DNA from: Macrostomum lignano | Taxonomy: Eukaryota | Length of the DNA stretch: 64,000 bases | Direction of reading: 5' to 3' | Assembly (NCBI GenBank): GCA_002269645.1 | Contig: NIVC01000843.1 | Coordinates: 248,001 to 312,000 of the forward strand | Shown here: piece after piece, positions 1-64,000 of the stretch | How the letters are laid out: the number at the start of each line of letters is the position of its first letter | How positions within the stretch are numbered: the stretch's first letter is position 1 | Translations under genes and position numbers: made by a program | The notes under the pieces: model-generated | The model's database searches: none | What the model was told of the DNA's origin: nothing | Seen by the model: the letters and a program-made list of their open reading frames with translations, nothing else

Positions 1-482
1 TAAATTTGGGGCTGAATTGGAATCTCGGCTTGGCTCTGCTCGTGCAATTAACGGCCTTGAAAGCCAACCCCCCAAGGCGCAGTGAAGTGTACATGCCTAA
101 CGATAAAATAAAGTGACAGTGTGAGTGTGTGCCTGCGTACGTATCCGCGCGCTTGTATGCCTGCTCAGGGGAGTCGGCGGAAAGGGCAGTAATGCCTCTC
201 GCCGGTTGTGTGCCTGTGTCGCTTAAAGTGCGCCAGGGTGCACACAACCCCCTGCCTTTAATAAAAATAAGAGTCGCGAAAAAGAATCGTCCAAGAATCG
301 TGATGGCACTTAAGATGTGACTAATTAATTTATCAAGTGACCCAGATGCGCTTTAAACGCTACTCAGTTCCTCTACAGCGACTCTATCACGCCTCAAATA
401 AAACTACGGCCCCAGAGTCGTTATAGCGTATATACGAGTATATCGCAGACAACAAAACGCTTCAAAGTGACTCAAACAAACC

Positions 483-720
483 CACTGGAACAGTTTGTGT
501 CCTTGAGCAAGACACTTAACTCTGCATTGCTTCAGTTCACCCAGCTGTAAAATGGGTGCCAGCATTAGCTGGGGTAATTGAGGGTGTGTGTGGCGACCCC
601 CCAGTCCTTGGACTGAACAGCCGTACGCAGCCTTCAGATGCGCCGCGCAATAGCTGCGGCTGAGCTGTCGGTTGCACATCTGGCCCAATTGGGACAGGTG
701 TAATCAATTATTATTATTAT
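483..720 (+). mobile_element. SINE, CORE-like body, 5'-truncated, (TTA)n tail
   Basis: tgtgtccttgagcaagacacttaac...cagctgtaaaatggg resembles the MIR/CORE domain; same family as the copies at 4.8, 8.2, 21.7 and 25.8 kb. Confidence 0.75.
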
Positions 721-730
721 TTGGCGGCTT

Positions 731-858
731 GTACCGAGGCATCCCGTCGTTTTAGAGTCGTCCTAAGTCACTTTCCTACTTTACGAGTACCTGTGTTACC
801 TGCAACGGCTCTGGGGCGACGCAACTGACTCTAACGGGACGCTTCTTGGCCTAGGTAC
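731..858. repeat. Short imperfect inverted repeat (possible MITE remnant)
   Basis: gtaccgaggcatcccgt..ttagagtc versus gactctaacgggacg..gcctaggtac. Confidence 0.4.
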
Positions 859-967
859 CGTTTGCTTCGGGCATACATACTCTAATTTTGCTACTTTTGA
901 CTGTGCAAAGTACATCTACTTCAAATTGTCTAATAATATCCTCGAAGCAGTGCTTGATAAGTGCACG

Positions 968-3799
968 TCAGAGTCCATCGTTGACAATTTCTAAATATTC
1001 TGTTGCGTCGCTTTGAGGCCGATTGACCTCCGTCTGATCATGGGACGACGTTGGAAGCAGCACGGAATACGTGACGGTCTTTGATTCCTGTATAAAGTTT
1101 GGGTATTGCACTGCTGTTATGTATCATGCGCTAATTATTCCAGAGTAGAACTTACATCTGCAAAATATGTTGTAGTCGCTGCTCTTGCTAGCTTCGGTTC
1201 TTGCTGCGGTTGTAACATTTCGTGGTTCACAGTTGCTGAATTCTCTTCAGAGGTTGGACTGGTACCAGTAGTCACGAGCAGTTGTACTGGCAAATCCTGC
1301 TGCAAATCATGTTTTCAAGTTGACACGTTTAGCATCAATGATTGAAAGTTAAATGTGGCGCTTTCTTTAAGAAGATGTATACCTTTTTTAATCGCCAAAT
1401 GATATTTACGACAAAGCCGCCCAAAACAGTCAATATAACGACGCCCAGCACGATTGCAACAATGAACACCAACTTATGTCGTTCTGTCTCATTGCAAATC
1501 TTCATACTTTTATTCCGATGGACGCTCCACAAAACTTTCGATTCGTTGTACTGAATTGCTTCACAATTTACCGTCAATACATTGCTAACGCTGCAATTCG
1601 GGCACAGCCAAACTGATTTAAATGTGTACGCTTTTGTTTTACTAACGTTAGCGATTAAGACCAGTGAAATACTGTTATTTAGCGAGTCGGAAGCTGCGCA
1701 GCTGTGCTCAGGAGCCGGCTCAGAATGCCAGGACTCGAATAAAAATTGTTAAGTCAGCGAGCCGGATGTGAGGCATTGACCATCGCTAGTGTTTGCAGAG
1801 ATTTTCAAATTTTCAGGCGGATCTGATATTTAAAAGACAAGTTGCTATTCATCCGAAATAGGTTATTTACCAACACACGTCAGTAGATTTATCATTTATG
1901 AACTTACAAAATACTTGGAGATGTCTGCTCTTGATGTCAAGCGGTTGTCCACTAAAACTGCTGCTGCAAGTGTAATTCCCAGCATCTTCTGGTCGAGCTT
2001 TTTCAATCATTTTTGTAGCAGGATGAGTATTGTTTCCCGAGGCAAGAGTGCGCCTGCTTGCCCGAGTGCCGAAATGCTCCAGTGTGACCCTAGTATTCGA
2101 ATCTCTGGTGCATTGCACGCTACAGTTCACAGCAAGTGAATAATTTATTGTTACCGATTGAAGCGGGATTTTAACTGCAAAGAGCAAAATATGCTTCTTT
2201 TTTTAAAATCGTTGATATAGTCCACTAAAAATCGCTTTGCGATTACAAATAGTGACTGATTTATAACTTTTTTATTGGTTTAGATCGAGCCACTTATAAA
2301 ACAAACTCAAGACAGACTCATGGATGTTACAAAGTTACTTACTTTGGGTGTAGACTTGCTCAATCCACATGTTCTCAAAATTCATGCAATTTTTTTCATC
2401 ATCACCCTCACTGGTGGCTTTCTTTCGGAGCAGTAGCATTCGAACCTACCATGAAAGCAATGAGGTGAAGATAATAAAGAGGTTAATCGTAGAAGTTGGA
2501 TGGATGCCCTATATTTTTTAGATATGGCCATACTTTTAGACAACCAGACTTACTCACTTCCCTCAAAAATGATCAAAACTGATCTGTGGTCGAGCACTAT
2601 TGCAACCTAAATTCACTGCAAATGAAGCTAAGTCTATGTGATCTTGTTGCTTTTTCTGAATCACCCAACCGCTTGGTTATCCGGATAAAACCACAAATTG
2701 AGTGCAAAATTTGCACCTGAAGATGAAGGCTTACGTACCCCTGGCCTGACGCAATCGACAGTGAGGTTATCTGCCGAAGATACTTCTTGTGGAGTCTTGC
2801 CGCAGAAATCCCACGAGCGGTTCTCTGCTTGTTCAAAGTTAGCCAGTCTGTTCTTAGTATCGCAGTGGTTTTGTCCGAAGTTCATCCCGTCTGTCTTGGA
2901 TGTCCATATCTCAATTTCTGCTGCTCGAGGGTTTAATATGCCACTTTTGTCTTTCTCTTCCCCGGTATGCAGCTCTGACGTAGTTTGAATGAAATGAAAA
3001 CCAATTGTTAAAGTCAAATCAATACTTTGACGTAAGAATCACTTCGTTTTTAGTGTATCGGATGGCGCAATACATGCTACAATGAATGTACAAGCAATTG
3101 ACCAAGAATATTGAAAACTTTCTCTGAAACGCACACAGAACGACTGCTTACCGCAGTTGTGGAAACTTAAAAGGCAGGGCCTTACGGGTGTACCACGTGA
3201 AAATAGCTACAAAACTATAACAAATTATATTATTTGGTAATTTAAACTGTCACAAGGTGCACTTCACAAAACGAAAAGGTGAGTGCTTTACTGTGTCGAT
3301 TTTTTTTATTGTAATTGATCATCACAACTACATTAAACAAACTCGTAAAACTCTGCATAGGCTATAGTTAAAAAATGCATTGAAAATAAACTCACTTCTA
3401 GCAGTGATGGTGACTGAGCTGATCAGTTTCTGCTCCTTTAGCTTTATCACAAACCAATGAAATCCATTGTCCGTATAGTTCAAGCCAACTTTAGAATGTA
3501 AGAATCTGAAGTCATCTGTCTTAGTTGCTTGATTTTTAAAGCACGTTGACTCAGTATTTCTATCATAAAAACTTGAAGACTGCCACGAATCACCGACTGT
3601 GTCTCTGGTGATGTATTCTCTACCTAAAATTTTTAAACAGCAAAGCTACATGTAAACATGATAAAAGTTGTTTAACTCAAACGTACGGTTACTCTCCGAA
3701 AATGATATCATATAATTCACACTCACATGCTTTGAAGTCTCCTGTAGTTTGTCTTATAAAAATTCCCACAGAAAAGCAGATGGTTGCCAGAATATTCAT
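968..3799 (-). pseudogene. Receptor gene A: SP - F-type-lectin-like domain - Ig1 - Ig2 - TM - ITIM/ITSM tail, with an in-frame TAA at 1749-1751
   Basis: Eight GT-AG exons with consistent phases: 3799-3727 (MNILATICFSVGIFIRQTTGDFKA), 3623-3396 (SWQSSSFY...FHWFVIKL...ISSVTITAR), 2974-2739, 2445-2343 (VRMLLLRK...CMNFENMW), 2174-1908 (C...DAGNYTC Ig), 1822-1383 (YPP... Ig2+TM, one stop), 1296-1156, 1087-968 (VTYSVL...TEYLEI). Confidence 0.8.
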
Positions 3800-4354
3800 C
3801 ACTGGAGCGGGAAAATAAAGTCACTGGTTCACGACAACTGCGGTGGAATCTGCTAGATAGATGGTAACCCAGATAATTTATAGCTACAGTGCAAGTCTCA
3901 GAATATTCTGTGGTGCAAATATATACCATACTAGATTGTTTATACCTTTGCTGGCCACTTTCAAATCTGAATAATCGATTCGATAGCAATGAATTTCTAA
4001 AATTTTCAAACGAAAATAGTTGTATTAACTGCATTTAAACTGTGCATCGGTGTGCCTAGCACTTCATCCTTTCTTCACATTCGAACAAATACACGTATAG
4101 TGCCAGCAAAAATGAAAATAGTTTGCAAGGTATTATATCTTCTGCCTTTTCAGTTTCAAATAAACCTTTTTTAACCAAAGTTATGATCACTTGAGGAATC
4201 GAATTAAGTTTAAAATTATTTTGACATCGTGTTTGCTGCAGTCATTTTACCGTTAATTTTGAATTTTGGACCTACAAGCAATATATAAGTGTGCTACTAA
4301 AAGTAGTAAGCTGAAACCCTGCAAAACAAAGAGGTGTAAATGGTTCATGCTTGA

Positions 4355-4508
4355 GCGCAACCTTGGGATTCACCCGGCCGTTTCTATTGGCAACACACAT
4401 GTAAGTCGCTATTGGCTAAGAGTAGTCACGTGACTACTATTCCGTCCAATAGCGACTTACATGTGTGTGTTGCCAATAGAAACGGCTGAGTGATTCCCAA
4501 GGTTGCGC
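4355..4508. mobile_element. About 155-bp near-perfect hairpin (MITE-like)
   Basis: The arms gcgcaaccttggga...gtttctattggcaacacacatgtaagtcgctattgg are mirrored around the palindrome agtagtcacgtgactact. Confidence 0.75.
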
Positions 4509-4807
4509 ATGTATGAAATGGTTGTATGCAGCTGAAGTTCAGCCTACATTTTTGTATTTCTATAAACTTATAAAATTCAAGCCGAAGTCTCAGACTTCGA
4601 GAAGTCCCAAAGGAGACAAGAGGAAGTTCACTAGGACTAAATCTCTGAGTGAAAAACTCCTACCGTTCGGTAAGCGTCATTCGTCTTTGTACTTGCATGA
4701 TTTGGACTTATCTATTGTCAGAAAACTGATGACATTGTTAGGGAAACCGCTGAATTCGGCCAATTTCATACAGAGAGACTATACTCGTGCAGACCTCAAT
4801 TAATTTT

Positions 4808-5118
4808 TAATAATAATAGACTATACCTGTCCCGATTGGGTCAGATGTTCAACTGACAGCCCAGCCGCAGCTATTGCGGTGCGGTGCATCTGAAGGCTGC
4901 GTACGGCTGTTCAGTCCAAGGACTGGGGGGTCACCACACACACCCTCAATTACCCCAGCTAATGCTGGCACCCATTTTACAGCTGGGTGAACTGAAGCAA
5001 TGCAGAGTTGTAAATGCCTTGCTCAAGAACACAATTTTTTTCTAGTGCATGGGATCGGGAATCAAACCCCTGACCTTCAAGTCGTAAGTCCGACGCTCTA
5101 ACCATTAGGCTATAGACT
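4808..5118 (-). mobile_element. tRNA-derived CORE-like SINE, near full length
   Basis: The minus strand begins with A-box-like tagcctaatggttagagc and B-box-like ggtttgattccc, followed by the CORE-like body and an AT-rich tail. Confidence 0.8.
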
Positions 5119-6255
5119 CTTATTCATTATTCTTCTTAATATACCCCCGGTAGAACTAACTACATTCGCGACAGCTCATATACAATATATTTTTTTAAAT
5201 GTCAACTAAAAGCCAAGCAGAGTGCAAACTAAAAATTGTCATTGAAGAATTCAGTAGCTAATTGATCACAATTAAACTTTTAAACCGCAATTTAGCTCGC
5301 AGATTTATAAATTTCCAGCATAGGATAAATCGAAATTCTGCTGCAGCTAGCTATGGTGTTTTCTAAAAACTGCATGAATGTTTTCGTAATGTTGAAATTT
5401 TTCTTGCTTTTCGCAGCTGTTCAATTTATACTACTGAGAAAAGTAGACAAAGAAATATTTGAATAGTAAAATCTCTCCCACAGCCCGAAAAATGTCGCCA
5501 TAAAAGTTTTGCCGTTTGAGATACGTGTAGATTCACAAACTCTCAGTGGCTCTTATGCTTTTTATAGTGTATTGACACTTTAAATAAATAGCATGATGTT
5601 GGTATGAAATAATATTTAGATTATAGTAAATATCGGTCTAGTCTAGAGTTAAATGTATCTTAATTTAAACATCAGAGCTATTAAAATTGAAGCAATGAGG
5701 GGCAAACAGTTTGTGTGTGCATGCTTGCATCTGAAATACTGAGAGCGTTGGGAGCGGCTTGGAAAAAATCTGACGTAGAACAAACAGATCGGTTACCATA
5801 GCTACCGTAGCTACCATACAAAAGGTGTGGCTCGTATTGGTACATGCTCAAAGCCTATTGAGTATTTATTGAATAACTAATCATTAAAATCAATTATGGT
5901 TACAGAGCAGAGGTTTAGTGACAAAGACCACTAAAAGGCTTTCTTATAACGGGGACCTTGGTGTTTATATCGTTTTCATTAACATACAATAACTGTTTTT
6001 CAAACCTGATAACTTCCATTTAAAAAGTCAAATTTGAGTTGGTAGGACTAAAAAACGATCAAGTTTAAGAAACTATTTATGAGAGTTGTGACAGTCCTAC
6101 TTTATGAGAGTCCTAAAGTATCAAAGATGATTAATAATTATTATTTTAAGGTCAAGAATAAATACAATCGTTATCAATACATGAATAATACATTATAAAA
6201 TCTGTCTCAAAATTCTTTATTAAAGTTTCTCGACTCAACAGTTAGGAGCTTGTAT

Positions 6256-9200
6256 TTAGCCATTCTCAGCATCTATCAGAGGCCCATCAGATACAATCTC
6301 AATGTAATCGGTGCAGTCGCTGACAGGTCGCGTGCTCGCGCCCGACGTCTCTTGTAGAATATCAGCGTTGAATTTGCCATTAGCTTTAGGTACCAGGGCT
6401 GTATATATGCATTCAGTTTCGTTCTGAAGTGAAGAAAATACGCGTAAAAATCTGTGACCAGAAGCTGCCTCACGTGCAGTGAGTTAAGGTAGCTACGTGT
6501 TCTGCTGGTAATCACATACCCCGTACGCAGAGTTCAGTCGACTGTTGGAAGCCTGATCGAAACTCTCTGTAGATCGCGGAGGCTCTCGTGGTAGTGCTTC
6601 ATCAGCTTGATCTTGGGCTACAGCTGGCTTTGTTTCAACTTCCTGAGACTTTTGCGGTTGCACCTGAACTGCCGGCTTCTAAAGTTTATAAAATAATTTA
6701 AAACTTCTGTGTAAATTTCAGTACAAGATCGTTATAAGAAATTCATTGGAATTCACCTTTCTCATCTGGTAGATGATCGCTAGAGCAAGAATGCCCACCG
6801 CAACCACTGTCGATACGGTTAAGACGAATGCCAACCATAAGGGTTCTTTCTGCTGTTTCGAGCCAACCGACTTCGTCTCTGAATATTTTACAGTGTTCAG
6901 TGTGGCTAAAAATCTCAACTAAAAATCCTAAATAAGTATAAAAATACGAGTAATACTCTAGTCTATCCTTATTTTACCCAGATAGTTTTCCACTGACGTT
7001 AGATACTGTACTACACGTAGTCCCTGCTAAACGTGTCAACGATTTTTACATTACATTACATTACAGTATAATATTTCTCCAATGCGTATTTTAAGTCCGT
7101 CATGACTTGTGAGACGTAAAGGACTTGCGTACCACATCTAGATATTGAAAGAATTTCGGTGATGGTCGAATGCCAGGGCACTCCTGACTGAACAGCCGTG
7201 CAATTTATAGTTAAATTCGACAAGCCGATGGCTGTACAACAGTCATAGCAGGTCCAACTGGATTTTTTCACTGAACCGTTGTCAAAAGAGTTGTTCAATT
7301 CCTCGGCTGTGACAGCAACAGTGGCGTTAATTTCACTTGAAAAATTGCCATTCACAGAGCAGCTGTGATTCGCTACTGGCTCTGACTCGGATGACTTGAA
7401 CTCGAAAGTCAGCAGTTGGCTGGAAGAGTTGGTGTCGCAGTTGCTGGACTTGACTATCCCGATTGTAAGGTCCATCGGAGGATCTGAAATACGGTAGAGT
7501 CTTTTAATTATAAGAAGTCATAGTTTACCAAGAATATTAAGAGGGGCTAAAATAGTGATGCAACTAGTAAATGAATGATATAAAAGAAATCTTTAAAAAG
7601 TGGCTGCTCCGAGCTTGATGTAGTTAGCATACTGGAAGTTACGCAAATGTATTAGTTAAAATTAGAATTTCATGTTTATTTAGTACGTCTCAGATAATGC
7701 TCACTTCTTAAATTTGTTTCATACATTAAACATATAAACAGTCTTGAGCCTAATCCCTTTTAAGTGCATCAACTCACACAGCACGCGAAGATACTTAGAG
7801 CTCAACACGACACCACCTGCTCTGCAGGTGTAGTTTCCCGCATCTGATGGTTGCACATGCGAAATCTCATAAGCCTGGCTTCCGTTTGCAAGAGTTCGAT
7901 TCTCGTCGTCGCGAGTCAGAGTGATCAGTGAGGTATTTATTGAGCAGTTTGATAGGCAGCTCACTGTCACACTTGAGTTCTGTTTCACTTGTCCAATTGA
8001 AGATCCGTTCAATGTTTGAAAATCAGCTGGAGAGATCAGATATGATTAGCGGTACATTGGATGGGAACTATCTTAAGATTTTAATTTTATATAGCGACTC
8101 ACTTTGAACGCCATGGAGACCGATCCACATATCGACAAAGTTCATGCACTGCCTTTGTGGCACAGTTTCATTGGCGACATATTTTCGAAGTAGTATTATC
8201 CGAACCTAATAAATAATAATAAGTAATTAATTTAATATTTACACCCACCCCATTTGGGCCAGATGTGCAACCGACAGCTCAGCCGCAGCTATTTGCGCGG
8301 TGCATCTGAAGGCTGCGTACGGCTGTTCAGTCCAAGGACTGGGAAGTCGCTCACACAACCTCAATTACCCCAGCTAATGCTGGCACCCACTTTACAGCTG
8401 AAGCAATGCAGAGTTAAGGGTCTTGCTCAAGGACACAAATAGTTTCAGTGCGATCGGGAATCGAACCCCCAACCTTCCAGTCGAGAGTCTGATGCAAACC
8501 ACCAGGCTACCACCCCCTGTACCAAACTGAGAACTTAATAAATTCTAAAATATTCTATATTTTGCCTATAATTTGGTGGATAAAGTTGGATCATTTCTAC
8601 TCTATTTAAACTTCACGCAAAAAATCGTTACCTGATCCCTGATACAAGGAACTGTCAGTGTTTCTCCATGAGAAACATTTGTTGGCGTTTTGCCGCAAAA
8701 CTCCCATGTCCCGCTCTCTGCATTATCATACACAGAGCTGATGCTCTTTGAGTTGCAGTTCTCCGACCCGAAATCCAGGTCCGCCTGAGACGTCCAGATC
8801 TCAATGTCTGCGGCTCGAGCGTTTAAATCGTCTCCAAAATTCGTAAGTTCTGTCTCGCTTAAGCCTGTTAAAATTTATAAATTGATAAAATAAAAACGTT
8901 AAAAAGCCTGATTTGAAAGTTTATTCACAAATTTTGCAATTAGACTCACTTCTGACTTTGACATTCACAGAGCTGATCAGTTCAGGCTTCTTTAGCTTTA
9001 TCACAAACCAGTGAAATCCTGCATCGGCTCCCGCATCATTTCCGTTTTTGCCCTCCTCTGTGTGCAAATATAGGTAGCTGCCGACTTGGTCACCACCAAC
9101 GGGCCGCTTGTAAAAGCAATATGCCTGCCTATTATTATTCAAAATCGACGACTGCCAGGAGCTTTCAATGGAGCCTTTCCGAACTTCCATTTGGCCTGAA

Positions 9201-9690
9201 ATGTTGCAAATGTCACTTTAGACACGGCAAAACACGCATAGTATAGTAAGAGCCGCTCAGTGGTAAACTCGTCTGACTCTGTCGCCACATTCACATTCAT
9301 TTGGGGCTTGCTGACGAAGATTCAGACCCACAAGGGCCAACCCCCAAGGCACAGAGAGTGTACATGTCTGACGATTAGAAAGTCAGAGGACCGCTGTACA
9401 CCCTGTGGCAGCGTGTATGAGTGCTGTGTCTGCGTACAGAGTATTGGGGCACTTGTATGTGCTTAGGAGTCAGCATAATGTGCAAAATTGTCCTTGTGGG
9501 ACGATGTCACCGAAGGCGCTGCGACAGGGTTCCTACTGTCCTTGTTAATCGTATTATTGAAACAGTTTTAGACACCAAAACCACTGCAGCTTGTACACAT
9601 GTACTTACATCTTTGACAACTCACTGATCCAAGAAATGTTATGACCAATGCAGTCACCCAGATCCATGAGAACGATATAAGTCGATTCAT
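6256..9690 (-). CDS. Receptor gene B, apparently intact: SP - F-type-lectin-like - Ig1 - Ig2 - TM - ITSM tail
   Basis: Exons 9690-9609 (MNRLISFSWIWVTALVITFLGSVSCQR), 9195-8950, 8864-8632, 8205-8103, 8026-7778 (DAGNYTC), 7483-~7133, ~6905-6757 (TM LWLAFVLTVSTVVAVGILALAIIY), 6678-6520, 6423-6256 (CIYTAL...TDYIEI). Phases are consistent and no stops were seen. The exon 6 donor and exon 7 acceptor are less certain. Confidence 0.85.
8207..8516 (-). mobile_element. tRNA-derived SINE in intron 3 of gene B
   Basis: Head ggtggtagcctggtgg...ggttcgattccc; body matches the other copies. Confidence 0.8.
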
Positions 9691-10177
9691 ATTTAAATTC
9701 AACCCTAGCTGACAATGTTTTTCGAGTGATGCAGTTCCGAGAACTGAGTGAGAGAATATTAAATTGTTGTTATTTTCGTTCGGCAGCGCTTTTCTAGAAA
9801 TATTCGAAACCGTTTGAAACTGGTGCAACGTGTTCATTGATGAAATCAGTAAATTTAGTTGCCAATGCTTGCACAGATAGTAACTTTATTTATATATAAG
9901 TAGATTATAATTTATTAATTCCGGTCAAAAGCTAAAAATGACACTAAGAAGTATTGTGAAGGGCTGCAGACGGTAACTGTTAAAGATAACTTCAACTGCT
10001 ATTTAAAGTAAGCCTTACTAATTCTAGAAACCGCAAGCTTGCCATACTCGGCCGATTGGAAATAGCTTTATAGTTGTGCTTATTTGATTTCGTGTGATTT
10101 TACAGTTCTCAGAAAACTTGCCAAGCATTTTTAGAATTTTGCATTTAGTGAATTTTGCATTTAGTGCATTTTGCATT

Positions 10178-10358
10178 GGTGCTGGCGCCCCTTGGTGCTG
10201 GCGCCCCTTGGTGCTAAAGCCCCTTGGTGCTAAAGCCCCTTGGTGCTAAAGCCCCTTGGTGCTAAAGCCCCTTGGTGCTAAAGCCCCTTGGTGCTAAAGC
10301 CCCTTGGTGCTAAAGCCCCTTGGTGCTAAAGCCCCTTGGTGCTAAAGCCCCTTGGTGC
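10178..10358. repeat. 16-bp tandem repeat (GCTAAAGCCCCTTGGT), about 11 copies
   Basis: Read directly; the first units are gctggcgccccttggt variants. Confidence 0.95.
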
Positions 10359-10799
10359 TGCAACTACTATCTATGAGAGAACACGTTAAGTAAATTCACA
10401 CGCCAAAATTGCTTTGCTAAAACTTCCATCCAATCCTTCACAGACACAGATAACCAGAATAAACTTACTAAATCAAACAAATTATACTATTAATACCATT
10501 TTATAAAGTGAATCTTTAGTTATCAATAACATAAACCGACGGGCATCAAGTGACATTATTAAACAATCACAGATTTATCTTGATTTGGATTTTCAGCATC
10601 AATAAAAATCGTTTGAACACTGTAATTAGCTTGTAAACAAATTAGCTAAAATAAGAACTAGCAGAGATTTATTTGAAATAGCGTAATGAGATCAAGCAGT
10701 TTCTGTGGTGCAAAGCCGATGGAAATTTGCACTTGCTTATACGACCCATTTGACTTCTGCGGGAAAAGCAGTAAAATATTCTGCGGGAAAAGCGGAAAA

Positions 10800-11905
10800 A
10801 CACTTCGATGCCAGACACTTCAGTAACAGACACTTCAGTAACAGACACTTCAGTAGCAGACACATCAGTAGCAGACACTTCAGTAACAGACACTTCAGTA
10901 GCAGACACATCAGTAGCAGACACTTCAGTAACAGACACTTCAGTAACAGACACTTCAGTAGCAGACACTTAGGTGCCAGACATTTTGGTGACAGACATTT
11001 TGGTGACAGACATTTCAGTAACAGACACTTTAGTAACAAACACTTCAGTAACAGACACTTCAGTAACAGACACTTCAGTAACAGACACTTTGGTGCCAGA
11101 GACTTCGGTGCCAGACATTTCGATGCCAGACACTTCGGTGCCAGACATTTTGGTGACAGACACTTCAGTAACAGACACTTCAGTAACAGACACTTCAGTA
11201 ACAGACACTTCAGTAACAGACACTTCGGTGCCAGAGACTTCGGTGCCAGACACTTTAGTAACAGACACTTCGGTGCCAGAAATTTTGGTGACAGACACTT
11301 CAGTAACAGACATTTTGGTGACGGACACTTCAGTAACAGACACTTCGGTACCAGACACTTCAGTAACAGACACTTCAGTAAGCAGACACTTCAGTAACAG
11401 ACACTTCAGTAACAGACACTTCAGTAGCAGACACTTAGGTGCCAGACACTTCGGTGCCAGACATTTTGGTGACAGACACTTCAGTAACAGACATTTCGGT
11501 GCCAGACACTACGATGCCAGACACTTCAGTGCCAGATGCTTCGATGCCAGACACTTCGGTGCCAGAAATTTTGGTGACAGACACTTCAGTAACAGACATT
11601 TTGGTGACGGACACTTCAGTAACAGACACTTCGGTACCAGACACTTCAGTAACAGACACTTCAGTAACAGACACTTCAGTAGCAGACACTTCAGTAGCAG
11701 ACACTTCAGTAACAGACACTTCAGTAGCAGACACTTAGGTGCCAGACACTTCGGTGCCAGAAATTTTGGTGACAGACACTTCAGTAACAGACACTTCAGT
11801 AACAGACATTTCGGTGCCAGACACTTCGATGCCAGACACTTTGGTGCCAGACACTTCAGTAACAGACATTTCGGTGCCAGACACTTCGATGCCAGACACT
11901 TCGAT
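10800..11905. repeat. 15-bp minisatellite (CAGACACTTC + AGTAA/GGTGC/GATGC variants)
   Basis: Read directly; ends in gtcgagtcactttagaacc, as does the copy at 24.3 kb. Confidence 0.95.
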
Positions 11906-12133
11906 GTCGAGTCACTTTAGAACCTGCTGGTTGTAACTGGATACTACTCGTAAAAGGTGTTAGCCACTGCAGCTTAATTTACTTTGATACTTCTTGTTTT
12001 ATTGTAGAAATGGTATTGATGTGGATTAGCAATTATGAAATACGAGAAATTGCGTGATACACATGTACATTGAATGGTATACAATGTTTTGTTATACTGC
12101 TTTTCAAAGCTTAAGCAATGGTTCTATGAATAC

Positions 12134-12404
12134 TCAGTAAATAAGAGAAATCGCCCACACTTTAATTTGAAAAGTGTTCTTTCGGAGAATAAAAATGCAA
12201 CAAAAATTATTCGCCAATATTAATATCAGTATAACGCCAAATATTCTATAATTATTTAACATTAAAAGGAGACCATCATGGACGTGTCTGGCTTCATAAG
12301 CAGAAGTCCTGTTCAGCCTACTAGCTAATGGGTGTAATCCATCGAATTCATATAAGATCCAGACATTATCGACCGGGTTTGATTCCATCTTGCTGTAAAA
12401 TGCC
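12134..12404 (-). other. Possible orphan exon ending in a hydrophobic segment (also in duplicate ~24530-24815)
   Basis: An AG acceptor is followed by an open frame ending IFGVILILILANNFCCIFILRK; no partner exons were found. Confidence 0.25.
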
Positions 12405-14273
12405 CCTGAATTTTTTATCTTAATCAGCTTCAATTCCTAAATTTATATCCTAATAATCTATTGTTTTCGTATTCCCATGTAGCTTCCATGCAGAGTATCC
12501 GCAACAATATTTTTCAGTAGAAAGTCATTCTTCAACGTAGATATGAACCACCGGAAAGGCAGAAACGATTCGAATAAATAATATCAACTGAACCTATTTT
12601 TTCTTAATTATGCTACAAAGTAAAAAACCGAATCGTCATACTGAATTTTTTTACTAAATTTCCTTATTTCAACGATTTTTTATCTAGAATAAAACTGACT
12701 ATTCCAACGAAGAGATTTATTTTAGCACTTTAAGCGCTTGAGTCAATCGACAACAGATATAGGTTAGCAATCCATTGCCTTCATTTCTGCAGCTGCCTCT
12801 TCTGCTTCTGATGCCCTAATTTTTGATGACTTCGAGAATAAAGAGTGCTCGGCCTGGGGTCTGGAGATCAATAGAGGCATCAAGGGTTGTCAATGCAAAT
12901 CCGTTTACGTGAGGGCGCATCGAAGAGCAAGATTGCGGTGGCGCTGTGGATGGGCCGGCTGCGCCCTCATTCGGACCCAGTCTGACAAGCTTGGCAAGTT
13001 GTACTACCCGACGGGATCTGTTCAAGAGATCAATGGCCGTAGATGCAGATGTTTGAAGTCCCTGCTGATAAAATTACCTAGGGGTTACTATGCGTACACG
13101 TGGCACTGCTATAGTAATACTAGAGTAACATGAGTAACAGCTAGAGCTAGCTGACAGTGGATGTCAAATTGAAAGCGCGGCTTGTAGGCGAGCGCTGCTT
13201 TTAGTCAGATGACACAATTACACTGGCAAAGAGAGTAGAATCATCAAAAAATTACCTAGCTTAAGTCGATCCTCAGACGCAGTAAAATAATTTTAATTAA
13301 AATTGAGTCATTGCTTGTAAATCTAGTGTGCCCATCACCCCAATTTTGCCCCCCTGCGCCCCGCAACTGCTTTAATATTTATATTGTGCATCGTTTATTG
13401 TTAGCATCGTTAATGATTCATATATCGAAACTGAGACATCGTTAATTATAAAAAATCATCGGTCACTCAGTTTGGCCTCTCAAAGGACGTGACGGTTCTG
13501 TCGCTGTAAAATATCCCCTGAATTTGGGGGCATCTCTGTCAGCTTCAATACCCAATGTAGTTACGAAAATTATTTTAATATATAGTTAAATTTATGGGTA
13601 TTTTAATAGCTCTTATTTCATTGTCTCTGCAACAATATTTTTCAGCCGCAAGTAACTCCTGATCAGTGCAGTTCTGAGCACACTGGAAAGAAAAAAATGT
13701 GGCCCAAATCACAGCGTCAACTAGCTTTCCGAGCCAGTCCTAAGAGTATCAGGAAAAACGATCAAGAAAGAATATTAATTAATACAACGCAGTCCAATTC
13801 TGCTCCTGTCTGGATTTAATAGAAATATTTTTTTAAATAATTTTGCTGAAAAATTAACAAAAAACTCATGCTGAGAAATTATTTACTGAAATTGTTTTTT
13901 TCATTTAATTTCAGCATACACGCTCGTGAATAAGAAAGGCAAAAGATTGTAAGAAAGATATTTGTAATAGCTAAATATCCTCAAAGGCAGAGATGAAATT
14001 GAAATAATAAGACACAGGCAATATTGGAGAGGCCACGGGGAAGGCATTACAGCGAAAACAAGGCTTCGGTATGAAACAGCAAAAGTGTTTTAAATATTAA
14101 AATATTGTGAATAAAAATCATCTCCATGACAAAAAAACCCTCGAAATAAAACGTTCTGCCTCTTGTGTTGCACTACATATATTGCTACTGCAGTAGAATT
14201 TAACAGTAGCATATGCAGCAATTTTATTTACAGGTGCCACTTACTTAAAGGAAGGGGTGCCGATATTTGCTAG

Positions 14274-15135
14274 CTTGGTGGGTGCCGCTGTCTCTTGGTG
14301 GGCGCCCCTGTCTCTTGGTGGGCGCCCCGGTCTCTTGGTGGGCGCCATTGTCTCTTGGTGGGCGCCATTGTCTCTTGGTGGGCGCCCCTGTCTCTTGGTG
14401 GGCGCCATTGTCTCTTGGTGGGCGCCCCTGTCTCTTGGTGGGCGCCCCTGTCTCTTGGTGGGCGCCCCTGTCTCTTGGTGGGCGCCATTGTCTCTTGGTG
14501 GGCGCCATTGTCTCTTGGTGGGCGCCCCTGTCTCTTGGTAGGCGCCATTGTCTCTTGGTGAGCGCCCCTGTCTCTTGGTGGGCGCCATTGTCTCTTGGTG
14601 AGCGCTATTGTCTCTTGGTGGGCGCCCCTGTCTCTTGGTGGGTGCCCCTGTTTCTTGGTGGGCGCCATTGTCTCTTGGTGGGCGCCATTGTCTCTTGGTA
14701 GGCGCCCCTGTCTCTTGGTGGGTGCCCCTGTCTCTTGGTGGGTGCCCCTGTCCTATGGTGGGCGCCCCTGTCTTATGGTGGGCGCCCCTGTCTTTTAGAG
14801 GCGCCCTTGTCTTGTGGGGGCGCCCCTGTCTTATGGTGAGCGCCCCTGTCTCTTGGTGGGCGCCATTGTCTCTTGGTGAGCGCTATTGTCTCTTGGTGGG
14901 CGCCCCTGTCTCTTGGTGGGTGCCCCTGTTTCTTGGTGGGCGCCATTGTCTCTTGGTGGGCGCCATTGTCTCTTGGTAGGCGCCCCTGTCTCTTGGTGGG
15001 TGCCCCTGTCTCTTGGTGGGTGCCCCTGTCCTATGGTGGGCGCCCCTGTCTTATGGTGGGCGCCCCTGTCTTTTAGAGGCGCACTTGTCTTGTGGGGGCG
15101 CCCCTGTCTTATGGTGGGTGCCCCTGTCTCTTGAT
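14274..15135. repeat. 20-bp minisatellite (TGTCTCTTGGTGGGCGCCCC/CCAT) with a 278-bp higher-order duplication
   Basis: Read directly; identical ORF-track peptides start at 14595 and 14873, and at 14608 and 14886. Confidence 0.95.
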
Positions 15136-15317
15136 GGGCACCCTACCCTAAAGGTGCTAAGCACTCTGAATAAATTGTGCATGCTTGTTTTCGAAAATAT
15201 TTACAGAAGATACCATGTCTGCCAGTCAATTCATCCAACAACGCAGCTGCAGGGACCGACTCTATTCGATAGTGTAAATTTAGTGCATCGTAAGTCCTAA
15301 AGAAATACACAAAAAAG

Positions 15318-17022
15318 CTATTCATAAACGTAGACACTGCTTCTGTGCTCAGCAGGAGCTTCTACAGGGGCCTTGGCAGCGAGACCCAGTGGAGGCTCAA
15401 GCAGATCAACTCGTCTCTGAAATTCAAAACGTGTACAGAGAACCACTTTGCCAGCACTTTTCTGCAACGAGCATCATTAGAAGCAGTGATACCAAATACT
15501 TCTCTTGAGCAAATCTGCTGTTTCGGTTTTCACATTGTGATGGTCCCATAATCATGCGTCTATCCAGAAAGAAAATCTCACCTGAAGTACTACCTTAATT
15601 CTCAGTAGCGCTGTACATAGTGCAATGAGCGAGACAATAATTATCAAATTGAGTGTCCACTGAATCCAAATCATGAGTTGTTCCTTCTCAACCGAGCCTA
15701 AAGCTGAAATGTAGATTTGTGCTCAAAACTTGAGTTTCTACAGATTTCCGAGCGTAGTTAATTTGGGCTTACGTTTTCTAGGCCGGATTATTTGATAAAC
15801 ACTGGAGGCGAACAGTTCCGATTGTTTAGCTTCATCAAATTGCTTAGCTGAGCAATTCACAGCGAACCAATCCAAGCTGCAGCAGCTCTCGCACACCCAC
15901 TTTGATATCAGCCACTTTGATTGTAACTCCGTGTTACTTTGAAGCCTCTTCAGCATGGGACTCAGTGCATGACATTCGTGCCGAGGTGCTGGCACTGAGA
16001 AAGAGGACCTGAACGAAAGTGCCACATCTTTTCCTTGTTCTTTGATGCAAGCTTCATCTTCGACAGTGATTTCTTGTTCGACTGGGGGATCTGACGGATT
16101 CGTTTGTAGATGAAAAGTAAATTAGCTACAAAATATATTTCAACATATTGAACTTCCACACCAATGGTTAAACCAAATATACTTTCAAAAAGTTGCAATG
16201 CATTCCAAACTGACACCCAAAGTATTTTAAACTCATTTGTTAAGCCTGACTATGTGGTTTAGGACCTGATATTCTCAGAAGACACCACGTAGATTGTATG
16301 ATATTAATCTTAGATGGAGCAACCACAGAACGAGTCATTTATCATCTTCGACATATGTGTATTTCTATCTGTCTGTCATGGATTCATTGATAGAAATTTT
16401 CAAACCCTACTTTATTAAACATCAGTACTACATGTACGTACCTCTCTGCCAAAGCACATTGTACGTTGGATACCTTGACAATATTTTAAGGGATTCTTAA
16501 AATTTGCTGTTCAGAATAGCCCACAACAATTGAATGAAATATTTTTGTCTTTGAGTTGTTATTAAATAAGTCAAATAGGAACATTACACAACTCACACAG
16601 CACACGAAGATACTTGGAGCTCAACACGACACCACCTGCTCTGCAGATGTAGTTTCCCGCATCCGATGGTTGCACATGCGAAATCTCATAAGCCTGGCTT
16701 CCGTTTGCAAGAGTTCGATTCTCGTCGTCGCGAGTCAGAGTGATCAGTGAGGTATTTATTGAGCAGTTTGATTGGCAGCTCACTGTCACACTTGAGTTCT
16801 GTTTCACTTCTCCAATTGAAGCTTCGTTTGAAGTTTGAAAAACAGCTGGAGAGATCAGATACGAATAGCGGTACAATGGATGGGAAATATAACTTAAAAT
16901 TTGAATTTTAGCGACTTACTTTTGACGCCATGGAGGCCAATCCACATATCGACAAAGTTCATGCACTGCCTTTGTGGCACAGTTTCATTAGCGACATATT
17001 TTCGAAGTAGTAATATCCGAAC
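15318..17022 (-). pseudogene. Receptor locus C: 3' half (exon 4, Ig1, Ig2, TM, partial tail) cut off from intact 5' exons
   Basis: Exons 17022-16920 (103 nt), 16845-16597 (Ig1, nearly identical to B), 16090-15773 (YPPVEQ...KWVCESC), 15703-15594 (TM IWIQWTLNLIIIVSLIALCTALL), and 15416 onwards (RRVDLLEPP...SSVY). The terminal exon is unresolved. Confidence 0.75.
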
Positions 17023-17065
17023 CTGATAAATAATAATAAGTAATTAATTAAATATTTACACCTAC

Positions 17066-20000
17066 TGTTGGGGTTGTACTTTGGTTTTTCATGTTGTTTC
17101 ACTGTCTCTCTCTCTCTCTCTCCCTCCCGTGACTGATCATTCTTGCGCGCTATCGTTTTACCCCTACCTGTGTACATTTGTGCTTGCCAGTGTGCATGGT
17201 TTTAACCCCCAGCCAATCGGATGGCGTTTGTCTACTAATGTACGTGGTTTCGTGTTTTGTAGTCAAATAAATCAAAGTAACTTTCGTCACTTCGGTAGAG
17301 ATCTTTCAATGGTATTCTCCTTCGCTTGCAAACATGACTTGACTCAGTTTTTGCCTAGACTAACATTTTGGCGTCGCGAGCAGGATCATGAGCATCAAAT
17401 TGAGAGAGACGCTGCCGTTAAGCAACATAGATGAGCTTCGCGCCTGGGTTGAAGTATTTGACGCCCAGGCCAGATCCAAAGGAGTCGAAGATACCGACGA
17501 GAGACGAGCGCTGACCGACGCTTTCATGGGCTGCCTCGGGGTCGCTGAGCTTATAAAAGTCAAGCAGCTGGTTGTTCCAAAAACCCCGTCTGCGATGAAA
17601 TGGTCTGAAATCAAGCAATGCCTACTGGCGTTTGTGGAGCCCAAGAAGAAACTGCAGATCGCTGAGAGGACAGTCTTCATGTCTATGCGCCAGGCCGAAG
17701 GCGAAACCGTCACCAGCTATGCCGCTCGTCTCAGGGAGCAAGCCGTCGTATGCGAGTTCGAGAGCCTGAAAAAGGAAGGAGCGGACCCCGCCGAAGCGCT
17801 CATCAAGATGCGGCTCATTGCCGGTCTGGCCAACTCGAACATCAGGAACAAGGTGCTCGAACGTGAAGTGACTCAAGAACTGACGGTCGATCAGGTCACA
17901 GAATATGTTCAGCAGCTACTGATGGTCAGCAGCTTCTCAGCTGGGTCCCTGGCTGCTGCTCATTCGACTCTCGTGGATTCGGTGGTGCACCAGGCTAGGT
18001 CGCTGTCGACCGCGGGTCTGACTACGGCTGATGAAGCTCACTGCCATCCGGATAGCTCCGGCTCTGTCAACGTTAATTCGGTTATGAGGCAGAAGCAGAA
18101 CTTCGGACACCAGCGCTGTCAGCGTTGCGGGTTGAGATCGCACCAGAAGCCCGCTGACTGCCGAGCCCTGAGAGCCACCTGCAATCAATGTGGAAAGCCT
18201 GGCCACTTTGCCCGTGTGTGCCGCGGTGCCAGGACCCACTTCGCTGCCCCAGCTGAAGCAGTCGGCACTCAGCTGAGTCCAGAAGACTCCTATCGTGATG
18301 AGCCCGTATTCTACTGTGGAGAAGGAAAGCCTGCCGAGTTCTGCACTGTGAAAATCAATCACAGAGAAGTACTGATGGAGAAGGACATCGGTGCCTCCTG
18401 CTCGTTAATCTCACGAAGGATCTGGAATGAGCTCGGAAGGCCCCCGCTGAAGTCGGCGAAGTCGCGCATGCTGGCGTATGACGGACACGTTATGAGACAG
18501 ATGGGCGTTCTGGAATGCCTGGTGGAGACCACTGGCAACAACGGCCGCTTCAAGGCGGCAGAGCTGCCCGTCATCGACTGCCAACAGGAGTTTGGGCTGC
18601 TCGGCCGGAATCTGCTGGTCCTCGCACCGGTGCACCATGCCAGTTCTGATGAGTCAGCCGCCAGCAACAGGTATGAGAGCTTGTTGGGAATATCTGGTGC
18701 TACGGGAGAAATCCGTCTTTGTGCTGGAGCTAGGTCAATTTTCCAGGCAGCCAGAGAACTGCCCTTAGCGCTGAAGCACTTGGTTAAGAAGGAGCTGGAA
18801 CTGATGGAAAGTGCTGGAATCGTTGAGAAGGTGATGTCGTCGGAATGGGGCAGTCCAATTGTGGTGACGGTGAAGTCAGATCGGGCATCCGTGAGAATTT
18901 GTGGAGATTATTCGGCTGTTAATCGGTTGGTTCAAGACCAGACCTTCCTCACTCCCTCGATTGAGACAGCCTTTTCGAAAATGGCCAACAAGAAGCTGTT
19001 CTGTCGGTTGGACCTATCGGATGCGTACTATCAGGTTCCCCTGGATGAGGAATCGAAGGCGGTGACCACCATAAACACTCCGTTTGGTTGCTACAGGTTT
19101 AACCGGTTGCCGTACGGCATTAAGGTGTCGCCATCTGTTTTTAAACGTGTGATGGAAAAGCTCCTGGGAGACCATCCATGTGTCATAGTATATCAGGACG
19201 ATGTGCTGATCGGTGCTGCAAGCCGGGCAGAGTTGCAGAAAATTAGGGAGCAGGTGCTCAACAAGTTAAAGGCCGCAAATGTCAAGATCAACGAAGCGAA
19301 TTGCGTGATGGAAGCCAACAGCCTGAAGTTTCTTGGTCACATTATTGATGATGAAGGAATAAAACCCGATCCGGGCATGGTGAAACGTGTGATGGATGTC
19401 GAGGTGCCGAAGACCAAGAAAGATTTGGAGAGATTTCTAGGACTGGCTCAATTTTATGGACGGCTGGTTCCAAACTTTTCTGAGAAATGTCGGCCTCTTC
19501 AGGAGCTTCGCCGCGGTGACCGGGTCTTTAAATGGAACGCGGTGGCTGAGGCGGCATTTTCGGAGGTCAAAAGGAGTCTGGCCTCAAACCCGTGCATCAA
19601 GCCGTTTGATGTTTCCGCGCCTGTCTGTCTTCGAGTTGATGCGAGCGAGAAGTCCTTGGGCGCGGTGCTGGTCCAGTCTGGACATCCCGTCATGTTCATG
19701 TCCAGGGCGCTCTCACAGGCAGAAACCAATTACTCAAACATCGAGAGAGAAGCGCTGGCTATTGTTTGGGCGGTTGAACGAGCTCGGAAAATGTTGCTAG
19801 GGAAGAAATTCATTCTGCAGACCGATCACGAGCCTTTGAAGTTTATTCTGAATCCTTGCAAGAATCTTCCAAAGACTGTTTCTGCCAGACTAACCCGGTG
19901 GGCTCTGCGGCTATCGGCTTATGATTACGAGATTGAATATGTGCCGGGAAAGAAGATGCAGGATGCTGACGCTCTATCAAGGCTGAGCTTTGAAAACCTC

Positions 20001-21644
20001 GATCCTGAGACGGAGTCTGTTCACCAGACTGAGTTGATCACTGACGGAGGCTTGGTTACCGTGGAGGAGCTGAGAGAAAGTACTTCCCGGTGTTCACTGC
20101 TTCAAAGACTCCAGCAGAGAATCAGGACAGGCCGGTGGGGTCAGGTCTCTCAGCTGGAGCGGCCGTACAAAGCGTGTCGGGAAGCGTTGTCTGTGGAGAA
20201 CGGGCTGGTCATCCACGGTACCAGGGTGGTGCTTCCGACCATTCTCCGGCGGCGCATTTTGGAGACCGCGCATGATGAGGTGCACCCGAGCGCGGAAAAT
20301 ACGAAGGCCCATGTGTCTAAGGAGTTCTGGTGGCCTGGACTGGATCGCGATGTCCGTCAGTTTGTTGAGCGGTGTCAGCTGTGCGCTGAAAGACGGCCGG
20401 TGGTTCAGCGGAAAATTGACATCTGGCCATCCGAGAGCGAGCCGTGGTCCCGGGTCCACATGGACCACTGTGAGGTGCCAGGAGTGGGCTTGCTGCTTTT
20501 GCTGTCTGATGCATACTCGGGTTGGCCCGAAGCTGTCCAGGTCCCAGACAGGTCTGCGGGCAGTGTGCTGAGAGTGCTGAGAGCGGTGTTCGCCAGAAAT
20601 GAAGTGCCTCGGACGCTAGTGTCGGATAATGCGCCTGAGTTCAGGTCGGAAGGAGTCTCGCAGTGGCTGAACAGTGTCGGGCTGCCAGGAGATGCACACC
20701 CCACCGTACCATCCGGCATCGAACGGGCAGGCTGAGCGGTTGGTGAGGAGTCTCAAAGGCGGGCTGAAGACGTGGACGAAAGTGGTCCCATTTGACCAGT
20801 TCCTGCAGAAATTGCTCCTAACCATTCGCACCAGCAGGCCTAGCGGGAATCGATCCAGCTCGCCGGACATTCTCATGTGGGGACGCCGGCTGCGCCATCC
20901 GCTGACGATGACCGAGCAGGTGGGTGACTCCATCTGGCTGAGGGCTCGGCCTGGCACGGCTCCGGTTCCGGCCAAGTTCATCGTGCAGCACGGCCGGAAC
21001 ACAGCTCTGGTGACCTCAGCTGACCTACCAGACGGTGGACTGCGGATGGCGCACGCAAACCAATGGAGCTGCCGCCCGGAGGCGGAGACCGATCGGCGGC
21101 TGACCGAGGCGGCTGGATCCGAGGATCAGGCTGGGCTATCGATTCAGGGTGCCAAGGCTGGCTCTGACTCGGAGCTGCGTGAACCTGAGGTGACTGACTG
21201 TGACTCCCCGCTGAGTTCTGGAGATGAGACTCTCGAGCCCCACAGCTCGTATGATTTGCGGCCTCGTAAACCTGTTTGTTATAAGGTCTAAGGACAGGTC
21301 TTGCTTTCTTTTGTTTTTTGTTTTTCTGCTTTTGGAGGGAGCAGTGTTGGGGTTGTACTTTGGTTTTTCATGTTGTTTCACTGTCTCTCTCTATCTCTCT
21401 CCCTCCCGTGACTGATCATTCTTGCGCGCTATCGTTTTACCCCTACCTGTGTACATTTGTGCTTGCCAGTGTGCATGGTTTTAACCCCCAGCCAATCGGA
21501 TGGCGTTTGTCTACTAATGTACGTGGTTTCGTGTTATGTAGTCAAATAAATCGAAGTAACTTTCGTCACTTCGGTAGAGATCTTTCAATGGTATTCTCCT
21601 TCGCTTGCAAACATGACTTGACTCAGTTTTTGCCTAGACTAACA
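17066..21644 (+). mobile_element. Full-length Ty3/Gypsy LTR retrotransposon (Mag-like, single ORF)
   Basis: LTRs 17066-17365 and 21345-21644 (300 bp, TG...CA, about 3 differences seen). TSD CCTAC at 17061-17065 and 21645-21649. PBS tggcgtcgcgagcagga (tRNA-Ser-like). PPT ggagggagcag. Confidence 0.97.
17388..21291 (+). CDS. gag-pol: Gag-Pol polyprotein with one frameshift in integrase (~20680)
   Basis: CCHC knuckle CNQCGKPGHFARVC, protease DIGAS, RT YQDD, RNase H DAS/EREALA/TDH, integrase HHCC plus MDH/SDNAPEF. The SNGQAER tail is in the next frame (ORF 20674-21291). Confidence 0.95.
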
Positions 21645-21649
21645 CCTAC

Positions 21650-21919
21650 CCCATTTGGGCCAGATGTGCAACCGACAGCTCAGCCGCAGCTATTTGCGCG
21701 GTGCATCTGAAGGCTGCGTACGGCTGTTCAGTCCAAGGACTGGGGAGTCGCTCACACAACCTCAATTACCCCAGCTAATGCTGGCACCCATTTTACAGCT
21801 GAAGCAATACAGAGTTTGGTGTCTTTTCTCGGGATCACAAATAGTTCCAGTGCGATCGGGAATCGAAACCCGGACCTTCCAGTCGAGAGTCTGACGCAAA
21901 CCACCAGGCTACCACCCCC
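21650..21919 (-). mobile_element. SINE at the position orthologous to gene B intron 3; the Gypsy element is inserted in its tail
   Basis: Same flanks as the 8207-8516 copy (ccctgtaccaaactgagaac); its AT tail lies left of the Gypsy element at ~17030-17060. Confidence 0.8.
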
Positions 21920-21976
21920 TGTACCAAACTGAGAACTTAATAAATTCTAAATTATTCTATATTTTGCCTATAATTT

Positions 21977-23014
21977 GCTAAAGCCCCTTGGTGCTAAAGC
22001 CCCTTGGTGCTAAAGCCCCTTGGTGCTAAAGCCCCTTGGTGCTAAAGCCCCTTGGTGCTAAAGCCCCTTGGTGCTAAAGCCCCTTGGTGCTAAAGCCCCT
22101 TGGTGCTAAAGCCCCTTGGTGCTAAAGCCCCTTGGTGCTAAAGCCCCTTGGTGCTAAAGCCCCTTGGTGCTAAAGCCCCTTGGTGCTAAAGCCCCTTGGT
22201 GCTAAAGCCCCTTGGTGCTAAAGCCCCTTGGTGCTAAAGCCCCTTGGTGCTAAAGCCCCTTGGTGCTAAAGCCCCTTGGTGCTAAAGCCCCTTGGTGCTA
22301 AAGCCCCTTGGTGCTAAAGCCCCTTGGTGCTAAAGCCCCTTGGTGCTAAAGCCCCTTGGTGCTAAAGCCCCTTGGTGCTAAAGCCCCTTGGTGCTAAAGC
22401 CCCTTGGTGCTAAAGCCCCTTGGTGCTAAAGCCCCTTGGTGCTAAAGCCCCTTGGTGCTAAAGCCCCTTGGTGCTAAAGCCCCTTGGTGCTAAAGCCCCT
22501 TGGTGCTAAAGCCCCTTGTTGCTAAAGCCCCTTGGTGCTAAAGCCCCTTGGTGCTAAAGCCCCTTGGTGCTAAAGCCCCTTGGTGCTAAAGCCCCTTGGT
22601 GCTAAAGCCCCTTGGTGCTAAAGCCCCTTGGTGCTAAAGCCCCTTGGTGCTAAAGCCCCTTGGTGCTAAAGCCCCTTGGTGCTAAAGCCCCTTGGTGCTA
22701 AAGCCCCTTGGTGCTAAAGCCCCTTGGTGCTAAAGCCCCTTGGTGCTAAAGCCCCTTGGTGCTAAAGCCCCTTGGTGCTAAAGCCCCTTGGTGCTAAAGC
22801 CCCTTGGTGCTAAAGCCCCTTGGTGCTAAAGCCCCTTGGTGCTAAAGCCCCTTGGTGCTAAAGCCCCTTGGTGCTAAAGCCCCTTGGTGCTAAAGCCCCT
22901 TGGTGCTAAAGCCCCTTGGTGCTAAAGCCCCTTGGTGCTAAAGCCCCTTGGTGCTAAAGCCCCTTGGTGCTAAAGCCCCTTGGTGCTAAAGCCCCTTGGT
23001 GCTAAAGCCCCTTG
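21977..23014. repeat. 16-bp tandem array (GCTAAAGCCCCTTGGT), about 65 copies, nearly homogeneous
   Basis: Read directly; one variant unit near 22518. Confidence 0.97.
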
Positions 23015-23631
23015 CAACTGCTATCTATGAGAGAACACGTTTAGTAAATTAACACACCAAAATTGCTTTGCTAAACTTCCATCCAATCTTACGCAGACAC
23101 AGATAACCAGAATAAACTTACTAAATCAAACAAATTATACTATTAATACCATCTTGTAAAGTTAATCTTTAGTTATAAATAACATAAACCGACGGGCATT
23201 AAGTGACCATTATTAAACAATGAGAGATTTATCTTGATTTGGATTTTCAGCATCAATACAAATACAAAGACTGTACAACATTTGCACTTGGCCATATTTG
23301 ACTTCGTTTTTCTACGTTTTTCTTTCTTTCTTAGAAGGGCTAGCTTAAATAAGCTTCATACAAGCTTCAAGCTGTAATCATTATTGGAGTCCACTTGTTG
23401 CTGGCTATACTTTCACGCACTGTTGTTTCTCCAAGTCCTTGGTAACTCAACCAGCAGTTAGACCTCCTAAGGATTACTGGATTAGTTACCTTTGGTTTTA
23501 AGTAGAGCTGTAAGAACTAATTAGGATAAACGAGGCACAAATAACGGTATTGCTACAACTATAATCCGTTACATGCATAATTTCACACTGATACAATAGA
23601 AACTCGTATAAGTATAGAAGAATACAAGACG

Positions 23632-24312
23632 CTTCGGTGACAGACACTTCGATGCCAGACACTTCGGTGCCAGACACTTCGGTGCCAGACACTTCGATGC
23701 CAGACACTTCGATGCCTGACACTTCGATGCCAGACACTTCGATGCCAGACACTTCGATGCCAGACACTTCGATGCCAGACACTTTGGTGCCAGACACTTC
23801 GATGCCAGACACTTCGATGCCAGACACTTCGATGCCAGACACTTCGATGCCAGACACTTCGATGCCAGACACTTCGATGCCAGACACTTCGGTGCCAGAC
23901 ACTTCGATGCCAGACACTTTAGTCCCAGACACTTCGATGCCAGACACTTCGGTGCCAGACACTTCGGTGCCAGACACTTCGATGCCAGACACTTCGATGC
24001 CTGACACTTCGATGCCAGACACTTCGATGCCAGACACTTCGATGCCAGACACTTCGATGCCAGACACTTTGGTGCCAGACACTTCGATGCCAGACACTTC
24101 GATGCCAGACACTTCGATGCCAGACACTTCGATGCCAGACACTTCGATGCCAGACACTTCGATGCCAGACACTTCGGTGCCAGACACTTCGATGCCAGAC
24201 ACTTTAGTCCCAGACACTTCGATGCCAGACACTTTAGTCCCAGACACTTCGGTGCCAGACACTTCGATGCCAGATACTTCGGTGCCAGACACTTCGGTGC
24301 CAGACACTGCGG
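23632..24312. repeat. 15-bp minisatellite, GATGC-dominated variant
   Basis: Read directly; same right flank as the 10800-11905 array. Confidence 0.95.
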
Positions 24313-25638
24313 TGTCGAGTCACTTTAGAACCTGCTGGTTGTAACTGGATACTACTCGTAAAAGGTGTTAGCCACTGCAGCTTAATTTACTTTGATGCTT
24401 CTTGTTTTATTGTACAAATGGTATTGATGTGGATTAGCAATTATGCAATTCGAGAAATTGCGTGATACACATGTACATTGAATGGTTTTGTTATACTGCT
24501 TTTCAAAGCTTAAGCAATGGTTCTATGAATACTCAGTAAATAAGAGAAATCGCCCACACTTTTAACTTGAAAAGTGTTCTTTCGGAGAATAAAAATGCAA
24601 CAAAAATTATGCGCCAATATTAATATCAGTATAACGCCAAATATTCTATAATTATTTAACATTAAAAGGAGACCATCATGGACGTGTCTGGCTTCATAAG
24701 TAGAAGTCCTGTTCAGCCTACTAGCTAATGGGTGTAATCTATCGAATTCATATAAGATTCAGACATTATCGACCGGGTTTGATTCCATCTTGCTGTAAAA
24801 TGCCCCTGAATTTTTTATCTTAATCAGCTTCAATTCCTAAATTTATATCCTAATAATCTATTGTTTTCGTATTCCCATGTAGCTTCCATGCAGAGTATCC
24901 GCAACAATATTTTTCAGTAGAAAGTTATTCTTCAACGTAGATATGAACCACTGGAAAGGCAGAAACGATTCGAATAAATAATATCAACTGAACCTATTTT
25001 TTCTTAATTATGCTACAAAGTAAAAAACCGAATCGTCATACTGAATTTTTTTACTAAATTTCCTTATTTCAACGATTTTTTACCTAGAATAAAACTGACT
25101 TTTCCAACGAAGAGAAAAGATTTATTTTAGCACTTTAAGCGCTTGAGTCAATCGACAACAGATATAGGTTAGCAATCCATTGCCTTCATTTCTGCAGCTG
25201 CCTCTTCTGCTTCTGAAGCCCTAATTTTTGATGACTTCGAGAATAAAGAGTGCTCGGCCTGGGGTCTGGAGATCAATAGAGGCATCAAGGGTTGTCAATG
25301 CAAATCCGTTTACGTGAGGGCGCATCGAAGAGCAAGATTGCGGTGGCGCTGTGGATGGGCCGGCTGCGCCCTCATTCGGACCCAGTCTGACAAGCTTGGC
25401 AAGTTGTACTACCCGACGGGATCTGTTCAAGAGATCAATGGCCGTAGATGCAGATGTTTGAAGTCCCTGCTGATAAAATTACCTAGGGGTTACTATGCGT
25501 ACACGTGGCACTGCTATGGTAATGCTAGAGTAACATGAGTAACAGCTAGAGCTAGCTGACAGTGGATGTCAAATTGAAAGCGCGGCTTGTAGGCGAGCGC
25601 TGGAAGTATAACTTGAAATTTGAACTTTTGCGACTTAC

Positions 25639-26825
25639 TTTTGACGCCATGGAGGTCAATCCACATGTCGAAAGTTCATGCACTGCTTTCGTGGCACAGT
25701 TTCATTGGCGACATATTTTCGAAGTAGTATTATCCGAACCTGATAAATAATAATAAGTATTTAATTTAATATTTACACCTACCCCATTTGGGCCAGATGT
25801 GCAACCGCAACCTCAACAACCTCAATTACCCCAGCTAATGCTGGCACCCATTTTACAGCTGGGGGAAACTGAAGCAATACAGAGTTTGGTGTCTTTTCTC
25901 GGGATCACAAATACGCTCGTAGTTCCAGTGCGATCGGGAATCGAAACCCGGACCTTCCAGTCGAGAGTCCGACGCAAACCACCAGGCTACCACCCCCTGT
26001 ACCAAACTGAGAACTTAATAAATTCTAAATTATTCTATATTTTGTCTATAATTTGGTGGATAAAATTGAATCATTTCCACTCTATTTAAACTTCACGCAA
26101 AAAATTGTTACCTGATCCCTGATACAAGGAACTGTCAGTGTTTCTCCATGAGAAACATTTGTTGGCGTTTTGCCGCAAAACTCCCATGTCCCGCTCACTG
26201 CATTATCATACACAGAGCTGATGCTCTTTGAGTTGCAGTGCTCCGACCCGAAATCCAGGTCCGCCTGAGACGTCCAGATCTCAATGTCTGCGGCTCGAGC
26301 GTTTAAATCGTCTCCGATTTCCGTAAGTTTTTTTGGGTTAAGTCTGTTGAAATAAAAAAATTTATAAAATGAAGAAAATAGAGAAAAGCACGATCTTGAA
26401 AAGCTATTCCTAAATGTTACAAGCAAGACTGACTTCTGACTTTGACATTCACAGTTCAGGCTTCTTTAGCTTTATCACAAACCAGTGAAATCCTGCATCG
26501 GCTCCCGCATCATTTCCGTTTTTGCTCTCCTCTGTGTGCAAATATTTGTAGCTGCCGACTTGGTCATCACCAACGGGCCGCTCATAAAAGCAATGTGCCG
26601 ACCTATCATTTTCCAAAATCGACGACTGCCAGGAGCGTTCAATGGAGCCTTTCCTGACTTCAATTCGGCCTGAAATGTGGCATGATGCAATCTTACGTAC
26701 AGTCATAAAGCGAAGCAGTGTTATAGTCACCAAAACTTACATTTTTTACAGCTCACTGAGCTGACAAGTGCCATAGGCAATGCAGTCGTCTGGACGGCCC
26801 AGAATATCAGTGAGAATCTACTCAT
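25639..26825 (-). pseudogene. Receptor locus D: 5' half (SP and three lectin-like exons) with frameshifts
   Basis: Exon 1 26825-26741 (MSRFSLIFWAVQTTALPMALVSSVSCKK). Exon 2 26669-26434 has a 10-nt deletion vs B that gives a stop. Exon 3 26343-26112 is 1 nt short in an A-run. Exon 4 25739-25639 has a 2-nt deletion. Confidence 0.8.
25746..25996 (-). mobile_element. SINE with an internal deletion, orthologous intron 3 position in locus D
   Basis: Same flanks as the B and C copies; lacks about 80 bp of the 3' body. Confidence 0.75.
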
Positions 26826-27912
26826 GTTTTTTATTTTCTTTTGATTATATTCTGTCTTTAGGTTTCTTTGATTCAATTTGCTTTCATTTGTCAAGTATTA
26901 CGCTCGTAGGTCGATCTTTGAAAGTATAGAAAGTCTATTATAATCATGCTAAACATAGCATGCGTTGCAGGTATACATATTTTCTGTTTCCGTTTTTAGA
27001 AGTCAAACATTTCAACTACTCTATTTTTAGTTACTTGCGGTTTATCGAACAAATTTTGCTTGTAATTTGAACAACAGTCATGGTTTGTGATACCGTATTA
27101 GAACTGTATTCTAAAGAGGCTTAAAGTAATTCAGTCGGTCGTTCTTGTTGCCCTTATGGGTAAGGTACGCGACCGGAACTCGACAAGGAGGCAGGTACAG
27201 CTCGAATTTGATTTACGTTAGCGTTAAGTCCATCTTAACTTAACATCTTTACTTAACATCAACATGTCCATCTGCAATGGTGGTCTTGGCGTACGACTTT
27301 CAATCTTCGAGATTTACACTCTAGACCCCACTTTCGCCATTTGTACACTGCTTTTAAATAATTCTTGGTCTAATTTTCAAGTAAGTCAGCCCGAAATGCT
27401 TTTATGTGAAATTGGATGATTGCCATACAAGCATACAAGCAAGCTATTAGAATGTCTCATAAACAGTGACCATGTAGCAGCATCGAATTTTACGTTTTAA
27501 AGTAGATAAAATGTAAATCCCTTTTGACAGGTGTCTTTAAACGTTAATAGGTAAAAAACTTGTACCCGGAGATTTAACAAACACTTGATGCTTCTCGGCA
27601 CTATGGAATGGATTTGGTATTCTATTTCTACGTAAAAAATGGTATTGTTCGGAGAATTTCACGTCGCTTAAAAATTCCAATCATATAAGTTAAAGTAGCA
27701 TCTATGTCTCTCATACATTTTATGAAGTAAACATATATTATTTACTTTTAAAGTGAATGTTTGAAACTTTTAGACGATTTGAACAAAATCTCAATCTTGT
27801 GAAAGCGCCGCCTCTGCTTCCTTTAAAACTCACTTGAAGTAGCTAAGCCGCGAGAGGCCGCAAATTTATATCGATTTTAAAGGGTGGTGCAAAATTTTAA
27901 TGTACTACTGTA

Positions 27913-28231
27913 CACCCTTTTGCGTTCTATTTCAATAAAACTGCATTCAAGTTCGACAAACTGGTTTTCATTTTTGGCATCAGCTTTGGCAGCATCCAAA
28001 CTGCATTCGAATTTGACAAACCGAGAAACAATTTCGGCAAACTGCATTCAATTTCGGCAAACTGCACTCAATTTCGACAGTGCCCATCTAAAAGGTTTGC
28101 CGAAATTGGTTCTCGGTTGTCGAATTCTAATGTAGTTTGGATATGCGGCCATAACTGATGCCGAACATGAAAGCCAGTTTTCCGAAATTGAATGCAGTTT
28201 TATTGAAATACGAGTAGAACGCAAAAAGGTG
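27913..28231. mobile_element. MITE with long imperfect TIRs and TA flanks (Tc1/mariner-type)
   Basis: ta|cacccttttgcgttctatttcaataaaactgcattcaa ... ttgaatgcagttttattgaaata..gaacgcaaaaaggtg|ta. Confidence 0.7.
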
Positions 28232-29036
28232 TAGTGTTGCCGCGATCAGGGACTTACTTGATTAGGAGCTAGTACCCCTTGTACGAGCGTGGTCTGTGGT
28301 AAAACCTATCGAAGCAATGGTTTTTCGAGGACTAATAAGTTAATAATCCATAGAAATAAAGACTTTCCGTGACAATATTTGCGTTCTCCGGGATTTTATT
28401 TGGTAATATTCAAAAAATATCCCGTAAAGTATTTATGTCTATGGTTTATACGAGATTACACATGCCTTTTCGGGAGTTATTTTCATAAATCCCTCAAAAG
28501 GCATGTTTAATCTGATACTTAATTAATAGATCGGTCTCCAACTTTTGTCGTTTTCCGTCCCTAATTTGAGTAGTCCCAGGTCGCTATTGTGATTGAACTC
28601 AAACGTACGGTATGATTGGGTTCGAGATGTCTTAAGACTTTGGAAAAATGATTAAATTAAAAAAAATCATGGGTAGACAAGTAATAAAACTCTTTTAACT
28701 TTTAATAGTAAAAGTACAAATCGAAACAAACAGACAGAACAGAAATCTCAAACTAAAACTCTCACTCTATAGACAGCCACAACGCTCGTAGCTGAAAGAT
28801 TTACTGAAATCGACTAAAGCCCAAATTTGTTTACTATAGGATGCCATTTTTATAGAAACTGTTGCACTCTAAACTTAGTTTATGAAATTTACGAAAATAA
28901 CATTAACGACTAACAATAAGTTATTGTTTACTTTCCGACGGATTCGGAAATGCGTGGTATAAATGCAGTTCAAATAGACAGCAAGGTAAATATTCAAACT
29001 ACATGTAATTACCGTTGAGACAATTGAAGCATAATG

Positions 29037-29355
29037 TGTCGCGACTTTCCTAGTCATTTCTTTAGTTCACCTTCACTTGTCTCTGTTTACTCTGTTTTCT
29101 CTCTTCTCTGTCCAGCTCAATCTTGTTATTCTTATCTCTCTCTCCCTTGCTGCCTTCTGATTGGCTCTCCATTCTCGCCTCTCTCTTCAGTCGCGCACTC
29201 CACCCCCTCTCTTTATTATTCTAGGCTCAACCCCCCAAAGTTAAATGTTCTATAAATATATCGGTTTGGGCCCTGCGCCCACTTACTGCTCCTTCAATTT
29301 AACTCCAATTAAATAGTTTTTAGTTTAGTTAGTATTTTTTCTACATGGCGCCCAA
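29037..29355 (+). mobile_element. LTR remnant with PBS start, abutting gene E
   Basis: TGTCGCG...CTACA (~309 bp), TATAAA at 29251, ATTAAA near 29309, then immediately TGGCGCCCAA (start of a tRNA-Lys-type PBS). No second LTR or TSD was found. Confidence 0.6.
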
Positions 29356-29365
29356 AAGCAACATA

Positions 29366-32300
29366 ATGAAAATCTTGCTCAGCATCCTGATTTCCGCATT
29401 GTTGATGGCAAGAATTGTGGCGACGAATTCAAGATTGTGTGAGCCAAAGCTTTGTTGGTCTTCAAAACAAACAATACAAATAGTTATTCGTTTTGAAAAC
29501 TATCAGGTTAAAAAATGAAACTTTCAGGCCGACTCCAAGTCACGCGCAAAGCGATCGCCAGCTCATGGCAGTCATCTCACTATACGAGCTCTTATACTCG
29601 TACATCAAGGTGCTTTTACACTCGATCAGAAATCAGGACGGGACAGTGGGACTTTTTTACCTCCAGAGAATACAACTCGTCTGCAGTTGACGGATACCAT
29701 TGGTTTGTCCTTTTGCTGAATCAAAGTGAAAGAATTCGGTCTGTCACTGTCGAAAGTAGAGGTGAGGGAGTTTCTGCTGCCAAATTTATGTATTTTTGCG
29801 AATATATATTCTGCGAAGGCACCAAGTCTACTATGTCCTGAAAAAGTGGAATCAAAAAAATTTCAGATGTACCAGGATATTCAGTAGAGTTCCGTGCAGC
29901 AGACGTTGAGCTCTTTGCCTCACAGTCGGACCTGAGCAGCCAGCTCGGGTCTGAGCACTGCAGCTCTCGGCAAATCAGTTCGGTTTTCAATTCAAACCCG
30001 TCGGCTTGGAGCTACTGCGGTAAAACAAAATCAAAATTATATAAAGGAGAACACTTGACTGTAAAATGCGACCGAACAGTAAGTCCATTCCAGCAATTGA
30101 TGGGTCTGTTGGAATACATAATAGATTTCATATCTTAAAAAATAAGAGTTGACTACTAAAAGTCTGACTACTGTGGAGTTTTGTAAACTTTCAGGTCCGT
30201 ATGTTGCTGCTTAGGAAGTTCGTTGCGAATCTGACAAATGGATACCATCAGTGCATGAACTTTGTGAACATGTGGCTTAATCGCATCGACTCTGAGGGTG
30301 AGCTTGGGATCCAAGTAGCCATAAGATCTCTAGCTTTAGTTTTAGAATAATAGTCGGTTAATGCCCAACATATAGTACTTAGTATCCAGAAAAATACTCG
30401 ATGAGGAATATGTTACATTTTCTTTTTAAAAATTAAACTGAGTTTTTTCTCCCGAACCTATTGTTGATGAGGGCTCGTATTTTATAGCTTGTAAAAGGGG
30501 CACGATATTTGAAAAAGAGGAAGTGTAAAATGGTACATAAAGTCCTCAGATGCTTTATTTAAAGTACAATTGGAGCTAAAATTCTTGCAATTGCTTTTCA
30601 ATAATATACTGTGGCGGCTGATTCAGACCAGGTTTGTTGCCATCTGTTCGGCAAGAGTGACGCAGCGACTTCCCATTGTGCTGTAAAAATTATATGACAG
30701 TAGCTTTGCTGGCGCCCCTGGTACTGGTGTCTGTTCCAATAAAATTGTGTTGACGCCTCAAATTCTGGCAGCCCCAAAAATGCGACCCCTCGCAGATTGA
30801 AAATCGTGTATTCCTTAGTGTCTATTATAAGGGCTTAGACACATTGAATTTAATCCAAGATATGTTTCCACAAGTAATGGAGCTTTTGCCCATGGTAGCA
30901 AAGGCTGGCACAGCAGCTGCATCGGGGAGTACGAGATTTGCTAGCAGGAAATCTGCTAGCCGAAGTTTGCTAGCCGAAGTTTGCTAGCCGAAGTTTGCTA
31001 GCCGAAATCTGCTAGCCGAAGTTTGCTAGCCGAAATCTGCTAGCCGAAGTTTGCTAGCCGAAATGTGCTAGCCGAAATCTGCAAGCTGAAGTTTGCTAGC
31101 CGAAATGTGCTAGCCGAAATGTGCTAGCCGAAGTTTGCTAGCCGAAATCCGCTAGCCGAAATCTGCTAGCCGAAATCTGCTAGCCGAAGTTTGCTAGCAG
31201 GAATTTTGCTAGCGAGGATTTTGCTAGCTGCCTTGCTCTCGTAGCTGTTGCATGTTATTTGCTGTGTTTTGATTCCGATTTGAGCTGCTTTGATTCGTAC
31301 GAGTAAATATATAACTTATATACCATATACTGCCACTACCAGCCATTAAGACGGAAAGTTGTGTGTATAGATAAGTTTAAATTTAACTACCTGAACTACA
31401 GCTGCCTGAGCTACCTGAGCTACGGCCTTACAGCTGATAATGCTAAAACATTATCAAATGTCTACGAGTAAAATAGGACAAAAATTATAAATGATTTTAA
31501 CGATTTCCAAGTGCAGTTTTAGCATACACAGTACTTTAGCATACAGTAACACACATGTTGGTGTACAGTATCTATAGCTAGATACATGTATTTCCAAGGT
31601 ACAATTTACTATAGCTATATGTATTGTTAATGTATAGATATTTTCCATCGCTTACGGCACTGTGTACAAGCAAAAACTCTATGCAGGTGTGGCCCACAAG
31701 CTCTTACCCTGTGATCATGGATGTAATATATTTACTTTATTCAATAGCTTGTATATGAACTTTTTAATCCACCTACGTTAAAACCTAAATCTTATTTTCT
31801 TTTTGTCTATGACGTCATTTACTGATTGCGTTTTAACACGTACATGTACGAGAACCCACGGCTAAGGCTAGATGGCAGATTAAGTCGTCCAGATTAAGTC
31901 GTCCCCACAACAGATTGCCTTCTTAATTTACTCTGACTACCGAGAGCAGGCAAACAAAACAACAGAGCCAATGAACTTGAAGAATAAAATTAACAAGCAC
32001 ATTTTGTATATAAATTACATTCAGATTCTTGTCGTACGAGTGCTAGCTACAAAGAAATTTCTGATTTAGTAATTTTTAATTGCATTATATTACGATACAA
32101 CAATGCAGGCCGCAATTATTATTATATATTGCAATTTGCAGATCACTGCTAATAAGCACGACAAAGAGAGTCATTAGAGCGAAAAGCGCAAATTTATTTG
32201 TCCTGCATGATAAGTCCTGCAAAGTTTCTTGCGAAATCGGACAAGAAAAATGTCTCTATAGCAAATTACAACTTCGTAAATTGCTGTTCGCCGGTTTTGG

Positions 32301-34337
32301 TTAGATTATCGCTAGCAGATTTCGGCTAGCAAAATCCTCGCTAGCAAAATTCCTGCTAGCAAACTTCGGCTAGCAGATTTCGGCTAGCAGATTTCGGCTA
32401 GCGGATTTCGGCTAGCAAACTTCGGCTAGCAGATTTCCGCTAGCAGATTTCGGCTAGCGGATTTCGGCTAGCAAACTTCGGCTAGCAGATTTCCGCTAGC
32501 AGATTTCGGCTAGCGGATTTCGGCTAGCAAACTTCGGCTAGCAGATTTCCGCTAGCAGATTTCGGCTAGCGGATTTCGGCTAGCAAACTTCGGCTAGCAG
32601 ATTTTCGCTAGCAGATTTCGGCTAGCACATTTCGGCTAGCAAACTTCGGCTTGCAGATTTCGGCAAGCAAATTTTTCGCTAGCAAACTTCGGCTAACAGA
32701 TTTCCTGCTAGCAAATTTCATAGACCCGCTGCATCGATTTGGTCCATAAGTTCACCCCTTAGATTTTAATTTAGACATATCTGTCACAAGCAATACTAAA
32801 AGCAATACTTCATTTGCATCTTCCGCAGAGAAGCAAGATCAGTCACAGAATCGTGGAACATAGGCTAGACTGTCAAACGAACGCAATGTGCTTGTGATCG
32901 AAGCGGAGTTTTGGTCATGCTAAAATATGTTATTTTGTTATTGTTGAGCAAATTGCATTTTTGACGTCACCTTGTATTGATTAGTACAGTGAAATTTGAT
33001 GAAATAAATTGCAATTCACAGCTGTAATTCATGATTAGGTTTCATAGCTGCAATGGACCAAATTGATGCTTGTTGGACCAAACTAAATACTGCTGTGCCA
33101 GCCTTGCTACCATAGACAAAAATCCATTAGTTCAGTAAGCAACTCTTTGAATAAATTCAGTGTGTAAGCGCAAATAGGCTGTAAAGTTATAAAGAACTTA
33201 ATAGCAATACACCACATTAGAGAGACCAATCGTTTCTCTGAAACTCGTACCTTGTAATTAACAAAATTACTGGTAGGAAATTATTGCTTTTTACAGCAAT
33301 TTCTGTCTGTACCGTTACTTTTTGTTTTAAATTCAATGGATGGAGTATTGATGAGCAGTATATACATCGCAGAAAAATCGCCACAAACACAGCAACTCTT
33401 AGAACAGCGAAGTGGTAAATCTTGGGGTAGGGCAGACTATAGAAGGGCAATGTAGAAATTTCAAATAAACTTAAAATGAATTTATGAACAGAAATTAACA
33501 ATAGAAGTGCTCTGAAATTCTAAATTTTCATTCTTCAGTTCCGCAAAGTCGTCACGAAATCTCCACAGAGTTGGGCATCTGCAATGCTGCATCTCCAAGC
33601 GCTGATGTCAAAGTCACCTTTGAGTCTCCAGACGCATCCACGCACGTGTGCAGAGCATTCGACTCTAAAGGCAAGCAGCTGACAATTACTGCCGTGAAAT
33701 ATCCAACATGCGATGTGGCTGACAATGTGCTGAGATCCCAGTGGCTGTGCTCAAACTGCAGCAGCTCAGCCAATGTGTCTGTAATCTGTCAGGCTGATCA
33801 ACATCAAGTTAGAAAGATTGTCAAATCACGCTGTCCCCACGTGTATGAGAGTAAGTTGTTTACCATTTATCTACGAAATGGTTATTGAAAGTTCTTTGAA
33901 TAGTAAAATGAAGCCTTCCATGATCAAACTTTCAGATTTTTGGCTGTTAGGCGTGTTATTGACCGAGATAATTGTATTAATCATATTGATATCCCTTGCA
34001 ATCCTGATCTACTACGAGAAGGTAAGCTTGACATGAAATCTTAATGTAAATAGTAAGATTGAGAGTCAAAGGTCTGTAATAAGAGGCAGTAGTCTTCATG
34101 TTATCTGCAAGGCATCAAACTGAGCAAGATTTTGTTTTAAAAAGAGCTATATATCGAACTGAATCCCATCCAAAATAAATTTAGAAAAAATTAATTCCGA
34201 AAAATTATTTGATAACTTTGATAAACGGCCACACTTAAAAGTTCCAGAGTTGTGCTCATCCTCCTAACCAACCCAGCGATCCTCCAGCCGAGCTGAGAAT
34301 GCAGCGAGCTGCTCAAAGCGTCTACGTGGATGACATG
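29366..34337 (+). CDS. Receptor gene E: SP - F-type-lectin-like - Ig2-type - TM (with Glu) - tail; terminal exon unresolved
   Basis: Exons 29366-29438 (MKILLSILISALLMARIVATNSRL), 29528-29761, 29867-30078, 30195-30297, 33539-33850, 33936-34021 (FWLLGVLLTEIIVLIILISLAILIYY), 34248-~34337. Exon lengths match gene F (73/234/212/103/-/86). A candidate last exon lies at 36524-36628. Confidence 0.8.
30924..32727. mobile_element. Non-autonomous foldback-type DNA element in intron 4 of gene E
   Basis: GGG...CCC termini; inverted subterminal arrays of GCTAGCCGAAGTTT/GCTAGCCGAAATCT units (30935-31235 vs 32310-32715); 8-bp direct repeat GCTGCATC at 30916-30923 and 32728-32735. Confidence 0.85.
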
Positions 34338-34624
34338 GTAGCCATGACAACCAATAGGACTGACAACGTTTCGCCGCCTCGGTCAGTTTACGTTAGCGAT
34401 TGAGGAAGCGCTTGATTCTGTATTCGGCAATAACTATAAGTAACTATATGGAGCGTAACTATTTGGAGCTAACGTCGCCAGAGAATCATCGTGACCATTT
34501 TAAACACGAATATATTCTCGCTCCATCTCAATAACTTGATAACTCGTAAAAACATATCCAGGATTTCGAAATTATAAATTATAGAATGGTCATCAAATAA
34601 AACCAAGAGCTGTGAACTATGGTT

Positions 34625-34815
34625 GATTATAAATTATTATATTTTCATATTAAATTTGGTTCGGGTTTTGGTACTGGGTTCGGATATTGGTACAGGATTT
34701 TGGTTTTGATACTGGATTTGGGTTTTGGAACTGGGTTTGGGTTTAGTACCGGGTTTGGGTTTTGGCCCCGGGTTCGATGTTCGAGGTAGGTGGGATGCTT
34801 GGTTCAGGTTCGGCG
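34625..34815. repeat. Degenerate ~18-bp tandem repeat (GGGTTCGG/GGTTTTGGTAC-rich)
   Basis: Recurrent ggttttggtactgggttc-like units; inverted copy at ~43920-44110. Confidence 0.55.
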
Positions 34816-35419
34816 CTAAGATATCAGGAGAAAAAATGAAAACACGAAGACCCCTAACTTGCTACTACTCGAACTATCAATAATTCTACCACTTAGAACA
34901 TTCGATTTCATCCTGATTCAGGTATTTTCCCTAAAATAGCCAGGTTTTTCACGTCATAATTGGTCATCTGAAACTCTGGTTGTTGAGGCTCGGTGACTGC
35001 ATGGGCTTTGAGTTATATGTTTTGAGTTACATTTAACATCGTTCACTGATTTTCGCTACTCTTTCCTCCTAAGTTACATATGTGCATTAGTTAGCCAAAT
35101 ATTTAATTCAAGTCTCTCAGATTTTGAGAAATGTACAGTTAGGCACTTGAATTTAAAAATGTAATAATTTTATCATAAAAGTAGAAATGAGGATCTGGAG
35201 TCGTACTTTAAAACAGAAAAATCGAATGAAAAGAAATACAATGCTCAGACGAGTGTAGGCATTTCGAGTTTGAGTGAATTAATCGGAATGAGATGCTTAC
35301 TAAAAGGTGTTTAAAAACAGCCCATAAAAGTACAGAGCTCTTAGATTACGAGTAATTTAAAGACTAAGTATTCCATTTTGCTGATTTTTATTTCACTTGC
35401 GCTGTGGGGGATTCTTGAA

Positions 35420-36350
35420 AACGCAAAAGACAGCTACGAATTCGATTTACAGCAGAACTACCAAGAGGGGGGGATCCCCCCCGACAACTTTTTTGCTGCG
35501 CCGGAACGGAGCAACGCAGGCACACGAAATTCAAGAACACGGGCCAACTATTTGTTGCGCACCCTCTCAAACAAGAATCAAGTCGCCAGCCCTCTGGAAC
35601 GTCGAGATAATCAACGATTTTTCTAGGAAGTCCGATTTTTCCCATAAGCGCCAGTGTATTCAGTTCACCCCTGTGCGCCAATCAGCACTGCGCCTCAGTG
35701 CAGCCTTGCCAAGCCTCCAAATTTCACCAGCACGTCGACCACATGTGTCTGCATCAGCTCTAGCTTCGTTGGTCACTGGCCTTCACCCAGGCGGAGCTTC
35801 TAGACCTTCAACAGGTGGCACCAGGTGACTATGGACACCGAAAAAATGAATTTAAAAATTGTTTTAGCAACTTTTGTTAATTCTACTTGATCTTGAGTCC
35901 ATATAGAAAAGTTGATAATTTTTTGTCATTTTTTCTCTTGGCGAAAATTCGGTTCAATTTACGGTTCAATTAACTAATTACGTCATCACGTCTCACGTTT
36001 GAGAGTCTAGCTGAAAATGACCAGGTGTTAATGTTAGCCCATTATTAATGCTTGATCAGCGAAACTAGAGAAATTCGCATCAGGGTGTCCATAGTCACCT
36101 GGTGCCACCTGTTGAAGGTCTAGAAGCTCCGCCTGGGTGAAGGCCAGTGACCAACGAAGCCAGAGCTGATGCAGACGCATGTGATCGACGTGCTGGTGAA
36201 ATTGCTGATTGGCGCACAGGGGTGAACTGAATACACTAGCGCTTATGGGAAAAATCCGACCTTCTAGCAGAATCGTCGAATATCTCGACGTTCCGGACGG
36301 CTGGCGACTTGATTATTGTTTGAGAAGGTGCGCAACAAAGAGTTGGCTTA
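35420..36350. repeat. Unclassified dispersed repeat as an inverted pair (third copy ~52680-53060)
   Basis: 35530-35839 mirrors 36084-36350 (ggtgtccatagtcacctggtgccacc end); the same sequence occurs in the last intron of gene F. Confidence 0.75.
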
Positions 36351-37478
36351 CTGTTAAAGCATTCATATGCACGTAGTTTAATAAATTACTAAATTTTATC
36401 ATGCATGTAAATATTTCCTCAAAACATTGTAGATTTTAATTTAGAATTACATGCTTCCAATTACAAAGCTTCTACGAGCTAGAACACAGTCACAATGTTG
36501 GTTAATAACTATTCTTTCTTCAGTATCAAATACCATCCTTAATAATCATCAAATATTCCGTGACTTCACTTTCTGGCCGCTGTTCGTTAGAATTTGGTTC
36601 AGCTGTTGAAGGCATGAGCGAAGCGTAGGTGCAGCTGTTTCCTTCCTGAAGTATTATTATATATCGGATATCTGACTGAAGCTGAAGTAGTTTTAAACTA
36701 AATTTGTCTTACAAATCCGTAAATTTTTATTGGGAAAACTGCCACTATAAGTTGTATATAAGCGACTATTTTACTTCGGTAAATACTTGAGTTGCGATAT
36801 TAAAAAAAATAATTGATGGCAGTTATGCATTACTAGCGTGTAAATAATTATATTTACCTGCTGTAGTCCCAAACTATGCCGAGCTGCTTCTTTTATTGAA
36901 AGCAATACATGTAAAATCACTGTTTATTACTTTTTACAATACAAATGTCTTTTCATCTGATGCATCACACTACTAAGGGATTCCGAATGGCGCGATTTTG
37001 GAGGTGAGGTGGGTGTCAACCCTCCTCGCCTCTCATTGGCTGGCGCCCCGATCACTAGGTGATCGATACGCGTATCGATATCGGCGCTCGGCGCGCGCGC
37101 GCGCCGCAGGCGCCAAGCGCCGCAGGTTACCCTCCCCAGCCGCAGGCGCACCTACCGATATTAGATCCCAATAAATCATTATTGGGATGTACATTGGGAT
37201 GTAGGGTGTACATCCGGCGGGGGGATTCCCACTCGTGTGCACGCGGTTAGTGTTGGGGGAACCCCGATGCTGACGCTGGCCGAAAAGCACTTTTTAGAGG
37301 GGTTGTCGATTGGGTCTGTATATATACTAAAAAATCTGCTCAGCTCGCCTGTTATTGGTCAATCGCCAAAAACCAACCAAAATCATCAAAAATCACCCCC
37401 CAAAATCACCACCCACCCCGTTGAAGAATATTGGCTAGAGTTCAGTCATCCAACTTATTTTCCCTTGGAGGTGAAAAT

Positions 37479-37727
37479 TCAGCCAGAATACCTTGAGAGA
37501 CGCACGTCGCCGTTGGGGAAGCACTTGGGACAGCCATGGAAGAAGCAGCCATGAAACTGCAGCACTGTCCTGGTCTCTGGGTCGAAGCCGTCGACCTTAC
37601 GGCCCATGGCGAAAGCCTCGCCGCCCGAGTCCGCTGTCCGCAACCGGCCGCCAAACTCGGTTGCATTTAAATGTGCCAGCCAGCACCGCGCCTTGTGCGA
37701 CTGTACATCGGACCGGCGGGAAATCAC
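37479..37727 (-). pseudogene. Fragment of Maverick-type protein-primed DNA polymerase B
   Basis: QSHKARCWL...KVDGFDPETRTVLQFHGCFFHGCPKCFP matches the DG(Y/F)..ET.TV..F.GC.(W/F)HGCP.C motif that I recognise from Maverick pPolB. Confidence 0.8.
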
Positions 37728-40700
37728 CCCATCTTCAACTTGGCTCGCGAATCTTGCACTATGGCTCTCTAGTGGAAAGTACTCTTACTTGTGCTGGTTG
37801 CGGGTGATTGTAAGGCTTTCTGCTTGACTTCTTTAGTTTACTTGATGGTTAAATGAGGAGTGGGAGCTGACGCGCCTACCTCGGGGGAGGAATGCAGCCC
37901 TGCGGTCTGATGCAGCGCTTTCTGTTACCCCTCTCCGTCCGCACTGTACTTGGTCTCCGCTACGATCACCCCTTGGGGTTAAGAGTGGGCGGGTCCTTTG
38001 TACTCGACCCTGGGTTAAAAACTCACATTTGGAGGCTCTGGGGAGAGTTGCAGTGGAGTTCAACAAATTTCTGATAAGATCTCTTGCGGGGGCATGACAC
38101 TCGTCTCGAAATAATAATAACCCGAACAAGTGCTGGATGCCCTTACTAGTTGGCGGGTTGTTACCTCTACAATTGTGCACTATTTCTGTCAATATTTTCC
38201 CCTGCATTATGTCAATATGTGCTACAGCGTGTCATAATATGATACTTTACGCACTAATATGTATCATAATTTTCCTGCATTATGCCTGCTTCTACCTCTA
38301 CGATGTGTGTATTTTAGCCTATGCATCTACATAATTCGAATCTATAGTGTGTGCATATGCACCTGCATTATACTTGTATCTACTGTGCGTATGTGTATTT
38401 CAACCTATGTTTTACAATATACTAGCATCTACAAGCGCCTACTACACTAATGAGTAGGTTCTGTGTATTATACCTACTATTTTGTCTATTTCACCTACTT
38501 TTCTGCCAAAATATCGATAACATTGTGTGTTTTTTGCTGCCCATATGCTTAATTCTATATGTCCGTACACCTATATGTTTCGTAATATGTATTATGCACC
38601 GATATTTACACCTACTGATGTGATTAATATGTGTTTTGCTTACTTTTTATGTAAATATACGCAATTTCACCTACTATAAGTAGTTTTCACTAGCCTAAAT
38701 TTGTGTTAATAGGTATTGTTGACTACAAATCGATGTACACACATATCGGGAGAGTGGTAGAGTGTACATATCGGTAGAGTGTACACTCGGGGCGCCTGCG
38801 GCTCGGTAGAGTGTACACTCGGGGTGCCTGCGGCTCGGTAGAGTGTACACTCGGGGTGCCTGCGGCATGGGCGTCTGCTGCATGGGCGCCTGCGGCTCGG
38901 GAGGGCATACATATCGGGAGGGTTGCCTGCATCATACATATCGGGGCGCATGGACGGGGCTCGAGTGGTGTACTCTTTGTGTGAATGAATTCTTGTTGTG
39001 TAACTCTTGACCGTCCCTTCCCTCCGGGAGCACTGCAAGTAGACTAGTATGGCTTGGTATTCGGAGTTGGCGTGTGTACGTAATATACTCTTTGTAATAT
39101 TTACCTGACCTGGGTTTGCAAGTTCTAATAACATATAAATGACTACTGCTGACTAGTTGACGCATCTAGATGGTGTGATAAAAACTAGTAACGTACCGTG
39201 ATTTCGAGAGAAATCCTAGCACAATACTGTTCTGTCCGGCATGTGGAAAAGTATTTGCCCCGCCTTCGCTTACTCATACTGCACACAGACAAAGCTTATC
39301 TCTATTAGCAATCTGTTCGTGGTGGTTTAGAAGGATACTGTCTTCCTGTATATAGCTCTCTATCCCTTCATCACTCGTAATAACTTCATAAATGCTCGCT
39401 TGACCAATGGCTGGTACTGAACTAATAATTCATACGATACATAATGGTTAATACTTTCTAACTCCGTACAGCTCACAAGTTTCTACTCTCTACCTTATCA
39501 GTAACATTAAAATAAAAAGGTAAAATTTGCTGGTTTTGTGCCTTGTTTGCTTACTTTTCTATTAAAATACTTGCGGTTTATAATTGAAAATGTCTGCTTT
39601 TTATTCAATTTTATGTGGTTTGAAGGTTTATTTTTGCTAAAATGCCTGGTTTCTTATAAAAATTTCTACTCTCGACAATGATTGTGTCAGCTATTTCATT
39701 AAAATAACCTACTTTTTGAATAAAACGTTGTATTTAAGCCCCTAGTTTTTTCAAAACATAATGGAAACCCTCACAACGCCCTTGGAACCTCCTCAAGCAG
39801 CTTACATAGAGCATGCAGACCCCGAAACCCCCTCTAGTGTGCCCTGATTTCAGCGGTCTGACGGTTAAGATCTGTATTTTTACACTATATTTTCCTTCAT
39901 ACAGCAATACAGGAGGGTATGGAAGAGTGAGTCTGGCGGGAGAGGGGGCTTGTGGGGTGGTGAGGATGCGTACACACAGTTTAGCCTGTTTTAGCCTACC
40001 TTTTGGGCTAATATACTTACTATTATTACTACCATTATACCTACTATGTACATACTATTATACTACCCACTATTAAACATGTTGCACTAAAACCAACTTT
40101 TGAAAATACATAGCATGTTTTGGTCGATTCTCCCTCACGTCTCTGTCCCTACACGTGCTCTGCCCGCTTTGGTCTCTGTTTGTGTACCTCTCTGTAACGT
40201 CTCTGTACGCTCAGACTGGTTTCTCCGTCCCCGCACGCGCCTCTACTAAAGTTTGCTGTTACCTACCCCCACACACTGCTCTCTGTCTCCCTCCGCGCAC
40301 ACCTCACTGCCCTTGCATGTAACTTGCATGCCTTGCATGCCCTGTCCTGCCCTCGCGTGGGTCCCTGCCTATACATAGCTACCGGACCCTACCTCTCTCT
40401 GTGCCTTGCTCGCAACTCTGTCCCAGGCCCCCTTCATACTTCTCTGTCCCGGGCTGCAACTGGCTGACACGCGCCTCTCTGTTCCCCAGCCTGCGTGGCT
40501 GCCTACCCCTGCACACTGCTCTCTGTCCCCCTCCGCGCCTCTCTATCATCCTATTCCTGCAGCTGACCGTGCCGTTCAGCTCTGTTCACGCACGGCTCCA
40601 CCCCTGCCCGTGTCTCACTGTACCGCCCTGTGTGGCTCCCTTACCCAGCGCGTTTGCTTCCTATCTCCCTCCTGCTCCATATGTTTCTGTTCCCTCACAC

Positions 40701-41764
40701 TACGCACGCGTGGCTGGCTCTCTGTCCATACACATCTCTGCTCCTCCACTCTATCCTCGCGTGGCCCCTTGACGGTTCGCATGCCCCTGCATACCCTGCC
40801 TGCCTCTCTGTCCCCTGCAACTGGGGAGGGAGCTCTCTATCCTCTGTATGGCTTTCTCTGTGGGGTGTGTGTGACTCACACTGCCTCTCTGTCCTAGCAT
40901 GCGCCTCTCTGTCCACGCCGCGTGCTGCGACATGCCGGGGCTGCGCAGGGTGCCTCCACGCACTCTCTGTCCCAGCACCCCGTGTCTCTCTGTACCCCGC
41001 CTCATACTGCTACAGGGGGCCGCCTGTTATCTGTCCCCCTGCTACAGGGGGATGGCGGCTCTCCACGCACTACCCCTCCTGCTACAGGGGCTGCTCTCTG
41101 TCCCCAGCTACAGGGCTGCTCTCTGTCCCCCGCATGGGGGTTGGTTGCTCAGTGTACAGGGCTGCGTCAGCATCGGGGTTAAAACTTCTCGCTCCCTATA
41201 CCCCCAAACCGTGTAGTGGCCTAGTATGGGCGCGCCCTGGGTTCGATTTCGCTAGTTGAGATGTGGGTGAGAGAGGGGAAGAGGCTAGGTGGGGGCAGGG
41301 CGTGAGGTATAGGGTGCCTGCGGGGTACGTATCGTTGACTACATATCGGGAGAGTGGCAGAGTGTACATATCGGTAGAGTGTACACTCGGGGTGCCTGCG
41401 GCTCGGTAGAGTGTACACTCGGGGTGCCTGCGGCTCGGTAGAGTGTACACTCGGGGTGCCTGCGGCATGGGCGCCTGCTGCATGGGCGCCTGCGGCTCGG
41501 GAGGGTGCGCTTGGGATCTGATTGATTTGGGATCTGATTGATTTGGGATCTGATTGATTTATTGGGATCTAATATCGGTAGGTGCGCCTGCGGCTGGGGA
41601 GGGTAACCTGCGGCGCTTGGCGCCTGCGGCGCGCGCGCGCGCCGAGCGCCGATATCGATACGCGTATCGATCACCTAGTGATCGGGGCGCCAGCCAATGA
41701 GAGGCGAGGAGGGTTGACACCCACCTCACCTCCAAAATCGCGCCATTCGGAATCCCTTAGTAGT

Positions 41765-44545
41765 GTGATGCATCAGATGAAAAGACATTTGTATTGTAAA
41801 AAGTAATAAACAGTGATTTTACATGTATTGCTTTCAATAAAAGAAGCAGCTCGGCATAGTTTGGGACTACAGCAGGTAAATATAATTATTTACACGCTAG
41901 TAATGCATAACTGCCATCAATTATTTTTTTTAATATCGCAACTCAAGTATTTACCGAAGTAAAATAGTCGCTTATATACAACTTATAGTGGCAGTTTTCC
42001 CAATAAAAATTTACGGATTTGTAAGACAAATTTAGTTTAAAACTACTTCAGCTTCAGTCAGATATCCGATATATAATAATACTTCAGGAAGGAAACAGCT
42101 GCACCTACGCTTCGCTCATGCCTTCAACAGCTGAACCAAATTCTAACGAACAGCGGCCAGAAAGTGAAGTCACGGAATATTTGATGATTATTAAGGATGG
42201 TATTTGATACTGAAGAAAGAATAGTTATTAACCAACATTGTGACTGTGTTCTAGCTCGTAGAAGCTTTGTAATTGGAAGCATGTAATTCTAAATTAAAAT
42301 CTACAATGTTTTGAGGAAATATTTACATGCATGATAAAATTTAGTAATTTATTAAACTACGTGCATATGAATGCTTTAACAGTAAGCCAACTCTTTGTTG
42401 CGCACCTTCTCAAACAATAATCAAGTCGCCAGCCGTCCGGAACGTCGAGATATTCGACGATTCTGCTAGAAGGTCGGATTTTTCCCATAAGCGCTAGTGT
42501 ATTCAGTTCACCCCTGTGCGCCAATCAGCAATTTCACCAGCACGTCGATCACATGCGTCTGCATCAGCTCTGGCTTCGTTGGTCACTGGCCTTCACCCAG
42601 GCGGAGCTTCTAGACCTTCAACAGGTGGCACCAGGTGACTATGGACACCCTGATGCGAATTTCTCTAGTTTCGCTGATCAAGCATTAATAATGGGCTAAC
42701 ATTAACACCTGGTCATTTTCAGCTAGACTCTCAAACGTGAGACGTGATGACGTAATTAGTTAATTGAACCGTAAATTGAACCGAATTTTCGCCAAGAGAA
42801 AAAATGACAAAAAATTATCAACTTTTCTATATGGACTCAAGATCAAGTAGAATTAACAAAAGTTGCTAAAACAATTTTTAAATTCATTTTTTCGGTGTCC
42901 ATAGTCACCTGGTGCCACCTGTTGAAGGTCTAGAAGCTCCGCCTGGGTGAAGGCCAGTGACCAACGAAGCTAGAGCTGATGCAGACACATGTGGTCGACG
43001 TGCTGGTGAAATTTGGAGGCTTGGCAAGGCTGCACTGAGGCGCAGTGCTGATTGGCGCACAGGGGTGAACTGAATACACTGGCGCTTATGGGAAAAATCG
43101 GACTTCCTAGAAAAATCGTTGATTATCTCGACGTTCCAGAGGGCTGGCGACTTGATTCTTGTTTGAGAGGGTGCGCAACAAATAGTTGGCCCGTGTTCTT
43201 GAATTTCGTGTGCCTGCGTTGCTCCGTTCCGGCGCAGCAAAAAAGTTGTCGGGGGGGATCCCCCCCTCTTGGTAGTTCTGCTGTAAATCGAATTCGTAGC
43301 TGTCTTTTGCGTTTTCAAGAATCCCCCACAGCGCAAGTGAAATAAAAATCAGCAAAATGGAATACTTAGTCTTTAAATTACTCGTAATCTAAGAGCTCTG
43401 TACTTTTATGGGCTGTTTTTAAACACCTTTTAGTAAGCATCTCATTCCGATTAATTCACTCAAACTCGAAATGCCTACACTCGTCTGAGCATTGTATTTC
43501 TTTTCATTCGATTTTTCTGTTTTAAAGTACGACTCCAGATCCTCATTTCTACTTTTATGATAAAATTATTACATTTTTAAATTCAAGTGCCTAACTGTAC
43601 ATTTCTCAAAATCTGAGAGACTTGAATTAAATATTTGGCTAACTAATGCACATATGTAACTTAGGAGGAAAGAGTAGCGAAAATCAGTGAACGATGTTAA
43701 ATGTAACTCAAAACATATAACTCAAAGCCCATGCAGTCACCGAGCCTCAACAACCAGAGTTTCAGATGACCAATTATGACGTGAAAAACCTGGCTATTTT
43801 AGGGAAAATACCTGAATCAGGATGAAATCGAATGTTCTAAGTGGTAGAATTATTGATAGTTCGAGTAGTAGCAAGTTAGGGGTCTTCGTGTTTTCATTTT
43901 TTCTCCTGATATCTTAGCGCCGAACCTGAACCAAGCATCCCACCTACCTCGAACATCGAACCCGGGGCCAAAACCCAAACCCGGTACTAAACCCAAACCC
44001 AGTTCCAAAACCCAAATCCAGTATCAAAACCAAAATCCTGTACCAATATCCGAACCCAGTACCAAAACCCGAACCAAATTTAATATGAAAATATAATAAT
44101 TTATAATCAACCATAGTTCACAGCTCTTGGTTTTATTTGATGACCATTCTATAATTTATAATTTCGAAATCCTGGATATGTTTTTACGAGTTATCAAGTT
44201 ATTGAGATGGAGCGAGAATATATTCGTGTTTAAAATGGTCACGATGATTCTCTGGCGACGTTAGCTCCAAATAGTTACGCTCCATATAGTTACTTATAGT
44301 TATTGCCGAATACAGAATCAAGCGCTTCCTCAATCGCTAACGTAAACTGACCGAGGCGGCGAAACGTTGTCAGTCCTATTGGTTGTCATGGCTACCATGT
44401 CATCCACGTAGACGCTTTGAGCAGCTCGCTGCATTCTCAGCTCGGCTGGAGGATCGCTGGGTTGGTTAGGAGGATGAGCACAACTCTGGAACTTTTAAGT
44501 GTGGCCGTTTATCAAAGTTATCAAATAATTTTTCGGAATTAATTT
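41765..44545 (-). repeat. Inverted copy of host segment 34188-36968 (includes gene E exon 7 in antisense)
   Basis: Mirror-image ORFs in the track (35378-35828 vs 42905-43355). Confidence 0.93.
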
Positions 44546-44551
44546 CGAAAG

Positions 44552-46324
44552 GCCTACCTTTTGGGCTAATATACTTACTATTATTACTACCATTATACCT
44601 ACTATGTACATACTATTATACTACCCGCTATTAAATATGCTGCACTAAAACCAACTTTTGAAAATACATAGCATGTTTTGGTCGATTCTCCCTCACGTCT
44701 CTGTCCCTACACGTGCTCTGCCCGCTTTGGTCTCTGTTTGTGTACCTCTCTGTAACGTCTCTGTACGCTCAGACTGGTTTCTCCGTCCCCGCACGCGCCT
44801 CTACTAAAGTTTGCTGTTACCTACCCCCACACACTGCTCTCTGTCTCCCTCCGCGCACACCTCACTGCCCTTGCATGTAACTTGCATGCCTTGCATGCCC
44901 TGTCCTGCCCTCGCGTGGGTCCCTGCCTATACATAGCTACCGGACCCTACCTCTCTCTGTGCCTTGCTCGCAACTCTGTCCCAGGCCCCCCTTCATACTT
45001 CTCTGTCCCGGGCTGCAACTGGCTGACACGCGCCTCTCTGTTCCCCAGCCTGCGTGGCTGCCTACCCCTGCACACTGCTCTCTGTCCCCCTCCGCGCCTC
45101 TCTATCATCCTATTCCTGCAGCTGACCGTGCCGTTCAGCTCTGTTCACGCACGGCTCCACCCCTGCCCGTGTCTCACTGTACCGCCCTGTGTGGCTCCCT
45201 TACCCAGCGCGTTTGCTTCCTATCTCCCTCCTGCTCCATATGTTTCTGTTCCCTCACACTACGCACGCGTGGCTGGCTCTCTGTCCATACACATCTCTGC
45301 TCCTCCACTCTATCCTCGCGTGGCCCCTTGACGGTTCGCATGCCCCTGCATACCCTGCCTGCCTCTCTGTCCCCTGCAACTGGGGAGGGAGCTCTCTATC
45401 CTCTGTATGGCTTTCTCTGTGGGGTGTGTGTGACTCACACTGCCTCTCTGTCCTAGCATGCGCCTCTCTGTCCACGCCGCGTGCTGCGACATGCCGGGGC
45501 TGCGCAGGGTGCCTCCACGCACTCTCTGTCCCAGCACCCCGTGTCTCTCTGTACCCCGCCTCATACTGCTACAGGGGGCCGCCTGTTATCTGTCCCCCTG
45601 CTACAGGGGGATGGCGGCTCTCCACGCACTACCCCTCCTGCTACAGGGGCTGCTCTCTGTCCCCAGCTACAGGGCTGCTCTCTGTCCCCCGCATGGGGGG
45701 TTGGTTGCTCAGTGTACAGGGCTGCGTCAGCATCGGGGTTAAAACTTCTCGCTCCCTATACCCCCAAACCGTGTAGTGGCCTAGTATGGGCGCGCCCTGG
45801 GTTCGATTTCGCTAGTTGAGATGTGGGTGAGAGAGGGGAAGAGGCTAGGTGGGGGCAGGGCGTGAGGTATAGGGTGCCTGCGGGGTACGTATCGTTGACT
45901 ACATATCGGGAGAGTGGCAGAGTGTACATATCGGTAGAGTGTACACTCGGGGTGCCTGCGGCTCGGTAGAGTGTACACTCGGGGTGCCTGCGGCTCGGTA
46001 GAGTGTACACTCGGGGTGCCTGCGGCATGGGCGCCTGCTGCATGGGCGCCTGCGGCTCGGGAGGGTGCGCTTGGGATCTGATTGATTTGGGATCTGATTG
46101 ATTTGGGATCTGATTGATTTATTGGGATCTAATATCGGTAGGTGCGCCTGCGGCTGGGGAGGGTAACCTGCGGCGCTTGGCGCCTGCGGCGCGCGCGCGC
46201 GCCGAGCGCCGATATCGATACGCGTATCGATCACCTAGTGATCGGGGCGCCAGCCAATGAGAGGCGAGGAGGGTTGACACCCACCTCACCTCCAAAATCG
46301 CGCCATTCGGAATCCCTTAGTAGT
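44552..46324 (+). repeat. Direct duplicate of the element's right end (39994-41764)
   Basis: Near-identical sequence; duplicated ORF-track peptides offset by about 4560 bp. Confidence 0.93.
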
Positions 46325-48067
46325 CATCACTGTATACAGAGAATCGAAGAAAAATATTTACAACTCAATCCTGTGTCTGATCTTTTTGACTTAGGATATT
46401 TAAAAATCTTTTTTTGACTTTGAACCATGGGGAAATTACTAGTTAATATGAATTTCAGACACTTTCGCAGACAGTTTAATTGAGCACGAAGATGCTTTCT
46501 CAATGGATTTTTTTACTCCGACTGACCTGATAGTTGTCATTAGACTTTGGAAGTTCAACCATGCAAATGGCAGAATTTGTATGCAAATTTTCATGCCTCA
46601 CCGCCACTCCGTTGTTAGGCGCTGGTGGTTCTTCATTTGAAACTTTCTCAGTTGAGTGTCTGGAAAGCAATTGAAACATTTTTTATGTAGGGTGGAGTAA
46701 TGCGTAGTAGGTTCCATTCATTGAAAGACTTATACAATGATACAATTATGTTTTAGCAATCCAATAAATTTTATTTTCCTGCAGTATTCCAACAGCTTTA
46801 GAGCTGATAAATTAACACACATGGACATTGGTTCCGGTACAAGGCTCCCTGGAGGAGACTTTTCGAACGAATCGTTTTCGAATATTTTCCGTCAATTCGT
46901 GGCCGAGTTCTTTGATGTCGCGTAAGTCCTTCCTTCACATTGCTGACACACGGAGAAATGCTTTATGTGTGAATTGAACTCAATTTGGAAGTGAAAAGTC
47001 AAAGAACAAAATCAAGGCTAAAAATTGTGGTTCAGATCTAAATGGGAACTCGACTGTGCTTTATGAAGAGGCTTCCCCAAAGGGGATAAATGTGGAAAAA
47101 GGCGATTTCCTGCGAACTTCTGGCTCTAAAATGGATGCGGTGGCAGATTGCGGCTGATTCTTTATCGAATCTCACGACTAGACCGAATGTGTTAATTTTA
47201 CATCCACAACTTTATTACGTTGATGTGACTTCATGTAAATATTTTTTCTCGTGATAAATTTATAAAAATTATTCTAATAGCTATTATAAATTTTATGCAT
47301 ACAACGTCGAATAGATTGATTCTAAAAACAGGCATTTTGGCTTGGATTAGCTGCCCACATCGAAATAGTTTGATTTACATGCAGGTACCGTCACACTAGA
47401 ATTATAATTTCATTAGCTATAGCTATATATCTCAATCCATATGCATGGCTAACAATTATATTCAATCAGTGCCTGAATAAGACTAAAAGCGGTCGACCGA
47501 CAAATACACGTAGCACGTAGAAGGATAGGGTACCTCGCTTCTCCCTTCTTTCTTAGAAACACTCATGATAAATAGCTCAATATCATTAGCTCGGTAGCTA
47601 AATCTTATAGCCATCAGTATCTATATGATAGCAAATTCTATTTAGATATGAAATCGCAAACGTGTTTAATTTCAGTCTAGTCCGATTAAAAGCTTCCTAT
47701 TTTACGCAATATAACTTTTTAGCTGCCTGTTGATATTGCCTAATTAAAGATTCAATTTACACGAGCAATAGACTTTAAGTTGTCTAACTTCGTGAATGAA
47801 AACCTAAGTTTTTTATTGGATTCTTTTAATAGCTCTTTTAATAGTTCTTAAAAAGCTACAAAACCGGTATATAGACAGTTTGACTCACACAAATACAAAT
47901 ACGTTCTGTGTTTCTCAGCAAGGACTACTAGACTAGATGTTCCAGTGGTCCTTGTTTCTCAGTAGCTAGCTAGAAAATTGTTTCTTGATCAATAATCTTG
48001 TTGTTCGTTGAACGACACATAAACAAGTCGTTCTAGCAAATTACTGTATATATGTAGCATAAATTAC

Positions 48068-49685
48068 TCACCTTACAGTTGCTAGCTTTCGTTCAAGCGT
48101 TTGATGGCTTCCAATAGCCTGTTGGAAATATTTTAATATTTTGTTATTTATATTAATAATTCTGTACTTTAATTGCTGCGTAGGCGCATGGATTGTACAT
48201 AAGGAAAGACACAAAAGATCAGAAAAGTTGCATATTAATACCATTTTTCTACAAGCAAATATCGCTCCTGCGACAACAGCTATTAACAGAATCGAGGAAA
48301 CTGCCATCAATATGTATATGTAGAACTGAGTAAGTTCAGGTGAGGATGGCCTTTGAAGCTCTTTAGTTTCCTTAGCTGAAAAGTATAAATGAATTAATTT
48401 TTATGGGTACTGTAATGCCTAGCCAAAATGATAAAATGAATCAAGTCTGGTGTGTCTAATCTTAATGGACTAATTTCAATGAGAACTGGACAACTCACAA
48501 GCAACTGATAGATAGCCAGAGCTGACAACAACTCCACCAACACTGCACGCATAGACTCCATAATCTTCCTCATTCACAGAGTCGATTACATAGGTCTCAT
48601 TTCCAGTTGCAAGTGTCCGGTTAGTGCTCAAGTGTATTAATTTGATACTTGCCAAACTATCAATGCAACTCACATTGCATCTCACCTTGGCACTGGTATT
48701 CGAGCTTATATTAGACGGCGGTGCTATGTCAATGGTAACTGAAAGAATAAATAAATGTATTTTATGGCTAATGAAAAAGAGTAAAAAGTATGTAATCTTA
48801 ACTCACTATCGATCGAGATATACTTATAGGCCAAAATACTAAAAGCCATGCTCTCAATTGCGTTGGTTTTGTTGTTCCACGCAGGCTTGCGAAGCAGTAC
48901 TGTTTTGGCCTGAATTTTTTTGAGGGAATTGCTTGGTATATAAGTGTGTTAAGTTATTAACACACCTTTACTGAATTATAGACTGATAAGCTCACCTCCT
49001 GGACACTGGAACAGTTCACTTGAATTGCAGTTGGCTTAGAAGATCCACAGAAAGTCCAATATTTCTTGTTAGTCTCAAATACTGAGCTCATATTTCTGGA
49101 GTTGCACTTTTCAGAACCAAATCCAATTGTTTCTGTTGTTGTCCAAACTTCAATTCTCTCTGCTAGCTGGCTTTCGCTTGTAGCTGCATTTTTGGGATGC
49201 CACTTTACTTGCATATTATAATAAAATATTTTTAATAAATCAATTAACTGATAATGTATGAATAGGTACGAGTATGCTCACGTGTGATAAAAAACCTGTC
49301 TGTCCAAACAGTACTTCTAAGCTGGACGGCCAACCAGTGATAGCCTTTGTCAGCGGCTGAGCCTTCGTCAGCTGATTTGAAGGCCCCGTCCAACTGACTT
49401 CCCCCAATCCCACAAATAAACGGGCCTGTAGTGTACTCTTTGAAACTCGATGACTGCCAGGTCTTTTCTCCTGCACCAGTAGTTACAAATTCAGTACCTA
49501 GTAGTAATTTAAAATATGTAATGCATGTAAGCATTCAAAACTGTGATAGAATTTATTATTGACTATTGAGACATTTACGAAAATTTCTATTACTTACATT
49601 CCAACGCAGACTCCGCAAAATATTGGAGCAGGCAAGTCGCCATAAAAATGTAAATTAAAGCAGATATCAGTGCGGAATTAGTCAT
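48068..49685 (-). CDS. Receptor gene G: SP - F-type-lectin-like - Ig1 - TM - short tail
   Basis: Exons 49685-49598 (MTNSALISALIYIFMATCLLQYFAESALE), 49497-49270, 49207-48996, 48909-48807 (103 nt), 48738-48499 (EDYGVYAC), 48375-48242 (TM), 48118-~48077. There is no Ig2 exon, and the end of the tail is uncertain. Confidence 0.78.
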
Positions 49686-50754
49686 ACTCAATAAAAGTAT
49701 CTTTAAAGCTTACGCTTGTAAGACTGCAATGGCTGAACTAAATTTCGTCACTCTGCAATGAACGTTAATGATATTGCTTTTCATTCGCGAATATTCAGAA
49801 TATTTATACCAACCTGCAGCGCAGCTGACGCTCATTTCCTAGCCAAATTTGTTTTGGCAAAGCGGTTGAAACCAACTAGTTTACATTATTAGTGTGCTTT
49901 GGACATTTTGGACACTTACCATAATCTGCTTGAAGGGCTATCATTAAATTGTAAATTCATCTTTGACTATTTAAAGAACCCTGTTTACCTCGTGTTCCGT
50001 TCGGTTAATAAATCTTTAGCTATTTACGTAGATCTTTCAGGTCTAGGTGGTTCTGTCTCGGCCGTTTCGATTATATTCTGGAAGCCCCTCACTTCAATAA
50101 TAGATTATCTACAGCTAATTACACGAATTATTGTGTTTAACGATGCTGTAATATACTGGATCTCTGGTCAGTGAAATTCAGCGTTTTGTGAGCTTACCTA
50201 CGCTGTGTGCAACAATTTCAAAACTGCAGCTACAAGTAAACAATAGTTGCAATATTCTGGTAACAGCTGCATCATTATATGGTCACGAAGCGATGTATCG
50301 CGTATGTGAGAAATCGCTTACCGAAAATTTTAAAATTGAAAAAGACCCCCTGTCGTGTGGCTGCTATATTCTCCCGAGGCGCTGGACGAGAAGACGATCA
50401 GTAGTTAGCAGCCTAAAATAGTTAGAGTACGAACTAAATCTAGTGCACAATATGTTGACTTGGTTCCTGTTGAATCTGGTTTTAGGCGACGACAGATGCC
50501 ATCCTGCAATCCAGCACAAAGACGTAAACTTTGACGGACCTATTTGATCATCAAATTGATGTGGTGCACCATGCAGTTAAAAACATTGTTATCAATATTA
50601 TTAGCTTTGATGAATGATCATTGTGCAACCTACGAGTAATACCGATTTAAGCTGGGACCAGAACGACATAACGACAACAAACGTCTAGCGTGCATTCAGA
50701 ATAGAAATCGTTCGTAATCATTTTCTTCTCGGTGTTGAGCTGTGAGACACGACT

Positions 50755-51110
50755 TCCTGTCTCTGTCTCCATCCCTGTCCCCCTTGTCCCTGTCTCTGAC
50801 CCATGGTTTTTTCCTGTCCTTGTTTCTGACCAATGTTCCTGTCCCTGTCTCTGACCCATGTTCCTGTCCCTGTCTCTGACCCATGTCTCTGTCCCTGTCT
50901 CTGACCCATGTCCCTGTTCCTGTCTCTGACCCATGCCTCTGTCCCCCTTGTCCCTGTCTCTGATCCATGTCTCTGTCCCCCTTGTCCCTGTCTCTGATCC
51001 ATGTCTCTGTCCCCTTTGTCCCTATCTCTGACCCATGGCTTTTTCTTGTCCCTGTCTATGACCCATGTCCTTGTTCGTGTTCCTATCCCTGACCCTATCT
51101 TTATCCCTGT
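50755..51110. repeat. Degenerate ~18-21-bp minisatellite (TCCCTGTCTCTGACCCATG)
   Basis: Read directly. Confidence 0.85.
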
Positions 51111-51928
51111 CGGTGTCCCGACTTATGTCCCCAAAAGTCGATGTATGAAGACCCACATCGACCCAGGATCCTCTTCCAGATTGAATTCCAGTTTTAAACA
51201 TGTATCTACCGGCATGTAACCTTGGGAAGCGCTTGAAATTAATATATGCATTTGTGCATTTATACTTATAATGTAGCACCTGAATTAATTTATTTGAAGA
51301 TCATTCGATTGAATGCAATTTCAGCAAGAATCCTAGTAAGAAAGTGTAACTTGTTTAAAACATACTCCCTAGTATGTTCCACTCGCATTAGCTCATCTTT
51401 AAGTGGTTAACGCGAGTTTTTCTGTATTTGTTTTTTGGTTGTCTTTATGAAATTAAAGATTGGGTTTTTGAGATGAGATGTTCTCACAATTTTAGTTCGG
51501 GAATAATCCCATAAATGTAGCGTTGATTGATAGATGAAATACATGTGTACATACAGGAAAACCAGCATGTATTCAAACTAACAAATTAAAACACGCAGAA
51601 ATTCTTATGAATATACTGTATACTTTCAAAAAAATAACAAAAAAACTCATGGAAAATTTTGAACAGTGCGTTAACGAATGAGTAGGCCGTTTTTAACACT
51701 TAGCCAATATAAACAAATATGGACAATTCACGTATCGGAAAAAAAGTTGTTAAGGTGAAAATTTCTTCGAAGAAAGCATAAAAATGTGAATCAAAACAAG
51801 TTTTGCTACGAATACCTACATGGAGTGTTGATTACTTTCTAAAGATATGGAGTAATTTAGTACATGTAATTCTGTATGATTATACCTAGTAGTACTCCGT
51901 AGACGTGTCCATGAAAACAGAACAATTA

Positions 51929-54900
51929 TTATTCAGATTGCTGTTCAATACCATCGGAGATGATCTCCAAGTATTCGGTGGCATCGCTATTGACCCGACT
52001 GCTCTGCGACAACTCCATCATCTGTTCGTCGGGATTAACCGTATCGTAGCAGCACTCGCTCGTTATCTGTCTCTGAAGTGGTGATTGACAAATTCAACAA
52101 GTAGTGGTAGCAACGTTCAATTTTATAGCATACAAAAGATGATCTCGAGAAATTACCGTTGTTTTTGCTTAGAGAGATAATACAGATTTTCTCGATTTTC
52201 AATAAATTACTACTTGCTAGAGTACTAACGCGAGGAACAGTCGGAAGAGATTATTTCAAGACTGTGACCCACGCACAGCTGTGAAAACAAATCGAGTTTT
52301 TCCGATTTGCTCCTAGTTGAATAACTTCTATATATGGTAAGCCATGACCTCAAATGTCCTCGCGTTTAAAAATCTGTTCTGCTCAGAAACTAAACTCCTG
52401 GCCTAACTATCAACTTGGTTAGCTCAACTATCAAGCCAACTCGAAGCAAACACATGCTACGAGTTTCATGTGATTCATGTAGTTTCGTGTGATTTTCGTA
52501 ATATCGAAATATAAGAAAGCGTCCATTGGGCGCTTTAAAAAGTCGAATTTTCGTCTCAGAAAATCATATTTTAAAGAGACAAATTGCACTTTTAACAGTA
52601 GGAATGCCAAGCCATTTTTCCGCCCGTCGAACAACCAAGGTGGGGATTTTCCTTTTTTCATATACGAGTAGAATCCCTCCCTGACAATTTCTTTTGCTGC
52701 GCCAAAACGAAGCAACGCAGGCACACGAAATTCAAGAACACGGGCTAAGTTTTTGTTGCACGTACACCTTATCAAACAAGAACCAATTCTTCAGCCCTCT
52801 GAACCGTCGAGATATTCGACGATTCTGCCAGAAGGTCAGATTTTTCCCATAAGCGCTAGTGTATTCAGTACACCCCTGTGCGCCAATCAGCACTATGCCT
52901 TAGTGCAGCCTTGCCAAGTCTCCAAATTTCATCAGCACGTCGACCACATGCGTCTGCATCAGCTCTGGCTTCGTTGGTTACTGGCTTCTGGACCTACAGC
53001 AGGTGGCACCAGGTGACTATGGACACCCTTGTTGCGAATTTCTCTAGTTTCGCTGATCAAGCCTCAACTGCTGAGCATCCTCGGCGTAGATGTGCATAGC
53101 TTTGATATGAGGATATATTTCAGCGTTGAGAATCGTACTTTCGCAAACAACTATAGAAAGATAGATCAGCACAGGCCAATCATAACTGAGGCTTTTAAGA
53201 AAAGATAAAAAATGAAATGTTGTTATGGTTTCGCTCTTTTACTCAAAATATAAAAAGTCGCTTCACCAATCATCCGCAGACTCACCCGGAAGAGTTCAGA
53301 ACTATTGCTATCCTCATTAACTTCTGCTTCCAGCACCGATATGCTGGGCTGGGTGACATCGGTTGTGGTTGCTGCCACGGCTTTCTGCTGAGGCGCATCG
53401 CAGTTCAAAGCGGCCATTGGATGAGAAGAGACCGCTGGGGGTTCATCTTTGTTGCTTTGAGGCTGGCTGCAGAACTGATGGTTTGTAAAAACAAAAATTA
53501 GCTCAAGGTAATTGTTGCATCAATACCAATCTTGCTCTTTTGCTTGGAGCTTTGTACTATGCAATACTTACCTTCTTGCGAGCAAAGACGAATAAAGCGG
53601 ATGCCAATATTAACAAAATAAAAACAACTGTCAGGACTATTACCAGCGGCCAAGGTTCTAAAATAGTTTTTTTAACCGAAGATTCAAATCGTATTACTTG
53701 ACGCCAATGTCTGTCCAGTATTGCCATTTACTTTTGCTAAAAAAACTTACTATTTTTTGGGCATTCTGTGCCAATAGTTGTTTTAGCTTGATGCCGATTA
53801 GCATCGCAGATTACAGACACATTGGCTGAGCTGCTGCAGTTTGAGCACAGCCACTGGGACCTCAGCAAATTGTCAGCCACGTCGCAGGTTGGATTTTTCA
53901 CGGCTCTAATTGTCAGCTGCTGGCCTTTAGAGTCGAATGCTTTGCACAAGTGCTTGGATGCGTCTGGAGACTCAAAGGTGACTTTGACATCAGCTCTTGG
54001 AGTTGCTGCATTGCAGATGCCCAACTCTGTGGAGATTTTGTATCGACTTTGCGGACCTGAAAGTACGAAGTCATTCTGATTTCTGATTTGTGTGCATCTA
54101 CCAAACTGAAATCCATTTCAAATCAGATCGAAAAATTAAATTTTTTTCATCTTAACTAGAAATATCTCAATGCTTATATGCCAACATGCCTTCTCATATT
54201 AGAGCAAGCATACACAATTTAACTCACCCTCAAAGTCGATGCGATTAAGCCACATGTTCACAAAGTTCATGCACTGATGGTAGCTATTTGTCAGATTCGC
54301 AACGAACTTTCTAAGCAGCAACATGCGGACCTGAAAGTTTACAAAATTTTAGTAGTCACACTTTTAAGTGTCAACACTAATGTTCTAAATATAAAATCTA
54401 TAAATCATTGTAAGTGACCCATCAAATTGCTGGAATGTACTTACTGTTCGGTCGCATTTTACAGTCAAGTGCTCTCCTTTATCTATTTTTGATTTTGTTT
54501 TACCGCAGTAGCTCCAAGCCGACGGGTTCGAATTGAAAACCGAACTGATTTGCCAAGAGCTGCAGTGCTCAGACATGAGCTGGCTGCTCAGGTCCGACTG
54601 TGAGGCAAAGAGCTCAACGTCTGCTGCACGGAACTCTACTGAATATCCTGGTACATCTGAAATTTTTTTGATTCCATTTTTTCATGACATAGTAGACTTG
54701 GTGCCTTCGCAGAATATATATTCGCAAAAATACATAAATTTGGCAGCAGAAACTCCCTCACCTCTACTTTCGACAGTGACAGACCGAATTCTTTCACTTT
54801 GATTCAGCAAAAGGACAAACCAATGGTATCCGTCAACTGCAGAAGAGTTGCGATCTCCGGAGTGAATGAAGTCCCACTGTCCCGTCCTGATTTCTGATCG

Positions 54901-55145
54901 AGTGTAAAAGCACCTTGATGTACTAGTATAAGAGCTCGTATAGTGAGATGACTGCCATGAGCTGGCGATCGCTTTGCGCGTGACTTGGAGTCGGCCTGAA
55001 GCATCAAAATTATTGCTGTTTTTTTTAAATGAAAAATTATCAAAAACATCTCAACTTATTTCTTTAACTTACACAGTCCCGAAGTCGCGGCAATCAGACT
55101 TTCAATTACCGATGCAACAAGCAGAACGCAGGCCAGAAGCTTCAT
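51929..55145 (-). CDS. Receptor gene F, apparently intact: SP - F-type-lectin-like - Ig2-type - TM - ITSM tail
   Basis: Exons 55145-55073 (MKLLACVLLVASVIESLIAATSGL), 54995-54762, 54656-54445, 54330-54228, 54056-53751, 53657-53572 (TM), 53474-53286, 52072-51929 (CCYDTV...SDATEYLEIISDG). Phases are consistent. Confidence 0.85.
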
Positions 55146-56099
55146 GACGCTTCAAATGTACCTGAAAATTTCACCGCGTGAAGCTGCAGGGCGCGCTTGT
55201 TTCAGAGAAATGTGACCATAATAAAGCTTCGTTGGCTGCTTAATCATATTGCTGTGTGGGGGAGGGGGTGCCGGAAGTCCAAATAAAGTCTTTCAACTGC
55301 ATGGTCAGTGTTTGTCCAGCATTAGCAATGCTTTCCAATTTTACAAGCAAATTGGCTGCTTTAAACGTTGAATTTGTAATAATTAAACTGAAGTGAAGAT
55401 GTGCAGAACTTGGATAGGGCAAAATCTTATTGGAACGTTTGAAGCATTTCGACATTAACCCGTCACATGTGAGCCACTGTAGGTGGTGCTAAAGGGGCGT
55501 TGGAAGCATGGTCTTATGTTGCTAAGTTTAAACTCTTCATTTAGTTGGGAGTCTCACAGGAACACACAGGAACTCCTATGTATATCGCCGACACCTACAT
55601 GTGCACAAGTTTATGGCATGTGTTCAAAATTCAAGCATTGCAAACCATCATCATAATACATATATATATATATATAAATCATCATTTATGTCTAAAGCAT
55701 CAATATTTGAAGCTAAATTTAAATGGAAAAGTGTTTTGCTGCTGCCTGGTGATTACGAGCTATAAGTATCAACCTGAATCTATTTTCTCATAGATTCAGA
55801 TTGTTCAGATGTTCGATTCTATTTTAATTGGAAAGTTTTCACAGTTCTGACTTCTAAATGGCTTAGATTTATCAGTATTTACTAGTGAAAAGAAATTCCG
55901 TGTGCATAGCGCAGATCAGCCTGAAACTGTATGTATCTGTGGCAACAGTAACCATTTTGTTGTGCCGAAAAAGGAATGCATCGGCGTAAGCGCGCTGTCA
56001 ATCATTGGCACACGCAGGCAAATGGCAGCAGTTAATGCTAGTAAAGCAATGCTCGATTTTATAGTTGCAATAAAGAAATAAAAAATGAAAAAATAGCAT

Positions 56100-56470
56100 G
56101 ACAACAGTCAGTCGGTGACAAATAACAGTTCCGTATAGGAGGCGGGTAACTGCCACGGCTTACGCTGCCCCCTCTTTCTCTCTCTGCACCGCATGCCCCG
56201 GTGTCGCCCCAGCCTGCGAAGGAGGGCGAAAGTGGCCTGCGCATCCGCCAGGAGGTCGGCTAGGCGTGCCCCGTCGCCTCTAGGGCAGTCGAGCAGTAAA
56301 TGCTGCTCGTTGTCACGATCCCCGCAGTCCGCGGGCACAGATCGGAGTCGGACAGACTCAGTCGGTGGCGGGTGGCGTCGGCCAGGGTGTTGCAGCCGGC
56401 CCTAAACTGACGAAGGAAAACGTTCAGTCTCCTGGGGAGGTCCGGCAGCCGCGGCCAGGGTGCACTGCGG
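56100..56470 (-). mobile_element. 3' end of a non-LTR retrotransposon ORF2 (I/Jockey/Nimb-like C-terminal zinc knuckle), frameshifted
   Basis: Minus-strand LPRRLNVFLRQFRAGCNTLA..RHRLSLSDSDLCP/CGDRDNEQHLLLDCPRG resembles the L.QLRTGH...C..CG..ETVEH.L..CP motif. Confidence 0.7.
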
Positions 56471-57033
56471 CCCTAGAGCTAGAGGTCCAAGTTCCTCCTC
56501 AGGCGGCGTAGGTGCAAGCTAGCTGTAATGAGCGGTATGTCTAGTTCTTCCTGTTCTGCATTAGTCGTCTTCGCCGCCTCATCCGCTCTCTCGTTTAACT
56601 ATATTCTAACTATGTTGACGTCGGCGCTGTTAATCAGACTTCATATATTTGAAACAAGTCTGCTGCCGCTGCTGGGGCCCGCCAAGATGCTCTGGAGGTC
56701 TTGGAACGCCTGCAAAGCGAGCGAGAAATAGCCTGGAGCTCTGCCTGATGATGCGGCCCCAAGCTTGAGTAATGACGACGGCAGCGCTAGTTCCGTTAGT
56801 TGTGGCTACCAGCGACCAATCCGTCTGTCCATGCATTGATTGGGTGTAAGCCGCGTTTCTCCAGGTAGTTCATCGCTGCCGTGCTGCGGAGACCAGGGAT
56901 ATGATTACGGCAGCACTGGAGTGCCAGATTTAGGTCGAAGCTGGCTGTCCTCTGTACCGTTCATGACGGCGCTTAGTCACGTTGGTCCCGCACTTTCTCT
57001 CTCCCTCGCAGGCTCGGTGGTGTTACGGCCCTT

Positions 57034-57034
<1 letters not shown>

Positions 57035-57112
<78 letters not shown>

Positions 57113-57180
57113 TCTCTCCTCTCTCTCTCTCCTCTCCTCTCTCTCCTCTCTCTCTCTCCTCTCCTCTCTCTCCCTCTCTA

Positions 57181-57238
<58 letters not shown>

Positions 57239-57276
57239 TCTCTCCTCTCTCTCTCCTCTCCTCTCTCTCCTCTCTC
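57035..57276. repeat. Patterned (CT)n tract 5' of the Penelope-like ORF1
   Basis: Read directly. Confidence 0.95.
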
Positions 57277-57814
57277 GATCATCTACCACCACGGAGCCAA
57301 GAAGCACTGGAAGCTGAGGTCAAAGCAGAAGCCCACTCTGGTGATCGCTGACCAGAACGTGGAATTCGTGAAGCTGGCCTCGCCAGACCTAGAGGTGCAC
57401 TGCTTCCCGGGCCTCACGCTGGACTACCTGAAGAACATCAGCAAGGTGGAGAATGCGAGTCCCGCCACGGGCCGCGTCATCGTCTGGGCCGGCAACAACG
57501 ACCTCCACCGTGAGAGCTTCGACTTCTCCATCGCCAAGCTCTGGAAGATGAGCCTGACCAACATCAGGAAGGCTTTCCCCGGCGCGTCAATCTGGGTGGT
57601 GCAGACCGTGTGCCCCCCCGATGCGCCGGCGCTCCAGAAGAGTAACTGTCGCAAGACGAACCAGCTCCTGAGCAGCTACCGGTCTGTCAGCCTGATCTCG
57701 CTGGACACCAAGGACCTGGCATTCCGACGGGACCAGATCAGCCTGGAGCGACAGTCTGCTGATGGGGCGTTCGCCGTCGCCCTGGAGACGGCGGGCGACC
57801 TTCCAAAAAACTGA
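57275..57814 (+). CDS. SGNH/GDSL-esterase-like ORF1 of the Penelope-like element (probably catalytically altered; start uncertain)
   Basis: LVIADQN / VHCFPG / VWAGNND / RRDQIS correspond to the IGDS, CFPG, GTND and DxxH blocks. Confidence 0.6.
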   Translation, partial: SIIYHHGAKKHWKLRSKQKPTLVIADQNVEFVKLASPDLEVHCFPGLTLDYLKNISKVENASPATGRVIVWAGNNDLHRESFDFSIAKLWKMSLTNIRKAFPGASIWVVQTVCPPDAPALQKSNCRKTNQLLSSYRSVSLISLDTKDLAFRRDQISLERQSADGAFAVALETAGDLPKN

Positions 57815-57832
57815 GCGGGCCGGGGGCGAGCC

Positions 57833-60050
57833 ATGGGCCCCCAACTGAGGGTGACGAACCTCTCCAGCCGCGCTCTCGCACCGACTGAACTGCAACTGCT
57901 GGAGCGCGGCCAGTCCTTCGTAGTGGCTCCTCGGTGCACCTCGGCGGAGTCTCTGGCGTCCGGCGTCCGCGACTTTGGCGAGCGTCTGGCCGTGTCGGCG
58001 GCTCGCGGCTTCAAGCGCGAACTGACGGTGGACGACGGCCCGCCGCTTCCCCGCCGCCCAACGGCCAGCATCGATCCGAGCCGCCTCCGGCCCGAAATTC
58101 AAGCCGCTCTGGCGGAGCTGGACGACGTCAGGGAGAACATCCGGGACTGCAGGAACGCTCCAAACATCAGCCAGGCGGAGGCAAAGGCACTGCGAGATCT
58201 GCGGGCAGACAAGTCCATCGTCATCAAGCCGGCCGACAAGGGCAGCCAGCTGGTCATCCTGGACCGGCAGGACTATGTCCGTGAATGCCTGCGTCAGCTG
58301 GAAGACCCGCTGTTTTACCGACCTCTGAGCGCACCGATCAGCCGCTTCACAGCCCAGATGATCCGCGGCGTCTTCAGATCGCTGCTGGACCGAAGGATCA
58401 TCGATCGGCGCCAGTTCAACGCCTTCTGCCCGAAGGAGGGGTTCCGCACGCGGTGCTTCTACATCCTGCCGAAGATCCACAAGCCCGTCGAGTCGTGGCC
58501 GCTCGGTGACATTCCTCCGGGCCGGCCCATCGTGTCTGACGTGGACAGCGAATCATATGCCAGCGGCCGCTTCATCGACAGCTTCCTGCAGCCGATCGTC
58601 ATCCAGCTGCCCAGCTTCATCAGGGATACCGATCATTTCCAGGCGGCCATCAGAGACATCACCTGCCCGGCGCGGGGTGAGACCTTTCTGTTCACCATGG
58701 ACGTCGCCAGCCTTTACACCAACATCCCGACCGCGGCCGGACTCGAGTGCGTACAGAGGGCCTTCAGAGAGCACCCGGACGCCCGGCGCCCAGATGCCAG
58801 CCTGCTCAGCCTGCTCAAGCTGAACCTGGAGCGCAACGACTTCGAGTTTGACGGCAGTTACTTTCTGCAGGTGAAAGGCACTGCCATGGGGAAGTCGTTC
58901 GCGCCCAGCTACAGCAATATCTACATGGGCTACTGGGAGCAGAGAGGCCTGGAGACCAGCCCGCAGAAGCCCAGCCTGTGGCTCCGCTACATCGACGACG
59001 TCTTTGGAGTGTGGCGTGGCACAGAGGCGGAGCTGGTCCAGTTCCATCAACACCTGGACGCCCTCGACCCCAACATCCGACTTCAACTGAGCTACAGCAG
59101 CACAGAGGTGAACTTCCTAGACACCACCGTCTTCTGGGACCGCGAAGGCGACAGCAAGATCCTGGCAACCAGGGTGTACTTCAAGCCCACCGACAGCCGA
59201 GTCCTCATCCACCGCGGCTCCTTCCATCCTAAGCGAACTTTCCGGGGCGTGGTAAAGTCCCAGCTCCTCAGGTACGCCCGACGGTGCTCCCGGATGGCCG
59301 ACTTCGACGCAGCGTGCACCGGGCTGATGTCGAATCTGGTGCAGCACCAAGGCTACAGCCGGCGCTTCCTCCGCACCATCAAGTACGACGTGCTGACGGA
59401 GCTCGGCTTCTACCCGACCAGACGGTGGGAGTTCGGCTTCCTGCCGTGCAACTCGGCCCGACTCTGCAAGTGCTGCCAGGCGCACGCCAGGTTCACCTCC
59501 GTCTGCCCCGGATCAGCAGCCACGACAGTCCAGCTCATCATCAGTCAGCGGATCGACTGCAACGCCACGAACGCCGTCTATGCCGTGTTCTGCCGCCGGT
59601 GCCGACCACACGGTCTACGTCGGCGAGACCGCCAACAGCATCCGTGGTCGCATGCTGGCGCACATCGGTGACATCCGGCACACCCGTGACACTCCGGTAG
59701 CGCGCCACTTCACCAGCGGTGGCCACAGTCTGACGGACTTCGCCTTCACCGGCATCTGGACACGCGATGGCACAGGACCCAGAGCTGACGAGCGGCGTCA
59801 GCGCCAGGAGGCCAAGTTTATCGAGGTCCTGAGGACTCATGTTCCACACGGCGCCAACGAACTTGCCGGCATACTGCACAAACCGGCCATCCCGCTGATC
59901 CTGCCCCACTGTGCGACCTCCGACGCCCTGGCTGCCAAAGTGAAGGACAGGGTGATACGCCACTGCGAGACCCCGGTGCTGCCCGCCTACACCAAGGGGA
60001 GAAGCCTCCGGACTCTGCTCTCTCATAGTCGGCTCGATCCTGCCAACTAG
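57833..60050 (+). mobile_element. Penelope-like (Neptune-type) RT + GIY-YIG ORF with one frameshift at ~59600
   Basis: VTNLS, KPADKG, LPKIHK..GRPIVS, MDVASLYTNIP, GTAMG, RYIDD, Cys linker PCNSARLCKCC, and VYAVFCRRC/YVGET...HF in the adjacent frame. Confidence 0.93.
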
Positions 60051-60474
60051 GTCCCTTTTGACGCCTGTGCAAAGGCTCTTTTACTGCTATTTTTCCCCTC
60101 TGTGATTTTTTCATTGACTTTATTTTGATTTATTCAGATTATTTATTCTCTGCTTTTTATTCATTTTTCTGACACTGTGTACGGTGCAACTGCATTTTTT
60201 GCTCTGAGCATTTAATAGTAATTTTTATTTACCTTATCTATTTATTTGCCATTTATTTTACAATTTTTATTCTACACTCAAAGGTCGTCTAGGCCCACTT
60301 GTACAGTTTTAGCCACCCCCCGCTTTTCTCATAGTCTCGGACTCGTTTTAATGTACTGACCATGCGTACTGTTTTAAGTGCTTGAGCACATCAATTTATC
60401 GATCGTCTCTCCCTGGCGATATCGCCTTTATATATTGATGGCAATTCGCGCCAAATAAACTTCACTCACTTACA

Positions 60475-60509
60475 GCCCTGACGAAGAAATTTAATTTCGA
60501 AATATCGGC
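60475..60509 (+). ncRNA. Minimal hammerhead ribozyme in the PLE 3' pseudo-LTR
   Basis: gcc-CUGACGA-a-gaaau(uua)auuuc-GAAA-ua-UC|ggc: core boxes, 5-bp stem II, palindromic AUAU stem III, 3-bp stem I. Confidence 0.75.
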
Positions 60510-60581
60510 AACTTTAATCAACTTGACTTGCTTGTCCTTTTTACATGTACCGCGTCCGTGCCTGAGATTGGAGGCGCCCTC

Positions 60582-60629
60582 CTCTCTCTCTCTCTCTTTC
60601 TCTCACCTCTCTCCTCTCTCTCTCCTCTC

Positions 60630-60662
<33 letters not shown>

Positions 60663-60663
60663 T

Positions 60664-60724
<61 letters not shown>

Positions 60725-61290
60725 TCTCTCCTCTCTCTCTCCTCTCCTCTCTCTCCTCTCTCTCTCCTCTCCTCGCTCTCCCCTCTCTATCTCTCTCTCT
60801 CTCTCTCTCTCTCACCTCTCTCCTCTCTCTCTCTCCTCTCCTCTCTCTTCTCTCGCTCCTCTCTCTCCTCTCTCTCCTCTCTCTCCTCTCTCTTCTCTCG
60901 CTCCTCTCTCTCCTCTCTCTCCTCTCGCTCCTCTCTCTCCTCTCTCTCCTCTCTCTCCTCTCTCTTCTCTCGCTCCTCTCTCTCCTCTCTCTCTCTCTCT
61001 CTCCTCTCTCTTCTCTCGCTCCTCTCTCTCCTCTCTCTCCCCTCTCTCCTCTCTTTCATTTCTCTCTCCTCTCTCTCCTCTCTCTCCTCTCGCTCCTCTC
61101 TCTCCTCTCTCTCCTCTCTCTTCTCTCGCTCCTCTCGCTCCTCTCTCTCCTCTCTCTCCTCTCTCTTCTCTCGCTCCTCTCTCTTCTCTCGCTCCTCTCT
61201 CTCCTCTCTCTCCTCTCTCTCCTCTCTCTCAACTCTTCCCTCTCTCTCCCCTCTCTCACACTTCTCTCTCTCCTTTCTCTCTGTCTTCTT
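60582..61290. repeat. Long patterned (CT)n tract 3' of the PLE
   Basis: Read directly. Confidence 0.95.
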
Positions 61291-61672
61291 TTTAATTAGC
61301 TGCGTTGCTTATCGTGTAAATTGATAGCTCATTTAATTACAGATCTAATTTCTGTCGCCGTCTACTACCAAATATAGGGGCTGGCAGCTGGCGGCTGACA
61401 GGTAAATACGAGTGTATTAGTTATCTTTGTTAACCGATACTGACCCTACTTTCAAAAGTAACCATGTGTATGAGTTTTAAGCACATAAAAATAACGAGAC
61501 AAGTACAACCGATCAGTCTATGCTGGTGTGTTGCTCTGGCGGGAGTTGAAGGTGCATCGAAAGAGTTCTGGTTTGTTATAGTTTACTCGTATATTATTTT
61601 AGGCGATATGTGAAGAAGAGAAAAAATAAATACAAGAAGCCAGTTGATAAACATTTTCAACGTATCGCGAGA

Positions 61673-61791
61673 TTAAATCGCGTGTGTAAGCTTATTTTTT
61701 CGGTACCAATATGAAACCTCAGGGCAGTTGGTGTTTGTCTGTCTGTCTGTGTGTCTGTCTGTCTGTGTGTCTGTCTGTCTGTCTGTCTGGC

Positions 61792-61822
<31 letters not shown>

Positions 61823-64000
61823 GTGTCTGTCTGTCTGTCTGTCTGCTAAAAATTCATAATTCTCTTCAAAGAAGTGAGAAAACCAATTACAATTTTGTAT
61901 GAATTCATTAGTGTTTTCAATTACGCTTTTCGATCGATATATTTCACCCTTTGTTTGCTTGAAAATTTCTAGTAGGTTTTTCATCTCAGCAAACTTATAT
62001 TTAGTCTTAAACTCCTCACTTTTCAAATATGGATCAGCCTTGTAAGTGTGTTTCTTAGGATCAATGATGTCGGTATCTGTTGTATATTTGCACGGGTAAT
62101 TAATATTTATAATTCGTCTTTTTTCCGCATCTCCAATATTTTGTCCAAAGTCAGGCTTGTTATTACATTCGACTATCAGAGTTGTGTGTAAAACGACATT
62201 ACACTGGCTTGAATATAAATTTCTAGCTTGGATAACCCCACCACCAGTTAGTAATTTTATTGATGCATTGTTCAAGACACCACTTACTTCTTGACTGATA
62301 ACCAACCTCTTTTTATTAATTTGTGCTAGGGCTGGTTGTGGCCTGTCTATTCTTATTGGTGAATTCAAAACATCAGGACTCAGTGGTGCTGCATAATCAG
62401 ATCCTAGAGTTCTAAGAAGTAGGTTGTCCTCAACCCCCTTGCCATTTCCACCAGCGCCATCAAACATTATAAAGTTTTCAACATTCTTACCCATTAGAGC
62501 TGTGGCTATAACGGATTCCCAACTCTTTCTGTTTTCTTGATCGGGATGAATTTGGTTATGCAGATTAACAATGAAGCCATAGTCGTAATCACTCACTCCA
62601 AGTACATCCGAGTAATTATATCCCACCGATTTAGTAACGTAATCGTCATATCTATACTCGCGAAACTCACCTGTAGCGAGATCATATACTCCATCGTTAA
62701 ACCCTAGCAAATTCCATTTCATGTCGAATTCAATTTCATTGTTAGTAAACCTCTCTTTGAACAAAGTAGTTACCTGTTTGAGTTTGTTGGCTCCTTGTAT
62801 TGAATTTATATTCTTTATTGTACTCTGTAGTTTCTTTTCAAGTGCTTTTAACTTCTCTTTATCATCAGCCGCCTTCTTAATTGCAATTTCGAGTCTAGTC
62901 TTTCGGTGGTTTAACTCACTGCTAACAAGATTTGATATTTTAAGAAATATGTCATTTATACTACTTAGTTCTCTCCACTTATCATCATCAAAATAGTAAA
63001 TACCATCGCTATTGTAAATTATATTATTCTTCTTATATTCATAAACAAAGTTGGTTATATTAACGTCAGTGAAATTATCATCAAGATACTCAATCCTACC
63101 ATAGTAATCATATTTGCTTTTCCCTTCCTTATATTTGTTATAGTTTTCTTTACTTGCCCATTTCTTTAGTGTACCGATAGTAAGTCTGTCCTGTGCATCA
63201 GCAGAGCTGGCACTGGTGCTATTCCACACCTTTTTACATGATTCGGAATCGAACTTATTATAATTTACTTTTGACCAATCAGTGAATACTTTGTACATTT
63301 CATCACCACTGTCTATGTCGCGGAGTATGAGTGCTACCTTGTACCAAGAATCATAGTCTTGGTTTTTGTGTTCTATTATACTTAACAACTTTGAAACTCC
63401 TTCACAACTGGGTGATGGAACGGTGCTTTTTAGTGCCTGTTTATCTTGTTCTTGGATTTCATTTTTATCCTGTGGCTTAATTAATCTATTTATCTCATCA
63501 AAAATTACATCTGGCATGTCTATTAACCTTTCGGGCTTTATACGTTTGTATTCCCTAATTTCACCATCGACATAATAGAAACCTGGTGGAGCAAATACTA
63601 AAGCTGGAATATCAAAACCCACACTTTGTTGAATCGTTACTTTCAATCCATCTACCTTGTTAAAGTAAAAGTGGTGTCCCTTGTTTGTCTGAACAATCCA
63701 ATCACAATGAGTCATACACAGTTCATTCAACCCAGGGCATAGGTCAGCATTATCAATATCGATTACGGTTATATTTGAGTTTCTAGTATCTATCCAAATC
63801 ATGTTGTCTACCTCTGGTCGAAATGGTGGGGAGGTTGAATTCCTATCTGCTTTGGTTGGCATTCCTGATGGTATTTTTTTCTTTGTTTTACTATTCCATG
63901 TTATACTGCAACTACCGAATATAAAATTAAGTTCTCCATAGAGATTAATTAGTTTATCGTACGATTTTGTTTGTTTTAAATTTGTCAATCTTGGTGGTGG
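61673..64000 (-). CDS. Intronless virus-type primase-helicase (Prim-Pol + PriCT-2 + D5_N + SF3 helicase); frame open to the window edge
   Basis: VIDID and QTNKGHHFYF (primase-polymerase); DYDSWYKV..FTDWS (PriCT-2); LGFNDGVYDL (D5_N); GAGGNGKG Walker A, VISQE Walker B, LTGG, ECNNKP motif C, RRI. Confidence 0.88.
61735..61845. repeat. (CTGT)n microsatellite inside the 3' end of the helicase ORF
   Basis: Read directly; translates as DRQT repeats. Confidence 0.95.

Follow-up and report, generated by a model that had tools for sequence, protein, structure and literature searches.

A tandem and inverted cluster of candidate recognition receptors with galactose-binding-domain-like heads in the flatworm Macrostomum lignano

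What kind of protein is encoded by a cluster of related multi-exon loci in the genome of Macrostomum lignano, and what might it do at the cell surface? To our knowledge, very little is known about recognition receptors and inhibitory signalling in flatworms. The window analysed here is a 64,000-nucleotide stretch of contig NIVC01000843.1 (positions 248,001 to 312,000), in which our hand-built gene models place N-terminal exons at six loci. The models reach from 968, where gene A stops, to 55145, the start codon of gene F (Table 1), exactly the limits given in an earlier sequence-only reading of this DNA. We give a probability of roughly 70% to the reading that this tandem and inverted cluster encodes lineage-restricted type I transmembrane glycoprotein receptors, together with the signalling mechanism proposed below. 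Judged from their sequences, the genes are good candidates for flatworm recognition receptors.

Table 1 Features of the receptor cluster and its neighbours, in window positions.
Feature	Position	Strand	Description
Gene A	968-3799	minus	8 exons; GT-AG at every intron
Gene A exons	3727-3799, 3396-3623, 2739-2974, 2343-2445, 1908-2174, 1383-1822, 1156-1299, 968-1087	minus
Gene A nonsense codon	1749-1751		In-frame TAA
Gene A tail motifs	1058-1075; 986-1003		ITIM VTYSVL; ITSM TEYLEI
Gene B	6256-9690	minus	9 exons, intact 570-aa ORF
Gene B GBD-like domain	8950-9195, 8632-8864, 8103-8205	minus	Exons 2-4
Gene B Ig; membrane-proximal beta-sandwich; TM	7778-8026; 7133-7483; 6757-6878	minus
Gene B tail motifs	6394-6411; 6295-6312		CIYTAL; TDYIEI
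Fragment C2	15318-17022	minus	Seventh copy, 5'-truncated, without exons 1-3
C2 exon 4; Ig exon; membrane-proximal domain	16920-17022; 16597-16845; 15773-16090	minus	Exon 4 of 103 nt
C2 TM; short tail	15594-15703; 15318-15416	minus	SVYVYE at end of tail
Ty3/gypsy-type LTR retrotransposon	17066-21644	plus	LTRs 17066-17365 and 21345-21644, 99% identical
Pseudogene fragment C	25639-26825	minus	Exons 1-4 only; 88% DNA identity to B
C exons	26741-26825, 26434-26669, 26112-26343, 25639-25739	minus
Gene D	29345-34403	plus	7 exons, intact, 399 aa from first ATG
Gene D GBD-like domain	29528-29761, 29867-30078, 30195-30297	plus
Gene D membrane-proximal domain; TM; tail exon	33539-33850; 33936-34021; 34245-34403	plus
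Gene D LLTEII	33956-33973		Internal Glu of TM
Perfect inverted repeat	34188-37178 / 41555-44545
Orphan second copy of D's last exon	44330-44488	minus	Inside the same inverted repeat
Gene E	46500-49685	minus	8 exons, intact 391 aa; most divergent copy
Gene E Ig exon	48499-48738
Gene F	51929-55145	minus	8 exons, intact 448 aa
Gene F GBD-like domain	54762-54995, 54445-54656, 54228-54330	minus
Gene F membrane-proximal domain; TM	53751-54056; 53572-53657	minus
Gene F tail motifs	52037-52054; 51962-51979		CCYDTV; ITSM TEYLEI
WQSS...HW(F/L) exon, minus-strand copies	3396-3623, 8950-9195, 26434-26669, 49282-49497, 54762-54995	minus	Five of six copies
WQSS...HW(F/L) exon, plus-strand copy	29528-29761	plus	Sole plus-strand copy

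Starting from the 5' end, a signal-peptide exon of 73-94 nt precedes each of the six copies of the WQSS...HW(F/L) exon; it stops after one base of a Cys codon (phase 1), the rest of which is supplied by the WQSS exon. Next come a second domain exon (188-236 nt) and a 103-nt exon, the latter shortened to 101 nt solely in the frameshifted copy C, as the sequence-only reading had noticed. All introns of the hand-built models have GT-AG borders, exon phases are conserved among the models, and the ORFs of B, D, E and F are intact. That reading had described six loci on one exon plan. Six loci with N-terminal exons and the 103-nt exon stand; the uniformity does not. The motif EIW, attributed to all copies, reads VELF in D and F and IEVW in E; a canonical Ig exon (with D.G.Y.C) is absent from D and F, which have only a membrane-proximal beta-sandwich exon, whereas E has the Ig exon and no membrane-proximal one; C consists of exons 1-4 alone, A is interrupted by a stop codon and D has an extra last exon. 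A seventh copy, C2, had been overlooked.

Sequence homology among the copies is far beyond chance, with 23 invariant columns in an alignment of five of them and tblastn matches to database paralogs at E 1e-5 to 1e-100. Duplication in the assembly was ruled out as the source of the six copies, which share 25-65% protein identity except in the pairs D/F and B/C. The exon plan of gene F is that of the RNA-seq-derived GenBank model of the paralog P0016, which supports the splice junctions at the paralog level; exon sizes are 73/234/212/103/306/86/... in F and 73/231/209/103/312/86/... in the paralog PAA92527.1. The GenBank models PAA92527.1 and PAA49974.1 come from a genome-guided RNA-seq assembly (PMC5730564). 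With one TM helix per complete member, the gene models bear out the claim that a multigene cluster here encodes type I membrane proteins.

A profile built from contiguous exon-2 peptides and run on 1.84e9 proteins gives 15 matches, one of them spurious (P0010, a repeat protein). Setting aside P0004, P0006, P0009 and P0012, whose source is not established, the matches are 'uncharacterized' M. lignano proteins and one metagenome contig, with no homologue of Hydractinia Alr or of vertebrate Siglec or LILR among them. The closest proteins are A0A1I8G0L0 (P0001) and A0A1I8J0M2 (P0030), both from M. lignano; gene E is about 97% identical to P0001 over shared exons, the P0001 model skipping exons 3-4. 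A word-index protein search, less sensitive in that it missed most paralogs from the exhaustive profile search, gave no match with full-length B as query, and 1 and 4 proteins with alignments as queries, nothing beyond the family. The family thus sampled appears to be restricted to Macrostomum and one environmental organism. P0001 and P0005 are named 'Ig-like domain-containing' in UniProt. Proper annotation of the family would be worthwhile because its relatives stand in the databases with incomplete models and wrong names ('Sushi', 'MATH', 'Fibrinogen C-terminal', 'Ricin B').

The N-terminal domain was modelled with AF2 for P0016, which is 65% identical to D and F in this domain, with window exons as alignment rows. 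The model has pLDDT 80-97 over most of residues 71-200 and in the 60s-70s over residues 25-70. In a Foldseek search of the PDB its best 50 matches are all galactose-binding-domain-like (E 5e-5 to 6e-4; target TM 0.55-0.68 for single-domain entries), including the CBM32 module 2j7m (E 4.9e-5, TMt 0.65), the N-terminal domain of galactose oxidase, lectinolysin 3lek, FBP32 3cqo, AAA 1k12 and APC10. Modelling on a 50-65% identical paralog thus shows a predicted galactose-binding-domain-like (discoidin / CBM32 / F-lectin) fold, as the sequence-only reading had expected. Its assignment to F-type lectins is not borne out. The F-lectin motif H-x24-R-G-D-C-C-x-E-R is absent, and RGDCC occurs nowhere in the 13-sequence alignment A3, in which the conserved His and two Arg are present at variable and longer spacing. 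The Pfam families F5_F8_type_C and F5_F8_type_C_2 match three of five window domains, all below cut-off (E 0.02-0.2; best E 0.021, at 15.9 bits with a cut-off of 27.8, and 0.11; F5_F8_type_C_2 in gene B, E 0.02-0.19), and HMM matches to FBP32 3cqo (E 0.1) and AAA 1k12 (E 1.2) are non-significant, all pointing to the same superfamily as the fold. The top PDB HMM match of a five-sequence profile, the N-terminal domain of Vibrio thermolabile hemolysin (E 0.09), was set aside as noise or a distant fold relative. Given the missing motif and the sub-threshold sequence matches, only the fold is shown and lectin activity is a guess. Ligands of discoidin/CBM32 folds include sugars, collagen, peptides and phospholipid, so that the ligand cannot be read from the fold.

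Exon 5 of A, B, C2 and E qualifies by its sequence as an Ig domain, in agreement with the sequence-only reading. It carries DAGNY(T/I)C or EDYGVYAC and matches Pfam Ig_3/Ig_2 at E 2e-6 to 3e-3 (Ig_3 E 4e-4 in A, 7.5e-6 in B and 2.2e-6 in C2), scoring 18-28 bits, just under the cut-offs of 27-30. The membrane-proximal exon has no Pfam match. An AF2 model of exon 6 of B is all-beta (pLDDT 66, pTM 0.62), and its best Foldseek matches are Ig domains (SYG-2 D4, E 1.6e-3), none reaching E <= 0.001. The Cys-Trp-Cys spacing is atypical, and the domain may tentatively be called Ig-like. Gene A runs from signal through GBD-like domain, Ig and a membrane-proximal domain fused to the TM to the tail, and gene E from signal through GBD-like domain, Ig and TM to a tail with neither ITIM nor ITSM. 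A complete member would comprise a cleavable signal peptide, a GBD-like beta-sandwich domain of ~185 residues from three exons, at most one Ig domain and at most one Ig-like beta-sandwich close to the membrane (each on a single phase-1 exon), then a TM helix and a tail in the cytoplasm.

The tails of A, B and F contain TxYxx(I/V), which those of C2, D and E do not. Of the three inhibitory tyrosine tails claimed earlier, all three stand in this sense; the canonical ITIM is found in A alone, the corresponding motifs of B and F having Cys at position -2. The C-terminal TxYxEI(V/I) lies 24-33 residues past the ITIM-like tyrosine in A, B and F and occupies the same C-terminal position in the distant paralogs P0003, P0008 (whose tail additionally has VVYAQV) and P0016; paralogs that keep the ITSM-like motif share merely 25-40% identity. 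In the mechanism that we propose for the receptors, the distal domain would bind an extracellular ligand, with a glycan as the default guess and a protein or lipid equally possible. In A, B and F, the ITIM-like tyrosine near the membrane and the C-terminal TxYxEI(V/I) tyrosine would be targets of Src-type kinases, and the spacing of 24-33 residues, as in ITIM-ITSM tandems, would dock tandem-SH2 phosphatases (SHP-2/Csw type) or SAP-like adaptors, giving a signal that modulates and probably inhibits. The receptors whose tails are of another kind (SVYV in D and C2; E) may signal differently or act as counterparts.

The same tyrosines could be read as YxxPhi signals for AP-2 (YSVL, YLEI, YIEI, YTAL), in which case the proteins would be endocytic or scavenger lectin-like receptors for glycan-bearing cargo from food or microbes. 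Every conserved tail tyrosine fits YxxPhi, many lectin-type receptors are endocytic and the N-terminal fold is that of carbohydrate-binding modules; we nevertheless consider this improbable, as YxxPhi leaves position -2 free whereas the six deeply diverged members A, B, F, P0003, P0008 and P0016 all have Thr at -2 and Glu/Asp at +2, and the spacing of the two tyrosines suits tandem-SH2 docking. Endocytic and phosphotyrosine-docking roles can coexist.

D and F differ sharply along their length. Their ectodomains share 92% protein identity between the mature N-terminus and '...ANVSVIC', and the underlying DNA falls into two blocks, one of 93.7% identity that covers exons 2-4 with exactly 5 nt of flank on either side and one of 90.7% over most of exon 5; signal exon and peptide, stalk, TM and tail are without similarity. 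In sequence, D and F look like a paired-receptor couple, with near-identical ectodomains and unrelated TMs and tails. The TM of D holds an internal Glu, conserved in P0030, so that its charged residue is acidic rather than basic, and its tail contains SVYVDD and SVYVSD and neither ITIM nor ITSM. The TM-to-tail junction and the tail of D match P0030, and its last exon sits inside the perfect inverted repeat that also holds the orphan copy (Table 1). C2 shares 93% DNA identity with B over exon 4 and the Ig exon, the downstream exons being divergent. These comparisons show, at the sequence level, that the genes are mosaics produced by duplication and by exchange of segments whose breakpoints lie in introns.

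The sequence-only reading proposed a diversifying family. In the GBD-like domain, D and F have dN 0.037, dS 0.057 and omega 0.65, from 22 differences, too few for a conclusion on diversifying selection. D and P0030 differ at about 20 positions, each of them in ectodomain or TM, while the 52-residue tail has no change, a distribution that is suggestive only. A bolder proposal is that the cluster is a paired-receptor system of an origin independent of vertebrate Siglec, KIR and LILR, in which gene conversion or exon exchange would move the jelly-roll head among ITIM-ITSM tails (F, B, A) and the tails of D and C2, driven by conflict with microbes or mating partners; we hold this to be possible but rather unlikely. 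The innate-immune or allorecognition role put forward by the sequence-only reading is hypothetical. Allorecognition was rejected as a leading idea, Macrostomum offering no biology for it; this free-living animal is not known to fuse.

Adhesion, patterning or reproductive recognition with no defence role (neuronal wiring, neoblast niche, sperm and egg, mating partner) would draw on the same domains. Discoidin folds and Ig domains are commonly combined in receptors for adhesion and guidance (neuropilin, DDR, Caspr), oyster gamete recognition uses proteins of the F-lectin fold, and SYG-2, the closest structural match to the membrane-proximal domain, is a protein of synaptic adhesion. Core developmental adhesion genes seldom show rapid turnover, pseudogenes, exchange of ectodomains among tails or restriction to one lineage; the same features would fit reproductive proteins, and M. 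lignano is an outcrossing hermaphrodite. Taken together, we rate this group of roles as still less probable than endocytosis.

Defects in A, C and C2 show that the cluster is in part decaying, and two or three of the copies are, by their sequence, pseudogenes or fragments. Gene A is probably a recently inactivated copy or a null allele. C has lost 10 nt from exon 2, which leads to a stop, 1 nt from exon 3 and 2 nt from exon 4. C2 is located downstream of the Ty3/gypsy-type element, which splits it from the remainder of its duplication unit. These lesions, and the retroelements, minisatellites and perfect repeats that fill the region, could mean that most of the cluster is a set of decaying duplicates without function, in a genome that is rich in repeats and was recently duplicated, and that the tyrosine motifs are due to chance. 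We regard this as very improbable: four long multi-exon ORFs are uninterrupted and have lost none of their splice sites, the ITSM-like motif is kept across paralogs at 25-40% identity and RNA-seq-derived annotation includes paralogs.

Pfam gives no match for ORFs within the large repeats or for a putative endonuclease ORF adjoining the RT ORF, an exact look-up of a 771-aa primase-like ORF gave no record, and ARAGORN called no tRNA in a tRNA-like repeat within intron 3 of B and C.

Each module of the favoured receptor reading (discoidin/F-lectin-fold head, Ig, ITIM-ITSM-type tail) is well known; the arrangement was not found described. No characterised family of the same architecture turned up in literature searches or among the names of database relatives, as the sequence-only reading had tentatively supposed. 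Should the tails indeed recruit SH2 phosphatases, inhibitory signalling of the immunoreceptor type would reach a spiralian phylum; otherwise the cluster would still represent a predicted uncharacterised, expanding surface-receptor family. If the paired-receptor proposal holds, ITIM-ITSM/tandem-SH2 inhibitory logic and paired-receptor evolution would be present in Platyhelminthes, in a worm amenable to RNAi and transgenesis. As M. lignano is transparent, regenerates and has established RNAi, in situ hybridisation and transgenesis (PMC5730564), these hypotheses are directly testable.

Among known systems, the F-type lectins (AAA 1k12, FBP32 3cqo, lectinolysin) have the same fold (Foldseek E 1e-4 to 3e-4, TM about 0.6), and their '...GyHWfvvqL...issVtv.aR...Ra.diE' aligns with 'PWWRVDL...ItSVtItNR...ERi.GaEI' in a non-significant HMM match that includes both motif Arg. 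Their vicinal-disulfide motif is replaced here by a variable insert at the exon 2/3 boundary, scores stay under all curated cut-offs, and they are soluble, whereas the window proteins are predicted to be membrane-anchored with Ig domains. The best structural matches are CBM32/discoidin domains (2j7m, E 4.9e-5). Similar to the window family, DDR1/2 and neuropilins are single-pass receptors with a distal jelly roll of ligand-binding type, but their kinase, CUB and MAM modules are absent here. Biomphalaria FREPs, CREPs and GREPs are likewise a spiralian lineage-specific multigene combination of IgSF and lectin-type domains; these are secreted, with N-terminal IgSF and a C-terminal fibrinogen, C-type lectin or galectin domain, and unlike the window family have neither TM nor signalling tail. 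Hydractinia Alr proteins are clustered Ig-like single-pass receptors with ITIM-type tails, and Botryllus fester-type receptors are reported to be clustered recognition receptors with ITIM-type tails (PMC12582321). Both are, like the present family, lineage-specific invertebrate single-pass receptor clusters, but they have no homology to it and a different distal domain, and their allorecognition role is proven genetically, with extreme polymorphism.

The comparison with Siglecs combines most of these features in one system. CD33-related Siglecs are clustered type I receptors with a distal glycan-binding domain, Ig domains and a TM, and their tails carry a membrane-proximal ITIM and, about 20 residues on, a C-terminal TxYxx(V/I). 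The window family shares the cluster, the type I topology, a distal domain of glycan-binding type, Ig domains and, in A, B and F, two-tyrosine tails. It differs in that the Siglec lectin domain is a V-set Ig and the one here a galactose-binding-domain-like jelly roll, and there is no sequence homology. The pairs Siglec-5/-14 and Siglec-11/-16 have near-identical ectodomains, kept alike by gene conversion, on different TMs and tails. D departs from the Siglec counterparts in the acidic, not basic, residue of its TM and in its tail of 55 residues. As with the paired Siglecs, D and F share an ectodomain and differ in TM and tail, and such ectodomain sharing with tail swapping marks vertebrate receptors under host-pathogen conflict.

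A six-frame motif scan of the window recovers six copies of a 'WQSS ... HW(F/L)x(I/V/L)xL' fragment, at ~3.5, 9.1, 26.5, 29.6, 49.4 and 54.9 kb, together with three 'EIW...W.FCG' and three 'DAGNY.C' fragments, in eukaryotic DNA of 38-61% GC with many retroelements and minisatellites. Gene models, built by hand after reading all loci, follow a single exon plan with conserved phases. The signal peptide is encoded by one exon of 73-94 nt, whose last base opens a Cys codon; three exons of 216-246, 188-236 and 103 nt encode a single N-terminal domain of ~185 residues (the head); each further extracellular domain occupies one phase-1 exon. A transmembrane (TM) exon follows, and the tail takes up one to three more. 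All introns of the models are GT-AG. The sequence-only reading was accurate in its six loci and common exon plan, and exact in its limits, with 968 falling on the first gene's stop codon and 55145 on the ATG of the last.

Beside the six loci with N-terminal exons (A–F), the cluster contains a seventh, 5'-truncated copy, C2, which had no separate entry in that reading; two or three copies are defective. Domain content differs from copy to copy: A, B and C2 have an Ig and a membrane-proximal domain, E has Ig only, and D and F have the membrane-proximal domain only. Self-comparison of the window shows that B, C and C2 are three units of one tandem duplication, in which C has lost its 3' part and C2 its exons 1–3.

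Receptor loci and other elements of the window
Feature	Position	State or content
A	968-3799	single defect: a TAA codon (1749-1751) within the membrane-proximal domain
B	6256-9690	570 aa, intact
C2	15318-17022	begins at exon 4; Ig, membrane-proximal domain, TM, 33-residue tail
C	25639-26825	exons 1–4 only; three frameshifting deletions, including the 103-nt exon reduced to 101 nt
D	29345-34403	399 aa, intact
E	46500-49685	391 aa, intact
F	51929-55145	448 aa, intact
Young Ty3/gypsy LTR retrotransposon	17066-21644	in intron-3-like sequence upstream of C2; 300-bp LTRs 99% identical; 1115-aa pol ORF with RT, RNase H, integrase
16-bp satellite	21976-23014	65 copies, 99% identity; occupies the place of C2 exons 1–3
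Large minisatellite arrays (15-, 20-, 16-bp units)	10812-11902, 23627-24308, 14274-15143, 21976-23014, 30937-31228 / 32311-32719	include the 16-bp satellite of the row above
tRNA-like repeat	about 8440-8530 and 25930-26010	intron 3 of B and C
Inverted repeat	34188-37178 / 41555-44545	2991 bp, perfect (100%); carries the last exon of D
Direct repeat	39994-41764 / 44552-46324	1.77 kb, 99.7%; overlaps the inverted repeat
Related piece	52673-52988	0.3 kb, 87%; last intron of F
GC-rich block	56000-60100	61% GC, between CT-rich simple repeats
612-aa ORF	57833-59671	weak reverse-transcriptase match (RVT_1, E 1.8e-4)
771-aa ORF	61673-63988 (-)	PriCT_2, D5_N, DUF5906; D5-like primase-helicase

Two inverted minisatellite arrays form a foldback-like arrangement within the 3.2-kb intron 4 of D, and the tRNA-like repeat of B and C, 'GGTGGTAGCCTGGTGG...GGTTCGATTCCC', in which ARAGORN calls no tRNA, is probably a SINE. 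The large inverted repeat, with the direct repeat that overlaps it, is either a very recent rearrangement, a transposon-like structure or an assembly artefact. The block with the 612-aa ORF is read as a retroelement, and the adjoining ORF has no Pfam match for an endonuclease. The window ends in a block that is AT-rich and has a strong skew; the 771-aa ORF, with TDRQ repeats at its C-terminus, lies there, and no recorded gene has a product exactly equal to it. D5-like primase-helicases are known from large DNA viruses and from mobile elements that resemble viruses, and this ORF may represent an endogenous element of viral or virus-like kind.

Full-length B finds no relative in a word-indexed protein database, and the five aligned N-terminal domains find one there, M. 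lignano A0A1I8G0L0 (P0001), about 97% identical to E across the shared exons, in a model that skips exons 3–4. An exhaustive search of 1.84 billion proteins, with a profile of six contiguous exon-2 peptides, gives 15 cluster representatives at E <= 1e-3, five of them at E <= 1e-10. The source was looked up for ten: eight are from M. lignano, one is a metagenome gene and one a spurious repeat protein; P0001 is an eleventh representative of known source, also M. lignano, and P0004, P0006, P0009 and P0012 fall outside the look-up. The eight M. lignano entries, in UniProt or GenBank, are named 'uncharacterized', 'hypothetical' or by unrelated rule-based labels; the family is mis-annotated in public databases, with several models fused or truncated. 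A 1.6-kb metagenome contig from an environmental eukaryote (JGI 3300040801, Ga0450804_0569779, 1-1598) carries, in tandem, a head domain whose exons 2 and 3 are fused in a single ORF, a segment resembling exon 4, and an Ig exon, so the family occurs in at least one organism other than M. lignano. Between D and A0A1I8J0M2 (P0030) identity is 93%; the ~20 differences all fall in the ectodomain or the TM, and the 52-residue tail has none. These identities place the window in M. lignano or a very close relative of it. Because the M. lignano genome is partly duplicated (PMC5730564), such close database copies are probably homeologues or alleles. Ill-fitting UniProt rule-based names ('Sushi', 'Mab-21', 'Fibrinogen C-terminal', 'LAM_G', 'MATH' or 'Ricin B-type lectin' domain-containing) are attached to P0003, P0007, P0011, P0015, P0017, P0025 and P0031.

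The GenBank annotation of GCA_002269645.1 was built by genome-guided RNA-seq assembly (PMC5730564). In it, the exons of PAA92527.1 (P0016), a paralog, measure 73/231/209/103/312/86/201/75 nt, and those of our F model 73/234/212/103/306/86/189/144 nt; the TM-to-tail junction of D is reproduced in P0030 and that of E in P0001. Judged by these matches to the window models, the exon plan is transcript-supported at the level of the family, via paralogs rather than the window copies.

Sequence comparison alone does not place the N-terminal domain: the Pfam hits are F5_F8_type_C_2 (E 0.02-0.19) and F5_F8_type_C (E 0.11), and a profile of 13 family sequences, run against PDB sequences, retrieves FBP32 (3cqo, E 0.1) and eel agglutinin (1k12, E 1.2). 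The structure was predicted for P0016, whose domain is 65% identical to those of D and F, from an alignment with 39 rows, made up of family proteins and window exons, with pLDDT of 80-97 across most of residues 71-200, in the 60s-70s at 25-70 and <50 for most of the remainder. Foldseek matches this model to 52 PDB structures at E <= 1e-3, and the top 50 are all galactose-binding-domain-like. Among them is CBM32 2j7m (E 4.9e-5, TM-score 0.65); also in the top 50 are the galactose oxidase N-terminal domain, the F-lectin modules of lectinolysin and SpX, FBP32, AAA, the F5/8-type-C domains of chitobiases, and APC10. The galactose-binding-type fold proposed earlier is thus borne out in the model, and membership of the F-type lectins is not: the R-G-D-C-C-x-E-R segment is absent from the receptor family, with a variable insert at that place, the exon 2/3 junction. 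A non-significant alignment with AAA puts one conserved His and two conserved Arg on or close to the positions of the F-lectin triad. Ligands of this fold are sugars, collagen, peptides or phospholipids, protein by protein, and because of this range we keep 'lectin' as a hypothesis.

The DAGNYxC exon scores E 2e-6 to 3e-3 against Pfam Ig_3/Ig_2, slightly below the curated cut-offs; on these scores, the motif and UniProt 'Ig-like' labels, we accept it as an Ig domain. The membrane-proximal exon has no match in Pfam and a conserved pattern of its own (PP..., F.S..P..H.C, S.W, V.C.A.Q). For B, AF2 predicts an all-beta sandwich with moderate confidence (pLDDT 66, pTM 0.62), the top structural matches of which are Ig domains (SYG-2 D4, BTN, and the constant domains of TCR and MHC), none better than E 1.6e-3; the domain is tentatively Ig-like.

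A single strong hydrophobic helix is present in every complete protein. Beyond it, the tails of A, B and F carry (A/C)T(E/D)Y(L/I)EI(V/I) 11-18 residues before the C-terminus and, upstream of it by 24-33 residues, CIYTAL in B, CCYDTV in F and, in A, the canonical ITIM VTYSVL. Equally spaced pairs occur in the paralogs P0003 (CSYLSV and TVYLEI) and P0008 (VVYAQV and TEYTEI), which have only 25-35% identity in the head; P0016 has the C-terminal TEYLDI only. From residue frequencies, the chance of a TxYxx(V/I) in a tail of such length is estimated at roughly 2%, which, with the conserved Thr at -2 and acidic residue at +2, argues for a selected motif of phosphotyrosine type, beyond a plain YxxPhi sorting signal. 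The tails of D and C2 carry SVYV(D/S/Y) motifs, and E has neither motif type.

D and F, in opposite orientation and 25 kb apart, are mosaics of shared and unrelated segments. Between a point 5 nt before exon 2 and one 5 nt past exon 4, with the two internal introns counted in, their DNA identity is 93.7%; in the membrane-proximal exon it is 90.7% over the first 276 nt, and elsewhere the DNA is unrelated. In protein, the mature ectodomains are 92% identical as far as '...ANVSVIC', and the signal peptide, stalk, TM and tail have nothing in common. The tail of F is ITSM-type; D has its SVYV tail and a Glu within the TM helix, conserved in P0030. Similarly, B and C2 are 93% identical in exon 4 and the Ig exon and have diverged in the downstream exons. 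This is the paired-receptor pattern of Siglec-5/-14, PIR-A/B, KIR and related families, and we propose paired receptors as the most interesting reading of it. D as the 'activating' partner is a candidate and not established: the charge in its TM is acidic, and no adaptor is known. The dN/dS between D and F is 0.65, from 22 differences, too few to decide on positive selection. The innate-immune, allorecognition and diversifying labels of the sequence-only reading stay hypotheses in a case built purely on sequence.

Literature searches for Macrostomum ITIM or lectin receptors, the gene identifiers, F-type lectin/ITIM and invertebrate ITIM/ITSM lectin-Ig proteins found nothing on this family, which we would class from its sequences as multigene ITIM/ITSM-type surface receptors in a new domain architecture. 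To our knowledge, such receptors are essentially undescribed in the flatworm phylum, and the value of the cluster lies in a family that is expressed but uncharacterised, bears a suggestive signature of paired receptors and belongs to a tractable model animal. The nearest matches of the head, in fold, are the CBM32, discoidin and F-lectin domains. Among invertebrates, the snail FREPs, of IgSF-plus-lectin type, are analogous and non-homologous, as are two sets of clustered, lineage-specific recognition receptors, Hydractinia Alr and the Botryllus fester family (for the latter, PMC12582321). In function, as read from these genes, the closest analogue, again non-homologous, would be the CD33-related Siglec cluster.

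Follow-up and report, generated by a model that had tools for sequence, protein, structure and literature searches.

The window analysed here is a stretch of 64,000 nucleotides from contig NIVC01000843.1 (248001-312000) and belongs to the flatworm Macrostomum lignano, which bears out an earlier note on this DNA in which an invertebrate receptor had been proposed. It carries a group of related loci, named A to F, whose features are listed in Table 1. Gene models for A, B, D and F were built by hand. All introns are of the GT-AG type with consistent phases, and the tail exons connect in frame to the signal peptide, the ectodomain and the transmembrane (TM) exon. Before a conserved exon of 103 nt (VRMLLLRK...QCMNF.NMW) was found by tblastx between introns, the second exon of the N-terminal domain conflicted in phase with the Ig or stalk exon. 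The phases agree throughout once this exon is included, and models relying on weak alternative donors, or on defective splice sites at the B and C loci, were dropped in its light.

Genes B, D and F have intact open reading frames. Gene A is probably a pseudogene, since an in-frame TAA is located in its stalk exon; removal of this stop by a short internal intron was considered and rejected, as such introns either failed the frame test or used weak sites and deleted conserved Cys residues. Both the Ig exon and the middle cytoplasmic exon are absent from gene D, whose last intron spans 8 kb and contains repeats, and an inverted copy of its last exon sits within a perfect inverted repeat. Gene F also has no Ig exon. 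The N-domain exons of D and F are 95-97% identical, and their TM and tail exons are unrelated. Locus C is a B-like pseudogene: the first N-domain exon has lost 8 nt and with them its frame, the third is both duplicated and frameshifted, and an intron holds an LTR retrotransposon. A tail exon was searched for at locus C and not found, and none of the candidate tail exons for C and E contains a tyrosine motif of the kind described below. The cytoplasmic tail of gene E (AIGSHQTLERKLATVR-HSTEKVSNEEPP...), identified by means of UniProt A0A1I8G0L0 (97% identical to E), has neither of the two motifs. The receptor family is absent from the collection gene calls for the contig, which give only an RT ORF in the surrounding 23 kb. 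A polyadenylation signal (AATAAA or ATTAAA) occurs downstream of B and D only and is uninformative; an Rfam scan yielded no match.

Table 1. Genes, exons and tyrosine motifs in the window (positions counted from its first nucleotide)
Feature	Position	Strand	Remarks
Gene A	968-3799	(-)	8 exons, one in-frame TAA
Gene A exons, 5' part	3727-3799 (signal peptide), 3396-3623, 2739-2974, 2343-2445 (N-terminal domain)	(-)
Gene A exons, 3' part	1908-2174 (Ig), 1383-1822 (stalk + TM), 1156-1299, 968-1087	(-)
Gene A in-frame TAA	about 1751-1753	(-)	stalk exon
Gene A motif 1	1058-1075	(-)	VTYSVL, sole canonical ITIM among the cluster genes
Gene A motif 2 block	974-1021	(-)	RPQSDATEYLEIVNDG; ITSM core TEYLEI at 986-1003
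Gene B	6256-9690	(-)	9 exons, intact 579-aa ORF
Gene B exons, 5' part	9609-9690, 8950-9195, 8632-8864, 8103-8205, 7778-8026 (Ig)	(-)
Gene B exons, 3' part	7133-7483, 6757-6905 (TM), 6520-6678, 6256-6423 (tail)	(-)
Gene B motif 1	6394-6411	(-)	CIYTAL, Cys at -2, noncanonical as ITIM
Gene B motif 2 block	6283-6330	(-)	RPVSDCTDYIEIVSDG; ITSM TDYIEI at 6295-6312
Locus C	15603-26825	(-)	B-like pseudogene
Gene D	29366-42207	(+)	7 exons, intact 379-aa ORF
Gene D exons	29366-29438, 29528-29761, 29867-30078, 30195-30297, 33539-33850 (stalk), 33936-34021 (TM), 42088-42207 (tail)	(+)
Gene D motif 1	42100-42117	(+)	CTYASL, Cys at -2
Gene D motif 2	42154-42201	(+)	RPESEVTEYLMIIKDG; ITSM TEYLMI at 42172-42189
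Copy of gene D last exon	36526-36645	(-)	inverted, 100% identical
Perfect inverted repeat	34188-37178 / 41555-44545		2991 nt, includes the copy of the gene D last exon
Gene E	46500-49685	(-)	N-domain, Ig exon 48497-48739, TM exon 48242-48376
Gene F	51929-55145	(-)	8 exons, intact 446-aa ORF
Gene F exons	55073-55145, 54762-54995, 54445-54656, 54228-54330, 53751-54056 (stalk), 53572-53657 (TM), 53286-53474, 51929-52066 (tail)	(-)
Gene F motif 1	52037-52054	(-)	CCYDTV, Cys at -2
Gene F motif 2	51950-51997	(-)	RVNSDATEYLEIISDG; ITSM TEYLEI at 51962-51979

Predicted topology and ectodomains

The modelled order of elements in the cluster genes is a signal peptide, a three-exon N-terminal domain that is predicted to be beta-rich, a Cys-rich stalk, one TM helix and a cytoplasmic tail. 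An N-terminal signal peptide and a single TM helix followed by K/R residues are predicted, and in A and B the ectodomain contains 14-17 N-glycosylation sequons versus 0-1 in the tails. The predicted products are thus single-pass type-I membrane proteins whose tyrosine motifs face the cytoplasm. A predicted Ig domain follows the N-terminal domain only in loci A, B, C and E. The Ig exon of gene B, searched alone, matches Pfam Ig_3 with 31.6 bits (cut-off 30, E 2e-7) and that of gene A matches Pfam ig with 23.8 bits (cut-off 21.8); the full-length gene B product scores 26.8 bits, which is under the cut-off. An E-like UniProt entry bears the name 'Ig-like domain-containing protein'.

For the N-terminal domain, a profile search of PDB sequences gave no significant match. 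Faint similarity to Pfam F5_F8_type_C and F5_F8_type_C_2 (E 0.07-0.19) reached at best 13-14 bits against PF00754/PF22633, where the cut-offs are about 28, and all values stayed under the Pfam thresholds. The spacing of the conserved W-Q-S-S, H-W-F, R-A-A and Cys residues recalls the F5/8 type C fold and is treated as a lead only. Between recent duplicates, ectodomain pN/pS ranges from 0.45 to 1.0 (about 1 in one exon for B versus C), which fits either fast evolution or relaxed constraint.

The two-tyrosine tail module

The last exon of gene A consists of 39 codons plus TGA, encodes ESKTVTYSVLLPTSSHDQTEVNRPQSDATEYLEIVNDGL and is preceded by a phase 0 splice acceptor (ctttatacag/GAATCA); minus-strand translation of 968-1090 yields QESKTVTYSVLLPTSSHDQTEVNRPQSDATEYLEIVNDGL. 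An ITIM and an ITSM had been noted earlier in this exon, and 968-1087, which is the exon including its stop codon, does translate in this way. The C-terminus, previously given as DG, has to be corrected to DGL. The tails of genes B and F read NETECIYTALVP...RPVSDCTDYIEIVSDGPLIDAENG and ITSECCYDTVNP...RVNSDATEYLEIISDGIEQQSE, respectively, and a fourth tail with the same module, that of gene D, reads EGNSCTYASLMP...RPESEVTEYLMIIKDGI. The consensus sequences applied were [S/I/V/L]xYxx[I/V/L] in a cytoplasmic tail for the ITIM and TxYxx[V/I] for the ITSM. The latter is present in all four genes as TEYLEI (A, F), TDYIEI (B) and TEYLMI (D), so that the conservation claimed earlier for B and F stands, with gene D as a member that had been missed. 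The proposal of a canonical ITIM is correct for VTYSVL of gene A, which carries the in-frame TAA, and does not extend to B, D and F, where Cys occupies position -2. The ITIM core YxxL/V is kept by the first motif in all four genes, and the ancestral form was likely CxYxx[L/V]xP.

Both conserved blocks are longer than the textbook motifs. Across tails A, B, D and F the consensus of block 1 is [C/V]xYxx[L/V]xP and that of block 2 is R[P/V]xS[D/E]xT[E/D]Y[L/I][E/M]I[V/I]xDG. The first motif always stands N-terminal to the ITSM, Tyr1 is residue 7 of the last exon in every one of the four genes, the Tyr2 block sits near the C-terminus, and the two tyrosines are 24, 33, 24 and 25 residues apart. MAFFT found no alignable stretch between the two motifs across the tails, as had been described before. 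In block 2 (16 codons), pS is 0.64-0.86, i.e. saturated, pN is 0.19-0.35, and the invariant residues are encoded by differing synonymous codons. Because synonymous sites are saturated and replacement sites constrained in this second block, purifying selection on the module acts at the protein level. This agrees with the selection suggested in the earlier note, and the first tyrosine motif is conserved too. Conservation around Tyr2 spans positions -8 to +7, with R, S, D and G invariant at -8, -5, +6 and +7. This exceeds the needs of a simple SH2 site and may reflect a different or additional partner.

A profile of the tails was compared with 1.84 billion representative proteins, and the only match was UniProt A0A1I8J6J1 from M. 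lignano. This entry comprises a cytoplasmic exon and a tail exon joined at the junction predicted for gene B, which gives independent support for that splice; the joining of the terminal exons to the TM exons, on which the earlier note depended, is supported by the in-frame GT-AG models. It is identical to gene B at 105 of 108 positions (97%), retains CIYTAL and TEYIEI, and represents a second B copy elsewhere in which both motifs are kept with only conservative changes. Apart from M. lignano, the tail profile and the other protein searches revealed no orthologue of the family. Word-index protein searches with concatenated gene B and with the four-gene alignment also gave no match, a weak negative result since the same searches missed A0A1I8J6J1 despite its 97% identity with a portion of gene B. 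Expression is at most suggested by two fragmentary UniProt gene models.

Candidate partners of the module

The loci may form a tandem, lineage-restricted cluster of type-I receptors in which the tails of A, B, D and F constitute a putative bidentate docking module of the SHP-2/corkscrew type, a reading that is given slightly less than even weight. Docking of an SHP-2-type phosphatase would be the best-fitting mechanism. Ligand engagement would lead to phosphorylation of both tail tyrosines by a Src-type kinase, and on the doubly phosphorylated tail a protein carrying two SH2 domains, most probably an SHP-2/corkscrew-type phosphatase, would dock in bidentate fashion. Genes A, B, D and F would then encode inhibitory or modulatory receptors, and gene E, whose tail is devoid of tyrosine motifs, would be their non-inhibitory counterpart. 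We infer here that the tyrosines are phosphorylated, which SH2 protein reads them and that the outcome is inhibitory, while sequences, exon structure, predicted topology and purifying selection on the module come directly from the analysis. PD-1, BTLA, SIRP-alpha and PECAM-1 bind SHP-2 via both SH2 domains and their tyrosine spacing falls in the same range of 24-33 residues. The tandem order and spacing in the flatworm tails are compatible with such binding. Src, Syk and Csk kinases occur in the flatworm S. mansoni (PMC3135232) and the M. lignano transcripts include a listed PTPN11 homologue (PMC5946080). Counted against phosphatase docking are the Cys in place of S/I/V/L at -2 in three of the four genes, the restriction of the canonical ITIM to gene A with its premature stop, the resemblance of YLEI to pYEEI, and the fit of both motifs to YxxPhi. 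The long conserved stretch around Tyr2, the absence of the family from the gene calls, the fragmentary nature of the gene models, the failure to find orthologues beyond M. lignano and the high ectodomain pN/pS weigh against this reading as well.

The module could instead be a phosphotyrosine docking site for another reader, with an activating or context-dependent signal rather than phosphatase inhibition, which is considered unlikely but deserves weight. Candidates are the SH2 domains of Src-family kinases or Csk, an adaptor with one SH2 domain in the manner of SAP, as in the 'switch' reading of the ITSM, and Syk. The optimum of Src-family SH2 domains is pYEEI, with which the Tyr2 sequence Y-L/I-E/M-I has E at +2 and I at +3 in common, and the acidic residues at -4 and -1 are hemITAM-like. 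Flatworms possess Src, Syk and Csk (PMC3135232), and alternative partners are implied by the definition of the ITSM itself. Nevertheless, the Thr at -2 and the paired layout suit the ITIM/ITSM pattern better, and a tyrosine spacing of 24-33 residues exceeds that of a Syk-bridged classical ITAM (YxxL/I-x6-12-YxxL/I). An ITAM identity is ruled out by this spacing, as 20-29 residues rather than 6-12 separate the four-residue motifs.

There is a rather small probability that the cluster is decaying or unexpressed and that the motifs are left over from an earlier function. The stop in gene A, the frameshifts and retrotransposon at locus C, the 8 kb of repeats between the TM and last exons of gene D, the duplication and inversion of that last exon, the RT ORF as the only gene call in the surrounding 23 kb, and the pN/pS of B versus C in one exon would all be in line with decay. 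However, the reading frames of B, D and F are intact (379-579 aa, 7-9 exons, canonical splice sites) and the 97% identical B copy elsewhere retains both motifs. Moreover, the motif was maintained while synonymous sites became saturated, so the constraint lasted long. It is less probable still that both motifs are sorting or endocytosis signals for the mu subunits of clathrin adaptors and take no part in signalling. They are placed in the cytoplasmic tail, and YSVL, YTAL, YASL and YDTV as well as YLEI, YIEI and YLMI all match YxxPhi, a pattern that does not discriminate; yet YxxPhi requires neither Thr at -2, nor Pro at +5, nor the invariant residues flanking Tyr2, and a pair at conserved spacing is atypical for sorting motifs. 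The likelihood of a chance match is practically nil, for even though the loose ITIM regular expression matches 346 times when the window is translated in all six frames, the order ITIM then ITSM arose in only 0.04-0.12% of composition-preserving shuffles of one tail, the six invariant columns flanking Tyr2 across the four tails compare with a maximum of two in 20,000 shuffles, and the position of Tyr1 in the exon is constant, so that a chance origin is effectively refuted by the shuffle tests.

Relation to other receptor systems

The closest parallels are vertebrate ITIM-ITSM inhibitory receptors (PD-1, BTLA, SIRP-alpha, PECAM-1 and CD33-related Siglecs), which, like the predicted flatworm proteins, are type-I membrane proteins with an N-terminal YxxL/V and, close to the C-terminus, TxYxx[V/I], the two tyrosines being some 24-33 residues apart. 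Letter by letter, the TEY core and gene D's YASL core agree with BTLA and CD33. In contrast to these receptors, the flatworm genes show no detectable sequence homology, have a different N-terminal ectodomain with no Ig domain in D and F, and in three of four cases carry Cys two residues before the first Tyr. Their Tyr2 block (R-x-x-S-D-x-T-E-Y-L-E-I-V-x-D-G) is much longer. We read the module as a variation, restricted to this lineage, on a signalling principle that is already known.

Inhibitory receptors with tyrosine motifs lie at the heart of vertebrate immune checkpoints and have lately been tied to allorecognition in Botryllus and Hydractinia. Here a flatworm, which lacks adaptive immunity, would hold a conserved ITIM-like/ITSM module in a cluster of orphan receptors. 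The evidence is that of sequence, and similar predictions from motifs are frequent in invertebrate genomes. Work on the immunoglobulin superfamily (IgSF) of platyhelminths has scarcely gone past identification according to a 2025 review (PMC11999971). In molluscs, which are lophotrochozoans too, the LILRB-like and Siglec-like membrane proteins of oysters belong to the IgSF and carry ITIM-type motifs on the cytoplasmic side (reviewed in PMC11999971), a parallel to the predicted flatworm receptors. They owe their names to a resemblance to vertebrate families, whereas relatives of the flatworm family were detected in M. lignano only.

A wider reading, which must be called doubtful, is that of a flatworm-specific paired-receptor system in which exchanged, fast-evolving ectodomains are set on either a PD-1/SIRP-alpha-like bidentate SHP-2 docking tail (A, B, D, F) or a motif-less tail (E). 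Were this true, the receptors could have a role in self/non-self, microbial or mate/sperm recognition, and no inhibitory-receptor system would have been described in Platyhelminthes before them. The ITIM-ITSM arrangement with a spacing of about 25 residues would then either predate the protostome-deuterostome split or be convergent under the geometry of tandem-SH2 phosphatases. Since M. lignano is amenable to RNAi and transgenesis, an ancient versus a convergent origin of bidentate SHP-2 docking is testable.

The Botryllus FcoR and Hydractinia Alr receptors, invertebrate multigene families with ITIM/ITAM-type tails (PMC12582321), likewise form a tandem, fast-evolving and copy-variable cluster of type-I receptors with tyrosine motifs in some members that are missing in others. 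The flatworm cluster differs from them in its phylum (Platyhelminthes), in its unrelated ectodomain and in the ITSM-type second motif as its invariant element. Within it, the comparison of D with F provides evidence that ectodomain exons have been exchanged among genes whose tails differ.

Gene structures and tyrosine motifs

Six related receptor-gene loci (A-F) were mapped by tblastn with exon peptides in a window that is eukaryotic in character, with split genes, microsatellites and retroelements. The Gag-Pol ORF (17388-20735) is identical to a sequence recorded for contig NIVC01000843.1 of assembly GCA_002269645.1, and 9348 contig bases surrounding it equal window 14388-23735 without a difference. 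In papers citing it, this accession serves as the M. lignano genome; position 1 of the window is thus contig position 248001. A tblastx comparison between introns detected a conserved 103-nt exon (VR[M/I][L/I]LLRK...QCMNF.[N/D]MW) in all genes, and once it was included all introns were GT-AG with matching phases. Genes A, B, D and F all have a TM exon that closes in phase 0, following a basic stretch, and a last (tail) exon that likewise opens in phase 0, preceded by a pyrimidine-rich acceptor (...cag). Gene A, with its in-frame stop codon, is probably a pseudogene or the source of a truncated product. Locus C is a B-like pseudogene with an 8-nt frameshift deletion in the first of three exons encoding the N-terminal ectodomain part (N-domain), two copies of the third of these exons and a stalk unlike that of B. 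Gene E contains N-domain, Ig and TM exons, and no motif-bearing exon was found at its locus.

Translation confirmed the two-tyrosine tails that the earlier note had described for A, B and F, with the B and F sequences as reported, and a pattern scan yielded a fourth tail in gene D. The first tail tyrosine (Tyr1) is residue 7 of the tail exon in all four genes, and its distance to the second (Tyr2) is 24, 33, 24 and 25 residues across the four tails. The ITSM pattern is matched by TEYLEI (A and F), TDYIEI (B) and TEYLMI (D). The canonical ITIM that had been claimed for A does fit VTYSVL, but it is restricted to this gene and is an oddity of a locus that is probably dead; CIYTAL (B), CTYASL (D) and CCYDTV (F) carry Cys two residues before the tyrosine (position -2) and do not match. 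A third cytoplasmic tyrosine lies directly before the last splice junction (slash) in A (TTTYFAD/, ~1156-1175) and B (NSAYG/NE, ~6520-6540) and is not kept in D or F; in B it forms a YxN spanning the junction, a Grb2-type pattern.

N-terminal signal peptides, a single hydrophobic helix followed by K/R residues, and the distribution of N-glycosylation sequons (14-17 in the ectodomains of A and B, 0-1 in the tails) predict that the tails are cytoplasmic. The Ig exon was matched in Pfam by Ig_3 (E 2e-7, gene B) and ig (6e-5, gene A), and D and F are without it. Matches of the N-terminal domain to F5/8 type C in Pfam were all sub-threshold, and no sequence match was found in the PDB. The predicted TM helix of D holds a Glu (FWLLGVLLTEIIVLIILISLAILIYY), a membrane charge that recalls adaptor-pairing receptors, yet D bears a tyrosine tail too.

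Features of the receptor cluster and its surroundings (window coordinates)
Feature	Position	Strand	Description
Gene A			8 exons, 536 codons; one in-frame TAA (~1751-1753) within a 12-nt insertion relative to B
Tail of A	968-1090	-	QESKTVTYSVLLPTSSHDQTEVNRPQSDATEYLEIVNDGL, then stop
Gene B			9 exons, 579 aa, intact
Locus C	25600-26860; 15560-17070	-	frameshift deletion at ~26450; third N-domain exon at 25626-25782 (frameshifted) and 16950-17023 (intact)
Gene D	29366-42207	+	7 exons, 379 aa, intact; last intron 8 kb of repeats
TM exon of D	33936-34021	+	
Tail of D	42088-42207	+	EGNSCTYASLMPSTAEPNSNEQRPESEVTEYLMIIKDGI, then stop
Tail of D, second copy	36526-36645	-	perfect inverted copy
Gene F	51929-55145	-	8 exons, 446 aa, intact
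Inverted repeat	34188-37178; 41555-44545		2991 nt, 100% identical
Direct repeats	39994-41764; 44552-46324		98-100% identical
LTR retrotransposon	17066-21644	+	300-nt LTRs, 99% identical; in intron of pseudogene C
Gag-Pol ORF	17388-20735		1115 aa, intact (RVT_1, RNase H, integrase)
Reverse-transcriptase-like ORF	57833-59671	+	612 aa, GC-rich (58-63%)
D5-type primase-helicase ORF	61676-64000	-	775 codons, runs off window end; AT-rich (GC ~35%)
Large minisatellite arrays	10036-11917; 14201-15142; 21832-24319; 30949-32730		period 14-20 nt
SINE-like repeat, dispersed	~404-700; 4849-5105; 8300-8420; 25757-25850	both	core ...caagacacttaactctgcattgcttcagttcacccagctgtaaaatgggtgccagc...

Conservation of the tails and database matches

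Overall identity among the four proteins is 26-33%, and their cytoplasmic regions can be aligned in two blocks only, [C/V]xYxx[L/V]xP and R[P/V]xS[D/E]xT[E/D]Y[L/I][E/M]I[V/I]xDG, with Y, P, R, S, T, Y, I, D and G invariant. When each tail was shuffled, an ITIM followed by an ITSM arose in 0.04-0.12% of cases, and six invariant flanking columns were observed compared with at most two in 20,000 shuffles. Synonymous codons vary at the conserved residues (Thr ACA/ACC/ACG, Tyr TAT/TAC, Gly GGA/GGG/GGT, Pro CCA/CCT/CCC). Within the 16-codon block the proportion of synonymous differences is 0.64-0.86, which is saturated, and that of non-synonymous differences is 0.19-0.35. These values show long-term purifying selection on the peptide, as had been proposed from the sequence at first reading; the saturation and the varied codons rule out recent gene conversion of the block. 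Ectodomain pN/pS is high in recent duplicates (B/C 0.45-1.0, D/F 0.66).

An exhaustive HMMER search of 1.84 billion representative proteins with a four-tail profile returned a single match (E 2.5e-14), UniProt A0A1I8J6J1 of M. lignano. This 108-aa fragment corresponds exactly to the last two exons of B, joined at ...NSAYG/NETEC..., is identical at 105 of 108 positions with three conservative changes, and contains CIYTAL and TEYIEI. The N-terminal-domain profile matched A0A1I8G0L0, named 'Ig-like domain-containing protein', which is 97% identical to E, confirms the Ig-to-TM junction of E and shows that the tail of E (AIGSHQTLERKLATVR-HSTEKVSNEEPP...) is without a tyrosine motif. Neither protein search found relatives beyond M. 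lignano. As the contig gene calls list only the retrotransposon ORF within 23 kb around that ORF, the receptor family is barely annotated.

Possible phosphatase docking

The host is indeed an invertebrate, the free-living flatworm M. lignano, and functionally the closest systems are vertebrate ITIM/ITSM receptors. The tail module has the formal features of the vertebrate pair, a YxxL/V site and, downstream of it and close to the C-terminus, TxYxx[V/I]. A spacing of 24-33 residues is also found in PD-1, BTLA, SIRP-alpha and PECAM-1, where SHP-2 engages the two phosphotyrosines with both of its SH2 domains. Src, Syk and Csk kinases occur in flatworms (PMC3135232) and a PTPN11 homologue is among the listed M. 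lignano transcripts (PMC5946080). Because of motif order, spacing and the presence of these enzymes, the phosphatase docking suggested by the earlier note is considered plausible, and the reading tentatively favoured here is that of a candidate bidentate site, which a tandem-SH2 phosphatase might bind once both tyrosines were phosphorylated.

This reading is weakened by the Cys at -2 of motif 1 in three of the four genes and by the conserved stretch around Tyr2, which spans -8 to +7. Tyr2 could alternatively be read by a Src-family SH2 domain, as YLEI resembles such a site, and both motifs also fit tyrosine-based sorting signals, matching the YxxPhi pattern. The Tyr-Tyr spacing does not fit an ITAM, and that reading was rejected.

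Among invertebrates, the functionally closest systems to the proposed docking receptors are the multigene clusters with tyrosine-motif tails, Botryllus FcoR and Hydractinia Alr (PMC12582321); oyster ITIM-bearing IgSF receptors are a further example (PMC11999971). No homology of the flatworm family to the vertebrate, Botryllus, Hydractinia or oyster receptors was detectable, and a literature search found no published description of such receptors in flatworms.

Possible rearrangements, repeats and mobile elements

Genes D and F, in convergent orientation, form a mosaic pair: identity is 95-97% in the N-domain exons and 86% in the stalk, but only 52-60% in the signal-peptide, TM and tail exons. 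This pattern suggests that receptors differing in their tails have exchanged ectodomains, by gene conversion or as blocks. The inverted repeat, which holds the last exon of D in both orientations and is flanked by the direct repeats, reflects either a rearrangement mediated by repeats, which would be very recent, or an artefact of long-read assembly.

The LTR retrotransposon looks young. The ORF at the window end is a primase-helicase of the D5 type, like those of large DNA viruses or Polinton-like elements; it gave Pfam matches to PriCT_2 (3e-12) and D5_N (1e-11) and faint ones to DUF5906/Prim-Pol. On its 3' side this ORF enters a (CAGA)n-like array coding for (RQTD)n. The reverse-transcriptase-like ORF, for which no called-gene record was found, looks like that of a non-LTR or Penelope-like element and has long microsatellites rich in CT on both sides, at 56.9-57.3 and 60.5-61.3 kb. 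Minisatellite arrays fill the cluster's introns and the stretches between its genes, with 30949-31228 and 32325-32691 mutually inverted, and one copy of the SINE-like repeat is located within an intron of gene B.

Follow-up and report, generated by a model that had tools for sequence, protein, structure and literature searches.

Why should two neighboring genes be nearly identical in the half of the protein that faces outward and so different in the rest? The question is raised by genes B and C of the flatworm Macrostomum lignano, both within a stretch of 64,000 nucleotides that I will call the window (contig NIVC01000843.1, positions 248,001 to 312,000; coordinates below count from its first nucleotide). 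A sequence-only reading of the window took them for paired receptors, like KIR, LILR, or Siglec-5/14, with ectodomains homogenized by gene conversion and signalling halves that differ. The answer that I consider probable is that B and C are tandem neighbors that diverged long ago, that the ectodomain has been converted repeatedly, and that C is a chimeric pseudogene while B is intact.

The two genes and the tract they share

Gene B (6256-9690, reverse strand, as are all gene parts that follow) has nine exons, their splice sites and phases read from the sequence: a leader (9690-9609), three exons for a lectin-like N-domain (9195-8950, 8864-8632, and 8205-8103), exon 5, which encodes the domain Ig1 (7778-8026, 249 nt), exon 6 for a Cys-rich domain (7483-7133), the transmembrane (TM) exon 7 (6905-6757), and exons 8 (6678-6520) and 9 (6423-6256). 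Joined, they give a coding sequence of 1740 nt, an open reading frame of 579 amino acids with no internal stop. Exon 9 encodes CIYTAL, which is ITIM-like except that its position -2 is a non-canonical C, together with TDYIEI, which fits the ITSM pattern TxYxxI. A cytoplasmic ITIM and/or ITSM is expected of one member of a receptor pair; by sequence motif B has it, and in the present sequence B is intact and presumably a receptor of inhibitory type. The exons of its paralogues were placed by tblastx and tblastn. Between the leader of B and the 3' end of C lies a non-coding stretch, the T block (10176-13197, reverse strand).

Gene C is assembled from more parts. Its original 5' part (25639-26825) holds an intact leader (26825-26741, MSRFSLIFWAVQTTALPMALVSSVSCKK) and outer copies of exons 2 to 4, each damaged: exon 2 (26669-26434) by a 10-bp deletion that gives an immediate TGA, exon 3 (26343-26112) by a 1-bp deletion within an A-run, and exon 4 (25739-25639) by a 2-bp deletion. 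After 37 bp of intron 4 there is a junction at 25602, where a second copy of the T block found upstream of B begins (T', 21976-25602, reverse strand). In T', a 16-bp minisatellite is separated by a unique stretch from a 15-bp one, and 1.3 kb of unique DNA follows; this distal 1.3 kb is diverged by only 1.3% from the copy next to B. Next come a copy of the 3' part of intron 3 (21645-21975, equivalent to B 8575-8244), which holds a SINE-like repeat, and a Ty3/Gypsy-type LTR retrotransposon (17066-21644, forward strand and thus antisense within intron 4, with Ig1 lying 220 bp downstream). The LTRs of the element (17066-17365 and 21345-21644) have TG..CA ends and differ at 3 of 300 positions, its target-site duplication is CCTAC (5 bp), and its site is empty in B and in the third copy. 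It accounts for 4.6 kb of a composite insert in intron 4 that totals about 9 kb. Beyond it are an inner copy of exon 4 (16920-17022), intact, with good splice sites and 94% amino acid identity with exon 4 of B, and the Ig1 exon (16597-16845, 249 nt). The 3' half is specific to C (15318-16090): a Cys-rich exon 6 (16090-15773, YPPVEQEIT...), a TM exon 7 (15703-15594, LMIWIQWTLNLIIIVSLIALCTALL), and an exon 8 (15416-15318, RRVDLLEPPLGLAAKAPVEAPAEHRSSVYVYE and then a stop) that gives a tail of 32 amino acids. From the inner exon 4 to the stop in exon 8 the frame is open for 292 amino acids, with canonical splice sites. Directly past this last recognizable exon lies a 20-bp minisatellite of about 44 copies (14274-15143).

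The Ig1 exons of B and C are bordered by AG and GT, are in phase 1 at both ends, and differ at 12 of 249 nucleotides (95.2% identity) and in the amino acid at 7 of 82 codons, five of the seven changes falling within the first 12 residues. The sequence-only reading, which had called the two 249-nt exons near-identical, was right about this and about exon 4, but it drew the tract too short. It also takes in intron 4, part of intron 3, and, by way of C's upstream exon copies at 26669-25639, exons 2 and 3. At the amino acid level B and C are 37% identical in exon 1, 85, 90, 94, and 91% in exons 2, 3, 4, and 5, and 27, 25, and 22% in exon 6, the TM segment, and the tail. Exons 2-5 thus encode highly similar, presumably ligand-binding, extracellular domains, as paired receptors do, and divergence is far from uniform across exons (85-94% against 22-37% identity). 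Other pairs of paralogues show 12-56% throughout, and the leader, exon 6, TM segment, and tail of B and C are comparable to these. The leader exon of C has 61% nucleotide identity with that of B. Since C has this old leader of its own, it is an old gene and not a fresh copy of B.

The 3' edge of the tract is sharp. Intron 5 opens with 8 nt (GTGAGTTG, B 7770-7777, reverse strand) that are identical at C 16589-16596, and beyond B 7770 and C 16589 mismatch is 57%, the random level. The sequence-only reading had placed the conversion breakpoint in intron 5, and similarity does end there, 8 bp in. Neither blastn (word size 7) nor tblastx finds any match between the downstream halves. That reading went too far in treating the domains called Ig2, encoded by exon 6, as unrelated: they have a 6-Cys framework in common, and each aligns with other members of the family at 28-33% identity.

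A mosaic of divergence

Within the tract, similarity is a patchwork. Exon 2 is diverged by 7.2% and intron 2 by 25.9%; the first 29 nt of exon 3 are diverged by 32%, the remainder by 1.0%, and intron 3a by 4.5%. The differences among these segments are significant (p=9e-14). Exon 5 is itself divided, with 10.5% divergence in the first 76 nt and 2.3% in the last 173 (p=0.009). Overall, the shared DNA is a mosaic of tracts of 1%, 2%, 5-7%, and 26-32% divergence. Might selection on old exons have made B and C alike? Synonymous divergence is 0/45 in exon 3 and 3/45 in exon 2, against 22/85 in intron 2 (p=4e-5 and p=0.009, respectively). Exon synonymous sites are so much less diverged than intron 2 that the tracts must owe their similarity to recent common ancestry, not to purifying selection, and neither the mosaic nor the low synonymous divergence fits selection on old exons. 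From intron 3 to exon 5, introns (6.1%) and exons (5.1%) are diverged alike (p=0.64).

The mosaic argues for several tracts of ectopic gene conversion or duplicative transfer. I infer conversion from a single haplotype, and in the pattern of B/C divergence the process named by the sequence-only reading finds support, both in the strongly non-uniform divergence and in the low synonymous divergence of exons. An ectodomain kept alike by conversion, as in paired receptors, is what the 1-32% mosaic and its sharp, exon-anchored edges suggest. Which gene gave and which received is another matter. There are 510 bp present in three copies, and, counted outside one SINE patch, the inner copy of C differs from B at 13 positions and from the outer copy of C at 15. 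The inner copy is no nearer to B than to the outer one, and therefore donor and recipient cannot be assigned; part of the similarity between B and C could come from local duplication inside C. Plain segmental duplication also belongs to the history of the locus, as is shown by the T blocks, whose divergence is 1.3% over a length of 1.3 kb.

I propose that B and C began as old, neighboring paralogues in a tandem family, and that the region which starts about 13 bp ahead of exon 2 and ends 8 bp past exon 5 was overwritten between them several times, by ectopic gene conversion or duplicative transfer. Tracts would stop at exon edges, where homology between the old paralogues runs out. Repeated overwriting would explain a near-identical, presumably ligand-binding half beside a leader, exon 6, TM segment, and tail that have stayed as diverged as before. 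A conversion event, or a linked replicative rearrangement, would have put the copy of the T block and the second exon 4 into intron 4 of C. The LTR retrotransposon would have joined them there later, and C would since have lost its reading frame in exon 2.

Is C a partner of B?

A coding sequence built from the best exons of C runs into a stop at about codon 102, and its length cannot be divided evenly by 3. Besides the 10-bp deletion in exon 2, C carries the 1-bp and 2-bp deletions in the outer exons 3 and 4, a duplicated exon 4, and the insert in intron 4, although the 1-bp deletion, being in an A-run, could be a long-read error. Paired receptors set against the inhibitory member a partner of opposite signalling, with a short tail and a charged TM residue by which an ITAM adaptor is recruited, or with an ITAM of its own. 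The TM segment of C (LMIWIQWTLNLIIIVSLIALCTALL) contains none of the residues K, R, D, and E, and a search of its tail (RRVDLLEPPLGLAAKAPVEAPAEHRSSVYVYE) for ITAM, ITIM, and ITSM found none. That C lacks an ITSM had been noted before, and it bears out: neither an ITSM nor an ITIM exon was found for C, including in the stretch from the 20-bp minisatellite down to 13198. What C does have is the kept exon-intron structure, frame lesions, and insertions of an unprocessed (duplicated) pseudogene. The dN/dS ratio between B and C is 1.5 in exons 2-3 (16 N : 3 S), which would fit relaxed constraint, and 0.29 in the inner exon 4 plus exon 5 (9:9; p=0.014 against neutrality), so the 3' half of C may have been under constraint until recently.

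The best explanation of these features is that C, as it appears in the present sequence, is a chimeric pseudogene and not an activating partner of B. Since C is a broken copy, B and C are not a working inhibitory/activating pair. The functional half of the paired-receptor idea finds no support, given the broken frame, the uncharged TM segment, and the missing ITAM, ITIM, and ITSM. The possibility that C is simply a chimeric dead copy, which the sequence-only reading had named as its own undoing, is largely realized, through the stop in exon 2, the frameshifts, and the insert of about 9 kb.

Still, a case can be made that B, inhibitory through its ITSM, and C, with its different signalling half, work as a couple whose ectodomains selection keeps alike via gene conversion. 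Exons 2-5 are near-identical and the signalling halves are not; every other recognizable tail in the window has an ITIM/ITSM exon, and C is without one; C is open from the inner exon 4 to exon 8, with canonical splice sites and a dN/dS of 0.29; and B and C lie about 9 kb apart, the same spacing as SIGLEC11/16 (PMC5701461). But a working C would have to overcome a frameshift and stop in exon 2 and two more frame-breaking deletions, signal with neither a charged TM residue nor an ITAM, and splice across 9 kb inserted in intron 4 while skipping a second exon 4. Exons are conserved no better than introns, and both B and C went without a match in word-indexed (and insensitive) protein-database searches. 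I judge a working pair very unlikely. What of a single event that fused a copy of the 5' part of B to the 3' half of an unrelated paralogue, be it unequal crossover within or close to exon 5 or a lone partial segmental duplication, followed by decay and no recurrent conversion? Chimeric, unprocessed pseudogenes produced by unequal crossover do resemble C, with its B-like 5' part, different 3' half, duplicated exons, transposon, and lost frame. The colinear B-like DNA in C includes non-coding sequence and the T block, introns and exons are diverged alike from intron 3 to exon 5, and the breakpoint coincides with the edge of exon 5, the point at which old paralogues would cease to be homologous. 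However, a simple product of this kind would show one level of divergence, not 1% to 32% with adjacent segments highly significantly different, and would not retain an old leader and an old-looking intron 2 with young exons on both sides. Moreover, a second pair in the window, D (from 55145) and an inverted gene (from 29366), has the same exon-2-anchored edge: identity is 33% in the leader and 92-94% in exons 2-4, and homology begins 7 bp before exon 2. A single event is therefore unlikely.

There is also the assembly to consider, since mis-joined haplotypes or homeologues might explain the tandem arrangement, or long-read indel errors the frameshifts. The genome of M. lignano, a hidden polyploid, is repeat-rich and hard to assemble, and its long-read assembly is fragmented (PMC10468722). 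A suspicious-looking inverted repeat of 2991 bp and 100% identity lies elsewhere in the window, and one lesion of C is the 1-bp change in an A-run. Against this, B and C differ by 5-6%, above allelic levels; all junctions are in unique sequence with no Ns; the LTR insertion has a clean target-site duplication and matching empty sites; deletions of 10 bp and 2 bp are unlike homopolymer errors; and an independent UniProt model, A0A1I8G312, reads a locus like the original 5' part of C out of frame over the same region of exons 2 and 3. It is hard to believe that the arrangement is an artefact.

The receptor family and its parallels

The proteins of the family are best explained as type-I membrane proteins with a signal peptide, the lectin-like N-domain (exons 2-4), an Ig domain (exon 5), the Cys-rich domain (exon 6), a TM segment, and a tail with an ITIM-like motif and an ITSM. 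Ig1 carries SVTVSC...DAGNYTC, with the cysteines expected for the B-F disulphide and the D.G.Y.C motif, and falls just under the Pfam threshold for Ig_3 (29.2 bits against a cut-off of 30) and likewise for Ig_2. Its AF2 model (pLDDT 77) matches in Foldseek the Ig domains of Fc-gamma receptors, IL-12 p40 D1, LAIR-1, and VEGFR2 D7 (TMq 0.6-0.68). The model confirms exon 5 as an immunoglobulin superfamily domain, and the Ig fold is confirmed for Ig1 only. The name Ig2 did not fare as well: the domain has no Pfam match and models poorly. The N-domain, modelled from the sequence of a D-type relative (P0004) rather than from that of B (pLDDT 60-90, TMt up to 0.6), finds CBM32, F5/8-type-C, F-type lectins, and the galactose oxidase N-domain in Foldseek (E 1e-5 to 1e-3) and has a weak, below-threshold Pfam match to F5_F8_type_C_2. 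It is, with moderate confidence, a galactose-binding-domain-like jelly roll. A profile of exon 3 has 16 matches at E<=0.001, 12 of them from M. lignano, including all named matches with E<1e-5 and three more named ones. The others are an unnamed metagenome protein (7e-13) matched in nine short stretches and likely repetitive, a metagenome hypothetical protein (4e-5) that aligns with the N-domain at 28%, and two weak matches, named subtilisin and bacterial LamG. The family, undescribed so far, appears to be confined to M. lignano.

Could B and C be Siglecs? The N-terminus of a Siglec is a sialic-acid-binding V-set Ig, that of B and C a galactose-binding-domain-like beta-sandwich, and there is no sequence similarity to Siglecs. 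The closest parallel in behavior is nonetheless SIGLEC11/SIGLEC16 of primates, genes for lectin-type immunoreceptors about 9 kb apart in which repeated, fragmented conversions have homogenized a tract of a few kb that spans upstream exons and their introns; the signalling halves differ, the converted exons are under relaxed constraint, and one partner is often a pseudogene with a small frameshifting deletion (PMC5701461). The B/C mosaic, the 10-bp deletion in C, and the dN/dS of about 1.5 in exons 2-3 are all reminiscent of this. The differences are that the protein family is unrelated, with an N-terminal jelly roll in place of the V-set Ig, that the host is a flatworm and not a vertebrate, and that C has no charged TM residue for a DAP12-type adaptor. 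By definition, both members of a receptor pair are intact and expressed in overlapping cells (PMC5701461), and the frame of C is not intact. In the tandem clusters of Siglec-5/Siglec-14, KIR, LILR, and CEACAM, the ectodomain exons of an ITIM/ITSM gene and of its neighbor evolve in concert (PMC4042635, PMC2832619). The tandem of ITIM-like motif and ITSM that B carries is typical of their inhibitory members. In those clusters, however, the two genes of a pair are both intact, they are co-expressed, and signalling by the partner goes through an ITAM adaptor, whereas C is disabled and has no activating hallmark, and B and C share the ectodomain only in part, the membrane-proximal domain being excluded.

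A bolder idea, which I hold to be improbable, is that the lineage-specific receptors of Macrostomum, with lectin, Ig, and ITIM/ITSM parts, are a convergent invertebrate counterpart of Siglec-type immunoreceptors. Frequent conversion between tandem neighbors would keep their ligand-binding halves alike, or would diversify them, with intact genes like B receiving sequence from broken copies like C, as SIGLEC11 does from SIGLEC16P. C itself, in other haplotypes or lines, would perhaps remain intact as a partner that is tail-less or a decoy.

Gene B and its family

The gene models discussed here are my own, built by reading splice sites and by comparing paralogues within the window (tblastx, tblastn), whose sequence contains no Ns. 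Gene B, an intact receptor gene on the minus strand, has nine exons: a leader (exon 1, 9690..9609), three exons encoding an N-terminal domain (exon 2, 9195..8950; exon 3, 8864..8632; exon 4, 8205..8103), an Ig domain called Ig1 (exon 5, 8026..7778), a Cys-rich domain (exon 6, 7483..7133), the TM (exon 7, 6905..6757), and a tail (exon 8, 6678..6520; exon 9, 6423..6256). The spliced CDS is an uninterrupted ORF of 579 aa with the C-terminal sequence ...CIYTAL...TDYIEIVSDG..., and the exon numbering of an earlier, sequence-only reading (exon 5 for Ig1, with intron 5 after it) agrees with this model.

The N-terminal domain, about 190 aa encoded by exons 2-4, matches Pfam F5_F8_type_C_2 weakly. An AF2 model of P0004, a full-length relative, has pLDDT 60-90 across this domain and matches CBM32, F5/8-type-C domains, F-type lectins (1k12, lectinolysin), the N-domain of galactose oxidase, and SUN domains. 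Because of the matches to CBM32, F5/8-type-C and F-type lectin folds, the domain encoded by exons 2-4 is predicted to have a galactose-binding-domain-like, lectin-type fold. Exon 5 is modelled by AF2 as an Ig domain (pLDDT 77), matching Fc-gamma receptor, IL-12 p40, LAIR-1 and VEGFR2 D7 with TMq of 0.6-0.68. Exon 6, labelled 'Ig2', has six cysteines in a framework conserved throughout the family; no Pfam domain matches it, and the AF2 model of the region is poor. The tail carries two motifs in tandem, xxYxx[LV] and, some 25 aa further on, T[DEV]Y[LI]xI[IV]xDG, common to the other tails of the window and to M. lignano proteins.

How far does the family reach? An exhaustive HMMER search, its profile built from aligned exon 3 translations, found 16 proteins at E<=0.001 among 1.84 billion. 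Twelve are from M. lignano, comprising all the named matches with E<1e-5 and three further named ones. The other four are two metagenome proteins, one unnamed and matching in nine short stretches (7e-13), the other called 'hypothetical protein' and aligning at 28% in the N-domain (4e-5), and two weak matches, to a subtilisin and a bacterial LamG protein. Two M. lignano proteins correspond to the window itself: A0A1I8J0M2 is near-identical to a paralogue in inverted orientation (29530-33828), and A0A1I8G312 to the 5' fragment of C, the disabled neighbour of B. The locus of a further relative, P0017, is a paralogue (69-83%) of the region of gene D only and uninformative on B or C. Word-indexed protein searches, a method insensitive here, gave no match with B from Ig1 to tail, with the B N-domain, or with C from exon 4 to tail, and a literature search found no paper describing this receptor family. 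The architecture (lectin-like jelly roll, Ig, Cys-rich domain and ITIM/ITSM tail) appears to be restricted to Macrostomum.

A mosaic of divergence between B and C

The sequence-only reading took B and C for paired receptors, having seen near-identical Ig1 exons upstream of halves that could not be aligned. That observation is confirmed. The Ig1 exons are each 249 nt long and differ at 12 nt, changing 7 of 82 codons, and the reported absence of an ITSM from C extends to the ITIM, neither having an exon between 15318 and 13198. (A candidate ITIM exon, 'SVYAEIK' at about 13913, was rejected, having no phase-compatible acceptor.) The downstream halves of B and C share no detectable nucleotide similarity and just 22-27% protein identity, although C exon 6 aligns to gene A and to P0004 at 28-40%. 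Within Ig1, the first 12 residues, modelled at low confidence, hold five of the seven changes between B and C. Another, T66I at codon 66 of B exon 5 (about 7829-7827), in a predicted F strand, turns an N-glycosylation sequon NYT in B into NYI in C.

Protein identity between B and C is 37% in the leader, 85%, 90%, 94% and 91% in exons 2 to 5, then 27% in exon 6, 25% in the TM and 22% in the tail. All other pairs of paralogues are 12-56% identical over all exons. A range of 22-94% is far from the uniform divergence that would have spoken against conversion, and the nucleotides too are highly uneven. Between B and the outer, 5' copies of the C exons (25639..26825), mismatch is 7.2% in exon 2, 25.9% in intron 2, 32% in the first 29 nt of exon 3 and 1.0% in its remainder, 4.5% in intron 3a, and 7.9% in exon 4. 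Between B and the inner copies, which adjoin C exons 6-8, it is 5.4% in intron 3, 5.8% in exon 4, 9.7% in intron 4, 10.5% in the first 76 nt of exon 5, and 2.3% in its last 173 nt. Two copies of a non-coding block, T upstream of B and T' within intron 4 of C, differ by 6.0% in the middle; their distal 1.3 kb differ by just 1.3%, far below the genic tract. The differences between neighbouring segments are significant (p from 0.03 to 9e-14), all statistics being on small site counts and the comparison being of a single haplotype from a hidden polyploid whose genome is difficult to assemble (PMC10468722).

One might suppose that old exons have simply been held alike by purifying selection. This cannot explain the similarity, because divergence at synonymous sites (0/45 in exon 3, 3/45 in exon 2) is far lower than in intron 2 (22/85), and because introns 3-4 are as diverged as exons 4-5 (6.1% vs 5.1%, p=0.64). 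Nor can a single duplication or crossover, since it predicts one level of divergence and what is seen is a mosaic. The similar tracts are bounded 13 bp upstream of exon 2, at the donor of exon 2, within exon 3, and 8 bp past the end of exon 5, the last placing the breakpoint in intron 5: identity between B and C runs through GTGAGTTG and then gives way to 57% mismatch. As judged from these sequences, the most likely explanation is ectopic gene conversion between old paralogues, in several tracts of differing age bounded near exon edges. The conversion signature proposed by the sequence-only reading is real.

I propose that B and C, as old paralogues, would have undergone several rounds of such conversion. 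At least one event was duplicative, as the doubling of both the T block and exon 4 shows. It may have been a replicative template switch, or an unequal crossover with a later deletion. In the 510-bp region present in three copies, the inner and outer copies of C agree against B in 26 states, of which a single patch of a SINE-like repeat holds 16; outside that patch the inner copy is about equidistant from B and from the outer copy (13 vs 15 differences), with few private changes (3). Informative sites are interleaved, giving no clean split between donor and recipient.

Structure and decay of C

By self-alignment, C 16589-17065 and 21642-21977 are colinear with B 7770-8575. An LTR retrotransposon of 4.58 kb, flanked by a 5-bp TSD, splits the C copy; the empty site is found in B and in a third copy. 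Upstream of 21977, C switches from intron 3 not into exons 3 and 2 but into T' (21976-25602), whose counterpart T lies upstream of the B leader (10176-13197). The junction shows microhomology between a 16-bp minisatellite and the intron 3 site. Directly upstream of T', at 25602, come an extra exon 4 with 37 bp of intron 4, then exons 3 and 2 (25639-26669) and a leader (26825..26741; 37% aa and 61% nt identity to that of B). Given this leader and these copies of exons 2-4, C is therefore one old gene, from 26825 to about 15318, whose intron 4 contains a composite insert of about 9 kb: T', the retrotransposon, and 510 bp of re-duplicated intron 3/exon 4. A first model, in which C had no leader or exons 2 and 3 and a 5.4-kb block of B was duplicated onto it, was dropped once these upstream exons and the mosaic of divergence were found.

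Considered as a candidate transposon, the T block shows no TIRs, TSD, Helitron-like ends or TE ORFs, and the window has no third copy of it. The junctions of the rearrangement are flanked by minisatellites (10176-10359 vs 21976-23014; 10812-11902 vs 23627-24308; 14274-15143), which may be recombination-prone sites; the 16-bp unit is repeated 11.5 times upstream of B and 65 times in C, and there are also 15-bp and 20-bp arrays. An interspersed repeat of about 250-330 bp (483-722, 4808-5112, 8211-8575, 21642-21977, 25812-26055) looks SINE-like because of its tRNA box-B-like GGTTCGATTCCC motif; it has no match by ARAGORN or Rfam, and tRNA and Rfam scans of the whole window returned none. One copy lies in intron 3 of B and C; within a 100-bp patch of it, 16 sites separate B from both C copies.

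At best, a C transcript would join outer exons 1-3, inner exons 4 and 5, and exons 6, 7 and 8. Its length is not a multiple of three, and a TGA directly follows a 10-bp deletion in exon 2. Two further deletions lie in the outer copies, one of 1 bp in an A-run of exon 3, possibly a sequencing error, and one of 2 bp in exon 4. C is thus a pseudogene here, its frame lost in exon 2, and largely the dead chimeric copy that had been named as the alternative to a pair. Consistent with decay of the locus, UniProt model A0A1I8G312 translates a C-like 5' fragment in the wrong frame. From inner exon 4 to exon 8, a frame of 292 aa is still open with canonical splice sites. Between B and C, dN/dS is 1.5 (16:3) in exons 2-3 and 0.29 (9:9, p=0.014) in inner exons 4 and 5, and because of the latter value the 3' part of C may have been constrained until recently. 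The C TM has no charged residue, and its tail no ITAM, ITIM or ITSM. With frame lesions, an uncharged TM and a motif-free tail, C appears to lack what would define an activating partner or one half of an intact, expressed pair. The paired-receptor reading is not borne out: a functional B/C pair is unlikely in this haplotype.

The cluster and vertebrate receptor pairs

A second pair of paralogues, the inverted gene (29366-33828, +) and D (55145-53781, -), bears the same signature as B and C. Their leaders are 33% identical and their exons 2-4 92-94%; nucleotide homology begins 7 bp before exon 2 (29523 / 55000) and resumes at exon 6 (33534-33814 and 54061-53781, 91%). Because this pair shows the same similarity anchored at exon 2, the conversion process seems to be recurrent in this cluster. 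These D-type genes have no Ig1 exon, and their candidate tail exons, with TEYL.I in both, differ (~35%). E (48500-49163, -) is a fourth member bearing Ig1 (48742-48500; 37-38% identical to those of B and C), with an exon 3-like piece at 49163-49023. Gene A may be another pseudogene, its exon 6 (1338-1820, -) having an in-frame TAA (..TSGSLT*QFLFES..); its tail has a canonical ITIM (VTYSVL) and ITSM (TEYLEI).

Elsewhere in the window, a 2991-bp inverted repeat of 100% identity (34188-37178 and 41555-44545) and a 1.77-kb direct repeat of 99.7% (39994-41764 and 44552-46324) point either to palindromic duplication in the very recent past or to misassembly; each arm holds a family tail exon (CTYASL...TEYLMI). 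At 61673-63988 (-), running past the window end, PriCT_2, D5_N and DUF5906 domains mark a 771-aa ORF as a putative D5-like primase-helicase, a gene of the kind usually carried by integrated elements that resemble large DNA viruses or Polintons. The adjoining region at 56-60 kb is GC-rich (58-63%), with a weak RVT_1 ORF (57833-59671, +) and long CT/TC microsatellites.

Vertebrate immune receptor clusters are characterised by ectodomains that evolve in concert next to signalling halves that diverge. The closest analogue of B and C is SIGLEC11/SIGLEC16P, a lectin-type inhibitory receptor and a neighbouring, often pseudogenised partner whose upstream exons have been exchanged by repeated conversion (PMC5701461). 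Primate SIGLEC11 and SIGLEC16 lie 9 kb apart, with fragmented conversion tracts and relaxed constraint (PMC5701461), features similar to those seen here. The flatworm genes belong neither to the SIGLEC11/16 family nor to any vertebrate paired-receptor family.

The same genomic signature is found here in flatworm genes unrelated by sequence to the paired receptors of vertebrates, which suggests that exon-anchored ectopic conversion in tandem clusters is a general process. It also calls for caution, as a sequence signature by itself is no proof of a functional pair: here one partner is a pseudogene. What the locus offers is a candidate for an undescribed family of surface receptors, of inhibitory type, that pairs a lectin-like domain with ITIM/ITSM-type tails, in an animal that is a tractable model of regeneration.

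What the first reader, a model, noticed from the sequence alone, without database searches (positions are those of the whole stretch)
29645..29690. Hypervariable patch at the predicted sugar-binding His in otherwise identical E and F exons
Seen: exon 2 of E and F encodes the same peptide except one R/S change and WDFFTSREYNSS vs WDFIHSGDRNSS, a cluster of replacement changes. This position reads LHS in A, LHT in B and FKS in G. Established: in F-type lectins the His of the HT motif before the WW.VDL strand binds fucose. Inference: diversifying selection on ligand specificity, with His lost in E and G.
Basis: partly seen in the sequence, partly recalled or inferred. Interest (0 to 1): 0.72.

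Follow-up and report, generated by a model that had tools for sequence, protein, structure and literature searches.

The report
Unconverted patch in flatworm receptor paralogues
Two neighbouring flatworm receptor genes were made almost identical by gene conversion, except for a 25-base island that changes five residues in a surface loop; the island looks like old divergence that escaped copying, not fresh adaptive change.

Summary
E (+, exon 2 at 29528-29761) and F (-, 54995-54762) encode the same exon-2 peptide except for R/S and WDFFTSREYNSS vs WDFIHSGDRNSS. Nine of the 12 differences in a 424-nt stretch fall within 25 nt (29655-29679; permutation P<5e-6).

The window is Macrostomum lignano. 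E and F are old paralogues: exon 1, introns 1 and 4, and the transmembrane and tail exons do not align. Exons 2-4, with introns 2-3, were homogenised by gene conversion.

Inside the patch, synonymous and non-synonymous divergence are equal (pS 0.35, pN 0.33, omega about 0.9). This matches the distance to an outgroup paralogue H (pS about 0.28-0.35). The rest of exon 2 has no synonymous differences. A second divergent island lies in intron 3. The patch is identical in the second F copy found and in all three H copies.

Diversifying selection is not supported.

The domain is a galactose-binding-like jelly roll (AF2 pLDDT 89). F-lectins are among its closest structures but not specifically so, and the F-lectin motif and profiles fail. 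The His is conserved in the family (12/17) and lost in E and G, but its equivalence to the fucose-binding His52 is unproven.

The parts
29655..29679 (+). Core of the divergent patch in gene E (codons F74-S82; E-specific TTT TTT ACC TCC AGA, then GAA TAC AAC TCG).
   Evidence: One search gives the list of E/F differences. One search gives the codon analysis and the scan statistic. polarises the changes with outgroup H.
54844..54870 (-). Corresponding patch in gene F (TTC ATT CAC TCC GGA GAT CGC AAC TCT = F I H S G D R N S).
29523..30302 (+). E arm of the E/F homogenised block (exon 2 acceptor to exon 4 donor, including introns 2 and 3). It is 93.7% identical to F 55000-54223. The sub-tracts 29523-29654 and 29680-29946 are under 1% diverged.
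   Evidence: (I2).
54223..55000 (-). F arm of the homogenised block.
30107..30178 (+). Second divergent island, in intron 3 of E (23 differences in 72 nt against F, about 54415-54347). It is non-coding and serves as a control showing that islands arise without selection on the protein.
29345..34403 (+). Gene E, 398-aa type I membrane protein. Exons: 29345-29438 (signal peptide), 29528-29761, 29867-30078, 30195-30297 (jelly-roll domain), 33539-33850 (Cys-rich second domain), 33936-34021 (transmembrane), 34248-34403 (tail, stop).
   Evidence: all junctions GT-AG, CDS of 1197 nt in frame. P0001 and P0039 support exons 3-7.
53223..55145 (-). Gene F. Exons: 55145-55073, 54995-54762, 54656-54445, 54330-54228, 54056-53751, 53657-53572, 53474-about 53280. 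The last exon is probably spliced further, as in P0038. F is colinear with paralogue H (PAA53557/PAA92527).
   Evidence: P0038 is a near-identical product of another F copy.
33534..33814 (+). Exon-5 similarity block between E and F (F 54061-53781), 90.7% identical with pS 0.18. The introns around it do not align.
2343..3799 (-). Paralogue A, exons 1-4 (reads F-L-H-S at the patch position).
8103..9195 (-). Paralogue B, exons 2-4 (reads Y-L-H-T).
48807..49685 (-). Paralogue G, exons 1-4 (reads A-F-K-S; the His is replaced by Lys).
   Evidence: P0002 is its annotated product.

Best explanation
E and F are old paralogous genes of a Macrostomum lignano family of type I membrane proteins. The architecture is signal peptide, galactose-binding-domain-like jelly roll, Cys-rich or Ig-like domain, transmembrane helix, and a tail with tyrosine motifs. 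The two genes lie convergently, and their patches are about 25 kb apart.

Ectopic gene conversion has overwritten exons 2-4 and introns 2-3 of one gene with the other. The donor was most likely F-type, because F is colinear with paralogue H along the whole gene while E matches only in exons 2-5.

The 25-nt patch is a short segment inside the youngest tract that was not converted. Either it was restored by mismatch repair of a mismatch-dense heteroduplex, or two tracts ended against it. It therefore keeps the old E-versus-F divergence at silent and replacement sites alike.

The consequence is that two otherwise near-identical ectodomains differ in five residues of the loop just before the core HWFV strand. 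By topology and by a weak alignment to F-lectins, this loop lies at the loop-rich, ligand-binding end of the barrel. E has lost a family-conserved His (H to T) and gained an Arg two residues later.

Shown: the mosaic structure, the equal pS and pN, the age of the patch and the fold. Inferred: the direction of conversion, the way the island escaped, and the location of the loop at a binding face. Unknown: whether selection keeps the island, and what the ligand is.
For: 1. Block structure. The only E/F similarity detected is 29523-30302 (93.7%) and exon 5 (90.7%). Exon 1, introns 1 and 4, the transmembrane and tail exons and the flanks do not align. Intron 2 is 98% identical (2 differences in 105 nt), so the identity is not due to protein constraint.

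2. Mosaic. Divergence by segment: 29523-29654, 0.8%; patch, 36%; 29680-29946, 0.7%; 29947-30106, about 5.6%; intron-3 island 30107-30178, 32%; 30179-30302, 4%.

3. Patch substitution pattern. pS 0.353 (2 of 5.7 sites) and pN 0.328 (7 of 21.3 sites). The rest of exon 2 has 0 of 47 synonymous and 1 of 157 non-synonymous differences. Fisher p = 0.011 for synonymous sites (patch against the rest of exon 2), and p = 0.006 when intron 2 is included.

4. Age. Patch pS equals the E/F-to-H pS in exons 2-3 (0.28-0.35).

5. Lineages. Polarisation with H (L001, L002) gives 5 changes on the E lineage, 4 on the F lineage and about 4 on the H lineage. All three are roughly equidistant in the island.

6. Colinearity. 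H aligns to F from the 5' flank to the tail, but to E only in exons 2-5.

7. Stability. The patch is identical in the second F copy found (P0038), which differs from the window's F at 4 other domain residues. It is also identical in three H copies.

8. Structure. The AF2 model has pLDDT 88.8 and pTM 0.81. The patch lies in the loop before strand 88-107. Foldseek hits are to galactose-binding-like jelly rolls.
Against: - The E-derived changes are all in the 5' half (29655-29665) and the F-derived changes are all in the 3' half (29670-29679). A simple old island predicts that they are interspersed. Chance of perfect segregation is about 2/126 = 0.016, a post hoc figure. This hints at two separate events.
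- Patch pN (0.33) is higher than the domain-wide pN to H (0.17-0.22), so the loop evolves faster than the framework. Some selection for divergence cannot be excluded.
- No genome-wide set of paralogues or alleles was available. E-type exon 2 is known only from this window.
- The 3D position of the patch relative to a binding site was inferred from topology and a 50%-probability profile alignment, not from coordinates.
Confidence: 0.6

Rival explanations
1. Two independent short-tract events after homogenisation. One micro-conversion (or templated multi-nucleotide change) from an unsampled paralogue went into E (29655-29665), and another went into F (equivalent of 29670-29679).
For: - Outgroup polarisation shows perfect segregation: 5 E-derived changes are followed by 4 F-derived changes, and each cluster carries one synonymous change.
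- The subfamily shows other cassette-like loop replacements. P0001 (E-type) has DPDVKD where E and F have DVPGYSVEF, and KSKIDK/KSKLYK variants are shared in a mosaic pattern.
Against: - No donor was found within 3 mismatches in the window, or within 1-2 mismatches in the window, L001 or L002.
- It needs two rare events side by side.
- The segregation statistic is post hoc and rests on 9 sites.
Confidence: 0.2
2. After the exons became identical, positive (diversifying) selection on ligand specificity drove rapid amino-acid replacement by point mutation in the sugar-binding loop.
For: - Five of the 12 E/F replacements in the domain are concentrated in 6 codons.
- The loop precedes the core strand, as His52/CDR2 do in F-lectins.
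- The family's ectodomain evolves fast overall (omega 0.5-0.6 between paralogues).
Against: - Omega in the patch is about 0.9, not above 1. The N:S counts of 7:2 match the 21.3:5.7 site ratio (Fisher p = 1.0).
- Two synonymous changes and two double-hit codons occur in 25 nt, while about 170 flanking neutral sites carry only 2 changes. Point mutation would need a local mutation-rate excess of roughly 30-fold.
- A comparable island exists in intron 3.
- The patch is invariant in the second F copy found and among three H copies.
Confidence: 0.1
3. Assembly or sequencing artefact, for example a collapsed or chimeric consensus of several paralogues in a repeat-rich polyploid genome.
For: The window is full of perfect long repeats (2991-nt 100% inverted repeat and near-100% direct repeats). 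The M. lignano genome is known to be hard to assemble (my own knowledge).
Against: - Both versions keep the reading frame and intact GT-AG gene models.
- The F patch is reproduced exactly in an independently annotated protein, P0038, from another assembly.
- The H loci from GCA_002269645.1 carry an intermediate, sensible state.
Confidence: 0.04

Closest known systems
Mosaic (discontinuous) ectopic gene conversion between tandem or inverted paralogues that leaves islands of divergence, as described for primate red/green opsins, globins, RH and MHC/KIR genes (my own knowledge; not checked in the literature here)
   Same: - Near-identity extends through the introns inside a sharply bounded block, while the flanks are unalignable.
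- Short islands keep old divergence at silent and replacement sites.
- The island coincides with a functionally exposed loop.
   Different: - The island is very short (25 nt), and its derived changes are polarised by lineage into two halves.
- No population or multi-species data exist to show that selection maintains it.
- The arms are inverted, and the patches are about 25 kb apart.
F-type lectin domain (fucolectins: eel AAA 1K12, striped bass MsaFBP32 3CQO)
   Same: - The jelly-roll fold matches: Foldseek 3cqo_A at rank 2 (E = 1.9e-4) and 1k12 at rank 17.
- Motif echoes: WQSS/TQSS, HWFxVxL/PWWRVDL, SVTVxxR/SVTITNR, and Arg residues at positions aligned to R79, R86 and R131.
- The aromatic pair plus His before the core strand aligns to AAA F45-Y46-H47.
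- Loop variability near the binding end recalls the eel and oyster isoforms (PMC5712786).
   Different: - No profile hit reaches threshold.
- The H-X24/26-R-X-D-X4-R/K motif is absent from E and F. Only loose versions (H-X31-R-x-D-x5/8-R) occur in P0004, P0023 and P0005.
- There is no Cys-Cys pair.
- The residue equivalent to D64 is not conserved.
- The h2DGx-like AVDG lies in a different place.
- The segment between the conserved Cys and the core strand is about 29 residues, against 9 in AAA.
- The protein is membrane-anchored, with a second ectodomain and a cytoplasmic tail.
Galactose-binding-domain-like superfamily in general (discoidin/F5/8 type C, CBM32, APC10/DOC1, SUN)
   Same: - Top Foldseek hits all have E about 1e-4 to 1e-3 and TM 0.5-0.68.
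- Four paralogues give sub-threshold PF00754 hits over the same segment.
   Different: No family-level assignment is possible. In the searches run here the family appears in M. lignano only, apart from one unattributed JGI metagenome protein.

Membership tests
F-type lectin domain (FTLD) | Fucose-binding sequence motif H-X24(26)-R-X-D-X4-(R/K) (PMC5712786) | tested here: not met
   A regular-expression search finds the motif in the positive controls AAA and MsaFBP32-N. It finds it in none of 17 family sequences. E has no His at the site. F reads H-X31-R-D-V-P... Only the loose form H-X31-R-x-D-x5/8-R occurs, in P0004, P0023 and P0005.
F-type lectin domain (FTLD) | Significant match to curated FTLD or related profiles (Pfam PF22633/PF00754) or to FTLD sequences of solved structures | tested here: not met
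   E has no Pfam hit at E<=10. Neither phmmer nor hmmsearch against PDB sequences returns an F-lectin at E<=10. Paralogues give only sub-threshold PF00754 (11-17 bits against a cut-off of 28.2) and PF22633 (14.5 against 27.8). hhalign against 3 FTLDs gives probability 50% (local) and 9% (global).
F-type lectin domain (FTLD) | F-type jelly-roll fold | tested here: inconclusive
   The AF2 model (pLDDT 88.8) matches FTLD structures at ranks 2, 3, 17 and 29. APC10, CBM32, F5/8C and SUN domains match equally well, all at E of 1e-4 to 1e-3. The fold is shared and does not discriminate.
F-type lectin domain (FTLD) | Contiguous Cys82-Cys83 disulfide in CDR4 and the cation-site motif h2DGx upstream of Cys50 | tested here: not met
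   No CC dipeptide occurs in any family member. AVDG(Y/F) exists but lies after the conserved Cys, directly before the HW strand.
F-type lectin domain (FTLD) | Binds L-fucose | not testable with these tools
   Needs recombinant ectodomain and glycan-binding assays.
Galactose-binding-domain-like (discoidin/CBM32/FTLD/APC10) superfamily | Eight-stranded jelly-roll beta sandwich with N and C termini paired at one end and variable loops at the other | tested here: met
   with 39 PDB matches at E<=1e-3, all from this superfamily. Sub-threshold PF00754 hits occur in 4 of 8 paralogues.
Ectopic gene-conversion tract | Paralogues near-identical through exons and introns inside a bounded block; flanks and the other introns unalignable; silent divergence inside far below that to an outgroup paralogue | tested here: met
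   E-F pS is 0.04 in exons 2-3, against 0.28-0.35 to H. Intron 2 is 98% identical, while the H introns do not align.
Site under diversifying (positive) selection | dN/dS significantly above 1 at the site or patch, and variability among alleles or close copies | tested here: not met
   Patch omega is about 0.9, with N:S counts equal to the neutral expectation. The patch is identical between the window's F and P0038, and among P0004, P0023 and P0024. Power is low (9 codons, few copies).

The most novel reading that the evidence does not exclude
The genes belong to an undescribed flatworm family of immune-type receptors: an F-lectin-like or discoidin-like head, an Ig-like or Cys-rich domain, a transmembrane helix, and ITIM/ITSM-like tails. 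In this family, gene conversion homogenises the framework while selection keeps short loop cassettes distinct. The cassettes would be the pre-strand loop at 29655-29679, the loop between the two conserved Arg residues, and the KSK(LY/ID)K loop. This would give a germline-encoded repertoire of binding specificities, and E would be a His-less variant with altered ligand preference.
Probability: 0.15. Interest if true: 0.6.

Novelty: new member of a known kind. Interest (0 to 1): 0.3.

Why it matters
As it stands, this is a clean small example of a general caveat. A cluster of replacements in otherwise identical paralogues is the expected footprint of patchy gene conversion. It should not be read as diversifying selection unless silent sites and introns are checked.

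The by-product is an apparently uncharacterised gene family. In these searches it appears in Macrostomum only, apart from one unattributed metagenome protein. It encodes membrane receptors with a very divergent jelly-roll head resembling F-lectin and discoidin domains, and tails with tyrosine motifs.

If the loops that resist homogenisation prove to be ligand-contact loops, the family would be a candidate invertebrate recognition-receptor repertoire in a regeneration and sexual-selection model organism.

Tried and rejected
- Rfam scan of the window: no RNA family. ARAGORN: no tRNA.
- Pfam on E: nothing. PDB sequence search with E and with a 5-sequence profile: only chance-level hits, including a hemolysin at E about 0.09, which I disregarded.
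An alignment of exon fragments without a scaffold was misaligned and discarded (A3). It worked once the spliced E query was used as the first row (A4, A7).
- The first AF2 model, from a 14-row alignment, was poor in the patch loop (pLDDT below 50). It was replaced by the 28-row model.
- The look-up of encoding contigs for P0001: not on record. No DNA of the second E-type copy could be obtained.
- Donor search for either patch version in the window, L001 and L002: only self-matches.
- The word-indexed protein search missed close relatives. P0004 was not found, so absence there is not evidence.
- The literature search for a described Macrostomum lectin or receptor family returned nothing specific.
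- I considered anchoring the His52 equivalence on the conserved Cys (C60-F-Y in E against C50-T-H52 in AAA). This would put His52 at E Y62 rather than in the patch.
- Model coordinates are not exposed by the tools, so the patch could not be superposed on fucose-bound 1K12.
Full report
**What is there**

The window is eukaryotic, with GT-AG introns and tttcag acceptors. Its proteins match only Macrostomum lignano entries.

It holds a cluster of paralogous genes, found by tblastn and read out as explicit gene models:
- A (-, 3799-2343)
- B (-, 9195-8103)
- a lone exon-4 fragment, C (about 16939-17022)
- D (-, about 26667-25671, frameshifted)
- E (+, 29345-34403)
- G (-, 49685 onwards)
- F (-, 55145-about 53223)

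E assembles into an intact 398-aa protein from seven exons: signal peptide, a domain of about 180 aa encoded by exons 2-4, a Cys-rich exon-5 domain, a transmembrane helix, and a short tail. F has the same plan.

**Check of the observation**

E exon 2 (29528-29761) and F exon 2 (54995-54762) encode identical peptides except for R/S (29599) and WDFFTSREYNSS vs WDFIHSGDRNSS.

The patch sequences are:
- E: TTT TTT ACC TCC AGA GAA TAC AAC TCG
- F: TTC ATT CAC TCC GGA GAT CGC AAC TCT

That is nine differences in 25 nt (29655-29679): two synonymous, and seven non-synonymous nucleotide changes in five codons. The 424 nt from 29523 to 29946 contain only three other differences. In 200,000 permutations, no 25-nt window ever held nine of twelve differences.

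**Why the rest is identical: gene conversion**

E and F are not recent duplicates. blastn finds only two similar segments. One is 29523-30302 against 55000-54223 (93.7%), which runs from 5 nt before exon 2 to 5 nt after exon 4 and includes introns 2 and 3. The other is exon 5 (90.7%). Exon 1, introns 1 and 4, the transmembrane and tail exons and the flanks do not align.

Inside the block, divergence is a mosaic:

| Segment | Divergence |
|---|---|
| 29523-29654 | 0.8% |
| patch 29655-29679 | 36% |
| 29680-29946 (includes intron 2; 2 differences in its 105 nt) | 0.7% |
| 29947-30106 | about 5.6% |
| 30107-30178 (middle of intron 3; 23 differences in 72 nt) | 32% |
| 30179-30302 | 4% |

Near-identity of an intron, next to unalignable introns, is the signature of ectopic conversion and not of protein constraint. 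The intron-3 island shows that short unconverted islands arise here without any coding selection.

**An outgroup**

The exhaustive profile search found a full-length paralogue, 'H' (P0004 = PAA53557, P0023 = PAA92527, P0024). I fetched its loci from GCA_002269645.1 as L001 and L002.

H is colinear with F from the 5' flank through the tail. It matches E only in exons 2-5. F and H are therefore sister genes, and E most likely received its domain exons from an F-type gene.

H reads WDFIHSGEYSSS (TTC ATT CAT TCC GGT GAA TAC AGC TCG). Polarisation of the patch differences gives:
- 29655, 29656, 29659, 29660 and 29665 are derived in E (I to F, H to T, G to R, plus one silent change).
- 29670, 29671, 29672 and 29679 are derived in F (E to D, Y to R, plus one silent change).
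- H has about four changes of its own, three of them silent.

**Selection test**

Nei-Gojobori counts in the nine patch codons give pS = 0.353 and pN = 0.328, so omega is about 0.9. The 7:2 counts equal the 21.3:5.7 site ratio (Fisher p = 1.0). The rest of exon 2 has 0 of 47 synonymous and 1 of 157 non-synonymous differences.

Silent divergence in the patch is significantly higher than in the flanks: p = 0.011 within exon 2, and p = 0.006 when intron 2 is included. It equals the silent distance between E/F and H in exons 2-3 (0.28-0.35). The patch therefore has an older genealogy than its surroundings. It is not a burst of replacements on an identical background.

A second F copy (P0038) differs from the window's F at four domain residues but has the identical patch. 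The three H copies differ at six domain residues, none in the patch. Nothing here indicates hypervariability, although power is low.

One observation does not fit a simple old island. The E-derived and F-derived changes are perfectly separated into a 5' and a 3' half (chance about 0.016, post hoc). This leaves room for two separate short-tract events from unsampled paralogues. No donor exists in the window, L001 or L002.

**What the domain is**

E alone hits no Pfam family and no PDB sequence. A family profile hits no F-lectin in the PDB at E<=10. Four paralogues give sub-threshold F5/8 type C hits over the FFHS...HWF...SVTV segment, and one gives a sub-threshold PF22633 hit.

With a 28-row alignment, AlphaFold2 gives a confident jelly roll (pLDDT 88.8, pTM 0.81). 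Foldseek returns only galactose-binding-domain-like structures: APC10, the striped-bass F-lectin 3cqo (rank 2), a streptococcal F-type lectin module, CBM32, F5/8C, SUN and 1k12 (rank 17). All have E between 1e-4 and 1e-3. The fold is shared, and F-lectins are not singled out.

The defining F-lectin features are listed in PMC5712786. Tested here:
- The motif H-X24/26-R-X-D-X4-R/K is found in the control sequences recovered from the PDB. It is found in no family member; only P0004, P0023 and P0005 show a loose H-X31-R-x-D-x5/8-R.
- There is no Cys-Cys pair.
- The residue equivalent to D64 is Q, K or L.

hhalign of the family against three FTLDs gives 50% probability in local mode. It aligns WQSS to TQSA, HWFVLLL to PWWRVDL, SVTVESR to SVTITNR (R79), the next conserved Arg to R86, and the F-F/I-H/T-S of the patch to AAA F45-Y46-H47-G48. 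That segment is loop CDR2, which walls the fucose methyl pocket. His52 would fall on E S82.

The patch therefore plausibly lies among the loops at the binding end of the barrel. It sits immediately before the descending core strand, next to the variable loop that follows the return strand. Its His is not shown to be the fucose-binding His.

**Family conservation**

In a 17-sequence column count, positions 74-77 ([FY]-[FIL]-H-[ST]) are among the better-conserved positions, with His in 12 of 17. Positions 78-83 are as variable as several other loops, such as 112-118, 129-134 and 164-169.

The His is replaced by Thr in E, Lys in G and P0022, Arg in P0003 and P0011, and Gln in the chimeric P0013. 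E's Thr is the only small uncharged replacement, and it comes with a new Arg at +2. This is a real functional lead, but it is a fixed paralogue difference, not hypervariability.

**Verdict**

The cluster is real and highly non-random. The best explanation is a short island of old divergence inside a gene-conversion tract between two inverted paralogous receptor genes (confidence about 0.6). Secondary micro-conversions are the main rival (about 0.2), and post-conversion positive selection is unlikely (about 0.1).

The F-lectin label is a resemblance at fold level and in weak motifs, not membership. The phenomenon is ordinary. The gene family is uncharacterised and mildly interesting. No step had to be referred.

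Noticed in passing
E tail 34248-34403; proteins P0005, P0011, P0021, P0023, P0038: Cytoplasmic tails of the family carry tyrosine motifs resembling ITIM/ITSM ([STVI]xYxx[IVL]). Examples are TVYLEIV, TEYLDIV, TEYLEII (F-type P0038), VVYAQVL, TEYTEIV and ETYADIY. E has SVYVDD and SVYVSD. Together with the lectin-like head and an Ig-like or Cys-rich second domain, this looks like an immune-type receptor family.
   Followed up: partly
window 34188-37178 and 41555-44545; also 39994-41435 vs 44552-45995: A 2991-nt inverted repeat is 100% identical and duplicates E's last exon (copy at about 44485-44330). Direct repeats nearby are almost 100% identical. This is either very recent segmental duplication or an assembly artefact.
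   Followed up: no
window 30107-30178 (F about 54415-54347): A second highly divergent island (23 differences in 72 nt) lies in the middle of intron 3, inside the E/F homogenised block, while both ends of the intron are conserved.
   Followed up: yes
window 25671-26667 (-) vs 8103-9195 (-): D is a copy of B, part of a duplication spaced about 17.4 kb away. It has a 10-nt deletion in exon 2 and a 2-nt deletion in exon 4, so it is an apparent pseudogene (or carries assembly indels). A lone exon-4 fragment (C) lies at 16939-17022.
   Followed up: partly
start of exon 3: window 29867-29895 (E), 54656-54628 (F); protein P0001: The E-type copy P0001 has DPDVKD where E and F have DVPGYSVEF. This is the loop between the two conserved Arg residues, aligned to F-lectin CDR4. 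P0001 shares KSKIDK with F, against KSKLYK in E. Loop cassettes seem to be shuffled among otherwise near-identical copies.
   Followed up: partly
window 10036-11500, 14200-15100, 21830-23800, 30949-31228/32293-32730, 57000-61200: Long arrays of short tandem repeats with periods of 9-20 nt, several of them GC-rich. One pair, in E's long intron 4, is arranged as inverted arrays.
   Followed up: no
window about 18000-22000: A GC-rich (about 53-55%) segment gives a weak chance-level tblastn hit to a stretch (RVMDVEVPKTKKDLERFLG) that resembles a retroelement polymerase. It is probably a retrotransposon lying among paralogues B, C and D.
   Followed up: no
L001 1282-4812, L002 1386-3323: The H paralogue loci in GCA_002269645.1 have an integrin-alpha-like gene about 5 kb upstream. 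No counterpart was looked for next to F in the window.
   Followed up: no
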